A stretch of 64,000 nt of DNA from Malacoraja senta (Eukaryota). The DNA is taken from positions 4,962,001 to 5,026,000 of the forward strand of contig CM075996.1 in the NCBI GenBank assembly GCA_038087875.1, read 5' to 3'. Positions 1-64,000 of the stretch are shown piece after piece. Both the position numbers and the translations under genes were made by a program. A model generated the notes under the pieces. The model worked only from the letters and a program-made list of their open reading frames with translations, ran no database searches and was not told the DNA's origin. How positions within the stretch are numbered: the stretch's first letter is position 1; the number at the start of each line of letters is the position of its first letter.

Positions 1-94
1 GACCAATGTGTGCTAGCCAGGTTTAAGTTGCTCAAAGCAACTTCCATTTCAGCGTTCTGATGTTCAGTTGGTTTAAAATGTAAATTACAGAATA

Positions 95-158
95 GAATCG
101 AACCCGGGTCTCCAGCACTGCAAGGCAACAACTATACCTTTGCACCACTGTGCCGCCA
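95..158 (-). mobile_element. tRNA-derived SINE head fragment
   Basis: Reverse strand reads GGCGGCACAGTGGTGCAAAGGTATAG...GACCCGGGTTCGATT (A/B boxes); same head as the SINE at 33535. Confidence 0.7.
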
Positions 159-1556
159 CTGCAGCCTCTTGGTTCAAGATCTCCATGACAATGATGAAGC
201 AAGGTATATTTCCCAGTCAAACAGTCGGCATGCTTTTAGTTGTGGTATCTCAACCCCCCCCAAAGCTAAGATAGAAATGTCTTCGGCTCGGGAAGCAGTA
301 TATCCTTTGATTTCGGTCTCTGCACCAATGCCCAAGATGGGAGATTTATTTTAGTTTTGAGCGTCAAGTCTTTCCCAAGAGGGGCAGATTAAATTGTTAA
401 TAATGCGAAACATGACACCAACCTGTCGGAAAGGCGTCTTTTTGTTTAACTGTGGTAAATCAGAATTAGTTGAGAAACTTAGTATGGAATGAAGGCTCAA
501 TGATTTCAACATGTGTTTTAAGCTTTTTTGATTTAAACCATTTGGGTTTAAATGTGGAATGGGTATTCAAGTGTTCAGGGCCGTGAGATGCGTTGGATCA
601 GCAATAGAATGGTACATAATTTCCCTAGGTGAAGGGACAGATTGACAACACATGATTTCTGATTGACACTCATGTGAACCATTCCTCAAATGTAACCACA
701 TAAACCAGTTTGTGATATTTCTGTTACTCTCTTTGCAGACACTACTACAGGAGTACTGGAATGTATGAGCAAATTTAGATTCAGTTGCATCTCACAATCA
801 AACAGTATGCCATCTATGCTTTCCTTTGTTAAAATACAGGTACTGTAGCTAATTGTTGGTCCTGTCAGCTTGCAGGCTGTGAACATGAACACAGTCCACT
901 CATTTCCAAATGAGCATTGGGTATTAACAAATGATAGAGTTGGGCCACCAAAGTATCACAGAGCTGCTACTCGTATTTAACTAACTAGAAATCAAACTTC
1001 TGACCTTAGAAGACAGGCCAGTGTTTATTGTGGCATTTGATAAAATGAAATTTAAAAAACCCCACCAAGTTCCACAGAACTTCTGCCCGAATACATGAAT
1101 ACCAAACTTTGGCCAAGTGGGTGGATAGCGGGTGTATCAAGTACATCAGGCGAGAAGAAATTCTGGAAGCTCAGACATTTCAGTAGCTCTATTTGGAAAT
1201 ACTTAAGAGATACTTTTTGTGATCAGAATCAAATGGTTAACAAAACAGAATTTAAAGTCAATGCTTGAAAGGGAGACTCGTTGCCCTCTACCCCATGGGA
1301 ATTCCCAACAGCATTACTGAAGTCCCCAGAACAGCACAACAGATGGTAATCTCTCAAACTACCAGATCTAGTGTAATTTCCCAGACTTGGGCACATGGGA
1401 AGAGGTATCATTTATTTTCTCAAGCTTAATTTTGCCTTCTTTAATCGACTTCTCACATGCCATTTTTCCATGGCAGGACCCTTTGTTGGGGCACCAACTG
1501 ATGGTGTCCACAGTGCACTGCAGTTTTGATATTGAATGAATAAGATCACAACTTAC

Positions 1557-1724
1557 ATCAGTGCTCTCACTGGAAGTGTTATTTTCCTCTCGCTTACGCT
1601 CCTCTTCCTCTTGCTCCAACTCTTTGATACTTTCCTCCAACACATTGGGCCAAAAGTCACCTTCAAAATACGGCAGCTCTTTTGCACTGGTCAGTCTGTC
1701 TTCTGTTGCCTGCTTAAATATGTC
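1557..1724 (-). CDS. EP300: EP300 exon 28 (HAT domain into autoinhibitory loop)
   Basis: [56 protein letters not shown]; cag/ and /gtaagt; 168 nt. Confidence 0.96.
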
Positions 1725-4700
1725 CTGTGAGAGAAAAGTACATTGCAAGTTCCTCAATCACGCATTGTATTATTTAGTAAGATCACAGGGGCAGAAACAA
1801 GGAACTGCAGATGGTGGTGGACAAAAAAAAGACAAAGTGCTGCAGTAACTCAGCAGGTCAGGCAGCATCTCTGGAGAACATGGATGGGTGTCCTTTTGTG
1901 CTTCTTCAGATCCGATCCGAAACATCATCTATCCATGTTCTCCAGAGATGCTGCTTGACCCACTGAGTTACTCCAGCACCCTGTGTCCTTTACATGATTA
2001 GTCACTTTACAAATTGCAATCTAATGTACAATATCTTATTTTACATTGTAACAATTTTATAATTTACATTTATAATTATAAAGTTATCATTTAAAAAAGT
2101 AAGATAACCTGTTGTCATTGGGAACTAAAATATCATTGCTGGATCTTTGGGTAAATTGCTGCAACAGGGTACGTGAGAAAAAGTGTGAAAGAGTAACCGG
2201 ACATCTGCACCAGATAAGATTGTGGAAACAAAGATAACAAGAGGCGTGGAGACAAGAGCGAAAAAGCATCGAAACCAGAAAATGACATTGAGAAATAGAA
2301 TAACGAGGACAATGAGACAATGTATGTGCGGTTTGACTGAATTAGTCACATGGAGGCTTGATTGAATTATTTCATGTATGTATCTATGCAATGTCTTTGA
2401 ATCAAAGGCAGCAAGACAAACTGAATTTAATGAGAACAGAGGAAGGAACACCAATCAAGATCAAACGCAGTCAGCCCTGAAACCCCTTGACACTTACACT
2501 GGCTGTCCAAGATGGGCTGATTTATTTTACCCACAAAAGTGACTGAGTTATAAGAACAATAAAAACAATTGACATAACTCTGAAGGTAGACAAAAGTACT
2601 GGAGAAACTCTATGGAGCGAAGGAAATAGGCAACGTTTCGGCCCGAAACGTCGCCTATTTCCTTCGCTCCATAGATGCTGCTGCACCTGCTGAGTTTCTC
2701 CAGTACTTTTGTCTACCTTCGATTTTCCAGCATCTGCAGTTCCTTCTTAGACATAACTCTGAACTTGGATTTAATTATGGATTAAATAATATTTTGATTT
2801 GATACAATTTTAATCCTTGTGCACCTTTGTATTAATAATAACCTTAGTGCAACAATATCAGAACCAACAGACATTCCCAAATGTTACAGAGCTTAACTTT
2901 CATTTCTGGGCTGTTGGCCAGACGGACAAAGAGGCTGGGTTCTGGGTGTGAAATCTCAGCATTTATATCAACTGGAAAACCACTATTCAGCAACTCGGCT
3001 CTGCCGAGGTTATTTAGTGCAAGGGGATGGCCGATTGTCGAGAAGCCTCTAAATGAACGATACCCTGGTCTTGTACAGCATCTCTGGCTCAGCATGGGTC
3101 TCAAGGTGGGGAGAGTGGTAATGAACATGGTTAACACTGCTGAAACAATTGTTTTCTTAACCCCCAAATTAACTGCTAAGCAGGTAAAGGTGTTTGGGGA
3201 AACAATTAAGTTGTCATAACAGCATGGAAACTCCGATAACAGTTGCTCAGTAAAGAGTTTAAACCCAGTGAAGACGAAGGAATGGCAAAATATCTTCCCA
3301 GTTTTTACCTCTGTTTTTTAATGTGCCCCAAAACATTTTGTTTTAAAATCACATTTATGAGCTGGCTTTCAGCTGTTCTCTTCAAACTCCTTTCCTGTAA
3401 TTTTTTAATTCTCATTAAATTTAATCAAATTCTTGACCAAGCTCTGGTCTGGGGTTCCAATTTTTCCTCTTATGACCCTGGAACATCAAAAGGAGATTTT
3501 TCTATTTTAAAGTCACTACAAGTAGAAATAGTCATGGCTGGAAATGTGCATCCTGATAAATCAGTAGCTCTCAATATTATAATGACAATAAACACCACAA
3601 TACCTTATAATCATGAATTATTCGTTCTGTCACTGCCTTGTCCAACATCTTCTTGTACCATTCCTGCAGTCTTTTGGGTTTAGGGATTTTCTGATCCAGT
3701 GGATGGCAGTGAAAAATATAATCATCGCCTTCACTTGGAGGACAAGCCCAAATGTGCCCAGCTGTGTATCTGGATTGGATTAAATTAAAAAAACATGAAA
3801 ATAAGCGCAAAGCCAGATTAGGATCTCGTGCTCTGATACAGAGGAGAAAAAACACATGCCAAAAAAAAAAGTTGGTTCTACCCGCAAAAGGAATGTGTAC
3901 TTTGGGTACGTTCAACATTCCCGCTTGATAGTTAGACAGGGAGCAGTTTGGAACCTCGGCACTTGCACTAGGCAACTTCCCCCTTTTTTGGTAAGTAACT
4001 AGGAGCCATAAGTTACTTTTTCTTTAATGAACCCATCAGTTGCTGACAAAGAAAATACTAGATACATCTACTTAATGCACATGGTTGAAACATATAGCAA
4101 CAAACTATATTTGACTGCTTTTTATCTTTGCATCATCTTCTTAAAGGGCCTGTCCCACTTTCACAAGTTATTCACAAATTCTCCCGCGTCTTCCCCTTGA
4201 TTCAAACTCGCAGAATGTTCGTAACGAGTCCGTAGGAGGTTGTAGATATATCGTAGCGGCCCGTTATGTTAGCCGGAGGTACTCGTGGCATCAGGTAAGT
4301 CGGGACATTTTTTCCAGCCCGATAAAAAATGCCCACGAGTAAAAAAATGGTCGGTTTTAAAGAAACTGCAACATTTTACTCGTAAGGAGGGCATCGAAAT
4401 AGTCGTGGGAATTCGTAGACATACTCGTAGGAGTTCGTGAACATAGTCGTGGAAGGTCATAGGAGTTCGTAGATTACCACGATCTTGATTTTTTTTTTTT
4501 AGGTCCTTTAAACTCGGCAGAGGTTTTGAATTAAGTCGTGAAAGTTGGACAGGCCCTTAAGCCAACGTGCAATGTAAAAAAACCCATACATTAAATTCAG
4601 CTCCAAGAGGAAATAGAGATGCAAAGCCAATTTTTCAAGAAAGTGAAAAGATGATCAAATGTTAAATGAAAAATAGACTAGGAATATTTCATTATTATTA

Positions 4701-7700
4701 CAGCTACACCTAGTAAACACTTACCCCAACTTTCTTACATATTCTAAGTATCCAATCAGAATTTCGTGATAGACAGCTGTTCTCAGACATCGAGGGCGGA
4801 AGAAATGTACACTATCGAGGTATGATATGTACACACGTCTGTAATGGAAAATAAATCGTTTAGCATCTTCAAAAGCATCAAAAATAATTTTCAAGTTAGA
4901 GTTACCCATATGGCTAGCCTTAACTGGTTGTTTTATTGTGAAGTGTTAAATCATTGATATTCATTACACGACAGAAAGTGGACATCAATATTAATCATAC
5001 ATGATCAGAGCACACTTAAATGTTACATTACAAAAACATGTCGTTTAAAAAGCTAATACAGACCAGAAAGACAGACCATCAACCAATAATCAGGCTTCAG
5101 CCAGAATATTCTTCATCTTTCAGTAATTTAAATTATATTGTAAGAGAACGAAATAAAGTATTTTTACAGCAAAAACTATCTGCTCCAACAAGTTCATATT
5201 TCCACTAACTCAGAAACAGAGCATCTCTTGAATCTTTGCACATTGGCTGCCTCAATGGCTTTCCACAGCAATTTAATAATTTATTTAAATCCCTGCAATG
5301 CGAAGTTTCGAGCTGACATTCCACTTCAATTTGTTTACAACCTTTAAAAATCTAGAATAATTGAGTCATGCTTTTAGAGTTTAGAGAAACAGCATGAAAT
5401 ACCGGCTTTCTAACCAGAGTTCATGCCTGACCATCAATCAACCGTTCACACCAGTTTTGTGTTACCCACTTTCTCATCCATTCCCTACACACTTGGGGCA
5501 ATTTCCAGCAGCCAATTAAGCTACCAACCTGCATGTCTTTTGGATGTGGGAGGAAACCAGAGCACTTGGAGGAAAGCGATGCAGTCAAGGGGAGCACCCA
5601 AGATCAGGATTGAACCCGAGTCTCCGGCACTGTGAGGCAGCAGCTCTACCAGCTGATGGAGCCACTAATTCACAGCACCAGAGATCTGGGTTCAACCCTG
5701 ACCTCAGATGCTGCCTCTGTGGAGCTGGCATGTTTTCCCTGTGATTGCGTGGATTTCCTCCGGCTGCTCCGGATTCCTCCCACTATTGCAAAGACGTGCA
5801 AGTTTGTAGGTTAATTGGTCTCCGTAAATAGCCCCTTGTTTGTAGGGAGTGGATGCGAAAATGGAATAACAAAGAACTAGTGTGAACGAGTGATCGATGA
5901 TCGGCATGGATGTGGGGCTGAAGGGCCCGTTTACATGCTGCATCTTAGAAACTTAAACTAAAATTAAACTGGAATTTACCTTTGATTGGGTGGAGGACAG
6001 TCAGAACCGTACTCTTGCACATGCATGCCAAAGAAACATACATCTACACCGTCAATCTCTTCAAAGGCAAACAAAGCTTTTGTTCGATAAGGAAACGACT
6101 CAGCCATCTCCCCATTATCAACAAACCTGTAAGTAAAGACAAAGTAATTAATAAAGGTCCCTGAGGTTTTGGGGATGTATCTACAAATGTTTAATTTGCT
6201 GTATTGTTACCAAATATTGCACATAGATATCATACAGATTCAGCATTACACATAATCCCCAGTTATTTTGTTCAGGAGATGTTACACTTGTCGCTTACCT
6301 CCCCCCTCAACACCTTTCAAGGACCCAAGTAGTCGTTCCAGGTGCAACAGAGGTTCACCTGCACCTCCTCCAACCTCATCTATTGCATCCGCTGCTCTAG
6401 ATGTCAGCTGATCTACATCGGTGAGACCAAGTGTAGGCTTGGCGATCTTTTCGCCGAACACCTCCGCTCGGTCCGCATTAACCAACCTGATCTCCCTGTG
6501 GCTCAGCACTTCAACTCCCCCTCCCATTCCAAATCCGGCCTTTCTGTCCTGGGCCTCGTCCATGGCCAGAGTGAGCACCACCGGAAAATGGAGGAGCAGC
6601 ACCTCATATTCCACTTGAGCAGTCTGTACCCCAGCGGCTTGAACATTGACTTCTCCAATTTCCGGTAGCCCTTGCTGTCTCCTCCCCTTCCCAGCTATCC
6701 CTCAGCCCTCTGGCTCCTCCTCTTCCTTTCTTCTCCGAGATTAAAGTTCGTGCATCTTGGTTAAAAAGAAAACTTGATTGTGTTTTGTTATTGGTTTGGA
6801 ATAACCTGGACCATTAATTATTCTGCAGAGAGTAAAGTTCAGATATCAAGAACCAGCAGATCTTGTATTTTTCTTTCTTTTAGTTGTTTAATATAATTTT
6901 ATGCAATGGTCAGGTTGTCGGAGACAGCTTGGTCCACTATGCCTGGCTGCTTCTCGGCTCTTTTGTGAGCAAGGCTCTTTCAATCCCTCTGTAACAGGTC
7001 CCACTCATTCTTAAGAGTTTAGTTTAGCTTATTGTCACGTGTTCCGAAGCATAGTGAAAACCTTTTGCTGCATGCTAACCCAAGAGTCATACAGCGTGGA
7101 AACCGGCCCTTCAGCTCAACTTGCGCACACTGACCAACATGCCCCATCTGCACCAGTCCCACCTGCCTATGCTGCCCTTTTCCTTCAAAATCTATCCTAT
7201 CCATGTCCTATCCAAATGTCCTTTAAACGTTGAGATTGTCTACCTCCTCTGGCAGATCACTCAATATACCTACCATTTTTTGTGCAAAAAAAAAAGTTTC
7301 CCCTCAGGTTCCTATTAAATCTCCCCCCCCCCCCCCCCCCCCCTCACCTCTCACCTTATGTTCCTCATTAATGGAATACAATATAACCCACATTCATTCC
7401 GGCAGCAGTTCTGGAAAGTGGCAGATATTTTCATCACCAGTTTCTCCCACTAGCTAGCTCTCGGATGTATTTCATCTGATTCGACTTTACTATTTCCACT
7501 CTTCTAAATTCAATGATTTATGATCTTCTCCTGTCACATTCTCAACCATGCCATAGACAACAACACGTATGCTAACGTGGACATAATCACCATCAAAAAT
7601 CACCAGTCCTACTGCTGCATATTTTTAAAAATGTGCCCTACCCTGTTCTCTAAATCTCCTTCTCCCAGATATTCATACTCGTTGTCATGCCTCGGATGCT

Positions 7701-10700
7701 TCTCTTTTGTGGAAGGTGTCAGATATACGAGTAATTGTCATATCGGTATTTCAGTGACATTTTAAATTCACAATCGTGCAAATGGATGCTCTCACCTCGT
7801 CTTCATTCCAGACTTGACTTCTACAATTTTATCTGAACTGTGCACCACCCGAACAGTGCACTCACCAGCCTCCGGATGATTTTGCCTGCGGAGGAAGTCG
7901 TTAATACGGGTTTCTAGGTAAATACCCAGCTTAGTGGTTGGTAACCCTGGGGAGAAAACAAAAAGTTTTTGACACAATGTTACTGCATTCTCTGCATTTG
8001 AATGTTACACTTCAGTAAAGAAAAAAAGAATCAGATGTACACCATTCAGCGGTGGGGCATTTCACAGGCAATGTACATCATAGCCAGAGCTACAACAAGG
8101 CCAGTCAGTTCCTTCTACAATGTTGTCGTAGTTACTCTGATTTCTCCAGCAGCTGCAGCGGTATCTGTTCCTTATCGTCCATGACAGCATTTTTCTGGAG
8201 CTGTACCATTGAGAAGGAAGTCTGAAGAAAGGTCTTGACCTGAATCGTCACCCATTCCTTCTCTCCAGAGATGTTGCCTGTCCCGCTGAATTACTCCAGT
8301 ATTTTGTGTCTAACAAATATTACTTATCGTCCATGACAGAATATATCTAGATCTTGCGAAAATGTAAACCTGAACTGTTTCATATGATGAGTTGCAAATG
8401 GACTTGAACATTGCATAATCAGCAAATAACTCCATTTTGAACTTTTAATGGAAGGACATCATTAAGTTCATGGCGTCAGAGCTACTTAACAAGGAAACAA
8501 GCCCTTTGGCCCAACTCAGCCTAACCGAGCCAATCCTACTTGCTCGCACTTGTCCCATATTCCTTCAAACCTTTTCTATCCATGTACATATCCAAGTGAA
8601 TGAAGCAGCTCAAGATGTTTTGGGTGTGTGACTTTTAATACCACAATCATTTTTCTTGTGTGACTTCATCTACTGAAGCTTTTTCCCCTTGATGCTCGTT
8701 GACTTCAGATCCACTGGGGCTTCTTGATGTCACACTACGCCAAATGCTTCATTGATGTCAAGGGAAGTGACCGTCTAACTTTGATAGATTTAGATACAAG
8801 TAATAGGTGAGAAACCACAGGTCTACCAGACACCCACAAAACCTCATCTCTTTGGAAGATAGTTGTTTTTTTGAAAGGGAGACATTGTTTTGTTAGACAA
8901 GCCCAACAGCTTTTAAAGATGCATCGGTTTTACAATCACAATTCACAACCAAGTGTACTTACTTTTTGCACAGAATTTATTTTCTTTCCTTGTTTTCCCG
9001 GTTTTCTTTAAACAGGGGTCACAAACAAAACTGCAAGAGGTAAAAGACGACTAGTTATTAGAACTCAAAAAGTTGAAATGGACGGTCTATTTGCATGCGA
9101 TAAAATTGATTTTTTAAAAACCCCTTCAAATGCAAGTAACTCTGCACATATTGATGTAGAATCCAACTTACCCTGAGGGCCAAATAAGTTCATGGTGAAG
9201 GACACAGATCTGATGCATTTTCCGACCACATTCAGTACATTCAACAAATCTGCAGAAACATGATACAGATGCCGACAGGAGTTAATAAGGTAATATGCTT
9301 CTCTCACCTTAAGAAAAACGGGGAGAAAATGTGATGCATGGCATCTTTAGAGTAAAATGCTTCCTAGAGAGAGAAAAGGGGTCAGCTTGGAAGCCACCCT
9401 TCTCAATGGTACATCAGCAAAACCAATGAATGAATTTGATGTCCATCCATTTCACATATACGTTAAAATGAGGACCAGGAATACTTAAAAGTTATCAAAA
9501 GAAAAATGTTTGCTATTATCATAAACTGATTGGTTTTGATTTATCAAACAGGAATTATTTACTAGATAAAGCTAAACCATTTTATAATCTTTTCAGAAGC
9601 CAATCTCAGACTGTGCAATTATGGATTTGCTACTGGCAATTTACACAAAGTTGTCTACCTTAACTATATAAATTTCTAACACCAGCTCAGCAGGTACATT
9701 AGCAAAAAACCTCAAAACAAAACAGGACAAAAAAGATGCAGGAAAGAAGGCAAATGGAAATCAAATCCCAGCAACAGGAAACTTGGCCACCGGGATTAGA
9801 GTTTCAGGATAAGGTCAACAGTTACCCGATTAAAACAAACCACTGTCTTCAGAAATCACTTACACTTCAGGATCCAGTGTATCATTCTTCTTCTTTGAGA
9901 ACTGTTCCTTTGAAATAGTCCTAAAATAAATGAAAATCTGAAGATATAATAGAATGCAGGAAATAGCACAGTGTGATGGAATTGTTTAACGTGATCATAT
10001 CTAGTCTATATACCAATATCTTATTGCAATTTCATTTATTGATTTTTATTCGTATTTAGCTCTAGTAACTGGCAAGCACAGAATTTATTTCACTGGCAGT
10101 GAATGCAAATGCAATACAAATTTCACCAATGTAAAATGATATCAACATGGTTATTAATATCCATATTCTGCTGGAAAATACTTACGTTTGAGGCTGTGAA
10201 GGGTCATCACCCAGGGAGACAGTTTCTCCCTGGATCTCATTGAAACATTTCTCGCAGAAGTGATACCTGTTAAAAATAAATGTCTGGGTGAAATTATGTT
10301 TATAACCCTCGAGCAGCAGTCACGAATCAATTACAATATCTCAGTGTGTAAAGTTTATGAAATGATTATAACAGAAAACATGGCAATGTACAGATTACTA
10401 AAGCATTTTAGTTCTTTTTAAATAAAAACAATCAACAAAGGATAAAATGGGATTGGCCACATTTATTTTCTTGCAAGTTGCCCACAGGGTGCAAACACCT
10501 GTCCGACAGATCAGAAACACTCTTCAGGAGTCAGGTGTAGATTTGTCAATGACCACTGTCCGCAGAAGACTACATGAACAGAAATACAGAGGCTACACTG
10601 CAAGATGCAAACCACTGGTTAGTCGCAAAAATAGGATGGCAAGGTTACAGTTTGCCAAGAAGTACTTAAAAGAGCAACCACAGTTCTGGAAAAAGGTCTT

Positions 10701-13700
10701 GTGGACAGATGAGATGAAGATTAACTTATATCAGAGTGATGGCAAGAGCAAAGTATGGAGGAGAGAAGAAACTGACCAAGATCCAAAGCATACCACCTCA
10801 TCTGTGAAACACGGTGGTGGGGGCGTTATGACCGGGGCATGTATGGCTGCTGAAGGTACTGGCTCACTTATCTTCATTGATGATACAACTGATGACGGTA
10901 CTGGCATAATGAATTCTGAAGTGTCTAGACACATCCTATCTGCTCAAGTTCAAACAAATAACTCATTGGCCGACAGTTCATTCTACCGCAAGACAATGAT
11001 CCCATACATACTGCTAAAGCAACAAATGAGTTTTTCAAAGCTAAAAAATTGTAAATTCTTGAGTGGGCAAGTCAATCACCTGATCTGAACCCAATTGAGC
11101 ATGCCTTTTATATGCTGAAGAGAAAACTAAAGGGGACTAGCCCACAAAACAAGCATAAGCTAAAGATGGCTACAATACAGGCCTGGCAGAGCATCACCAG
11201 AGAAGACACCCAGCAACTGGGTGAGGTCCATGAATCGCAGACTTCAAGCAGTCATTGCAAACAAAGGATATGCAACAAAATACAAAACAAGGCTACTTTC
11301 ATTTACATGACATTGCTGTGTCCCAAACATTATGGTGCCCTTAAATGGGGGTACTATGTATAAACACTGCTGTAATTTCTACATGGTGAAACCAAAATGT
11401 ATAAAAATGGCCTTTAATAAAATCTGACAATGTGCACTTTAACCACATGTGATTTTTTTCTATTACAAATCTCGAAATTGTGGAGTAGAGGCAAATAAAT
11501 AAATGACGGGTCTTTGTCCCAAACATTATGGAGGGCACTGTATATTGCAGCTCTGTTGCAGCACCACACTTTATTAGTCCAAATTATGTATTCATATCCC
11601 AGAGTGCGATTGGATCCCTCAAAATATTTTACTGACTTTTTATTTAAGGATTTCTTTTTTATCTGGTTAGAGAATGTAAATACATCTAGCGTCAAATATG
11701 CCCATCACATAATTATAATGCAAATTCTGCATGGTAAGCTTTCACTGAACTAATTTACTACATTGAATCTGAAGCGATTTTGAAAATCTTTTAACATGCA
11801 TCAAATTACTCACCCAGGGACTGTTTAAAACCAATCAGAGACTGTATGAAGATTTTTTTTTTAACTGTTCCCAATTCTTAATGGCATCAACTTTCAGTCA
11901 TTTGTCCAATTTAATTTAAACAGAAGTATCAAAATATTTTGATGGTATAACAAGCTATAAAACGCTCATGTGGTACATATGAAAATTATTTCCATCTCAT
12001 TTTATATATTTTTCCTCCACACAGAAAATTATATACTGTAACCCGTATTAAGAGGGGAAAAAAATATGATAATCAGAATATTATTCCAAAATTAAAGAAG
12101 TGCAGATGCTGAAATAAAAATAGAAAATGGTGGAAGGCATGTGTGGAAAGAGAAGCAGTTAAAATTTCAGGTCTGATCCTATGTCAGTTCCAGCGAAGGG
12201 CTTCAGACCTCAAACGTTAACTCTGCTTCTCTTTTCACTGATAGTATAATGATCATTTGACATGCTCATAACCAGGTTAGATGATATTATTAAAGAGACA
12301 CAAAACCAGGCCTAGTAGAAATCAGTGCATCAAATCATTTCTTTAAAATATTAAAATACTTCAGGTTGATTCAAAAGCCACCATCTTACCTGTTTTGATA
12401 ACTGTAATAGGTAGCATCCCGGGGGATTGTACATAACTGCTTCCCATAGCAACAGAGGGTTTGTGGAGAAAATTCCAGCTGCAAAGAATCAGGAGAAATG
12501 ATTATAGCTCATGCAACTCTTCAAAACAGCAGAAAGGTTGCTGCTTTTTGTTGAAATGCCACAGAATCTTACAAATCTATAATTTGCTTTTCAGTGTGGA
12601 GTGTTCATATGAAGGTCAGCAAGACACCTGCTGCTCAGCCTCACAGCATCGTTAATATTCCCAGGTAGCCAATTAACATGCCCAATAATTTTATATCTTT
12701 ATTTCACCCAATGAGAAAATCTGCTTTTTTACTCGCAACAGCGGCAAGCATTTTGCCTAGTGAATAGAACGCTGAGAGCAATTACAAGTTACATATGGTC
12801 CCTTTCATAAAATTTATAGAAAATGGAGCTCAATGCAGAGAATCGAGCTATCCTGGCTTGGTTACATTGTGGTTGAAACAGTAGACGGCAAAAGCATTAC
12901 TAAAGAGCACCAGTTTATTCCTTACATTTTTACATATTTTCTTTAGTTGAAAAATACAAATTGCTCCCCAGTCAGAGAAACTTTAAACATTAATGCTGCT
13001 TCAATTAAAGAAATGTGTTATTTTTTCCTTTGCCATCACAAAATAGGGTTCAGCAATAAATGGCTTATCAAAATCGTTGGTCAGATCAGAACAAAGTCTC
13101 ACCTGTAAGTTCATATTACCAAATGCCAAGTATTAATATCCAGATAGCTTAAAACTATTCCAACGAGAACAACTTTGGATAAATTTGACGCTGGCAATAA
13201 ATGGAAAAACTGCACAAAATAAACAAATTTAGAATGCGGCAGTATGGAAACCCCTTAAGACCCAAGCGAGTGGGATGGACTAAGGCTGCAAGGATTCCTG
13301 TTGCTGATTCTTTGTCTGGAGTATGTAGTGAACATCACAAAGAATCTTAGTGTGATATGCATACTTACGCCATGGTATAAAAAGTAAGGCCACACCCATT
13401 TAAGCTTAAAAACGAGGTAAAGATACCAGGACTTTTATATCCCATGTAACTGTGATTCTTACATCATTGGGTGGAGAGTATGTTTTTTGGGGGGAAAGGG
13501 AGGGGGCGCGAAGAGATTGTAATCTGTACATTTGGTTAATTTATTAGATTTACTTGGATGGTATTCTAAAGCCTATCATGGAGGCTATTACGGACTTCAA
13601 ATGCTAAAGTCTTTGAGAATCTAGAAGGAACAAAATTATGTTTTAATGGGGAGATAGTCAATAAAAAGGGATACGTTATTCAAATCAAGCAGTAATTTAG

Positions 13701-16700
13701 CAGAAAATTCAAGAAGTACAACTTTCTATTCAAACAAATGTAGCTTCCATGTAGATTCTCATCTATTGAAGCTTTCAAGACAGATCACATTTTATCCACA
13801 GCAATTAAAATAGGTAGAGTTATGACAAGGGAACAACATGGCAGCAATGAATAACCGCAGCACAATTTAACTGGTTGGTGGGATGATGCTCCCCTTCTTT
13901 TAAATGTTTCTTGGATCCATTTTGACTCTTGTTCGATGGGCAGTCCCGTTCTGCTTCCGTTAACCAGTGCATAGTTAGGAAACAGCTAGTGATCAATTTG
14001 AATCATAATCATACTTTATTAGTCAAGTATGTTTTGTAACATACGAGGAATTTGATCTGCCATACAGTTAAACCAATAAAAAGCAACAGAACACACAAAA
14101 TACATTTTAACAAGGATTAAGAAACTAAAAAAGATAAAACTGATAAAAAGTAGTCTGAAAAAGGGTCTCGACCCGAAACGTCATCCATTCCTTCACTCCA
14201 TAGATGCTGCCTCACCCGCTGAGTTTCTCCAGCATTTTTGTCTACCAAAGTAATTACCCACCACACTTGCTCTCTAAGACTCTAAGAATCTAAGTATCTA
14301 ACTGCTAACTATTTCAGATAAAGCTTTAAAGTGAGTCTTCATCTGCAGGCAGAAGAATTAGATCTGGGAAGTTAATCTGATGTACTGTCTAACATAAATT
14401 CCTCAATTAACTTTGCTATGCAGGCAATTTGATCGTTATCATACTACATTTGTGGAACCACGCTGTGTACAAATTGGCTGCATTTTGATTAGAACTGTGC
14501 ACTTGGGATACTGCATTCGCCACTCTGGGAAGCAACGGTTGTGAAAAATACAACGTGCAATAACAGAATTGAAGGTTACACATAGGGACGTATTTTTGAG
14601 CAGGGCACTGGCGAGCCCAGTCCTCGAGTATTATGCAGAGTTCTGGCCCTATCATTTAAGAAAAGATATCCGTGTTGAAGACAGCTCAAACGAGACTCAC
14701 GGGGTGGGAGGGTTGTCCGATCACAAGCAGCTGAAACTGGATTTGCATTATTTGCACTTTATGAGAACAGAGTGCAATCTTATTGAAACATACAAAATTT
14801 TGAGGGGTAGACGTTCAGATGTTTCTCGGTCGTAGAATCTCTGAGAAGACAAAGTTACAAGATACGGGGATAGAAACAAAGTGGAGTAACTCAGAGGATC
14901 AGGCAGCATCTCAGGAGAAAAAGGATGGGTGATGCTTTTAGTCTGGGACCCTCTTCAGTCTGAAGGGTCCAGACTCAAAATATCACCCATCTTTTTTCTC
15001 CAGAGATGCTGCCTGACCCGTTGAGTTACTCCAGCACTTTGCATCTATCTTCAGTATATACTAGCATCTACAGTTTCTTGCCACATACAAGATAAGGGGT
15101 ACAGACATTTTCCAAGCCGCTGAGGAATGTCCACCCGACGCCGGAGTTCCAGCTTCACGGCAAGAGGGCCTGAAAACATCGGACTGGCTGCAAGGCCACA
15201 AATAGGCCCCGACCTCGGGTGGTCACAGAGGAAGAGGACTAAGCTTTCTGGTGCCTTTCCCCACAGTGGAATATTTTGATTCTGTTGTGGGGGGACGTTT
15301 GTATTGAACTCTATAATGTGTTGTGTCAATTTTCCTTTTTAAAATCTTTTTCTATGGATGTACGGAAACTTATTATTTATTTTATGTAAAGCACTTTGGT
15401 TTCAACGCGAGTTGATTTAAAACGTGCTATATAAATAAAACGTACTTACTTACATTTAAAACTGGCTAGTTGAATCTTCAGATTTCTCTACTCTAGTGTA
15501 TTGTGAAGGCTAGATAATTGGTGGTTAAGGGGTTTTTAAATATATTTTAAAGATCAGAAAATACAGGACAATGGGGAATTGGCTTAGGTATCGAGACCTG
15601 GGGCATGTCACAAATACTCAGGTCAAGCAGGCTTTGCGGAGTGGACAGTGTCATTATTTAAGGTCAATACCTTTCATCAGTATGAGGAAAAAAATAGTAA
15701 TCAAATATGTATCAAGTTATGGAGAAGGTGCTAGGGAAGGAAGAACAAAGAGACTGTCTGTGACAGGGCAGAGATGCAGTGATTGAAGACAAGTGGTGAA
15801 GATGTCAGAAGGTGAAGGCTTTTCAATCAGAAAAATAAAAAATAAATGGAAGGGTGTGAATAAGAACCGCTGAGGTAAAACTGCCAAAATTGAAATTCAC
15901 AATAAAAAGAGAATGTTGACAAAGTTGTTAAAAATGTAACATCAACTCCTTTCTCTCTGCTTGCTGATGCTGACCGACCAGAATATTTCTAGCATTCCAT
16001 TTTGCTTTAGATTTTAAACAATTGCTGTGTCCACACACTGTACATTTTTCTCATAGCTCATGTACCATCTTGCATGTACATCTCCTCCAGACATCACCTT
16101 ACTCTCACCCACCAACACAACCATTTGCATCACTGGTCTCCATCCTGTAATAGACATTCCCGTTTTCTCCACCTTGATTCCCTGCAAATTAAACCATTTG
16201 GTATCCAGCTTTTCCCAGCTCTGATGAAATCATTGACTAAACATGGCTTCTCTCTCTTCCCACCAAATTTTGCCTGACCTGCTGCACATTTCCAGAATTT
16301 TCCCTTTTTATTCAAATAGCCAGTGTCTGCAGTCTTCGTGACTTAAGTAATATCGAAGGCCATCCAAACCCGCCTGTTTCAGAAATCCACTTACAAATAA
16401 ATCATGTTTTTGGGCTGGTACTGAAGAAACCAAATGGCATGTTGGCCTTCATAGCGAGAGGATTTGAGTATATGAGCAAGGAGGTCCTACTGCAGTTGTA
16501 CAGGGCTCTGGTGAGACCACACCTAGAGTATTGTGTGGAGTTTTGGTCTCCTAAATTGATGAAGGACATTCTTGCTATTGAGGAAGTGCAGCATTGGTTC
16601 ACCAGGTTAATTCCAAGGATGGCAGGACTGACATATGATGAAAGAAAGGATCAACTGGGCTTGTATTCACTGGGATTTAGAAGGATGAGAGGGAATCTTA

Positions 16701-19700
16701 TAGAAACATATACAATTCTTAAGGGATTGGACACGCTGGATGCAGGAAAATTGTTCCCGATGTGGGGGAGTCCAGAACCAGGGGACACAGTTTAAGAATA
16801 AGGGGTAGGCCATTTAGGACTGAGATAAGGAAAAACTTCTTCACCCAGAAAGTTGTAAATCTGTGGAATTCTCTGCTACAGAAGGCAGTGGAGGCCAATT
16901 CACTGGATGTTTTCAAGAGAGTTAGATACAGCTCTTAGGGCTAACGGAATCAATGGATATGGGGAGAAAGCAGGATCGAGGTACTGATTTTGGATGATCG
17001 GCCATGATCATATTGAATGGCGGTGCTGGCTCAAAGGGCCGAATGGCCATTTATTAGCATTGTACATAAACAGATGAATTTCAAGGTCCATCAAAAGTAG
17101 TTCCAGGTACTCAACTGTCCTCCAAGTACAGCTAAGCTAAACCATGTTGAAAGTTTTGATCTCAGGCCTATACTAAGATGATCTAATTCAGAGGTTAAAA
17201 TTTGTCCGTGTTCTCCATTAGCAAAAGAAAAGGATTCATGCGAACCCTTCTACTTTTTCATTTTCAAAAAATCTGCTGGAAATGCAACTGTGTAAACTTT
17301 AGATAAAAACAATGTTTTCATATTCTGCCCCTCCCAATCCTCAGCCTCTCTCATCTTCCTGCCCCTACCACCACGTTGAATAACCTGTTGATATTCTGTC
17401 AAATTCAAAAACATATTATTATTATAGAACAACTGAGTGAAAGCCTCAGACAAAAACAGTAAAACAGAATACCAAATATTTAGAGACTGACCTTTCTACC
17501 ACAGCAATATCCAAGATTTTGCATGACAGGGTCGATCTCCAGCTCAAAGACCTCTGCCAATTTTGTACAGTACTTATACACACGCGACGTCTTGCGATTA
17601 TACAGCCAGGCATTGTTGAACATCAACCAAATGTCGTCTACATACTGCCATGGCTCCTGATACTGGCCAGTGTCCAGTTTGCGCTTGATTGTAGACAAGT
17701 CCATTGGTGTCTTCACTATGTCAAAGTAGTCCTTCAAGAGACAAGAGAAAAAACGATTGACTTTTCTATAAAAAGGTGCCAGAAGCATCCCCACAGGTTT
17801 AGATATACATCATCATTGCCTAAGATTTTCTCTACAACTTATACAAGTCATTTTCCAAAGTAAACACACATAAGGGATTTACTTGTATTATAAACGGGGA
17901 AATATGCAAACACTTGAAATAGAACAGAAATTAAGACACATTATTTTAGTTTCACACCATTGTCATTCACCAAAGACAGCAACTTGATGGCATATTTGCT
18001 GATTTCCCTCATTCAAATACTTATTGACCTGCCCTGCATTTCAATCTTTAATGCCTTTTGTCAAGCCTACAGTTTACACTATATCTTCATTATCCATGAA
18101 TCTTCTCATCTGAGTAATTGCAAGGACTGTCCCAGGCCCTGCTTCAAATTTGTTCTGAGATACAAAACCAGCAGAAATATTTGCCAGCACTTGTCAGGTG
18201 GTCCAGGGATGGGGTCCTGAATGTGAGCTGAGGCCAGGGTCTGGAGTAGACTGGAAAATGTCTGGCGCACTTGTATGTTTCAGCTGATCTTGACTAGCTG
18301 AAACCTGCATGCAATTGTTATATTACTCGAGATGTCAATGGCCTCAGAATGATCAGTTTTTCATCTGCACGAAAATTAAGCGTCCCCCATCCTTTGTGAA
18401 TAATGAGGACTTAGTGTACATATGCGGAGAAAAGTTTGTAAAAGAAAATGATAGCATGTGCATAATAATGTTTACTGAAAAATTAGCCCACGACAAGTTC
18501 AAAAGCACTGATAATGCCAAAATCAATGTTTTGCACTCAGGAAAAATGGAAAACACTTATATTTTATACGAAACGATGCAAAATCCCAATACCTCAGAGG
18601 TAGGAGGCAGGAGCAGGCCATTAAACAACGTAGGCCAGCCATTCAAAGCAAATCCTTGTTCATCTTGGAGTACAAGTCCACGTTCTCACCTGACCCTCAA
18701 ACCTCCCATCACTGCAAAAATCTCTGTTCCACATTTGAATATACTCCTTAGTTAATATCTCCTTAGTTAATATCTCCTTAGGGGGAAAGGTTTCTCAAAC
18801 TCCCACGTGAAAAAAACCTCAGTTCAGGCATAAAGCTCAGCCACTTAGGTCTATGCACTCAAGTTCTAAATTTTCCTTTTGGAGGAATCACATTTTCACA
18901 ATCACAATAATACTTTATTAGCCAAGTATGTTTTACAACATACGAGGAATTTCATTTGCCATACAGTCATACAAATAAAAAGCAACAGAACACACAAAAC
19001 ACATTTTAACACAGTGGCTCCTCCACATCCCTCACCATGACGGAAGGCGAAAAAAGTTCAAATCTCTTCCCTTGATCTCCCGCGGTCGGGGGCCTCGAGT
19101 CCTCCGTTGATGGGACGATCTTGACTCCCGTAGCCGGCGGCGTTTGGGCCCTCAGCATCGGGGCACTCCGCTCCTGCATCGGAGGGGATGTCAGCTCCCC
19201 CGCGCCGGTAACCGGACCCCGCGTTGGGGCTGGTCGAGCCTCTGCGTCAATGGAGCTTCCTGACCTGGCCTCTCCCGAGACTGCGAGCTCGCAATGGTAA
19301 AGTCCGCAGGCCGCGGTTGGAGCAAGGGATCGACTCCAATGTTAAGTCCACGCCCGCGGTGGGGCTTAAGGTCAGTCCGAGGAGGCCTCCAGCTCCATCG
19401 ATGGTAGGCCGCAGAGCGACCGGAGATGCGATCCGGAAAATAATTGGATCTCCGGCAAGGTAAGAAACTGTAAAAAAGTTTCCCCCTCCCCCCACCCCCT
19501 CATAAACAAACCAGAGAACATTTACACAAACTTTTAACACACGCTAAAAATAAAAAAGACGAAAAATCAGGCAGACTGTTGGCAGGGCTGCCAATCATGC
19601 AGCGCCCCTGGTGGTCAACCTTCACTGTTATTCTCCCAGAATCTTACAGGTTTCGGGAGATTATGCTTCATTCTCCCAAACACTGGTAACTGTAGGTCTA

Positions 19701-22700
19701 TTCAAAGTTACTGATTAGATTATAATTTCCTGTTCCTTGGTTAGTTCCATGAGATATTGCTCAGGAAACCCTTCCCCAAAGTGCGGAATAAAAACAGAAT
19801 TTAACTTATTCATTCATTATAAAATAATTTTTCATCCACATCAAAGGCTAGTGTTACAGCTTCTACCCTCAGTAGTCAATTCATCAAAAAGGTAGAACAT
19901 TAAAAATTGGAATTTGACTTAATCAGGTTAACGTACAACAAAGTTTGGCAAGTAACAAGGGGACCAATTCATCTCTATGGTATTTATATATGCCTTTTCT
20001 TTTTGTTGCCACCATGCTACAAAAAAAGCAGCAAAAGAGAAAAATTGCACGATACAAGAACATGTTTTGTACTAAAAATAAACACATCACAGAACTTGCT
20101 CTGGAGGCAAAAATTCATTGCATTTCTATTTTCCCAGCTGTTTCAGCTGAACTGGGAAAGTAATTAACTGTTGCTGCAATCTTTGAGTGCAGTCACTGAA
20201 AAATAGCATACATGATGCTCTGTATAGCCTCGCAAACTACTTACAGGAATACCCAGGAGTTGAGGATCCACAGGTTGACGGAAGGGAAGGGACTCAGGGT
20301 CCTGACGGTAAAGTGCTTCCAGTGTCGGCATTAGTGCCTGCCGCAGTTCTTCTGGCTTGAAAACTAAAGACAATGAAAAAAAGTAAATTCACAGAAGCTA
20401 AAGCAGACATCCACTTAAAAGCATTCAAAAGAAAGTCTTAAGCCTTTGCTAGCGCAAGCTGTTAGTTGTTCGCAACATTAGAAATAGACCATTATGAACC
20501 CATAAACTGATGAGTAAGCACACACCCGACTTTTAAAAATGGCAATATTGTGGGTAGCAAGGTTGTCTAAGCCTATCTCATAAAAGAAAATTGGGCAGTA
20601 CACTGGCAGATAACATTTAACCTCAACAAGGGTGATGCGATGGTTTTTGGGCAGTCAAATAGGGGTAGGGCATATATTGTATTGGCCAACACTCTGGTAA
20701 ATGTGACCTTGGGGTTCAAGTCCAAACTTACCCGAAAGTGGCAACATAGCTAGGGTAGTAAAGAAGGTATAGGGCATGCTTGACTTCATCGATCGGCACA
20801 AAACATAAGAATTAAGTTTCCAAGATACTGGCAAGGCCTCATTTGGAAGTATTGTGTGCAGTTCTGGTCACCACTAATGTAAGGATGTGATTGCACCAGT
20901 GAGAGTGCAGAGGAGAGTCACCAGGATGTTCTGTGCATTGGAGAAATTTAGGTAGCTGGGCTTGTTTTCCTTGGAGTGAAGAGGCAGAGGGGTGACAAGT
21001 TATACAAAATTATCAGTGTAGATAGTGTAGTCAAAACCTTTTCCCTCAAGTTAGTGCCATTCAGGATTCACACTTTCAACCACTTTAGATCTTCAAAACT
21101 GCAATTTTCAAATTAATAAATAGGATTTATCTTACTTAAAGGTGGATATGTACTGTACTGTTCCCATTCAAATCTTATTTTAGCAGAAACTTCAGTTTTA
21201 TTTACATCTTCTCCCCTCATCATTACAAGGACAAAAGTTATTGTACGTACTTTTCTTACGTGACTGTCCACTCGCAGGAGATGATTGCGTTGCCGAATTT
21301 GAAGTATCTTCTTCCTCTTTTACTTCACCTTTCACCTCTGGTTTCTTCTCATCAGCCTCCATTGGCTCCTGTTTACACTCTTCTACTGCAGGTTCTTCCT
21401 TCACCTGCATGTTCAAAATCAAAGTTTCTTGTTAAAAACGCAGATAGGTAAGAATTTCTTCTCCAGTTCTTTCAATATTGGGGAAAACAATCTGAGAGTA
21501 GATTTATAACTTGATACCCAGTAACCCAAAATATAGTGAACCAACCCAAAATTGCTTAACAATTTTGTAGAGCATTTTGTGACTAAGTAAACAAAGATAA
21601 TTTCTGTTAATGTTACCTGTGCAATTTGTAGGGAACGTATTTACTGATGTTAAAATGCTTGGTTTGGGAACAGCATCATCCAAGACTGCAAGAAATTGCA
21701 GCGAATTGTGGACACAGCCCAGACAATCTCACAAACTAACCTCCCTTCTATCGACTCCACTCCACTGCCTCGGCAAGGGCAGCAGCATAATCAAGGACGA
21801 GTCGCACCCTGGCCACTCCCTCTTCTCCCCTCTGGCAAAAGGTAGAGAAGTGTGAAAACGCACACCTCCAGATTCAGGAACAATTTCTTCCCAGCTGTTA
21901 TCAGGCAACTGAATCATCCTACCACAACCAGAGAGCAGTACTGAACTACCGTCTACCTCTTTGGTGACCCTCAGACTATCCTTGATCAGACTTTGCTGGC
22001 TTTACCTTGCATTAAACGTTATTCCCTTATCGTATATCTATACACTGTAAATGGCTCAATTGTAATAATGTATTGGCTTTCTGCTCACTGGATAGCACGC
22101 AACAAAAGCTTTTCACTGTACCTCGGTACGCGTGACAATGAACAATGTAAAATGTGTAAATAATATAGCTTCACAATGTGAAAACTAAACAACTGCAGAT
22201 GCTGGAAATCTAAAACAAAAATGCTGGAAATATTCAGCAGGTCAGGCTGCATCTGTGGGAAGTGAAACAGAGTCAATGTTTCAGGTTGGAGACCCTGCAC
22301 CAGAAACAGAAAGTAGACGAAAGAAACTACAGGGAGGGAGGGGAAGATATCCTCTCTGATAGGGTAAAACCAGGGTGACCGTTGGCATTGATCAGATAAG
22401 CTTTAAAAAAATATATATATATAGCTTAGCGAGAACATGGACAAAAGAATATGGAAGTTGCAAAATTCAGAGCAGGAGGACATCCAACAAGTCAGGCTGA
22501 ACAGATCCTCAACTCCTAGAGATATTAAAGTAAAGAGATATTATCATAAAATCAGGTGACTCCATTATTTAAGAAATAAATGTAATTTTGCACCTCTTGT
22601 TTAATTTCTTGTTTTAGCTCCACAGTTTCTGGCTCAGTTTCTTCCTCTTCTTGCTTTTCCTCCATCTTTACATCAGACATTGGTGCTTCAGGAGCAGTCT

Positions 22701-25700
22701 GTTGAGAATTTGTGTCTGTGCTACTGACCGATGCTGGGGTCGATACTCGGCCATCTGCACTAGCTGCCGACTGTGAAAGCTAAAACAAACCAATTGCAAT
22801 CAGGATATTGACAAAAACCAGAGAATACATTCCATTAAAGAAAAACTGGTTAAAAGCACAATATTAACGCATACAACAGTCGCACGTGGTTTCTTTTCTA
22901 AATTTAAGTTGTCTCTTAACTGGGTAAATTTTCTTCTAAAATGTAAATCAAAGGACTCCCAATATTAATATAATGGTGTTCTGGACAAAAAAAAAAAAAA
23001 AAAAGTCTCACAGAACATTGTGAGAAATGGAGTAGATAAGTAGATGGATGTTTTAGTTGTAGAGGCAATAGATCAGATTGCAGTTCTGGCTATTATAAAA
23101 TTATTAATTAAAAAATACAACTTTTTCACCCAGAGAGTTGTGAAAAGTCACAGGTGTAGATATTTTACTATAAGCTTTAATAATAATACTCACCGGGGTA
23201 CTGGGATGTTGAGGCGGTATCGATGCAATCGGTGTTGGGGTTGATGGTGCTGTATTCTGTTTTTGTGCTGCTGGGGTCAGTGGGGGCTGCTGCTGTTCCC
23301 GCTCTCGTTGCTGCTGCTTCACCCCAGCCGTGACCTGGGACTGCGGAGGTACTGATGGAGGAGGGGGAAGCTGCGCTTGTGGAGGTGTCTGAACTTGAGG
23401 AGGGGGCGGCATTGACGGCGGTTGCGAATTGGGTGACGGTGTCTGTTGTCGCTGTTGAGGGGGAATGCTACTAGGCGGTGTCTGGTGAGGAGTGGGCGTG
23501 AGACTTCCTGGTCCGGGGGACGGGGAATTCTGATGAAGCGAAGGCTGAGAATGAGGTGGTGGACAGTTGAATTGGGCATTCTGGACTCCTGGCTGCATGG
23601 AAGCAGAACTGTTGACAGGTAATGAGGTGTTCTGAGCCTAACAAGAAAATACATAAAATAGAAGACATTAACTCAATGAACTCGCGAAAAAAGACTAAAT
23701 CAATTTACAGAAGCACTATACTAAAATTGATAATTCCTCTAAAATACATTAGTTGGAAGCAAAACATTTTGTTTTAATATTTGAGTATATATTAAATTAA
23801 ACTAAGACAAAATTTATAGTTTGCATAAAAAATAAATTTAAATAAAAGACAGAAAATATTGAATATCGGTAATGCCACTAGAAGTTTAACCTTGACCTCA
23901 AATGCTGTCAGTGTGTAGATCGTACGTTCTTCCTGTGAAGTCATGGCTTACCCCCAGCTTCACATCACTGTAAATCGCAACACCAGACCCTGTCTAGGAT
24001 TGTAACTCCCCCTCCCCTTACACAGGCATTGTCTGTAGTGAGAGAATTGCAGAGTGGGGAAATTCCATGACAATTATCACTGAAAAGGAGGTGGCATTCG
24101 ATGCCTTAGAAGGCTTAAAAGTGGATTAATTGCCAGGGACTGATGAGATGTATACTAATCTGTTGCAACCCCAGCAATCTCCTGCCTCGCCTCCCAATGC
24201 AGGCTGCAATCATCTCATCAGAAACAAGGGATTAATGAGGAAGATGGCTGAACTTTATTGCCTTCCCTCACAGTGGGAAACGTTGATTCCGCTGTGGGGG
24301 GGTGTTTATGTTAAACTCTATTGTGTATTGTGTTCTTTTTTATTCGTATGGCTGTATAACTCAAATCTCACTGAACCAATTGGTGCATGTGACAATAAAT
24401 GTAACTTGAACTTAATCTATTTTTAAGAATGCTAAAGCATCTAATACCTCCTCATTTTCATTAGGTGTTTTAGAAGGCATATGAAATACTTGCCTTCAGT
24501 AGGCAGGGCATAGGACATAAAAAAGCAGGGAAGCTATGGTACAAATACATAAAACATTAGGATACAGCTGGACTATGTAGGTAGCTCTGGTGGTCACACA
24601 ACATGAAGGATATGATTATACTGGAGAGAATGCAGAGAAGATTCACAAGGATATTTCCTGGCATGAAACGTCTCAGCTATAAGACACTGGATAGTTTCCT
24701 TGGAGCCGAGTAGATGTGGTGGGTGAGAGTTTAATCTAATTGGAGTGTACAAAATTTGGAGGGGCACAGATTAGTAGTGGAGTCAATGACCAGAGTACAT
24801 AGTTAAACTCTGGCGTAGAGGATTTGAAGAGGCATTTCTTTCAACCAGAGGGCAGTTTAATCTTAAGTGCACTGTTTGTGGAAGGTACTCTCACATTTTA
24901 GTTGTATAAGATGAACAGTTGAAATGCTATTAAACAGAAGGCTACAGTCAGAGTGCAGGGAAATAGTATTAGTATAGGTGAGTACACGATCACTAACATA
25001 GATACAGTGGGGCCCATGGAACCACTTCTGTGCTACAAGACCCCTTTAAATAAAAACTAACATCTGGTAGCTTTTACGACTCGTTTGTCTTTGGGGAAAA
25101 AAGCCCTTATACCTCTGCCATTTTATCTTGGACATCTGGTATACGATTAAATTGCTACACCGTGACAAATTAATGATGGGGTCTACTCATTTTATTCTCT
25201 TCAGTTCACTTGCTGAATTTTTTCTCAATGCATGGATCTCTAACATTCTTTACTTGATTCCCAGATGAGATTGACAATTCTAAAGACTTAACATTTTATT
25301 TATTTTTTACATATGGTCATTTGTCCATTAAGATCCCCCAAATGTCAATATGAAATGGGAATAAGTGGAGCCAAAAGTTATCCACTGATTAATATTGAAA
25401 CCATTTTAAATGTAATAACGCAAAGCATTAAGATGGAAACATGAGGCTTGTTAACTCAATGTAGTTTACAAAAACAATGCATTTTACTCCATCTAGTAAA
25501 TCATTAAATGAATGACTATCATTCAATATTGATTTAAGTATGGTAGATGGATTCCCTTTGTTGCCAGTGTATTAATCCCATTTAGGATCTTGACTGTGCC
25601 AGTCTCAATAAGGTGTTTAAGATTATTGATAATAATATCTATGAAGTTCATCAAATTAAAAAGTAACCTACAAGTTTGAATACAAAAAAGGTAGAGGAAA

Positions 25701-28700
25701 GACTATTTAATACCGGAGACATGACAGGCTGGTTGCTGGCTTGCGTCATGGTGGTACTGCCAGTGTTCATTCCAGGAGAGGATACAGGAAACTGATTAGG
25801 GGTCAGGAACTGATTCTGGCCAGGATGCTGTGCAGCCATTGGCTGTGACATTCGGGAAGTGGTTAATCCCATCTGTGAACAAAAAAAATACTGATGTGAG
25901 AAGACAAGCGATTTCGGAAAGACATTTAATTAATTGTATTTCAGGGGGTTTAAGTTGTGTAGAATGTCGTTAATTATTATGGCAGTATCACGAAACTGTC
26001 TGCTGATGGCAGTCAGTGCAGAGTGAAGTCAAATGCCATTCAACGCTTCAATATGCGTGGTAGATCAGTGTCATCGCTAGATTGTGTAAGAAGGAACTAC
26101 AGATGCTGCTTTACACCATAGACAGACACAAAAAGCTGGAGTATCCCAGCAGGTCAGGCAGCATCTATGGAGAAAAGGAATAGGTGACGTTTCAAGTCTA
26201 GACTCTTCATCAGTCAATCTGATGAAGGGTCTCAACCCGAAACGTCACCTACTGCTTTTCTCCAGAGATGCTGCCTGACCCGCAGTTACTCCAGCCTTTT
26301 GTTTCTATTTTCAAGGCTGGATTGGCAGTTTAAGAGCATGTTTACCCATGCACTGGGATAAGTGGACCCAAAGACAGGGCAATTGGGGAAAAGTCTTTTC
26401 ATTTAGTAAGTTGTCTAACTCTCAAACTAATCATTAGCTCTGCAACAGTCTGTTACTGAGATCTTAGAATATTAAGATTAACAAATTAAATAAACAGCGC
26501 CTGCTTGTTCATGGCAATTAATTTTGTTTGGCAATTTTCAATTTGATGCAAATTAGACGTGCAATTTTATTCCAACTTGATTCTGCAGATTTGATTAACA
26601 ATATGCTTGCGTAATAGATATAAGCAAGACAAATAATTTGTAATCAGAAAACAATTGATTTGCATGATAACAGAAAGTATCGCCATCCTACCACTATACT
26701 TTGATGTTTGTTTAATCTGCTTTTATGCAGCTGTTTGGTATAGCATAAAATCAATATTCATTCATACGCTATGTGCATATTTAATCTAAAAGAGGAATGG
26801 ATTAAAAACAGTATTATCAAATGCCAAGTACATAATTAGCAAGTCCTTAATATGCATAATTTAGTGGTACCAATAATCCATATTCCTGCTTCAATATAAC
26901 CCATCCTCAATGTAGCACTTGACTAAAATTTTAATTTTTAATGTGTTTTAATGGAGAGGTTTTTCGGAGAATTGTGGTGGAGAAGATTCAAACTAAACCT
27001 GATTCATGGGTCCTGTTTGCGTCATCTGTCCTGGATGCGGTAATGGAGGATTTAAGCGTTGTCCCAGACCAGGCATCTGCATACTGCTCATAGGTGGAAA
27101 CTGATTCATTCCTGGATTGAACAGTAACAAAACAAAAAGCACCTTTTAATAGAAAAGTGTGAAAGCGTCATTTACACCATCAATCAAAGACATGGACAGA
27201 CACTCCTTGTAGTCGCCAGCAGAAACGTTAACTTCCAAATTGTAATTTCAAGCATGTTGAGGGACTATTTTTTATTACTTATTTACACATACACCCCATT
27301 TTATATCGCTTACATAATAGCAATATTTCACATTTTAATAGCTTTTAATTATTAAAATTTAATAATTTTAATGCACTAAAATTGTATCAAAAATGTTTCG
27401 AAAAGCGAGTTCGGTATTCCGACTGCACATGCCCAGGTCAAAGGTCACTATGCATAAGCCCTGGAAAGCAGCGGACCTTCATTTCTCCCGTTTTTTCCAG
27501 CTTTGATTCTTCTAGATAAGAAAATACTGCTTTCAAACTATGAAATAGTTGTATTTATTGCTCCTTTATTAAAAAGCTAAGATTATTTTGTTGTTTTTAT
27601 TGCTTTATTATGCTTTGGTGAGCGAGGGAGATCGTGGTCGGTGTCGTGTCTGGGTCTATTATGTTGCTGCTGGGCCGTCCCCGTCCCCTCTCGGGCGCCT
27701 TTTCTCTGCACTGGCTTTGGGCCTGGGGCCGCTGGTGTCGGTCGCAGCCAGCGCGGAGAAGAAGCAGCAACCCCAGCTCAACTCCCGCCGGGCCAACCGA
27801 CACCAGCCCAACAGGGACGAGACACCCGGGAGGGGACGGGAACGGCCCAGCAGCAACTCAACAGATCCGGACCCGACACCGACCACGGATGAGCACGATC
27901 TCACTCACTCACCAAAGCATGAAGCAATAAAAACAACAAAATAATCTTAGCTTTTAACAAAGGAACAATAAATACAACTATTTCTTAGTTTGAAAGCAGT
28001 ATTTTCTTACCTCGAATAATCAAAGCTGGAAAAAACAAAAGAAACGAAGATAGACAAAAATGCTGGAGAAACTCAGCGGGTGAGGCAGCATCTATGGAGT
28101 GAAGGAAATAGACAACGTTTCGGGCCAAACCCCTTCTTCAGAAATGAAGGTGCACAACTTCACTGCTTGCCAGGGCTGTTTATGCATAGTGACCTTTGAC
28201 CTGGGCATGCAGAGTCGGAATACCGAACTCACTTATATTAAGCCAATATATCTGTTTAGTTTGACACTTAAATTTCTATTCCCATTACCATCTAACATCA
28301 ATTTCACTGCAGTGTTAGGATGCAAGTGTCAAACAATGAAATCGTTGATCTTCAAACAGGAGATCAAATCATTCAAAATTATGAAAATGATTTCAATAAA
28401 TATGTCCGTTTGTGGCATGCATCAAAAGATGTCTAGAATGATGTCTAGTTTGCCAACAATATTGTTCTTATTGCCTCAAAGAACCTACCCCACTAACTTT
28501 CTGCTTTGGTCAACACGTGACTTTATATTATAGCGTTGCTTTAAGCCATAAATCATACCAGGACAAATACAAAAGCAGATTTTAGACTTCAACATTTCTA
28601 TGAAATATGAATACTTCAGCTGAATCTCCAGTTAGACTAATGGGGGAAAATGTGTTAATATAGTAAAAGGCTGTTGTAGCAGCTTACTGGACCAATACTT

Positions 28701-31700
28701 CAGAGCAACAAAAAAGTAGTTGCCCTCAAGTATTTGCTATTCACTGAAACTTAGTCAATAAAAGAACTGTTGATCTTACTTAATGTTAATCAATTATTTT
28801 GTTTAGCCTATCATTCATAAACTCTGACTGATAGACCCACAGCACAACCAATTATAGAGAACCGATCAGAACATTGAAGATCAATACTATATTGAGAATC
28901 ATGGTTAAAAGCGTAAGGCTATTATTGATAACTCCATAATCAATTAAAAAACAGATTTATCTACATTGTGCCACAAATCAGGGAATTGCCCTTTAATTGC
29001 ATAAACAAGGAGCTACGACAAAGACATGATTACAACCAAACTTCACAGATCAATATAATTGTTAAGTGTATTGTTGGTGAGAGGCTGAAAGTTTTGAAAA
29101 CAAGTTTGCAATCATTTCAATTGTACAGCACAATTCATTTATACCAGTCACACTTCTACACAAGAAATACATTTTGAAAAATGTATGTTACCACTTGGGG
29201 TCTGCATCCGGTTCATGATCTGACTTGGCACATTGGGCCGCATAAGGGTAGGGTCAGAAAGTGGCCCATCTGAAATGCAACAGGATCAGATGTAAACAAA
29301 AATGTGGTCAAATGCCAGAATAATGCAAAAGTATTTTTTTCTGCCAAAGGAATGGGGAGGGGGGAGGGAAGCAATGCATGATTGAATTATGCAACTCAAC
29401 AATGGCATAAATGTATGAAACAATGCATTCATGTCAACGATGAATGTGTTCTTTCCTTTTTTACCATGTGCATTTTATAATCCTGAATACAGCACAGAAG
29501 TAGCCCTCCAAACCAAACGAAATATTTTGAAACTGCATTAACTTAGCATGGCTTTATTTTTTGGAACTATAACAGAAGTATACAAATCTAAGTAGGTTAG
29601 GACTGTAGAGCATGTTTATAACATAGTCTGTGGAGATATAATATCCAAGATCCAGGCTGACTTCCCTTTCCAGTGATGGTCCTAGGCCAAGTAGGACCAC
29701 TATCTGCTTAATCCCAATTGCATCTTTAATGAGTATCAATGCTTGTTTTTAGTGCTGACTCCGAGTTCCTCCAATCCAGACTTTTTTTCCTATGTAGAAC
29801 ATAGGATTATGGGATAACCAGTTTCTATTTGAAAAGATGCACATGCATAATGAGTTTCAGATAATGGCAAAATGAGGCTTGGCCGAAACCACTTCACCAG
29901 TCAAATAATTTGCCAACACCGTAACTAAGCAGTAGAAGGCCGTACTTAGTTGAAGTTTTGGAAAACTGCTAACACCACGAGAACAGTAACGCTGCAATTA
30001 TCAATCTCAGAAGAGAAAGCATCTGAACAAATATCTGTACAGCACGAAAAACTCACTAGCTCTTTCAAACCTTTTTAATCCAATGCAAATGTGACCTTTC
30101 ACTTCAATTAATCATTAAAAAACTAATTAAAAGTAGAATTCCCAAGGCCAGACACTAAATTACTTGTGCTACCCATTAATATTAAGTTATATATGAATCC
30201 CAAGAGATGGTTTTAAATTTTGTCACCTAATACTGTGCAAGAATACAAAAATAAGATCATGCATCGAGTAGATACGTTCAATTGTATTTTCTGATTACAG
30301 GCCCAAACCATAAATGCCATAGTTGTCTTTTCTGTTTTTGAATGCTGATAAACAGCAATTTCATTGTATTTTAAAACATTCCTTTCCTTTCTTAGTTAAC
30401 AACAGACAGGAGTACTGTTCCACAACTTTGGCGATCACCTACTGCACAAGTCGCAAGACTCCAATGTATGAATTTGGGCTGAATGCTGACTAACTGAACA
30501 TTCAACTGCGGAGTTACTGCATGAAGACCACATGCAGCTCGTATCAGGGACTCAAACAAACTGAGTTTACAGCTGGAATCATCTGGTAAATTATTTCTGT
30601 TTTAATCCAAGGTTTCACAAAAATTACGACATGTACCACCTTCACCTGACACCAGCAAACAAATTTAACAGTCCAAACGTTAATCACCAGTTTGCTTAAA
30701 ATCGTGATGTCTAATGCCCACAAGGAGATTTTTTTTTTAATATACTGATCCAAATGAAGTAAATTATTAAAATGAACAAATCAAAATAGCATGGGAGAAA
30801 AGGAAATGCAGATGCTGGTTTACAAAGAAAAAACAAGTTGCTGGTGTAACACAGCAGATCAGGAGCCTCAAGAGGACAGGGATACGTGTCGTTTCAGTCA
30901 GGACCCTTCATACTCTCTGCCTCCACCCAAATAAACAGCCAAAAAAGTGCTGTATATGTACTTTAATTATGCACAAATTACAGTACTGGGAAAAATAAAG
31001 AATCCATATTGGAATCCATTAAGCATTTGACAAATATGAAAAAAGAGGTTCTTTTAATTCATTCATATTTTCATAAAAAACATTACAAAAGTGCAACAAA
31101 ATCCCAGCTTCTTACTCGGAGGGAGTCCCGACTGCAGCTGTGTCATGCTGGGAGGCTGGGCTCCTCCTGCAGATAGCAGACCACTTTGGTTTGGCATCAC
31201 ACCCTGTTTCTGAAGCCTAGTGCGGCGCTTTTCCTCAAGTTCTTTCTGAATCTTGTAGATCTTCTCAGCCAGCAGATGATAGTACTCAGCCTGATTTTAC
31301 AAAGATAAATTAGTCTCATTTTCATAAAGGGAAGATCACAAAATCTAATGGCAAACAATAAAAAGGCAAGGTCAAAACAGGGGACAAACCTAAACAGTTC
31401 TAAAAGAGAACAAGTGTAAATTAGCAGCCAGTGTACATTTAAACCCAACTCAAAATGGCAGGAAATGTGTTTTTTATTTTCATTCATAACTGTTATGTCA
31501 GCTCAGTGTCATTCTAACTCTGTTTAGAAATTATGGTAATAGAATTGCTCACAGCTTGTTTGACTAACTGTTGCATCCTTTCACGTGCTTAAATGACAAC
31601 TAATGTAATTTTGGTTTATATGCTTTGTGCATATATAGAACTAGTGCCATACAAAGCCCTGATTAAACCACATACAGAAGACCGCAAGTAGTTCTAGTAC

Positions 31701-34700
31701 CTCACATTCCTATAACTTGTTGTCTCCACATACTTTTGATAGAGTACAGAAATGGCTATAATGGGTTCAATTGACCTGACAGTACTGCAATTATTTAAAC
31801 TATACTTAGCTTTCTGTGCAGTCCAATTTTCAAACAATTACATCATACATAATTACACATTTATCATAACATGTTTGTGAGAACCAGCCCTAATGCTTTC
31901 CACTAAACCAAGTTCAAATTGAAATCTTGAATTGTAATTTACCCTGCAGTTAGCAGATTCGTACATGTCTCCTTCCACTTTTCTTGCATAAGCCACCAGG
32001 TTTTCCATTCGTCTATCTTTCAATGCTGCTGGATCAGGTGTTGGGAATATGGCTTGAACTCTGCATCGAGGGAAATAGTGATTTTAAATAACTCGGGTGC
32101 ACAATGGGCAAAAGTGAACTTTAAACATGCAGGACGGCAGCATCAATCTTTAATTTATGCAGCAGGCTTCATAACATAATTAAGATTTACAACCTAAAGT
32201 ACCAACTTTAAATTCAGTTTTGTCAGAGTGAAGCAGCTACGTCATCACAAAGAGGAAGCTATGCTGTGTTAAATATCTCACAAAATAAATCGCAAAGAAC
32301 CCGTTACTGAAAAGTTCTGCATCATTGCACATTTGTTTGTAGCTTTCTATAATTAAGCCATACATAGAAAAAGGGTGCAGGAGGCCATTCGGCCCTTCGA
32401 GCCAGCACCGCCATTCATTGCAATCATGGCTGATCGTCCCCAATCAATAACCCATGCCTGCCTTCTCCCCATATCCCTTGATTCACTAACTCTCTCTTAA
32501 ATCCATCCAGTGATTTGGCTTCCACTGCCCTCTGTGGCAGGGAGTTCCACAAATTCACAACTCTCTGGGTGAAAAAGTTTCTCACCTCAGTCTTAAATGA
32601 CCTCCCCTTTATTCTAAGAAAATACATAGAAACAATTCTGCCTCTTGCCTATCCAATTAGTTTCTTCCTTCATAGCGTTACAAATCTTCTTTCCAATATT
32701 TATCCAATATGTCTTTTGAAAATAATTAATGAATCGGTTGCCATGGCCTTTTAAGGCTTTGGATTCTCACTGTGGAGAACTCACTTTTCTTTATATTCCC
32801 TCTGATTATTTTGCTATGAACTCTAAATTTGCAACAAAGATAGTTTGCATGTGGATAACCCACATGTATAGTCAGCTTTTGTGAGTGTGCAATAACCAGT
32901 TGTAATGACAAATGAAATTAAACTGTCCCATAGGCATGTCCACAAAGCAGTCCCATAGCAGAAGCGTCCATGTCGCGGGGCTGGAAACTGGAAGTATCCT
33001 GAGCTAATTCTGCTACCACCATCACCTATTGTAACAAGTGGTGGCTCCCACTGATTGTCTCCAGAAGCTTGCATCCTTTTCAGGACGGTCAATGACAGCG
33101 ATGTCAACATTTGTAACAAGATGGACCCGAAAGAAAAAGATCCACAAAGCAATTCATCTTTGACTGCCATGAATAAATTATAATCCCACTTACAATTTGT
33201 GCACAAGATGATTGCGTAGGTCCTGAGTGACATCTTCATGCCATGATTTCCGAATGCCAGTACTTGAGGGGGGCGCTGCTGTTGGCACTGCACTTAGATT
33301 GCCAACACCTGTTCCATCAGATAACATTTGGCTGCAAATATCAAAAGTTGATATGAGTATGGAATAGGCAATAGTGAAAAGCATGTTATTGACTCCACCC
33401 CCTATTACAGATTCAAAATCACTGAACTAAAAGCATACAGGTATGGCCATGGATTCTAATAGCTCTTTATTCCATGATCAGCCATAAATGATAGTTGTAA
33501 CAGTAAAGTTCTTAAGCTTGGTCATAAGAATATAGGGCAACAGTGGCACAGCGGTAGAGCTGCTGCCTTAGTGTCAAAGACCCGGGTTCAATCCTGACTG
33601 CGAGTGCGATCTATATGGAGTTTGTATGTTCTCCCTGTGATCACGTGGGTTTTCTCTCTGTGCTCCGGTTTCCTCCCACACTCCAAAGACGTCGAGGTTT
33701 GTAGGTCAATTGGCTACGGTAAAAAAAATTCTGTTAATTGTCACTAGTGTGTAGGATGGTGTTAGTGTATGGGGTAACTGCTGGCCGTCACGGACTCAGT
33801 GGGCCGAAGGGCCTGTTTCCGTACTATATCTCTAAAGTCTAAAGCAATGCATCTCTAAGCTGCAAGGACAACATTGGCAACCAAAATAGGTTTAATATGT
33901 TCGCATTAAAATATCAGCAGTGGAAATATATGAAACAGTAAATGAGTTAAAATGAATCCTAGACTTACTTTGTTGAAGTCATGGATGGCAGCAGCATAGC
34001 ATCGTGCAGTAAGCTGGACTGCTGGGTGGAGGTCTGCACACCCACATTACTTCCATTTACACCCATTTGATTGGTACCTATAACATGCATGGAACAACAA
34101 GTCATTGGTAGAACTGAGGCATCACCTCATTTGATGACAATCCAATTGGTTCACATGCATATATTTTCTTGTCACACAATAATTTATTTACACACTAATC
34201 TATAAAACATTTTTTTGAAATGCACCATTATGATCCTGAGAGCTCTCATTTTCAGCAATATTTTTTTGTGTTGTGCTGTACGTGTTGTTTCATCTTTCTC
34301 TTCCCCCCCCCCACTGAGTTAAATAGATCACAAATATGTATGAAGCTGTCAAACAATATCCAGCCAGAATGGTAAAAAGCTGTCCCCTTCACTAACCCCT
34401 CCATTAAGTTCCAGATATATTTGTTTTCCCTATAGTAGTTTTACAGCTGGAATTCATTCTATCATTTAATACTACAGTCATACCTCTCATTTTCTTCTTA
34501 GTAATATCCGTATTGCCAGTAACAATCAGAAGAGCACTTTATCCAATCCAAACACAAAGTTTTAAAGATCTTAAAATGCCTCAATACATTTCTACAAATT
34601 TGCCCAGTATTTAGAAAGAAAGAAAAACAAGTGTGAAGGCATTATCTCTGGCAAACAGAATAGAAAGCGAACTGCTGCAGATTTTAATAAAATTGCTTTT

Positions 34701-37700
34701 CTTGTTAAATCTTAATTACCAATACTTAAGGACTAGTTCAGTAAGTATGTACAAAATGAAATGTCTAGAGAATTGCAAATAACAACCAGTGAACAAATTA
34801 TGTTCAACAATCAGAGGTATTTTGCGAGTAGGTTGTCTGTACCTACCCATAGCATTCATAGACCGCAGAGATTGGTGCCCCTGTGAAGACTGAGACGATT
34901 GTTGGTTCTGCATCGCAGATTGAGGCTGCATCTGATTACCCTGATATGTGAGTCCAAGCGCTGCGTAGGCTCTCTCTATAGAGCTTGGGTCGATCTGACT
35001 GGTAGTGTTTATACTTGGTGTGGTTGGTTGTCCAACTCCTACTGACCCTAATGAATTTCCTAATCCTACTGCTGCACCAGCTAATAATGCTGTGGAAAAG
35101 GAAAAATGTACATGAATCAAAATATTAATTCATACACCACAACTTTTACTAGAACTGACTCGGGTCCCTACCATTGTCTGAAGCGACAGAATGTTGTATA
35201 TGCCTTGCTGCACGTAGTCAGGTGCTGCTTTATTTTCTTTGGAAAAACTGAACAGATATCCCCTTGATTTCTATGGTCTTCAATTTGACCAGTATTCCTT
35301 GACGTCACAATTGCATCTCAAAAGTTGCTTTATCTAACTACTTACAGCAGTGATGATTGACCCAAAATGTTAACACTTGTTGCTTATTACAGGCTGCTTG
35401 ATTTGCATTGTTGCGCTGTTTCATTTCAGATTTCCAACATCGGTAGTGATATACTGAAGTACATCTTGGTGAAAGTGCGCAGGAATAATTACAGAAATCA
35501 ATATTCCCCCAAACATAAACAGTTGGGATACGAAAGGGAACCGACAAGACAGAGATAAATCAATTCCACTGCTTGAGTTGCTTAGAACTAGCGATGCAGT
35601 TCTAAAAACTCGGGTGCTTCTCTGCCGATGTTTCGAAGCACAGGGTGGTGGAAATTTTCCACATGCAGGTGATGCTAGATAAAATATTAATTTTAAATAT
35701 GAGCCGAACAGAATTTTGTTAATCCAAGGTATTAAGAGCTTTATGAAAATGGCAGGTAGGTGGAGTAATGTGATGGATTAACCAAGATCCCGTCGAATTA
35801 CAGACAAGGTTCATGGGGCAAATCACCTCCTCCTGTTCCCATTTTTAACAGTATAGTGGCACAGCATCGACTATAAAACGACAAACTCCATTCATATGAC
35901 TACAGATTGGTCTTTTTTTTTTTTAATCGGTATTTTACACCTCCGTACTAGCCACATTCAAAATGTTACTGATCATTCCCAATGTGCAAATTCTAAAGCA
36001 TACCCGTCTACCATCTTTATTGCCTCAATCAATGCTGACACTGATTTCTGTCTAACCTTCCCACACACCAATACCACTTCTCAGCACACTTCTATACTCC
36101 CAATTTTAAAACATAATCAGTACACCCTCTTCAATATACTTCCTAACTAGCTGAAACCATAAGCATCCTAATTTCCTGGACTTTATTTTGGAAAAAAAAA
36201 TTCAAGGCCACGTACCTATAAAAATATAGGTGAAAACACAATTTGATCCTGGGGTGCACATTCGTGCACATTAGAATACAAATTATAATCAAATAATTCA
36301 TAAATCAGTGGCCGTGAAAAAGTTCAAAATAATGTTTAACAGAGGCATGCAAAACAGCAGATGCCGAAATCTGGAGCATCAAAATAAAAAAATCAAACTG
36401 CTGGAGACACTCAGCAGGTCAAGCGGCATCCGTGGAGGCAAAGGGATGGTCGATGTTTCAGGCCGCGACGCTGCACATGGATCTTGATCCAGAAATGTGC
36501 AGAGTTCCGCAAGCACTTTGTTTTTTGATTTATTTTGAGACCACATAATAACCCTGTGTAATCAGAATTCATACAAATCTATGGCGGTCGTTTATATTAC
36601 CAACACACTGAATGCACATTATTGTTTTAAAAACACAAACATTCTCAAGAACACTTACTATCACAATAAAAAAAAGCAAAAGCCCAACCCAGGAGTTTAA
36701 AAAGATTCAATCCAAAAAATCTGATGTACCAAGAGTTCCATTTATCTAAATTTGGCCTTGAAATTGCATTGCTTCAAACTAACTCAAAATGTGGCTCGTA
36801 ATATTTAGCCACATTTTCAAAACCTCTTCCACTGGGTGGCGCCAGCAATGGCTGCCTCACCAACAGTCTGTCTGTCCATTCCTTCTTTGTTGTTTTAATA
36901 GTGTGTGTTAATTGTATGTTTTAGAGTTCTTTAGCTTAGATCACCCCGACGCATGGTTCGACTGCCCCGACCGAATAAAGAGGGATGAAGATTGGACTTT
37001 ATTGCCTTCCATCACAGTGAGGAATGCGGGGAATCCGCTGCTGTGGGTGATTACGTTAACTTTTATGTAGTTGTGTGTCTTGCTGCTTTTTGTTTAGTAC
37101 GGCTGTATGGTCATTCGAATTTCACTGTACCTTAATTGGTACATGTGATAATGAAAGACCTTTGAACCTTTGAAAATAGCATGCAAGGCTCATTATGCAC
37201 AATGATATAGGAAATTCCTAAAGCACCCACTTGCCCTGCAGCCTTTATCCACGTTATCCAGTTTAATAAGACACCCCAGTAAATCAACTGAACAAATGCA
37301 GGACACCATAATAGATGAACTGTTCAAGATTTATATAGAACTTTAATCCTGTGGATCACTTGTGCCATGCTTTTGCAGACTTTCAAAGCAGGTAGACTTA
37401 CACTGCTGATTACGCTTATCCCCAGCATTTTTCAACGGTAGACAAACAGGACAGTCGTGCCTCGTACAATTTTTCCAATGGGAGATGATCTGTCGTGATG
37501 AAGCACAGTGTGCAACTGGAAAGGACCAGCAACAAATACAAAAATTAGGGCAGACAAAAATGTCAAACAGAAAATATAACAAAATCAGAACTCCACATTC
37601 AAAAGTGATTTAAAACAACAGTTCTAAACGCTGCTAAATCACCACAGAAATTCCACTCTTTGCTACAGCAGGTGGTAATAACAGGATGGAATGTAATCAC

Positions 37701-40700
37701 AGGTCAACTGCAACAGAAATAGCAGGGCTCTCGCTTAACTTTTTTTCCCTGTTGCCAAATGACAGTTTAGGTGGTCATTTAAGATGGCTTGCATGACGCG
37801 TGCGATAATGTGCTTGGACGAAGTGCGTAGTTACCAGTCGGAATTATACTCAATGAAGCATTCACATATTATTTCTGCTTCAAAAAAAGTCACAAACTAA
37901 ACATATTCACCAATCAAGACATGATATATCCCACAATGACATGCAGCAAAATTATAAGACAGTATCTCAACTCTTTTTACACATTGCAATTAATGCAATT
38001 TCTATTAGTTCTTTCCACTTCCACTTCCAAACAAAAATGTGGTTGGATTATTCCAGCGTATGATCAACCTGTGTCAATAAATCCTGGACCATGGTAACAT
38101 ATATGCGTACGTATAGTTGTGAATGTTGCTCATTAAATAACTACAGTACTGATACTCCATATTAAGAGCATTGATTTGCCGTTAAAATGAATTCTGTAAT
38201 AACGTGTCAACGGCAGCAGTGACAATCGAACACTGCGGTTTTAATGTTTCACGTGTTCACAATTTAATTAATCCATCTTTATGGATTAAAACAAATAATA
38301 ACATTGGGAATTAAAACACATTTGATTGCATTCCGTTATCAAACATAGTCAATGTTCGCTCTGAAGACATTTCCAGCACAATAGGGTCAGGGAGGGGGGT
38401 GTGTGTGAATCAGTGCGGGGTGGATAGATGGCGGGGGTGGGGAGGGGGGGGGGGGGGAATCTAGAAGGCAGTCGGTGCAGAATGGATGGATAGAGGCAGG
38501 TGAATTAGTACGTGTTGGTTGGAGTAGATAAAATTGTGAGGGGAGAGCACCGGGAATGTCAGTGGTGTTGAATGGGGGGGGTTCAGTACGGGATGGATGG
38601 GGGTAGACAAAAGTGCTGGAGAAACTCAGTGGGTGAGGCATCTATGGAGCGAAGAAAATAGGCAACGTTTCGGGTCGAGACCCTTCTTCAGACTGTTCCC
38701 CCCATTCTTCTTGAATGGGAGGATCAGTACAGGATGGATGGGGGGGGGGGAGATCAGCGCAGGATGAATGGGGGGGGGGGGGTCAGTACAGTGTGGATCG
38801 GAGGGTCTGTGCAGGATGAATGGGGGATCACTACAGGATGAATGAGGGGAAGGGGGGAAGGTGCAGGGTAAATGGAGGGAGAGTCAGTACGGGATGAATG
38901 CGTGGATTAGTCCAGGATGGATGGGGGATCAGTACAGGATGGATGGAGGAGAAGTGCAGGATGGATGGGAAAGGGGTAAGTACAGGGTGAATTGGGGAAC
39001 GAGTATAGAATGGATGGGGGGGGGGTGGCAGGAGAATCAATGCGAGGTGGATAGGGTGATCAGCGCAGGATGAATAGATGGGGGGGCAGTAGATGGGGAG
39101 GGGAGCACAGGGGATGTCAGTGAGGACTGAATAGAGGCGGGAATGGGGATCAGTGGGGGATGGAGTGGAGGGGTCCCAGGATTAAGGGGGTGGGTGGAGG
39201 GGGCGTACAAGAGAGAGAGAGAGGGGGGAAGGGGGAGCGAGGTGGGGAGGAAGGAAGGTCAGCACTCCTCGGACAACATCGCCCCGCTGCCTTGGCCGTT
39301 GGGAACTCCTCGCCACCGCCTCCCTCATCCGCCAGCCAACAGCAAGGTGCGGGGCCGGGCGGTGCAGCTCAGAGATCCTAAATAGCTATAAGGTCTTTGG
39401 TGCAGCTGCTTCAGAAGCGACGTTTCATGTCGGCGGCTGTTGTGCGGGGCAAAGATACTAGGTGCGGGGTGAGGAAGGGTCGGAGCGAATGACGGGTTCC
39501 GCACAGCGGCAGTAGCGGCCGCGACAGCGGCTCCAGCTCCTCCTTCTCCCGCCCTGATAAGGGCCTCTGCTTGAAAACCCGCTAACGGCGCTTTCAAACA
39601 AACTCTCCCGCACTCCGAGGCCTCCCCCTCCCTCCCTCCTCCTGGCCTCGGAGTGCGGGAGAGTTTGTTTGAAAGCGCCGTTAGTGGGTTTTCAAGCAGA
39701 GGCCCTTATCAGGGCGGGCGGGGGGCGGGAGGAGGAGAAGATGGAGCCGCTGTCGCGGCCGCTGTTGCCGCTGTGCGGGACCCGTCATTCGCTCTGACCC
39801 TTCCTCACCCCGCACCTAGTATCTTTGCCCCGCACAACAGCCGCCGACACGAAACATCACGTTCCTCTTCTCCAGAGATGCTGCCTGACCCGCGGAGTTA
39901 CTCCAGTTTTTTGTGTCTATCTTCGGTACAAACCAGTATCTGGTTGCCAAGCCGGGCAAAATGACTCGGTGTTTAGGTTGCCCGGCGGCGCTTTGAGTGG
40001 TCAGTGGCACCCGGGCAACCGCTAATTTCGAGCCATGAATAGGTTCTTCATAAGTTTGACCTGGTGACTTCGATGAGCATTTAGCATCATCATGTGCCAA
40101 TGGAAGTACACAAAATGTTTGAGGTACATTTTAGAGGAATGTAAACAGTGCAAAATTATTATTATTTTTTTAATCCAAGGCTACACTAAATTATTTGAAA
40201 TAGAGTACTCGGAATTTTGTGCATCTGAAAAGTGAGACAAATCCCTAATAATTTTACATTACCAGTTGAGTCCATACTCACCCTGACAAGATTTGCCAGC
40301 CTGACAATGCGTCATGTGATTGAGGACATTCTTCATAGTCCGGCAATGTGGCAAGTTGCAGGGTCGTACCTCACCATTTGCTTGCTCCCGACGCTGGCAT
40401 TTGTGTGCATGCAAAAGCAGAACCAGCTGCTGCTGGATAAGTTTTCGTTTCTCTGGATCCGCTGTGGGTGCAGAACCCATCCCTTGCCCTGGAGGCTGCC
40501 CAATTCCTCCTTGTTGCACTGGAGAAGGTTGCTGTGGCTTTGGAAAATAAGACATTATTAATATTACACCTTTAACATGAACAGGATATACTGAGATACT
40601 TTAGAGATACAACATGGAAACGGACCCTTAGGTCCACCTACAGTGCCCTCCATAATGTTTGGAACAAAGACCCATCATTTATTTATTTTCCTCTGCACTC

Positions 40701-43700
40701 CACAATTTGAAATTTGTATTAGAAAGAAAAATAATCACAAAAAAGTGCACATTGACAGATTTTAATAAAGGCCATTTTTATACATTTTGGTTTCACCATG
40801 TCGAAATTACAGCAGTGTTTATACATAGTCCCCCCATTTCAGGGCACCATAATGTTTGGGACACAGCGATGTCATGTAAATGAAAGTAGGCATGTTTAGT
40901 ATTTTGTTGCATATCCTTTGCCTGCAATGACTGGTTGAAGTCTGCGATTCATGGACATCACCAGTTGCTGGGTGTCTTCTCTGGTGATGGCCTGTATTGT
41001 AGCCATCTTTAGCTTATGCTTGATTTGAGGGGTCCCCTTCAGTTTTCTCTCCGGCATATAAAAGGCATGCTCAATTGGGTTCAGATCAGGTAATTGACTT
41101 GGCCACTCAAGAATTGACAATTTTTTAGCTTTGACAAACTCCTTTGTTGCTTTAGCAGTATGTTTGGGATCATTGTCTTGCTGTAGAATGAACTGCAGGC
41201 CAATGAATTTTGAGGCATTTGTTTGAACTTGAGCAGATAGGATGTGTCTATACACTTCCGAATTCATTATGCTACTACCTTCAGCAATTGTATCATCAAT
41301 TAAGATAAGTGAGCCAGTACCTTCAGCAGCTATACATACCCAGGCCATAACACCCCCACCACCGTTTTTCACAGATAAGGTGGTATGCTTTGGATCTTAG
41401 GCAGTTCCTTCTCTCCTCCATACTTTGCTCTTGCCATCACTCTGATATAAGTTAATCTTTATCTCATCTGTCCACAAGATCCTTTTCCAGAACTGTGGTT
41501 GCTCTTTTAAGTACATCTTGGCAAACTGTAACCTGGCCATTTATTTTTGCGGCTAACCAGTGATTTGCATCTTGCAGTGTAGCCTCTGTATTTCTGTTGA
41601 TGAAGTCTTCTGCGGACAGTGGTCATAGACAAATCCACATCTGACTCCTGAAGAGTGTTTCTGATCTGTCGGACAGGTGTTTGGGAATTTGTCTTTATTA
41701 TAGAGAGAATTCTTCTGTCATCAGCTGTGGAGGTCTTCCTTGGCCTGCCAGTCCCTTTGCGATTAGTAAGCTCACCAGTGCTCCCTTTCTTCTTAATGAT
41801 GTCCCAAACAGTTGATTTTGGTAAGCCTGAGGTTTGTCTGATGCCTCGAACAGTTTTATCCTTGTTTCTCAGTCTCATAATGGCTTCTTTGACTTTCATT
41901 GTCACAACTTTGGTCCTCATGTTGATAAACAGCAATAAAAGATTCCAAAAGTGATGGAAAGAATGGAGGAAAGACTAGGTGCTAAGAGCTCTCTTATATC
42001 TGCATGAAGGAGGCAATTAAACACATCTGAACAATTACAAACACCTTTGAAGCCATGAGTCCCAAACATTATGGTGCCCTGAAATTGGGGGGAGACGGGG
42101 GACTAAGTATAAACAAAGCTGTAATTCCTACATGGTGAAACTAAAATGTATAAAAATACCCTTTAGTAAAATCTGACAATGTGCACTTTAATCACATGTG
42201 ATTCTTTCTATTACAAATCTCAAATTGTAGAGTAGAGGCAAATAAATAAACGATTGGTGTTTGCCTCAAACATCATAGAGAGCATTGTATTCCGCACCGA
42301 CCAGCGGTCGCACTGTACAGCGACACTTTCTAACACGCTAGAGACAATTTACAATTTTACCCAAGCCAAACCTATAATTCTGCACACCTTTGAAGTGTGG
42401 AGAAAACTGGATGTTATAGTGCAATCAGAAAATTATAGGACAATCAGGAAGAATCAAGAGTTTTATGAAAGGTAAATTATATATGGCAAATTTTCTAGGA
42501 CTCTTTAAGGATGTAACAAACAGAATGGATCAATAACCGGTAGACATGGTGCATTTGAATTCTCGGTGGGCATTCAACAATGTGCCACAAAAGGTTACTT
42601 TGCAAGGTAAGTTGAAATGATGTTGCAGGTGTAATATATTGGCACAGAAGTGACTGATAGAAGAGATCATGATAAATGGGTCAGTTTCCAATTGATAAAT
42701 AACAAGCGGAGTGCCATGTGGAGTAGCTTGGATGTCAACTACTTACAATCAATATTATTAATTTAGATGACGGGACTGTGCAGACTACAGCCAAAGTTTG
42801 TGATGATACAAAGGTACTTGGCAAGTTGGGGGAGTGGGGGGGCAACACAAAAAGCCTGCAAAGGCACACAGTTAGGTTAAATGAGTAGTTGATAGGGGGA
42901 GCATAATGTTGGAAGATGCAAGGTTGTCCATTTTGGAATGAACAAAGAAAAAGCAAATTATTATTAAATAAAGCAAGATGGCAAAATGTTACAATATAAA
43001 GAGATCTGGGGGTCCTGGTACACAAGACATAAAAGTAACATACAAGTAATTGGGAAAGGTACTAGAACGTTGACCTTTATTGTAAGAGATGGAGTATAAA
43101 AGTAGACAAATTTAATGCAACACTTAAGCCCTGGTGAGATCACATCTGGTGAACTGCATGGAATTTTGATTTCCTTATTTAAAGAAAGTGATACTTGCAC
43201 TGGAAGCAATGGTGCGAAGGTTAATTCTGGGATAAAGGCTTTAATGTACAAAGAAATGTTTGGCCTACACGCACGGTATGAGTGATGATTGACAGGGTAA
43301 ACGCTGAAAGAATGCATGCCCTCTTGGGGTATCTAGAATGAGAGGATAAGGTTTCAGAATAATGGTTTTTCATTTCAGAGGGAGATGAACAAGAATTTCT
43401 TCCCTCAGAGAGATATGATTCTTTGGAATGTCTACTCCAAGGAGATAGAGTTATTGAACATACTCAAAGTGGATTGACATACACTTGAACTACAAGCAAT
43501 CAAGGGTATAGGGAGAAGGGTGGAAAAGTGATGTGGAGACCAAGATCTGATTAGACATGGAAACAGGCAGGCTTGGCCTATTCATCATGTTCTTATGTTT
43601 TCCAATCTTTATCATTCTTCATTACACAAATTTAACTATAACCAGAGAAACAACATAGGAAATTCAGTCACAATCCTCATCAACCCTACATTAAAAGGGA

Positions 43701-46700
43701 AGCATGATTTAAAAACACTTTGAAACATCTATTCTGACATACATTCCCTTCTACATTTTTATTGTGAACAAGGATGACCAAACTTAAACTCAACAAATCA
43801 TGCATTGAGGAAATATGAATATTAAGTTACGTGCACCCATCAACACTCACCAGGTTTGGCATCCCCACACTGCCAGCAGGTTTCTTCTCCATTGTAAACT
43901 GAGGCAAGCTGTTCCCTAGCCCACCTTTATTCTGCTGGCCAAGTCCACTGCTACCCAGTGTCTGACTGGCATTCTGAACATAAGGCTGCCCATAAGGATT
44001 CGGGGTTCCCATCATTCCCATCTAGAAGTAAACAAAATGGAATTTGTTAAATTATACCGACTCGTGTTAATGCAACATTTTCTTGGAACCTTTTTAGTAT
44101 CCATTCAAATATACTGGGGTGATCGGGGAGGGAGGGGACACACTAATTTTGAAGATAGATGGTATCGAATCAAGATGCTCTTGAAGATGACATTTTCAAA
44201 GTATTTTAGACAAATTAATTGTTAGAGAATTGTCGGCTGACCAGCCAATAGGACTTTAAAAAGTGAACATAATTTTATAACAGATGTATTCTCACATTTG
44301 GTCAGGATTGTTCTACATGGTGTACAAGATATGCAGAATGATTCTGAGATTTCATGAGTAAATTTCGAGTCGTTTAACTGCAAATTATCTTTAGATGGTC
44401 TTTTACTGTAGCTCTTAAGGGCCTCCAATGGCAGAAAACAAATACTGCATTACAAAGTGACACACAATCTTACAAACTATGATAATTGACCAAAGATACC
44501 ATTTGAAAAAAACTTGTCCTGGCTGAATACGTGAGCTAATATATATATTCCAACCTTAATTAAGATTTAAAAATCTAAATATGCCCTGATCTAGTTCCTA
44601 AATAAGGAAGCCTCTACCCTATGCCAAAATGAAAACATTAAACTTTTCTAAGAAATGTTAGGAATGAAGTTCATTCCAAGTTGCCTCGTCAAAATATCTT
44701 ATACATGCTCGATCAGCACCTGAACAGCATTAATACAATGGGCAATTTGATTCAAAATACCAGACATTTCTGTATGCAATGTTAATGACTTTCATATCAG
44801 AAGTCACTGAAGATCTTTTTTTTATTTTTATTTTTTTATAAAGCTGACTAGTTTGTTCTCTACATATTACTGTAATATAATTGAGTTACTAAGGTACCAC
44901 TGCAGCTTCCCATATAAGAAAGCTGGCACAGGATCTCATATTGTTTACTCCTCAAATAAATGCACAGGTGAAAGCTACAAATCACCATTTTTGTTGTCAA
45001 TTAAAATTCACTTATAGTATTTTCTAACCTGCATGTTGCAAAGGAAAACTACGGCAGGGTTTCACACACTACTTTAAAAATTCTGAATTGTATGACCTGA
45101 CACCAAGTCACCAAAGATAGACATTAAAAGCTGGAGTAACTCAGCAGGACAGGCAGCATCTCTGAAGAGGAATGGGTGACGTTTTGGGTCGAGAACCTTC
45201 TTCAGAGATGCTGCTTGAGTTACTCAAGGTTTTTGTGTCTATCTTCGGTTTAAACCAGCATCTGCAGATCCTTCTTACACACCAAGTCACCAAACTGGAA
45301 TTGGAACCCATTAAAGCCAAATGTTTTCAGGATTAAATTATCGGGATTCTTAAATCGAAGGCACCTTGTAAATAAAAGGAGGCAAAGTAAAACAATGGCA
45401 TTGGCTACTGACGCAAAGCTTATTGATTAACCATTACAAAATGTTTTTTAAAATAGTAACTTGGTCATGACCTGTTTCATTTTGATCTTTCACCCCCCCC
45501 CCTCAATTTTACATTAATCCAAAGTGTGAAATCACCCGTGTTACAAGAATGTATTTGGAAATATGCAAAGTGGCATTACAAGCACTCTCATAATGGTCAT
45601 CTCAACTTATTCTTTTAAGTTATGATAATACTTTCCACTTCTGCTGACAAAAAACACACACATGCACATATTTTATCTGACACCAAGTCACCAATCTGGC
45701 AATAGTATCTGCCGGTCAAATGCATTCTGGATTATGATTCACATTTCAAATGCTCTCTAAAATCGCAATCCATGCAAAAAAAAAAGCGAAATCAGTGTAC
45801 TTTAGGATTTTTACAATTTAAATTAAGGTAGCTGCATTAATTAAAAATCAAGGGTGCTCCTACTGAAAATGAGCAGAGCAAAAATACAAAAATCATTTCA
45901 TTTAACATAAATCCATATTAATAATATAACAGAAGATAATATTTTGGGGCTCTCTAAAGTAAAAAATATGAGGGCTAGTTATAGGCAGAGACTTCAGAAT
46001 CTTTGACCATTTTTCCAGCTGTTGAATGTGTACATTGCAAAAATATTTGGAAAAGGAGGAGTTAATAAATAGCATCTGAAGTGTCACTGACAACTTACAA
46101 GCAGTATCAAAGTGGTTGTATTGAAGTACACGAATGCATTATTTGCATCATTCAAACTTACCACTTCAATAGATATATTTACTCAAAGTATTTCCCTTCT
46201 GACTATTAAACCATGACCACAAATTTTGCCCTCAATTCGCTGATCACTTTACCACTGTAATGCTTCAAAATTTCTCATGGGAATGCAGTTAAAATAACAT
46301 TAGAGAAACTTGCAAATCATTGGTGGAGGGGAAGTAAACCGAGAGGGATTGGAAGAGGAGAGAGTTGGAAAGGGAAGAAAGAGAGAAAGAACATGCTTGT
46401 AAATATAGACTGCAGATATTTCGGACAGAAGTTCATTTATCAGATTCGGATGCTGCTTACAAAGTCTACACTTATTGTATCAGCCTGTCTTTGAAAGGTG
46501 GTGAATCCCGTTAAGCTACTGCAGACTATATGGTGAGAGTTCATCTATGATGCTACTTAATAGATAGTAGAATAATCAGCCAACAAAGGAAGTTTAGTAT
46601 TACCAGTTTCCTGCTTTTGAGAGTTTGGAGGGAGTAGTTACATCTTGTTAAGTTGCTGCAGTGCAGCTTACTGCAACTTACTAAATGGTGGAAGTGAACA

Positions 46701-49700
46701 CTAAGTGGCGGACAATCAAATAGAGCACTCTGTTCAAAATGGTACTGGGCCCCAAATGCTTTTACAACTGCAGGCATCAGGATATGTGAAAAACATTATT
46801 TTACACTCTTGAATGATGCACAGTGGATGGCATGAAACCGTTAGGAATCAGAGGGCAGGTCATTCACCACAGAATCTGATCTCTTATATAGCCACTATAT
46901 TAATATGATGGGCCAGTTACATTTCTGATCAATAAGATCCTTGGGATGTGCACATAGTCGTGTTATAAATTGAATGGGGGTGATTGGTGTCTTGTTGGAG
47001 CAATTACTGGCTGGTACCTATGTTGTGTAAATATTATTTGCCATATACAACAGCATCACATTGTATATGCAGCCAAAGCCACCAAAATGTAAGTGATCAG
47101 CAGATTCCCATTTGTGACCATACGTTATAGGAAAAGGTCATTGCCAAAACAGCTGAAGACAGTTAGGCATATGGTATTAGACTGAGGAACTCCGAAATTT
47201 GTTAAAATCGTGTGGGGAGAAAAAATATTTCAAATAACTGGGTGGAAAGATGCATTACTTAGCACATGGATTCCATTGTTAATTTGCGCATTCAGAAGGC
47301 GGTGAACCATTGGAATGTTCTGCACCAGAGGTCTGTGGAGACTCAGCTGCTACATTTATTCAAGCAGAAATTGATTTCTGGACATTAAGGCAAACAGTGC
47401 ACAAAAAATCATGATGGCAAGTGGAGTACCTTCAAAGGGTTGAATGGACTACTTCTGCGCCTATCCCTATATTTAGATAAGATTCTTTACTACAGATTGT
47501 GTGTTTAGTTGACACCTAAAAGTGCCCAGCTTTTGCTGGGGTTATCAACAACTGCTCGATACTTCATTCAACTGGTTTTCCTCCCATGAGCTCAGATAAC
47601 GAACGATGGATCAATGTAATGACACTTTAAAAGATGAGCAAAATTGATGACAAGATAATAAAAGACAATTATAGAGGTTAATTTAGAGGAAAAACAGTGT
47701 AACTTAAACATATACTCAAAAGCTATTTAACAAGGGGGAGGTAGGGTGGACTGCAGAATATGCAGTTTAGTCAGATCCTATCCATAATACAGAAGTTCGG
47801 CGGACATTAACATTACTGGTCAGTTATCGGCTCTGAAAACGACTGCATACGTTTTTTCCCCCCAATGAGCCAATGAAATTCACCAGTCAACACCAGCTAC
47901 AACCTACGAGAACCTTTGACCTCCTGGTGACCCACCTACGGCATGAGAATTCTCACTACTTAACATGGCGAAAAATTTGCAGCGACCATAATGAGGCCGC
48001 GACTAGTTCCCAGAATGTGGGAACTCCTCACGACCATGAAGGCGACTCCCCAGCAACCACCCGTGAACATGTGGCGACCATGTGGTGACTGCATGGTCTC
48101 CTGCAGTCGCCTAAGTGGGACAGGCCTTTAAATGCAAGAACAGGTTAACGGAGCTGAAGCTAAATCTCCTGTTAACATTACCTTAGATTGCAAACAAAAG
48201 TGCGCATGCTTGGGGGGGGGGGGCAGGGGGAGAAGAAAATGAGCTGGTTTTCTTGAACTGCATTGACAACAGATAGTGCTTACACCTCGGCATAAGAACA
48301 AAGGGGGGAGAGGAGCTGGGCCCCGTGCTGCACAACAAACAACATGTTAAGCCAAACTTCAGACTCATGCTCAGTCATTCATGTTTAAGGAGAAACTTAG
48401 AAGTTGTTTAGAAATTGTCATCCTTTAGAACCAACGATCAGAGCGCAACTATATTCCCTTCATTTACACGACTTGACTAAAGCTAAATTTATATAAGCAA
48501 TTTCATTCTCTCTCTCCATAAAATGTCAGTCAAGCTACTGCAGGTATAAATCATAACTTTCCTTCAAATTTACAAAAAGGCAAATAATTTAAAAAGTACT
48601 GCGTGTGCTAAAGCAAATATTCTGAACAAATTATAGAGAATAGCTTAAAGTGATAGCTTCTTAATGGGAAGTAAGAAAGTAAATCTAAACACTGAAAATT
48701 CAAATACATTTGCATTCAGGATATTGAAAGGGGCCCCTAGACAGATTAATTAATTAATTAATTTGAACCATAGCCATAACTATTAGTTAAATATGACAAA
48801 GTGATCATACCCATCAACATGTCCAGCAAAACCTCTTATCCCTAAAAGCAATGTAGAGGAAAGCACAGTAATCTCCATAGTCTTCATTTTATTATTTTCA
48901 ATTGCCATTGACAAGTGAGTGCAAAGATCAGAACGATTCAGTTTGTGAACTGGATTTATAAAATGCACTATTATTGTTGCCCACCCACCCCCACGATGAT
49001 GACTGAAGCAAATTACTGGTTCATGGTCACTGATGAACAATTTAAATTTACCACGTAGGGACTTCTTCCCTTCCCTAAAATCCACATGTTGGGACAAACC
49101 CTTTCGTAAGATGTTTCAAAGACATTATTTGGGAAAGGTCACAGAATTATTTCATCTACTGAAAAACCTCACCCATTCTTTTCTCTGCAAACATGTTTAT
49201 CCAAACCTCTGCTGCCTTTATCAAAACTCACACCATTCATCCTGTGCTCATTCCTCAAATTTAGTGCTCAGTTGAACAACACCCTGTTTTAAAATTCTCA
49301 TCCTATTTATCAAATTCCCACATCTTTGCTCCTCCAATCTCTCTTACTAGTTCTACAGTCCTTTCCAGAATATTAGATTTTAATCTCTATTAGGAAAATT
49401 GGGAATTGGCATTATATGCTGAACATGACAGAGAAGCCCATACACAAATAGAACAGAATTGGAGGCCTTGTCTTTGGTTGCCAATGGAACTTCCTCCCTC
49501 AACCCCTCTCCTTCTCCAAATGTCTTCTCACCTCAAACTCATTAAATCCTACCTGATTAAACTTTTGAATAATCAGCCTTTATAGCTGCTTTAAAGCCCA
49601 ATCTTAAATTTTCAATATCTTCCTACGAAATGCATTGAGACATTTTACCCCAATAAAGATCAAATGTGGCTATTTTCCTAACAATCTAACCTTTGGGCGT

Positions 49701-51703
49701 AGATGGTTAGCACACAAGAATAATCGTGGGTCTTTTTTATTGTGAATATCCAGTTGAATCATAGCTGTTATGTGGTTTGGCAAAGATAATCCAATCATAA
49801 TTTCTAGCAAAAGTAGCTTACAATTTAAGATTATGTTGATATATAGAAGCAAATTGCAATCATCTCCACATGGTCTCCTCTGCATTGGGGAAGTCAAACA
49901 TAAATTGGATCAGTGTTGTGGAACACCTCTGCTCACTTCACAAATGTTCCAAAGCATTCGCACATTTGTGAGTATCTGTCTACAGTATCAACATTGGTAT
50001 AAAGCTCAAGATATATCTCTAATTTGTGCTTTGCAGAATTTGCATTTCACATTAAATTAATTTCAATTATTCTGCGGTACACCACGTCAGAACTTTTGTT
50101 ATTGAATAATCCTTTCAATACCCAATTTTGCCTTGTACTATTGCCTCTGTCATTTAATTGCACAAGCCAAATACTAAATGTTGGCCTTTCCTCCTCCATC
50201 CCCCTTTCCCTTTCTTGATTTTAAAAAATCTAACTTTTATCAGTTTTCGTGATCATCAAGCAAAAATATTTACTATCATTCGTTCAACGGAGAGGGTCCA
50301 GAGGAGATTTACACAAATGATCCCAGGAATGAGTAGGCTAACATGTGATGAGCGTTTGACAGCACTGGGTCTATACTCGCTGGAGTTTAAAAGAATGAGG
50401 TGGGACCTCATTGAAACGTACAGACTAGTGACAGGCTCGGATACAGTGGATGGGGAGAGGATGTAGGAGAGTCTAGGACTAGAGGTCATAGCCACAGAAT
50501 TAAAGGACGTTCTTTTAGGAAAGAAATGAGGAGGAATTTCTTTAGTCAGAGAGGGGTGAATCTGTGGAAATCTTTGCCACAGAAGGTGTGGAGGCAAAGT
50601 CTGTGGATATATTTAAGGCAGAGATAGATTCTTGAACTATGGTGTCAGAGGTTATGCGGAGAAGGCAGAAGAATGGGGTTAGGAGGGAGAAATAGATCAA
50701 CCATGAATGTATGGCGGAGTAGACTCGATGGGCCAAATGGCCAAATTCTGCTCCTATCACTTATGATCTTATGAACACTTTTTTTCTATTGGGAAGACCA
50801 CCTTGAGTTAGCAGGCACTAGATCAATGAAGTATTTCAAGAACCGATTTCCAATTTCCAGCATCAGTACTAATAAATATTTGCCACATCCCCAATAGTGT
50901 CATTCGCGGAATAGAGGCTCATCACATTTTTTTAATGCAATTTCACTTTCATGTTAATGTACACAGTGCAAAATGCTTGGCTCTTACCTTGCTCAATGCC
51001 CCAGGCTGGGGTCCTTTGAGACCAGCTGCCATCTGAGGTGATCCTTGGGATAACGATTCAGCAAGTAGATTATTTGTGTTGGACATGCCTGGACTTGAGT
51101 ACTGTACATTAGGTCTGCCCCTTCCGGCACCAAGAGAACCGTTCATTACTTGTCCCTGGATCATGCCCTGAGTATTCACACTGTTCATCAGAGCTGGATT
51201 CATATTAGCATTCATGCTCATTCCTGCTTGGTTGGTTGGACTGTTTATACCAGGCATCAAACCGGTTGCTGACGTATGAAGCTGGTCGTGTTTTTGGGGG
51301 TTCGCGGACTGTGGCGTTGTAGGTCGCTGGCTGGCTCCACTTCCTCCAATCCCCATATTGGGAGGGGACGTAAGACCACCTTGCGTTAACGGGCTCTTGA
51401 CCATGCTACTTAAACTTCCTATACTGGGACTATTCTGTTGACTTTGGCTGCCTACGGACTGAACTGGACTATCCATGGATCGTGATGAGGCACCACCAGA
51501 ACTGACTGTTGCATGTCCCATGCTGATACTAGAACCACTGCCTCTCAGAAGTTCTGACAGTTGCTTGTGCTTCGAGGCAGCATCCTGCACCATGCCAACA
51601 CCAGTTAGCTGAGCCAAGTCACCTCCGTTTGTCAGTCCTAAAGGATCTGAACGGATCAATTCATCTGGCAAGTCATTCTCAAGATCAAAAAAGGGTCCAA
51701 AAT
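1557..51703 (-). CDS. EP300: EP300 (p300 acetyltransferase), coding exons 2-28 of 31 (gene extends beyond both window ends)
   Basis: 27 GT-AG exons in consistent phase, 4652 nt total. Residues match p300 rather than CBP as recalled: [61 protein letters not shown]. Confidence 0.95.
1790..1991. mobile_element. Palindromic Penelope-type terminal-repeat derivative
   Basis: Inverted arms GTGCTGCAGTAACTCAG...CTCTGGAGAACATGGATG / TATCCATGTTCTCCAGAG...CTGAGTTACTCCAGCAC. Confidence 0.7.
2571..2763. mobile_element. Palindromic Penelope-type insertion with 14-bp flanking duplication
   Basis: GACATAACTCTGAA at 2571-2584 and 2750-2763; near-perfect inverted arms centred near 2640. Confidence 0.8.
3604..3769 (-). 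CDS. EP300: EP300 exon 27 (HAT)
   Basis: [55 protein letters not shown]; cag/ and /gtattg; 166 nt. Confidence 0.96.
4145..4557. mobile_element. MITE with TAA TSD (PIF/Harbinger-like)
   Basis: TIRs AGGGCCTGTCCCACTTTCAC / GTGAAAGTTGGACAGGCCCT; TAA at 4142-4144 and 4558-4560; no coding capacity. Confidence 0.8.
4725..4838 (-). CDS. EP300: EP300 exon 26 (HAT)
   Basis: [38 protein letters not shown]; cag/ and /gtaagt; 114 nt. Confidence 0.96.
5374..5655 (-). mobile_element. tRNA-derived V-SINE (HE1-like), minus copy
   Basis: Reverse strand head GGTAGAGCTGCTGCCTCACAG...GGGTTCAATCC, body GGTTTCCTCCCACATCCAAAAGAC, tail CTCTAAACTCTAAA. Confidence 0.75.
5650..5960 (+). mobile_element. tRNA-derived V-SINE (HE1-like), plus copy
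   Basis: GGGTTCAACCCTGACCTC, V-domain-like TGTGGAGCTGGCATGTTTTCCCTGTG, 3' GAAGGGCCCGTTTACATGCTG. Confidence 0.75.
5980..6126 (-). CDS. EP300: EP300 exon 25 (HAT)
   Basis: [49 protein letters not shown]; cag/ and /gtaaat; 147 nt. Confidence 0.96.
6290..6740 (+). mobile_element. Penelope-like element 3' fragment encoding a GIY-YIG endonuclease domain
   Basis: Reading frame 6342-6668: [29 protein letters not shown]...EH...PVAQHFN...E...GLN, the GIY-YIG pattern at the C-terminus of PLE ORFs; no RT upstream. Confidence 0.85.
7010..7350 (-). mobile_element. Degenerate LINE/SINE 3' tails (CR1-type) with poly-C run
   Basis: GGAAACCGGCCCTTCAGCTCAAC...CTATCCATGTCCTATCCAAATGTC resembles other CR1-type 3' ends; C run ~7324-7343. 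Confidence 0.5.
7796..7946 (-). CDS. EP300: EP300 exon 24 (HAT N-terminus)
   Basis: [50 protein letters not shown]; cag/ and /gtgaga; 151 nt. Confidence 0.95.
8215..8311 (+). mobile_element. Penelope-type terminal-repeat copy with mutated hammerhead core
   Basis: CTGAAGA-AAGGTCTTGACCT-GAAT-CGTC followed by the family 3' block; CTTATCGTCCATGACAG repeated at 8171-8187 and 8323-8339. Confidence 0.7.
8963..9030 (-). CDS. EP300: EP300 exon 23 (PHD end)
   Basis: [22 protein letters not shown]; cag/ and /gtaagt; 68 nt. Confidence 0.95.
9172..9249 (-). CDS. EP300: EP300 exon 22 (PHD)
   Basis: [26 protein letters not shown]; cag/ and /gtaagt; 78 nt. Confidence 0.95.
9864..9920 (-). CDS. EP300: EP300 exon 21 (RING)
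   Basis: [19 protein letters not shown]; tag/ and /gtaagt; 57 nt. Confidence 0.95.
10186..10266 (-). CDS. EP300: EP300 exon 20 (RING)
   Basis: [27 protein letters not shown]; cag/ and /gtaagt; 81 nt. Confidence 0.95.
10492..11540 (+). mobile_element. Tc1-like transposon, 5'-truncated and frameshifted
   Basis: Transposase motifs [14 protein letters not shown] and SPDLNPIE across frames; right TIR ends GGAGGGCACTG then TA at 11541-11542. Confidence 0.92.
12390..12478 (-). CDS. EP300: EP300 exon 19 (RING)
   Basis: [30 protein letters not shown]; cag/ and /gtaaga; 89 nt. Confidence 0.95.
14152..14246 (+). mobile_element. Penelope-type terminal-repeat copy (hammerhead core with one substitution)
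   Basis: CTGAAAA-AGGGTCTCGACCC-GAAA-CGTC at 14155-14182. Confidence 0.75.
14530..14869 (+). mobile_element. Degenerate CR1 LINE ORF2 3' fragment
   Basis: [16 protein letters not shown]...[10 protein letters not shown]. Confidence 0.7.
14870..15085. mobile_element. Palindromic Penelope-type insertion nested in CR1
   Basis: Inverted arms centred near 14958; TACAAGATA(C/A)GGGG at 14856-14869 and 15086-15099. Confidence 0.7.
15110..15453 (+). mobile_element. Unclassified non-autonomous retroelement 3' part
   Basis: Shares TGCCTT..C.CACAGTG.G and CTGT.G.GG...GTT with 24150-24413 and 36835-37173; ends in ACTTACTTAC tail. Confidence 0.5.
16425..17050 (+). mobile_element. CR1 LINE 3' fragment
   Basis: [38 protein letters not shown]...[17 protein letters not shown]; 3' UTR ...GGGCCGAATGGCC. 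Confidence 0.9.
17492..17731 (-). CDS. EP300: EP300 exon 18 (bromodomain)
   Basis: [80 protein letters not shown]; gaag/ and /gtcagt; 240 nt. Confidence 0.96.
18738..18781. repeat. 15-bp tandem repeat, about 3 copies
   Basis: (AATATCTCCTTAGTT) x~3. Confidence 0.8.
18895..19617 (-). mobile_element. Unclassified GC-rich non-autonomous retroelement (~720 bp)
   Basis: 3' block ATACTTTATTAG.CAAGTATGTTTT..AACATACGAGGAATTT is shared with 14003-14112; 5' block CCAACAGTCTG.CTG is shared with 36835. Confidence 0.55.
20245..20363 (-). CDS. EP300: EP300 exon 17 (bromodomain)
   Basis: [39 protein letters not shown]; tag/ and /gtaagt; 119 nt. Confidence 0.96.
20560..21045 (+). mobile_element. Degenerate CR1 fragment
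   Basis: GTATTGTGTGCAGTTCTGGTCACC and AGAGTGCAGAGGAGAGTCACCAGGATG ([13 protein letters not shown] motifs). Confidence 0.65.
21251..21404 (-). CDS. EP300: EP300 exon 16 (acidic region with xKxE SUMO-type motifs)
   Basis: [51 protein letters not shown]; cag/ and /gtacgt; 154 nt; phase fits neighbours. Confidence 0.88.
21655..22145 (+). mobile_element. Rex1/Babar-type LINE 3' fragment
   Basis: [32 protein letters not shown] then [24 protein letters not shown]; tail AAAGCTTTTCACTGTACCTCGGTAC. Confidence 0.65.
22594..22779 (-). CDS. EP300: EP300 exon 15
   Basis: [62 protein letters not shown]; tag/ and /gtgcaa; 186 nt. Confidence 0.85.
23194..23637 (-). CDS. EP300: EP300 exon 14 (Pro/Gln-rich)
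   Basis: [17 protein letters not shown]...SLHQNSPSP...TPTPHQTPP...PPQHPSTP; tag/ and /gtgagt; 444 nt. Confidence 0.9.
24045..25025 (+). mobile_element. Degenerate CR1 fragment with nested insertion (~24150-24413)
   Basis: CR1-like GGCTTAAAAGTGGATTAATTGCCAGGGACTGATGAGATGTAT and GAGAGAATGCAGAGAAGATTCACAAGG; insert flanked by TAATCT. Confidence 0.55.
25714..25872 (-). CDS. EP300: EP300 exon 13
   Basis: [53 protein letters not shown]; cag/ and /gtatta; 159 nt. Confidence 0.88.
26186..26213 (-). ncRNA. Minimal hammerhead ribozyme-like core
   Basis: Minus strand CTGATGA-AGAGTCTAGACTT-GAAA-CG-TC; no stem I pairing in this copy; activity unproven. Confidence 0.5.
26219..26246 (+). ncRNA. Minimal hammerhead ribozyme-like core
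   Basis: CTGATGA-AGGGTCTCAACCC-GAAA-CG-TC; activity unproven. Confidence 0.5.
26999..27111 (-). CDS. EP300: EP300 exon 12
   Basis: [37 protein letters not shown]; cag/ and /gtttag; 113 nt. Confidence 0.88.
27403..28234. mobile_element. Fold-back non-autonomous DNA element with ~300-bp inverted arms
   Basis: Termini AAGCGAGTTCGGTATTCCGACT / AGTCGGAATACCGAACTCACTT; arms ~27403-27698 and ~27822-28234; same termini as 63091-63790. Confidence 0.85.
28114..28141 (-). ncRNA. Minimal hammerhead ribozyme-like core within a Penelope-type insert (28050-28141)
   Basis: Minus strand CTGAAGA-AGGGGTTTGGCCC-GAAA-CG-TT; insert flanked by AGAAA(C/T)GAAG at 28040-28049 and 28140-28149. Confidence 0.5.
29192..29269 (-). 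CDS. EP300: EP300 exon 11
   Basis: [25 protein letters not shown]; cag/ and /gtaaca; 78 nt. Confidence 0.9.
31116..31290 (-). CDS. EP300: EP300 exon 10 (KIX C-terminus)
   Basis: [35 protein letters not shown]...; cag/ and /gtaaga; 175 nt. Confidence 0.95.
31943..32060 (-). CDS. EP300: EP300 exon 9 (KIX)
   Basis: [39 protein letters not shown]; cag/ and /gtaaat; 118 nt. Confidence 0.95.
32362..32620 (-). mobile_element. CR1 LINE 3' end
   Basis: [34 protein letters not shown]; same 3' UTR as the 16425 copy. Confidence 0.85.
33194..33331 (-). CDS. EP300: EP300 exon 8 (KIX N-terminus)
   Basis: [46 protein letters not shown]; cag/ and /gtaagt; 138 nt. Confidence 0.95.
33535..33844 (+). mobile_element. 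Full-length tRNA-derived V-SINE (HE1-like)
   Basis: A box TGGCACAGCGG, B box GGTTCAATCC, V-domain-like TGGAGTTTGTATGTTCTCCCTGTG, tail TCTAAAGTCTAAAG. Confidence 0.85.
33969..34077 (-). CDS. EP300: EP300 exon 7
   Basis: [35 protein letters not shown]; tag/ and /gtaagt; 109 nt. Confidence 0.88.
34847..35089 (-). CDS. EP300: EP300 exon 6
   Basis: [14 protein letters not shown]...[24 protein letters not shown]...; cag/ and /gtaggt; 243 nt. Confidence 0.92.
36835..37173 (+). mobile_element. Unclassified non-autonomous retroelement (internally deleted relative of 18895-19617)
   Basis: 5' GGTGGCGCCAGCAATGGCTGCCTCACCAACAGTCTGTCTG; 3' tail CCTTTGAACCTTTGAA. Confidence 0.55.
37402..37515 (-). CDS. 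EP300: EP300 exon 5 (TAZ1/CH1)
   Basis: [37 protein letters not shown]; cag/ and /gtaagt; 114 nt. Confidence 0.96.
38385..39255 (+). repeat. G-rich degenerate minisatellite
   Basis: Recurring unit approximately GGGATCAGTACAGGATG(G/A)ATGGGG with long G runs. Confidence 0.85.
38664..38691 (-). ncRNA. Minimal hammerhead ribozyme-like core within a Penelope-type insert (38603-38695)
   Basis: Minus strand GT-CTGAAGA-AGGGTCTCGACCC-GAAA-CG-TT-GC; perfect stem II; about 2 bp of stem I. Confidence 0.55.
39419..39858. repeat. Near-perfect GC-rich inverted repeat (~205-bp arms, 21-nt pyrimidine spacer)
   Basis: Arms 39419-39622 and 39644-39858; the ORF track shows the same peptide on opposite strands. 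Confidence 0.92.
40282..40537 (-). CDS. EP300: EP300 exon 4 (TAZ1/CH1)
   Basis: PQQPSPVQQ...[60 protein letters not shown]; aag/ (or cag 6 nt further in) and /gtgagt; 256 nt. Confidence 0.93.
40641..42287 (-). mobile_element. Full-length Tc1-like transposon (DD34E, IR/DR-type ~220-bp TIRs), decayed ORF
   Basis: TA-CAGTGCCCTCCATAATGTTTGG ... CATTG-TA; inner repeat CCATAATGTTTGGGAC near 40850; HTH (PKSTVWDII), GRPRKT, QDND-34 residues-E. Confidence 0.95.
42420..43600 (+). mobile_element. Degenerate CR1 ORF2 (RT to 3' end)
   Basis: AGCGGAGTGCCATG, AAGTTTGTGATGATACAAAG (KFADDTK-like), AGAGATCTGGGGGTCCTGGTACAC (RDLGVLV). Confidence 0.75.
43851..44021 (-). CDS. EP300: EP300 exon 3
   Basis: [57 protein letters not shown]; tag/ and /gtgagt; 171 nt. 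Confidence 0.92.
45100..45294. mobile_element. Palindromic Penelope-type insertion with perfect 16-bp flanking duplication
   Basis: ACACCAAGTCACCAAA at 45100-45115 and 45279-45294; minus-strand hammerhead core 45178-45205 with GAAA changed to AAAA. Confidence 0.8.
47790..48127. mobile_element. Truncated MITE (right end only) of the AGGGCCTGTCCCACT family
   Basis: Ends AAGTGGGACAGGCCT followed by TTA; left boundary approximate. Confidence 0.6.
50285..50775 (+). mobile_element. CR1 LINE 3' fragment
   Basis: [44 protein letters not shown]; tail CTTATGATCTTATGA. Confidence 0.88.
50988..51703 (-). CDS. EP300: EP300 exon 2 (LxxLL nuclear-receptor interaction region)
   Basis: [16 protein letters not shown]...[16 protein letters not shown]...[12 protein letters not shown]...ALSK; cag/ and /gtaaga; 716 nt. 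Confidence 0.94.
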
Positions 51704-53045
51704 CTGCAAAGAAAAACAAACACAAATTTTAAAAAGTTTTCATTTGCAGGATATAATTGCAATCACTCCCATTTTGTTATCTACTCTACTTTCTCTCTGG
51801 TTTCTGCCACGAGTGCCAATTTTGAGGATCTTCGCAGAACTTCCAAAACCATCCCGTGGATTACTGGGTTACTGCAGACGATCAGCAATAAGACATCATC
51901 CCTTCTATAAGTAGAGCCACCATAAGTTCTATCAAAACTAGCTTCCATAATAAACATGGAACATAAATCAGCCGAAATGCTTTATACCAAACTACATGTT
52001 TCCTTTGAATGAGCTATAAAGACCCTTCTCGCATTTCCATCTTTAGTAGGAAGATAAAAAGGCCACACATTTCTTCAATAACAGGCCCCAAAGCAGAAGA
52101 ACAAACCAATTTAGGGGTTGAGCAGATAGGAATATACAAATTGAAGTTACAAGGTCATTAAAAATAGGATTCTGGTCCACAGGGATAGAATTGAAAGCAG
52201 AAATCTAAAGGCTTTGCCTGATCATACAAAGTATTTGCAACAATTTGAATCTTCACATTAGGTATGGGAACAAGGTAAGATGCAAGGATGTTTTACAAGG
52301 TGTCATAACTGAACAAGTATACCTTCACACCACAAGGAGCAATGGAGAAACACAGAAATTAAGAAATGCAATAGAAATAGAAAAAGCCTTTTTAGATCTG
52401 CTCAGCCATTCAACATTGTGACGCCACTATTTTGATTCCACTCTCCCACTCGAATACATAAAAAAAAATATTCTTCAAACAAAGTTTTGAATATATGGAA
52501 CAACAGACTCCATTGGGAAAGAGTTCCAAAACATGTGCCTCATCTCAGACCTAAAATAGTTGATCCTTATTTTCAGACTATAACATCAAGTTTTAGATTT
52601 TAAAAGGCGGGAGGAACTTTCAGAAATAACACTGTCGAGCCTGTGAGAACTATATATATCTGATACAATTTCTCCTTCTAAACTATAAGGATTATGCCTA
52701 CTTTAATGCTTCTGTTCAAATAATTATATCCACTTCCTTGAGAATCTAGCAATATGGGAAATGGTCTGTCTGCATCCACCCTATCAAAACTGTTCAGTGT
52801 CAAAAAATGCCCCTCAATCTCCCATACAAAGCCTGTTCCAGGGTTCCAAGAAATCTTGCTTAAAAATGCAATTCCTGAAACTTAATATCACTCGTGGTGA
52901 TCCTACTTTGTAAACATTGATCACCCTCAACCATCACTCCCACCGAGATATCTTTCAATAAACATTGAGACATAATCCAATCAATTTCCAGCATGGCTTT
53001 CCATTAACAAAGAAATTAGAAGTACCAAAGTAAGTTAAGAATCAT

Positions 53046-53141
53046 GCCGTCTTTAGCTTATGCTTGTTTTGGGGTTTAGTCCCCTTCAGTTTTCTCTTCA
53101 GCATATAAAAGGCACGCTCAATTGGGTTCAGATCGCGTGAT
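53046..53141 (-). mobile_element. Short internal Tc1 fragment
   Basis: Matches 53974-54072 (DLNPIE...LKRKLKG region). Confidence 0.8.
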
Positions 53142-53860
53142 CATCTGTACTTTATTGCAGACTCAAGTCACTAATGCAAGATTGAATGGAGGTTAAAATT
53201 CAGTTAACTGCCTTTTCTGCCAAGAGTTTACCAATTTAAACACAAAAGTTATGCAGGATGAAACTCTATCCCACCCATAAGGTTTAAACATGAGAATTGT
53301 TGAGATCAGGATTTGTTACAATAAGACAAAATCACAAATTTAGATATCAGTTCGTAATAATTTGCAAAACATAACCAATAACACAAAACATAATTAACTA
53401 GTACAACAATTTTCCAGAGTTACAAATAATCTTAAATTCCAAACTTCAGATTTTAAGCAAATTCTAGCATATATTTTAAACATTTTTCAAGCTGGTATTA
53501 ATAATCATAATTTTCATGGTATTCATTAATAACTGGATATAGTATATATATATATATATATACCATTGGTTTAATTATGGATAGTGTTAGGGAGTTTATT
53601 CCTAGTTTGAGTAAAGGAACCATATCAGTGGCCATAGGAAATGGACATTTCTGGCAGTATAAATTATACTGTATTTTCCTTTATAATTTATAAAAAGCGT
53701 TTTGAAGAGATGTAGGAGGTAAGCACTAAGTTATTGGATACTCATATCACTCAGGCTTTAGGCAACACAGATTTCCTCACCCTTCCCCATTCACTGCCAC
53801 CAGTCATTTAAACAAATGTATTCCAAATAGATATTAAAAAAAAAATTTAAACGATGTGCT

Positions 53861-55348
53861 GGTATTTTGTTGCATATCCTTCGCATGCAATGACTGCATG
53901 AAGTCTGCCATTCATGGACATCACCAGTTGCTGGGTGTCTTCTCTGGTGATGCTCTGCCAGGCCTGTATTGTAGCCATCTTTAGCTTATGCTTGTTTTGG
54001 GAGTTAGTCCCCTTCAGTTTTCTCTTCAGTGTATAAAAGGTATGCTCAATTGGGTTCATTCAGATCGGGTCATTGACATGGCCACTCAAGAATTGACCAT
54101 TTTTTTAGCTTTGAAAAACTCCTTTGTTGCTTTAGCAGCATGTTTGGGATCATTGTCTTGCTGTAGAATGAACCGCCAGCCAATGAGTTTTGAGGCATTT
54201 GTTTGAACTTGAGCAGATAGGATGTGTCTATACACTTCCGAATTCATTATGCTACTACCATCAGCAATTGTATCATCAATGAAGTTAAGTGAGCCAGTAC
54301 CTTCAGCAGCCATACTTGCCCAGGCCATAACACCCCCACCACCGTGTTTCCCAGATGAGGTGGTATTGCTTTGGATCTTGGGCAGTTCCTTCTTTCCTCC
54401 ATACTTTGCTCTTGCCATCACTCTGATATAAGTTAATCTTTGTCTCATCTGTCCACAAGACCTTTTTCCAGAATTGTGGTTGCTCGTTTAAGTACTTTTT
54501 GCAAACTGTAATATGGCCATCCTATTTTTGCGGCTAACCAGTGGTTTGCATCTTACAGTGTAGCCTCTGTATTTATATTCATGAAGTCTTCTCCAGACAG
54601 TGGTCATTGACAAATCCACACCCGACTCCTGAAGAGTGTTTCTGATCTGTCGGACAGGTGTTTGGGGATTTTTCTTTATTATAGAGAGAATCTTCTGTTT
54701 TCAGCTGTGGAGGTCTTCCTCGGCCTGCCAGTCCCTTCGCGATTAGTAAGCCCACCAGTGCTCTCTTTCTTCTTAATGATGTTCCAAACAGTGATTTTGA
54801 TAAGCCTATGGTTTGACTGATGTCTCGAACAGTTTTAGTCTTGTTTCTCAGTCTCATAATGGCTTCTTTGAATTTCATTGGCACAACTTTCTTCCTCACG
54901 TTGATAAACAGCAATAAAAATTTCAAAAGGTAATGGAAAGACAGTAGGAAAGACTAGGTGCTGATAGCTCTCTTACACCTGCATTAAGCAGGCAATTAAA
55001 CACACCTGAGCAATTACAAACCCCTGTGAAGCCATGTATCCCAACATTATGGTGCCCTGAAATGGGGGACTATATATAAACACCGCTGTAATTTCTACAT
55101 GGTGAAACCAAAATGTATAAAAATGGCCTTAAAAAAACTGACAATGTGCACATTAACCACATGTGATTCTTTCTATTACAAATTTCAAATTGTGGAGTAC
55201 AGAGGCAAATAAATAAATGATGGCTCTTTTCCCCCCCAAACATTATGGAGGGCACACAAAAATGCTGGAGAAACTCAGCGGATGCAGCAGCATCTTTGGA
55301 GCGAAGGAAATAGGCAACATTTTGGGCCGAAACCCTTGGAGGGCACTG
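53861..55348 (-). mobile_element. Tc1-like transposon lacking its 3' TIR; 5' TIR tip interrupted
   Basis: [26 protein letters not shown] in split frames; TIR ~55040-55348 ending CACTG. Confidence 0.92.
55256..55336 (-). mobile_element. Penelope-type insert within Tc1 TIR, 10-bp TSD
   Basis: TGGAGGGCAC at 55246-55255 and 55337-55346. Confidence 0.8.
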
Positions 55349-56934
55349 TGAGCAACCCTACTGGATCTCTGTCCAATCAAAAAGCAATAAATACTAATAC
55401 TCAGCAAGTGCTAATATTTATATTTCCTGAAGTACTATTAAATGATTACTCTTTAAAGCAACTCTAAGGCTCATCAAATATGATTATATTTTTAGAATCC
55501 CTGAAATAGGTACAACTTCCAAAGTAATACCTATGGAAATTTGTAGAAAATTATTTGTGTAGCTTCAGAGAAAATAACTTCAGAGAAAATACCCATGTGC
55601 AGACAATTTATATGCTCAAAACTGATGTTTAAATATTCGGATTCCTGGTTAAATCTACTAAAACAAGAATTCCACATATTGTAACTCTGGTATATTGCAG
55701 ATTTGGTATGTAAAATTCCAGTTTTATGCACTCATAACTCTTTCGTCTCTCTATTATGAGTGCAACTTAGTCAAATTACCGCGTATGGTATTGTACATTT
55801 TCTTTGCTTCTTCTGAAGCTTTCATACAAACACGTTCTCATTACCTGTAAACGTACAGATGCTTTAGATGATTATTTCAAAAAATGAAAACAGAAAACTC
55901 ATCTATATTCATGTAAAAGTAGAAACATTGCAATTATAATCAAGAAACTTGTATATCCTAAATCCCAAGGAATTGCTGAAGGATAACTTGCTTCCATTCC
56001 CATCTCCAAGATGCTGTGGAACCTGATCAGGCCACCTTGGGACACACAAACTCTGCCACAATTTTACAGGTGATACTTGTGGAACGGATAAGCAAATGGA
56101 GTGTTCAGGTGGTGTTGCACTCCCTCCATCATTTCCACTGAGCCCTCAAGATTCTTTCGTTCTATAGGTACTCCTCCACCCTTAAATGGTCACAGATTAG
56201 GAACAACGACAAACTGCTAGGAATGCTAGAGGACTAGTGTCTTGCCAACGTTTATTGCAAATTTAATTAAGGGATGCTTCAATGAATGACTCCGTAATCA
56301 CTTGCAACTCAACACTCAAATGTGCACATATACAGTGTTGTCTATGTACTGTACGTTTATGACCAGGATGAAGACACCTTGGTTCAGGAGTTGAACAAAT
56401 TACTTATTCGGCCTATAGGTTAGCATGCACATTGTATAACTAATTGAAAACATTTAAAAACCATGGACATTAAAAAAATAACTCAAAAAAATTAAGTAAA
56501 TCGAACTGTATTTGTCGGGAAACAATTAAAAATAAAAATCGACACTTAAAAGGAACAGTTCTTACTTTTTTAGATTACAAGATTAAAAAGGATTTTTTAG
56601 TTAAAAGAATTGAGCATTTTCCATACTTATTCCATACTAGATCACAGTTGGTCTGTGAATCAAATGCATGCAATGACATTGCCCATGTCATTTATTATCT
56701 TTTATCTATCAACCTCAGATTTAGAAACATAATAAAATAGGGGCAAGAGTACGTTATATGTACTAAATATCCAATTTTTTACAATTACTTAACCATTACT
56801 TTAAAAAAGACAATTTATCTAGCATAAACAAAAATATCACAACTAGGATAGAATAACTAAACAAAATCCCAAAACTAGGACAAATGTAAAGTTAATTGAC
56901 ACCCAATCAGGAGGTAACAGATTAAATATATAAA

Positions 56935-57400
56935 GTATGTTCACAAGGTTAATTCCCGGGTTGGCAGGACTGTCATATGCTGAGAGAATGGAGCTCTGGA
57001 ATTTAGAAGGATGAGAGGAGATCTTATTGAAACATATAAGATTATTAAGGGTTTGGGCATGCTGGAGGCCGGAAACATGTTCCTGATGTTCGGGGAGCCC
57101 AGAACCAGGGGCCACAGTTTAAGAATAAGGGGTAAGCCATTTAGAACGGAGATGAGGAAACACTTTTTCACACAGAGTTGTGAGTCTGTGGAATTCTCTG
57201 CCTCAGAGGGCAGTGGAGGCCGGTTTTCTGGATACTTTCAAAAGAGAGCTAGATAGGGCTCTTAAAGATAGCGGAGTCAGGGGATAATGGGAGAAGTCAG
57301 GAATGGGGTATTGATTGTGGATGATCAGCCATGATCACATTGAATGGCGGTGCTGGCTCGAAGGGCCGAATGGCCTACTCCTGCACCTTGTCTATTGTCT
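56935..57400 (+). mobile_element. CR1 LINE 3' fragment
   Basis: RRMRGDLIETYKIIKGL...[24 protein letters not shown]; tail TTGTCTATTGTCT. Confidence 0.88.
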
Positions 57401-57983
57401 GATGTACACCATTTTGCAAATATGGGAGATACAATGCATAGTGAAGTCACAAATAAAGATTGAACAAATCTATATCAGTTACATTTTGTCATTTTATCCT
57501 TTTTTTTTGCCATTTAACCCAATTTAAATAGGGGAAAATAGCTGTTGAACACTATTGTTATTAGATTGAAACAGGTATTTGCTAAAGCCACTAAACATTA
57601 AGATTACATCTAAATTTAATAGAACCATTACTTCATGTTTGAATGAACGAGATGACATGCTATATTTCAAAAGGAAATAAAGCTGTGCTATCAATTTATA
57701 TAGTTCACATTGAGATATTAGGAAAGTGTGAAAACTAACTCAAGAAATGGACCAACTGGAATGCTGCCAGTTATTAAAGCAGAGACAGAACTCAATTTCT
57801 AATGATGACAATAGATTAATAATTATGCGATGACATTGTTGCTCACTTGACGTGTAGCCATTAATTTAGTTTGGTAACTTCATAACTCCAGTCAACCCTT
57901 GTTTTAACAGAACTCTTTTGAACAGACTTCAGTTATAGCAGACGGACCTGCCAATGCCACCCCCGGCTTGCATGGTGACTATT

Positions 57984-58092
57984 AGGCAACGGCGAGTTCT
58001 TCTTCACCCACCACACGGTCTGGTTGATGTGGCTGTTGTTGCGACTCATGATGCAGCCCCTGACGACTGCACTTTCTTCAGGCAGCGCTGCC
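57984..58092 (-). pseudogene. Decayed histone H1 globular-domain-like fragment (copy 1)
   Basis: LKKVQS / frameshift / RGCIMSRNNSHINQTVWWVKKNSPL; nucleotide paralogue of 58358-58476. Confidence 0.4.
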
Positions 58093-58357
58093 ACCATGGG
58101 GCTCCTTCCGCTCTCACCAGTTGCCGTTTCTTCCTGTTGGCTGTCACTTTTTCCGTTCCACCGTCACCTCCTCCCGTCCCTTTGCCCACTCCACTGCTTC
58201 CCCCTCCACCTCCTGCTCCCCTGTAGTCACCAAAATATTCCACCTTAGATGTCAGCGACTGCGGGAGGAAGAGGTGGCAGAGCGAACAACTCGACAGCCG
58301 ACAGGAAAAACAGCAGCAGTTGTGAAGGAATGGAGCCCCACACTTATTGAGTGCGCC

Positions 58358-58476
58358 TTGTCGTTGACAGCAGCCTGAAAACAGAGCCGAAGGCCAGGGG
58401 CTACAATGTGAGCTGCAATAACAGCCATGTCAACCAGATCATGCAGTACCTGAAGGGCTCGCTGGTGCAGACCAGC
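58358..58476 (+). pseudogene. Decayed histone H1 globular-domain-like fragment (copy 2)
   Basis: LSLTAA / frameshift / LKTEPKARGYNVSCNNSHVNQIMQYLKGSLVQTS versus H1 [24 protein letters not shown]...KGTLVQT. Confidence 0.5.
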
Positions 58477-58879
58477 GCATCAATGCCTTGTTTAAAGGTG
58501 AAACGAATTGCTGGAGTAACTCAGAATGAATCGGTCTGAAGGGTCCAAGCATCATCTATCCACGTTCTCCAGAGATGCTGGACTCCAGCAATGTGCGTTC
58601 TTTTGCGTATTAACCATCAACTACGGTTCTTTGTTTCAACAACATAGAATGAAAGTACCTTACTCGATTATAGCAGACAATCAACAATAACGGCTGCCTA
58701 TGGTCTGTTATGAGGACAGTTTACTGAATGTGTAAACTGCAGGAAATGTGTCCACTTAATCCACAATTTTACAATGAAAGTTTCAAATTTAACTAAGCCT
58801 CCACAACATCGACTAACTTGAAGTAAGTCAAATGACTAGAGATAGAGTCTGCTTATCGTCAAACATCCATTTATGCTAA

Positions 58880-59430
58880 TTCTATATTAATCCCATTTTG
58901 TACTAATTCCCCCCAGATTTTACCACTTACCCTCACATTAGGGGCAATTTACTTACGAACCCATGACTGGGATTTATGGGGAAACTGGGACGCCTGAAGG
59001 AAACCTACGTGATCACATGGAGAGCGTGCAAATTCCACACCGTCAATTCAAAGTCTAAATTAAACTCAGGTCTCTTGCACTAAGAGACAGCGACTCTGTT
59101 AGCATCGTTGTCACCCGGGGTTATAAACATTCATATCAACTAAATAACGTATTGTATCCTGATCACATTATATTCAATGAACCCCTCCGCAAATGAACTG
59201 AACCTTGGTATTTTCATATTGTTTATGACAGACTCAATGGGTTGCATGGCCTCCTATGTCTTTTTTTACTCGCTTATTTTCCTGTGACCTATTCTCTTAC
59301 ACATTCTCATTAACACCTCTGATTGTTTTACTACCAACCTAGACTACAGGCAATTTACACTAGCCAATTAACCAGCAAATCTTTGGAATGTGGAGGAAAC
59401 AGGAGCACCCAGGGGAGAATGGGCAAATTT
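58880..59430 (-). mobile_element. Two degenerate V-SINE fragments
   Basis: GGGGCAATTTAC and GGAAAC.GGA.C.CC blocks matching the reverse of the 33535 SINE. Confidence 0.55.
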
Positions 59431-59444
59431 CACACACATCAGTA

Positions 59445-60680
59445 CTGTCAAAAGTGTTTAGTTGTCCTATGTACCATGAACAGAGCAATGAAATCCTTGC
59501 TTGCTGCAGCGTTACAGGCATATTAATGCAATTAGACAATGAATAAAAATATAATAATGAAGAATACAATAAATTATCAGACATACTAGGTAACCAGACC
59601 ATAATAGTGCACACCAAAGTACATAGTGCAACCTAATCAAAGTCCATCATAGATCGTTGCTGAGGTACGGTTCCAGTTAGAGTTGTGCGTAAAGGGCCTG
59701 TCCCACTTGGCGATTTTGCCGGCGTCATATCATAAAAGATTTTGAACATTTCAAAATCCAGCGGTGACAAAAAAGTGGTTGCGACACTTGAAAAAACACC
59801 GCATGTCATACGTCGTCACGCCGCGTATCTTTCGGTGACATGAAACGTCAGTCACTGATGCCGGCAGTTACCGAAAAAAATCGTCAAGTGGGACAGGCCC
59901 TTTATGGTTATGGTTAAAGAGCCCGACGTTTGATGAGAAGACACTGTTCTTGAACTTGGAGGTCACAGTAGTAGGCCCTTATATATTCTTCCTGAGAGCA
60001 GCAAGTTAAGAATGTGGCCAGGGTGGTGTGGGTCTTTGATGATATTAGCTGCCTTTTTAGGCAGCGCTTTGTGTAGATAGTTTCAATGGTGGAGAATTCA
60101 ATACCTACGGTGGACCAGGCCAATGTCCACTACTTTGTGCAGCCTCCTTTGATCTTGGGCGTTCGAGTTACAAACCAGGTCATGATGCAACCAGTCATAT
60201 GCTCTTTACTGTACACCAGTAGAAGTTTAATAAGGTATTCAGCGACATGTTGAAATCTCCTTAAACCTTTGAAGTGGAGGCACTAATGAACTTCCTTTGT
60301 GATTGAATCAATGTGCTGCTGCCAGCCCATATCTTCAGAGATATGCAAACCCAAGAACTTGATGCTGTTGACTCCATCACCGTACCGTCAATGAATGCAA
60401 ACTAACCAATCCTCAACTTCCTCCTTCTGATGTCAAGCATCACCCTGGTCTTCCTAACATTCAGAGCAAGATTGTTCTGGCACCATTATCGATCTCCGTC
60501 CTATACTCTGACTCATCATTACCTGTTATTCGCCCAACTAGTGTCATTGTCAATTTAGAGATGGCTTAGGAACTGTCTAGGTACACAATCATGGGTAGCA
60601 GTGAGCAGGAGACTGAGAGCACAACCTTGAGTGTCTCCTGTGCTGATGGTCTGCGAGGAGATACTGATTATAGTCTGACA
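59445..60680 (-). mobile_element. Degenerate Rex1/Babar-type LINE, interrupted by a MITE
   Basis: Reverse strand TIETIYTKRCLK..., D-PHHPGH-like block and RT-region remnants. Confidence 0.55.
59693..59901. mobile_element. MITE (AGGGCCTGTCCCACTT TIR family)
   Basis: AGGGCCTGTCCCACTTGGCGATTTT / AAAATCGTCAAGTGGGACAGGCCCT; flanks TAA and TTA. Confidence 0.8.
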
Positions 60681-60899
60681 CGTATAGCCAAGTGCACTTT
60701 CTGCGGAGCATTTCACATCCAAACATCACTTCAATAAAAATAATATATTTTCCCTTATGTGTGCAAGTAACACATGAAAATGTCCTAATCTACTTAGCAA
60801 AGAGCAAGCAAACTGAACGTTACAATGAACAGCACGAGGAGATATTTGAATAGGGCTGCTAGTATCACTTAGCAACTGCAGGGATACGAATTTAAGAAA

Positions 60900-61620
60900 A
60901 AGTTAGCACTTAAGAAAAAGAGCCCCTTAAGCCTTCTGTACAATCCAACTCAAGATTCTACCTGATCCAGAGTCCAAGGCAACTTTCCAATCCAATCCCC
61001 TATTCTTTGATAGCTTTATTGTCCATAAAATACTATGATCAAGATCTGAACATACTTAACTGACACAATTCTGCAGTTCCAAATATTCATAAACATCAGA
61101 AAAGTAATCCTTCCCATCTCTAGTCTTAAACATACATGCGACTCATTTATCCTAATCCCTCATGTCCCTAATTTTGAGTTCTCCAGCCAAAGGAAACAGC
61201 TTCTGGCCACCTACCCTGTCCAATCCTTCCAGAATTATATTTTAACAAGATTTCCTCCCATTCTCGTAACCATCAGTAAATTTGGATCAATATTCCCTAA
61301 TCTCTCTTCATAGATCAACTCCTATTACCATGCAGTGGCTCCAATATCCACCATCACAAAGTGCTTGTTGCAGCTCCGAGGCTTTTTTTTTGCACTTTCT
61401 TTGTAGCTGTAATACTGTATTCTGCACTCTTGATTTTCTCTTTTGCACAACACATGACAATAATAAATTAATACCAAGAATTACTCCAGTGAATCTAAGC
61501 AGCACCATATCCAAGGGAGGAATGTCATTACTTAGTAATGTAGAACAAATCTACAAAGAATTCCATGTGGTCTAACCAGAGCACTACATATTAGAAGCAA
61601 GATTTATTCATTCTTACTCC
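60900..61620 (-). mobile_element. Old CR1 fragment
   Basis: GGAAACAGCTTCTGGCCACCTACCCTGTCCAATCC and CCATGTGGTCTAACCAGAGC are reverse CR1 blocks. Confidence 0.5.
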
Positions 61621-62990
61621 AAATCTCTTTCAATAAACATTTATTTTTCAATTAACATGAAGTAGTAGATCAAGATCCTGCTGTTACATGAGATTATTAT
61701 CCATATTTTTTTTTAATTGCGTCCATATGACAAATTGAGTAACCACACTTTCCTTAAACAATGCTGTGAATTACCTTTCTGCTCATTGCGCATGGATGCA
61801 ATTTGGTGCAAGTTGGGAGATGTGAGCAGCATGGGACTTGCTTTATGGAAAGTTAAGTTTATAGAAGGTAGAATCTAAAAGATTGACTACCAGAGCATCA
61901 AAGTTGACTAGACCAGAAGTAATAAAGGCTGGTATCAACAAAACATGAGTTGTGGGAGGCATGGAGTGGAACAATATTTGGAGTTATACTCAGATCATTT
62001 TATGATGGCATGGATATGATAGGACTCTCATTATAGTGAGTGACACCAGGGATTCAAATGGGTGGGCTTTGTCTCAGACAACAGCAAGGAACAAGGGGTG
62101 GTCAATGGTAAGAGAACAACCATAGCAATAACTTAAAGTAGCATCTGCAGGCTTCCAAATATATAGTTCAGCACAAGTCATAGAGACAATGAATATTTAC
62201 ATTGGAAATGGAAGTCTCTTCGCTCTGCTGCTTCGGTAATGACCATATAATAAAATTTAACAATGAGATTTATACCACGTTTCTCTCCCCAATGCCTTCA
62301 CCTCAAACTGACTTTTCCTCCGAAATGCCATAATTTCCAAAAACACCAAGCATCAGCACAATTAAGAAATAATCAGCTAACATTACCACACATAATACAA
62401 AGATGGCATAACTCTGGAACTATGTCCTGACATTTTCTAAAAAGGAGGAAATAAGAGAAAGCAGAGAGAAAAATATTTTCAACCTAGCATGAAATCAAAT
62501 GGAAGTCACAAAGTGTAACATTCACCAAGTAATGGAGGACCTAATGCTGAGGCAGTTCACTTAAAAACAAACACGTTCCTTTAAATGAAACATGGATTGT
62601 ATGCCCAAGGTGATGCGTGCTGTAAGAAAAAGGAAACTGAAGGAAAAAAAACACTTTACAGATAACTTTCAGCTAAATCCAGGACAATAACAGCAAGAAC
62701 AGGAGGGAAATTAAAGTAAATAAGGAACTGAAAAGGCATTATTAAACTGAGCCCCCAAATATACTGGGCCAAAATCCTGCCCAATAAATACCAGCCGGTC
62801 CAGGCTTAAATTGCTTGAATTTATCCATACATATCACACGTTCCAAATGCAATAACAAATTCACATGCAGCCCAGTAACAGAGCACAAACTTTCAGATTC
62901 CCCAGCATGTATTACTGATAATCTGGATTGGGTTAGATCTAGCAAAGAGGCATTAATTTCAATGGAGATTTTACTGCAGTAAGAAGAGGC

Positions 62991-63077
62991 AAGGGGTCTC
63001 TAACTGAAATGTCACCCATTCCTTCTCTCCAGAGATGCTACCTGTCCCGCTGAGTTACTCCAGCACTTTGTATCTAT
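62991..63077 (+). mobile_element. Penelope-type terminal-repeat copy (core truncated)
   Basis: AAGGGGTCTCTAACTGAAATGTCACCCATTCCTTCTCTCCAGAGATGC...GAGTTACTCCAGCAC. Confidence 0.7.
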
Positions 63078-63090
63078 ATGCAAGGTGTAT

Positions 63091-63790
63091 AAGCGAGTTC
63101 GGTATTCCGACTGCACAGGTCACAAGCAAAAAACACTCTCAGCAGCCGTGCCGCGGCATGGACACAGACCTGCGCCTCATCCGCAGCCAGGATCGATCTC
63201 GGGTCTCCAGCACCGCAATCGCTGAAGAACTGCCACTGAACCACCCCCCCGGGCGGCCAGAGACGGCGGGAGTCAGACGGGAACGGCGCCCCCAGGCCCA
63301 CAGCCAGCGTGGAGAAGCAGCGTTAAATCAAGCTCAACTCTGCCTGTCTCGCCGGGTTAACCTACCAGCCCTGCCTGGACTTACGGGAACAACGGCCCAG
63401 CCTTACAGCTAGCGCGGAGAAGCAGCGCTAACTCCACGGCTCCAGGCTGCTGTCCCGTCATTCCAGGCAAGGCTGGTAGGTTAACCCGGTGAGACAGGCA
63501 GAGTTGAGCTGGATATAGCGTTGCTTACCTGCGCTGGCTGTGTGCCTGGGGGGCGCCGCTCCCATCTGACTACCGACGTCTCTGGCCGCCCCCCGGACGG
63601 ATGGGGGTGCATTCGGGAGGAGACGGGGATGGTCCGGTGGCGGTTCGGCAGCGATTGCGGCGACGGACACCCGGGTTCGGTCCTGGCTGCAGATGAGTCC
63701 ATGCCGCGGCAAGGCTGTTGAATTTTTATCGCTTGAGACCTTTGACAAATCCCATGATTCCTTGCGTTTTTTGGAATACCGAACTCGCTT
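63091..63790. mobile_element. Fold-back non-autonomous DNA element (same termini as 27403-28234)
   Basis: AAGCGAGTTCGGTATTCC / GGAATACCGAACTCGCTT; internal inverted arms ~63143-63388 and ~63454-63718. Confidence 0.85.
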
Positions 63791-64000
63791 ATTGAATTAT
63801 GTCTGAAGTGAAATTTATACATAATCTATCTTAGAATGAGGTTGTCAGACCCCACTCAGTCAAATCTGAGTCTCAATAATCACATCAGTTACTTTTGAAT
63901 AACATTGGTGTATACAAAACCCAAAGTAATTCTTTATGCAATGCTGAGAAAGACAGAACTGTATATAGATACATAGATAGATACATAGAAATTAGGTGCA

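Follow-up and report, generated by a model that had tools for sequence, protein, structure and literature searches.

The introns of a p300/CBP-family gene in the skate Malacoraja senta contain many copies of one short repeat with a hammerhead-ribozyme core, which raises the question of what element these copies derive from and whether the motif still cuts. The host gene lies on the minus strand of the window (the whole stretch of DNA analysed, 64 kb) and encodes bromodomain, RING_CBP-p300, HAT_KAT11 and zf-TAZ domains. An earlier sequence-only reading had called it EP300; the domains place it in the p300/CBP family. We ran a profile built from genomic repeat copies on the window. All 18 places named in that reading, which had stated "at least 15" copies while listing 18 positions, were matched, 15 of them at E <= 1e-6. 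The matches at 12190 (E 0.014), 15660 (E 0.01) and 16220 (E 0.001) were weak and belong to old copies. Two further copies were found at 1913-1988 (plus) and 36353-36473 (minus), and the first seed profile gave 23 matches in the window.

We then compared the repeat with coding elements of the same genome. The repeat is the 3' end of a coding Penelope-like element (PLE) and consists of a minimal hammerhead and an optional tail. The check proposed earlier, that the motif follows a GIY-YIG reading frame, supported this: in 26 of 30 loci it lay on the same strand, 56-109 bases past the GIY-YIG match. The repeat also stood behind the RT/GIY-YIG frame in 16 of 16 loci picked for long frames. In full-length copies the motif occurs about 60-125 bases past the RT/GIY-YIG stop and again ahead of the frame start. 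Locus L208 shows this end-frame-end layout with a 1,221-codon frame from its ATG, L202 likewise has a pLTR-like end both before and after the frame, and L201 is a tandem arrangement of the PLE. The single frame of L208 has a long proline-rich N-terminal part, followed by RT and then, at the C terminus, by a GIY-YIG domain, the order that defines an EN+ PLE. Its Pfam matches were both under the cut-off (RVT_1, E 6e-6; GIY-YIG, E 0.002), and 778 homologues were found at E <= 1e-30. It also carries the Neptune/Nematis CX2-5CxxC linker (residues 1088-1096) and CCHH motif (residues 1128-1134), and the putative assignment to the Neptune type rests on the linker motif. The literature was searched for Neptune elements of sharks and skates without a relevant match, and the family may already be named in Repbase or Dfam. 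The repeat had been described as a non-autonomous family. This label is unsupported because the sequences of the short copies also end coding elements, some of which have intact frames of more than 1,200 codons. In line with the proposed spread in several waves, the repeat comprises three or more subfamilies that differ in age.

The copies in the window are mostly truncated or broken pieces of this end. Six head-to-head pairs, overlooked in the earlier reading, were observed. The pair at 1796-1988 has broken cores and consists of a minus arm with tail (1912-1796) and a plus arm (1913-1988). Those at 2577-2754 (cut inside stem II; 14-bp target-site duplication), 14869-15085 and 45109-45282 (16-bp target-site duplication) each have a tail on the plus arm. 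The pair at 26082-26328 kept the core in both arms, C3 being base 26213 in the minus arm and base 26219 in the plus arm, and that at 58495-58638 is decayed. Solo ends were located at 8218-8314 (plus; core broken by GAAT instead of GAAA), 14151-14246 (plus; G8 mutated), 28043-28142 (minus; core intact, three of four stem II pairs) and 30798-30911 (minus; with tail, cut inside the core). Further ends lie at 38602-38696 (minus; core and stem II intact, C3 at 38691), 39845-39942 (plus; cut inside stem II), 55249-55337 (minus; cut inside the core, 10-bp duplication) and 62992-63081 (plus; cut inside the core). A pyrimidine-rich repeat lies upstream of the copy at 38602-38696, and about 400 bases there are alike in other copies. 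Two ends with tail are of an older type, one at 22187-22304 (minus; core broken) and the newly found minus-strand copy. The weakly matched old ends lie at 12094-12250 (one or more diverged ends; profile match 12189-12094, minus), 15617-15685 (minus; G12 lost) and 16233-16333 (plus). Also overlooked was a plus-strand piece of the parent PLE, at 6273-6699, which comprises the GIY-YIG end and the start of the 3' UTR and is cut before the hammerhead. It contains an open frame at 6333-6668 and showed 87% DNA identity to full-length L208 and a weak Pfam GIY-YIG match. A first look for the parent GIY-YIG end gave 91,382 candidates genome-wide.

As had been proposed, the motif itself is a minimal type I hammerhead like those of Penelope elements, and its helix III is the palindrome ACGU. 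An extra base follows A9. Stem I had been put at no more than about 2 bp, and helix I is indeed 2 bp, with a switch between U-A and U-G. Stem II, however, has 4 bp and a 4-nt loop, not 5 bp and a 2-nt loop. The three main subfamily consensuses all show CUGANGAH, GAAA, NUH, G10.1-C11.1 and a palindromic 15.2-16.2. Among them there is no change in the 11 bases of the core, in G10.1-C11.1, in ACGU or in the 2-bp helix I, and the differences are confined to loop II, H17 (C/U) and two U-A to U-G switches. The full core CUGANGA...GAAA-NN-UH is intact in only four window copies, at 26213 (minus), 26219 (plus), 28141 (minus) and 38691 (minus). Three of these four have all four stem II pairs, against an expected 0.005 per shuffled window (200 shuffles). 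Among 253 sampled genomic copies, 128 span the motif; the core is kept in 53 of the 128, and stem II and ACGU in addition in 31. Among copies, conservation of the core bases exceeded that of the flank by little (0.945 vs a median of 0.92).

The claim that stem II changes in sequence while keeping its pairing was not supported. Among genomic copies, changes on one side of the stem bore no relation to those on the other (Fisher p = 1.0 for positions 10.1 and 11.1 on 165 rows), and most of them fell at CpG; the subfamilies are all closely related. No compensatory two-sided change in stems I or II was found in the genomic copies or the subfamily consensuses. Of the four hairpins that had been cited for covariation, two come from broken-core copies (8220, with GAAT; 15660, with G12 lost), and CpG decay accounts for most of the apparent covariation. 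By eye, a distant CAUC/GAUG pairing would lengthen helix I; it had no covariation support and was dropped.

Self-cutting by the minimal hammerhead of the skate PLE ends is predicted. With Rfam hammerhead models the window reached 19.5 bits, against a gathering threshold of 52, and L208 gave no match. The best predicted monomer fold was not a hammerhead, and the modelled active dimer (-6.5 kcal/mol) was far less stable than the best co-fold (-36.0). The unfavourable active fold, together with the 2-bp helix I, would fit a motif that no longer cuts here and is kept as a fold bound by the PLE protein or as a terminator of reverse transcription. The 5' ends of copies avoid the cut site, and in the anole element core mutants left in vitro insertion unchanged and RNA reads ending at the site were absent, according to the available text of PMC11167929. 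However, the catalytic bases and H17 are all kept across the three subfamilies, and the D. virilis motif also has a 2-bp helix I and cut in vitro in its extended form (PMC4209133, as far as available). The anole motif, furthermore, cut after protein addition (PMC11167929). We regard a fold kept without cutting as very unlikely. Our preferred reading, with a probability of roughly 0.82, takes the repeats for pieces of the end of an autonomous Neptune-type PLE, truncated at the 5' side and inverted. In this reading the motif likely cuts solely within tandem transcripts of the PLE itself or when aided by the PLE's protein, and the scattered copies are mostly decayed and likely inert.

The ends of the genomic copies bear on how these pieces arose. 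Two 3'-end modes about 35 bases apart define the optional tail. Head-to-head arrangement accounted for 102 of the 253 copies (four in ten), with 52 head-to-head vs 5 tail-to-tail pairs. Only 5 of 243 5' ends were at the cut site, vs 105 at -9 to 0 before C3; these 105 are among 139 copies that reach the motif front, a pile-up partly inflated by the profile edge and by differences among subfamilies in the sequence upstream. When 5' ends were defined by target-site duplications, an independent though small set, 8 of 22 lay at -11 to +1. Such a pile-up would also be expected if the short copies were a separate non-autonomous unit, a short RNA that starts immediately ahead of the hammerhead and relies on the PLE protein for copying in trans. 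The short copies do have their own target-site duplications, and an origin of tandem retrozymes from PLE ends has been published (bioRxiv 10.64898/2026.07.22.740005, available in part). However, the haplotype of the young short copies, with its UUCG loop, is also what follows the coding frames, and the head-to-head junctions vary from pair to pair among the 52 pairs. No tandem units with the whole motif and no frameless subfamily of their own were found in the window or the 52 sampled genome stretches; the 66-base tandems of L027 have no CUGANGA. A separate unit is therefore considered unlikely.

Under the preferred reading of PLE end-pieces, the copying could proceed as follows. Motifs in a tandem transcript would pair through ACGU, or an element protein would fold one of them, and cleavage 3' of GUC/GUU would free the unit RNA; both steps are modelled on the available parts of PMC4209133 and PMC11167929. 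Reverse transcription would start at either tail site, on RNA uncut at the 3' hammerhead, and would usually stop early, often just past the motif front. There, the inverted arm could be seeded by the 9-base near-palindrome TCAG-N-CTGA, through folding back or annealing. That the front edge of the hammerhead, rather than its cut site, sets Penelope 5' ends and inversion joints is in our view about as likely as not. An intron ending at the motif front, like the one in D. virilis, was considered and rejected, although the motif does have a pyrimidine tract and CAG ahead of it. The spliced junction from a stop-codon donor had one genome match, which was unspliced 3' UTR, and such a junction was absent among the joints listed from three presumed-RNA contig sets of one relative. 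PLEs keep introns, so the RNA may nevertheless be spliced.

A sample of 52 evenly placed 10-kb stretches of the genome contained 247 repeat matches, with none in the reversed control, corresponding to about 0.9 million copies genome-wide. The p300/CBP gene is therefore not enriched; the window density (21-23 per 64 kb) is in fact below the 475 per Mb of the sample, and there is nothing special about EP300 in this respect. Three intact-core copies (26213, 28141 and 38691) lie on the sense strand of the gene, as would be needed if intronic copies were retained for cutting or regulating the p300/CBP pre-mRNA. Besides the low density, CpG decay affects these copies as it does the rest, 26213 is caught in a fold-back pair, and distances of 2 and 12 kb separate the nearest sense partners. 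Such a role is highly improbable.

A side find in the same gene matters more than the hammerhead repeat. On the plus strand at 32950-33139, antisense to the host gene, lies a 190-base internal-deletion derivative of a Vingi-like LINE with an HDV/CPEB3-type ribozyme motif at its head, flanked by 11-bp target-site duplications at 32939-32949 and 33141-33151. P1 of this copy's motif is damaged, and it scored 35.1 bits against Rfam RF00622 (gathering 35). Four of four short copies and four of four family-A LINEs were above gathering, and sister LINEs reached up to 64 bits. The short element is bipartite, with bases 2-157 and 158-189 of L153 corresponding to the two ends of LINE L287. RTE, guessed as the partner from the GAA tail, was discarded in favour of L287; no such tails occurred in the other loci examined. 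Target-site duplications of 8 or more bases were present in 18 of 27 copies, and in 14 of these 18 the duplication abuts G1, that is, the element starts at the first base of the ribozyme. The genome contains more than a thousand of these ribozyme-headed mini-copies, which derive from a related LINE. The P1-P2-P3 pseudoknot, the G1-U pair and the catalytic C in J4/2, with pairing read from sequence, indicate a putative HDV-type ribozyme, for which self-cleavage 5' of G1 is predicted. Vingi elements are described as having a compact single frame with APE and RT and no RNase H (PMC13708176, available text). L256 has 1,001 codons with Exo_endo_phos and RVT_1 and no RNase H match. The LINE homologues bore no clade names, one Anolis protein being 49% identical, and a solved-structure search gave distant RTs only. 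The parent LINE is a putative Vingi-like element, though it may instead belong to RTE; the family may already be named in Repbase or Dfam. A search for a second family with the exact short-element head gave five matches, all variants of the short element, and metagenomes gave one related locus without a LINE 5' end.

The head of this element resembles the CPEB3 ribozyme, which has been described as mammal-only. Mammals in general have kept that ribozyme, which is linked to memory, and it could not be traced deeper because outgroups were lacking (PMC8233481, in the text available). The skate genome contains intact LINEs whose first base is that of a near-copy of it. The fish LINEs share the letters of P3, L3, the P1.1 region and J4/2 with the Rfam consensus RF00622 and show paired changes in P1 and P2; P1 of the short element has 6 bp rather than 7. 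These comparisons suggest that the mammalian CPEB3 ribozyme is probably a domesticated 5' end of a Vingi-like LINE, with the skate LINE heads as the missing non-mammalian outgroup. If true, the LINE heads would give the CPEB3 ribozyme an origin and an outgroup, and the question would become testable. The ribozyme-bearing clades would also gain Vingi-like LINEs, which now serve as tools for gene writing (PMC13708176); Vingi is absent from the six such LINE clades in the available part of PMC5786205. The short element is similar to known bipartite non-autonomous LINEs and SIDEs, such as NARTc, RIME, R2 SIDEs and Vingi-1_EE derivatives, in joining a LINE 5' end to a 3' end and in having an HDV-type ribozyme at its first base (PMC5786205 and PMC4035085, as available).

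The hammerhead repeat, for its part, is of an already described kind, the min-HHR of metazoan PLEs (Cervera and De la Pena 2014, PMC4209133, as far as available). It shares with these pLTR motifs CUGANGAH, the extra base before G10.1, G10.1-C11.1, the palindromic 15.2-16.2, the missing loop III, a short helix I (here at the 2-bp minimum) and the location behind the RT-EN frame. As there, most motifs are single ones of truncated copies, some on opposite strands. Cartilaginous fish are absent from Table S1 and Figure S3 of that paper and now join the list of min-HHR hosts, and its counts are in the thousands of motifs, compared with about 0.9 million repeat copies in the skate. Dimer cleavage of hammerheads is attributed to Lunse et al. 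in the accessible part of PMC6765202. The insertion unit agrees with EN+ PLEs as described in the available text of PMC8557442 and PMC3846280, namely in the pLTR, partial tandems, target-site duplications, a one-sided 30-40-bp tail and a head-to-head inverted 5'-truncated copy with palindromes at the junction, and with Neptune/Nematis in the CX2-5CxxC linker and CCHH. Unlike in those descriptions, skate 5' ends and junctions cluster at the front edge of the hammerhead. Non-LTR retrozymes, reported in one chondrichthyan genome, also have a type I hammerhead from PLE ends, but they are head-to-tail tandems with a whole motif per unit, whereas the skate pieces are solo or head-to-head; the supplement of that preprint (bioRxiv 10.64898/2026.07.22.740005) may list the skate repeat for its one chondrichthyan. 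The closest functional reference is PAc, the Anolis Poseidon element (Frangieh et al. 2024, PMC11167929, in part), in which two 3' ends likewise define the tail and copies are made from RNA still holding the uncut motif. PAc belongs to another clade and was assayed for activity, whereas the skate motif is known from its sequence; the PAc frame starts inside stem II, whereas the skate ATG lies just after the tail. The role of the hammerhead in Penelope copying is described as an open matter in the available text of that study, and the skate PLE, a young, intact and tandem Neptune-type element with about a million insertion records, is good material with which it could be tested.

By Pfam, the window carries a portion of a minus-strand gene of the p300/CBP family. 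The sequence-only reading had named 18 positions of a short repeat here, and all 18 were matched by the repeat profile, 15 of them at E ≤ 1e-6, together with two further copies. Six repeat pairs within the window are arranged head to head. The complete hammerhead core is intact in four window copies only, three of which have the whole 4-bp stem II (0.005 expected from shuffled windows). Abundance in the genome was estimated from 52 stretches of 10 kb at round coordinates on the 17 largest contigs, which is not a strictly random sample. The repeat matched 247 times in these 519,600 bases, with 48 of the 52 stretches positive and no match in the reversed control. The density of ~475 per Mb corresponds to roughly 0.9 million in the 1.94-Gb genome; because the window holds 21 to 23 matches in 64 kb, the p300/CBP-family gene is not enriched relative to this density. 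Other repeats in the window include Tc1/mariner-type transposon copies (10426-11440, 40742-42207 and 53046-55174; Pfam HTH_Tnp_Tc3_2) with a mutual likeness of 87 to 95%, and GC-rich, MITE-like nested inverted repeats (27477-28049, 39419-39858 and 63289-63552) with arms of 75 to 136 bases that are 87 to 99% complementary. Fragments at 16241-17048, 32379-32650, 50256-50627 and 56941-57379 are presumably 3' fragments of CR1-type LINEs, to judge by a protein motif.

The repeat is the 3' end of an autonomous Penelope-like element (PLE), because it trails coding frames, one complete element was found, and the encoded protein contains RT and GIY-YIG domains with a CX4CX2C linker. The proposal of a non-autonomous family is thereby not supported. 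The GIY-YIG fragment of the window (6333-6668) was searched against the genome; scoring covered 150 of the 91,382 first-look candidates, and 30 loci were fetched, the window's own truncated copy among them. A PLE repeat lay 56 to 109 bases downstream of the GIY-YIG match on the same strand in 26 of the 30 loci, and an opposite-strand copy lay upstream in nine. A second query, a segment from the N-terminus of a shark homologue, brought up 6,566 candidates (150 scored); in the 16 loci fetched, which were selected for long frames, the repeat followed the frame in every case. The motif thus stands behind the GIY-YIG frame also in a full-length element, where the sequence-only reading had suggested looking for it: locus L208 is complete, with an end and tail, an ATG at 1886, 1,221 codons, and then the end again. 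Locus L201 is a tandem PLE. The linker is a mark of Neptune and Nematis, not of Penelope/Poseidon, according to PMC8557442. Rays, skates and sharks supply the nearest named relatives of the protein, so the host is taken to be a skate-like cartilaginous fish. The young frame in L208 has a long, proline-rich and repetitive N-terminal part (1886-3300), owing to which it reaches ~1,220 codons versus ~800 in invertebrate homologues. The RT-EN portion of the fish PLE shows 47 to 52% identity to coral and mollusc proteins, a likeness behind which an old horizontal transfer is possible. In the window, a degenerate tandem repeat of 22-30 bases (38398-39175) immediately precedes the hammerhead copy at 38691 when read on the minus strand. 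It is common to other PLE copies and is probably the expanded 3' UTR of one PLE subfamily.

The ends of the copies bear on how they arise. The 3' ends form two groups ~35 bases apart, the difference being the known tail. Just 5 of 243 5' ends lie at the predicted cut site (+26 to +30), and the ends cluster instead immediately before C3, where 105 of the 139 copies reaching -9 to 0 end, a count inflated by the profile edge. Target site duplications (TSDs) of at least 9 bases were found in 22 of 130 solo copies (4.5 by chance), and eight of these 22 place the 5' end at -11 to +1; this independent count agrees with the pile-up but is small. A 9-base near-palindrome is located at the pile-up site. 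As many as 102 of the 253 sampled copies belong to 52 head-to-head pairs, several of which overlap by 8 to 10 bases at the near-palindrome, and tail-to-tail pairs number five. Palindromic inversions of this kind are already described (PMC3846280). We infer that copying would start from uncut RNA, would often stop early at the near-palindrome before C3, and may be primed there by fold-back. No spliced copies were found for an intron with its donor at the stop codon. The end region is covered by contigs of a relative that we guess to derive from RNA, although such contigs cannot show RNA ends or levels.

A second ribozyme-like feature was found at 32937-33014, which Rfam flagged as the mammalian CPEB3 ribozyme (RF00622) with 35.1 bits against a gathering score of 35. 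It heads a short element at 32950-33139 on the plus strand (32939-33151 with its 11-bp TSDs), a ~190-base internal-deletion copy of a Vingi-like LINE. This copy is antisense to the p300/CBP-family gene, and its P1 is damaged. The genome search gave 1,840 candidates, with 173 exact matches to the 36-base head and 156 to the tail, and the element was absent from the 519.6-kb sample. The family, which includes loci L061-L080, L141-L170 and L226-L255, has well over a thousand copies starting at G1 of the HDV-type motif; they are ~190 bases long and end in a GAA tail. Of the head-selected copies, 18 of 27 had TSDs of at least 8 bases, adjoining G1 in 14, while 21 of 29 tail-selected copies retained the head; four of four copies passed the gathering score. 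The family is also present in DNA contigs of three related organisms, two of which span the same window insertion. Locus L287, a decayed 3-kb LINE, is the parent: its first 157 and last 32 bases compose the short element. In locus L062, a short element is inserted within the CUGAAG of a Penelope hammerhead.

Whole LINEs with such heads were also found. A pattern search with the same P2/P3 letters but a different P1 gave four matches. Through one of them we reached L256; this whole LINE has an APE-RT frame of 1,001 codons, a TSD and the tail end of the short element; RNase H had no match in it. Searching with its N-terminus gave 744 candidates (150 scored, 30 loci fetched), among which 11 family-A copies start at the ribozyme. 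CPEB3-like first bases occur in L256 (head at 6819, minus strand), L258-L266, L269 and L275/L288, with up to 64 bits. Among 14 loci scanned with RF00622, four family-A copies scored 52.6 to 64.2 bits, family D 34.4 and family C 23 to 26, and six family-B loci and L274 gave no score. Relative to the Rfam consensus, family A has paired changes in P1 and P2 and also departs at one J1/2 base and in P4. In L256 and L266, a stretch of 26 bases within the ribozyme forms a tandem repeat. Another two families of this LINE group (L278-L283 with L291; L285/L286 with L289/L290) have heads that by eye look HDV-type, with other letters. On visual inspection, the fold also seems preserved in families B and C with different letters, so the fold does not dictate the CPEB3-like ones. 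The short-element parent carries these letters, yet it groups with a protein from a sea urchin and not with A and D, which counts against a precise donor; the letters are thus widespread in this LINE group. The group is probably the clade Vingi, whose criteria in PMC13708176 it fits.

The hammerhead motif is spanned by 128 of the 253 sampled PLE copies; the core is intact in 53, and core, stem II and ACGU together in 31, with the most frequent losses at CpG. Non-CpG core bases are conserved at 0.945 (flank: mean 0.87, median 0.92), the pattern that decaying, unselected insertions should give. The claimed covariation of stem II was not borne out: two of the 165 rows combined A at 10.1 with T at 11.1 (Fisher p = 1.0). 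Clustering of 283 copies from all fetched loci, a biased set, placed 211 in four clusters, and the three main subfamily consensuses (96, 95 and 15 copies; divergence 4, 7 and 8%) leave every core base unchanged, differing only in loop II, H17 and two U-A to U-G switches. Between source elements, selection on the motif shows weakly. At loci L027 and L105, 66-base units of the Penelope end are repeated head to tail; these units start at GAAA, and their CUGANGA half is missing. Helix I has 2 bp, and the modelled dimer (-6.5 kcal/mol) is outcompeted by other folds at -36.0. The short helix I and the unfavourable dimer model fit published reports that motifs of the min-HHR type have little activity or depend on protein for it (PMC4209133; PMC11167929). 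The tables of Cervera and De la Pena (PMC4209133) contain no cartilaginous fish. The identification as a minimal hammerhead of the Penelope kind stands, as the motif fits their min-HHR consensus in the core, the extra base after A9, the G10.1-C11.1 pair and the palindromic ACGU.
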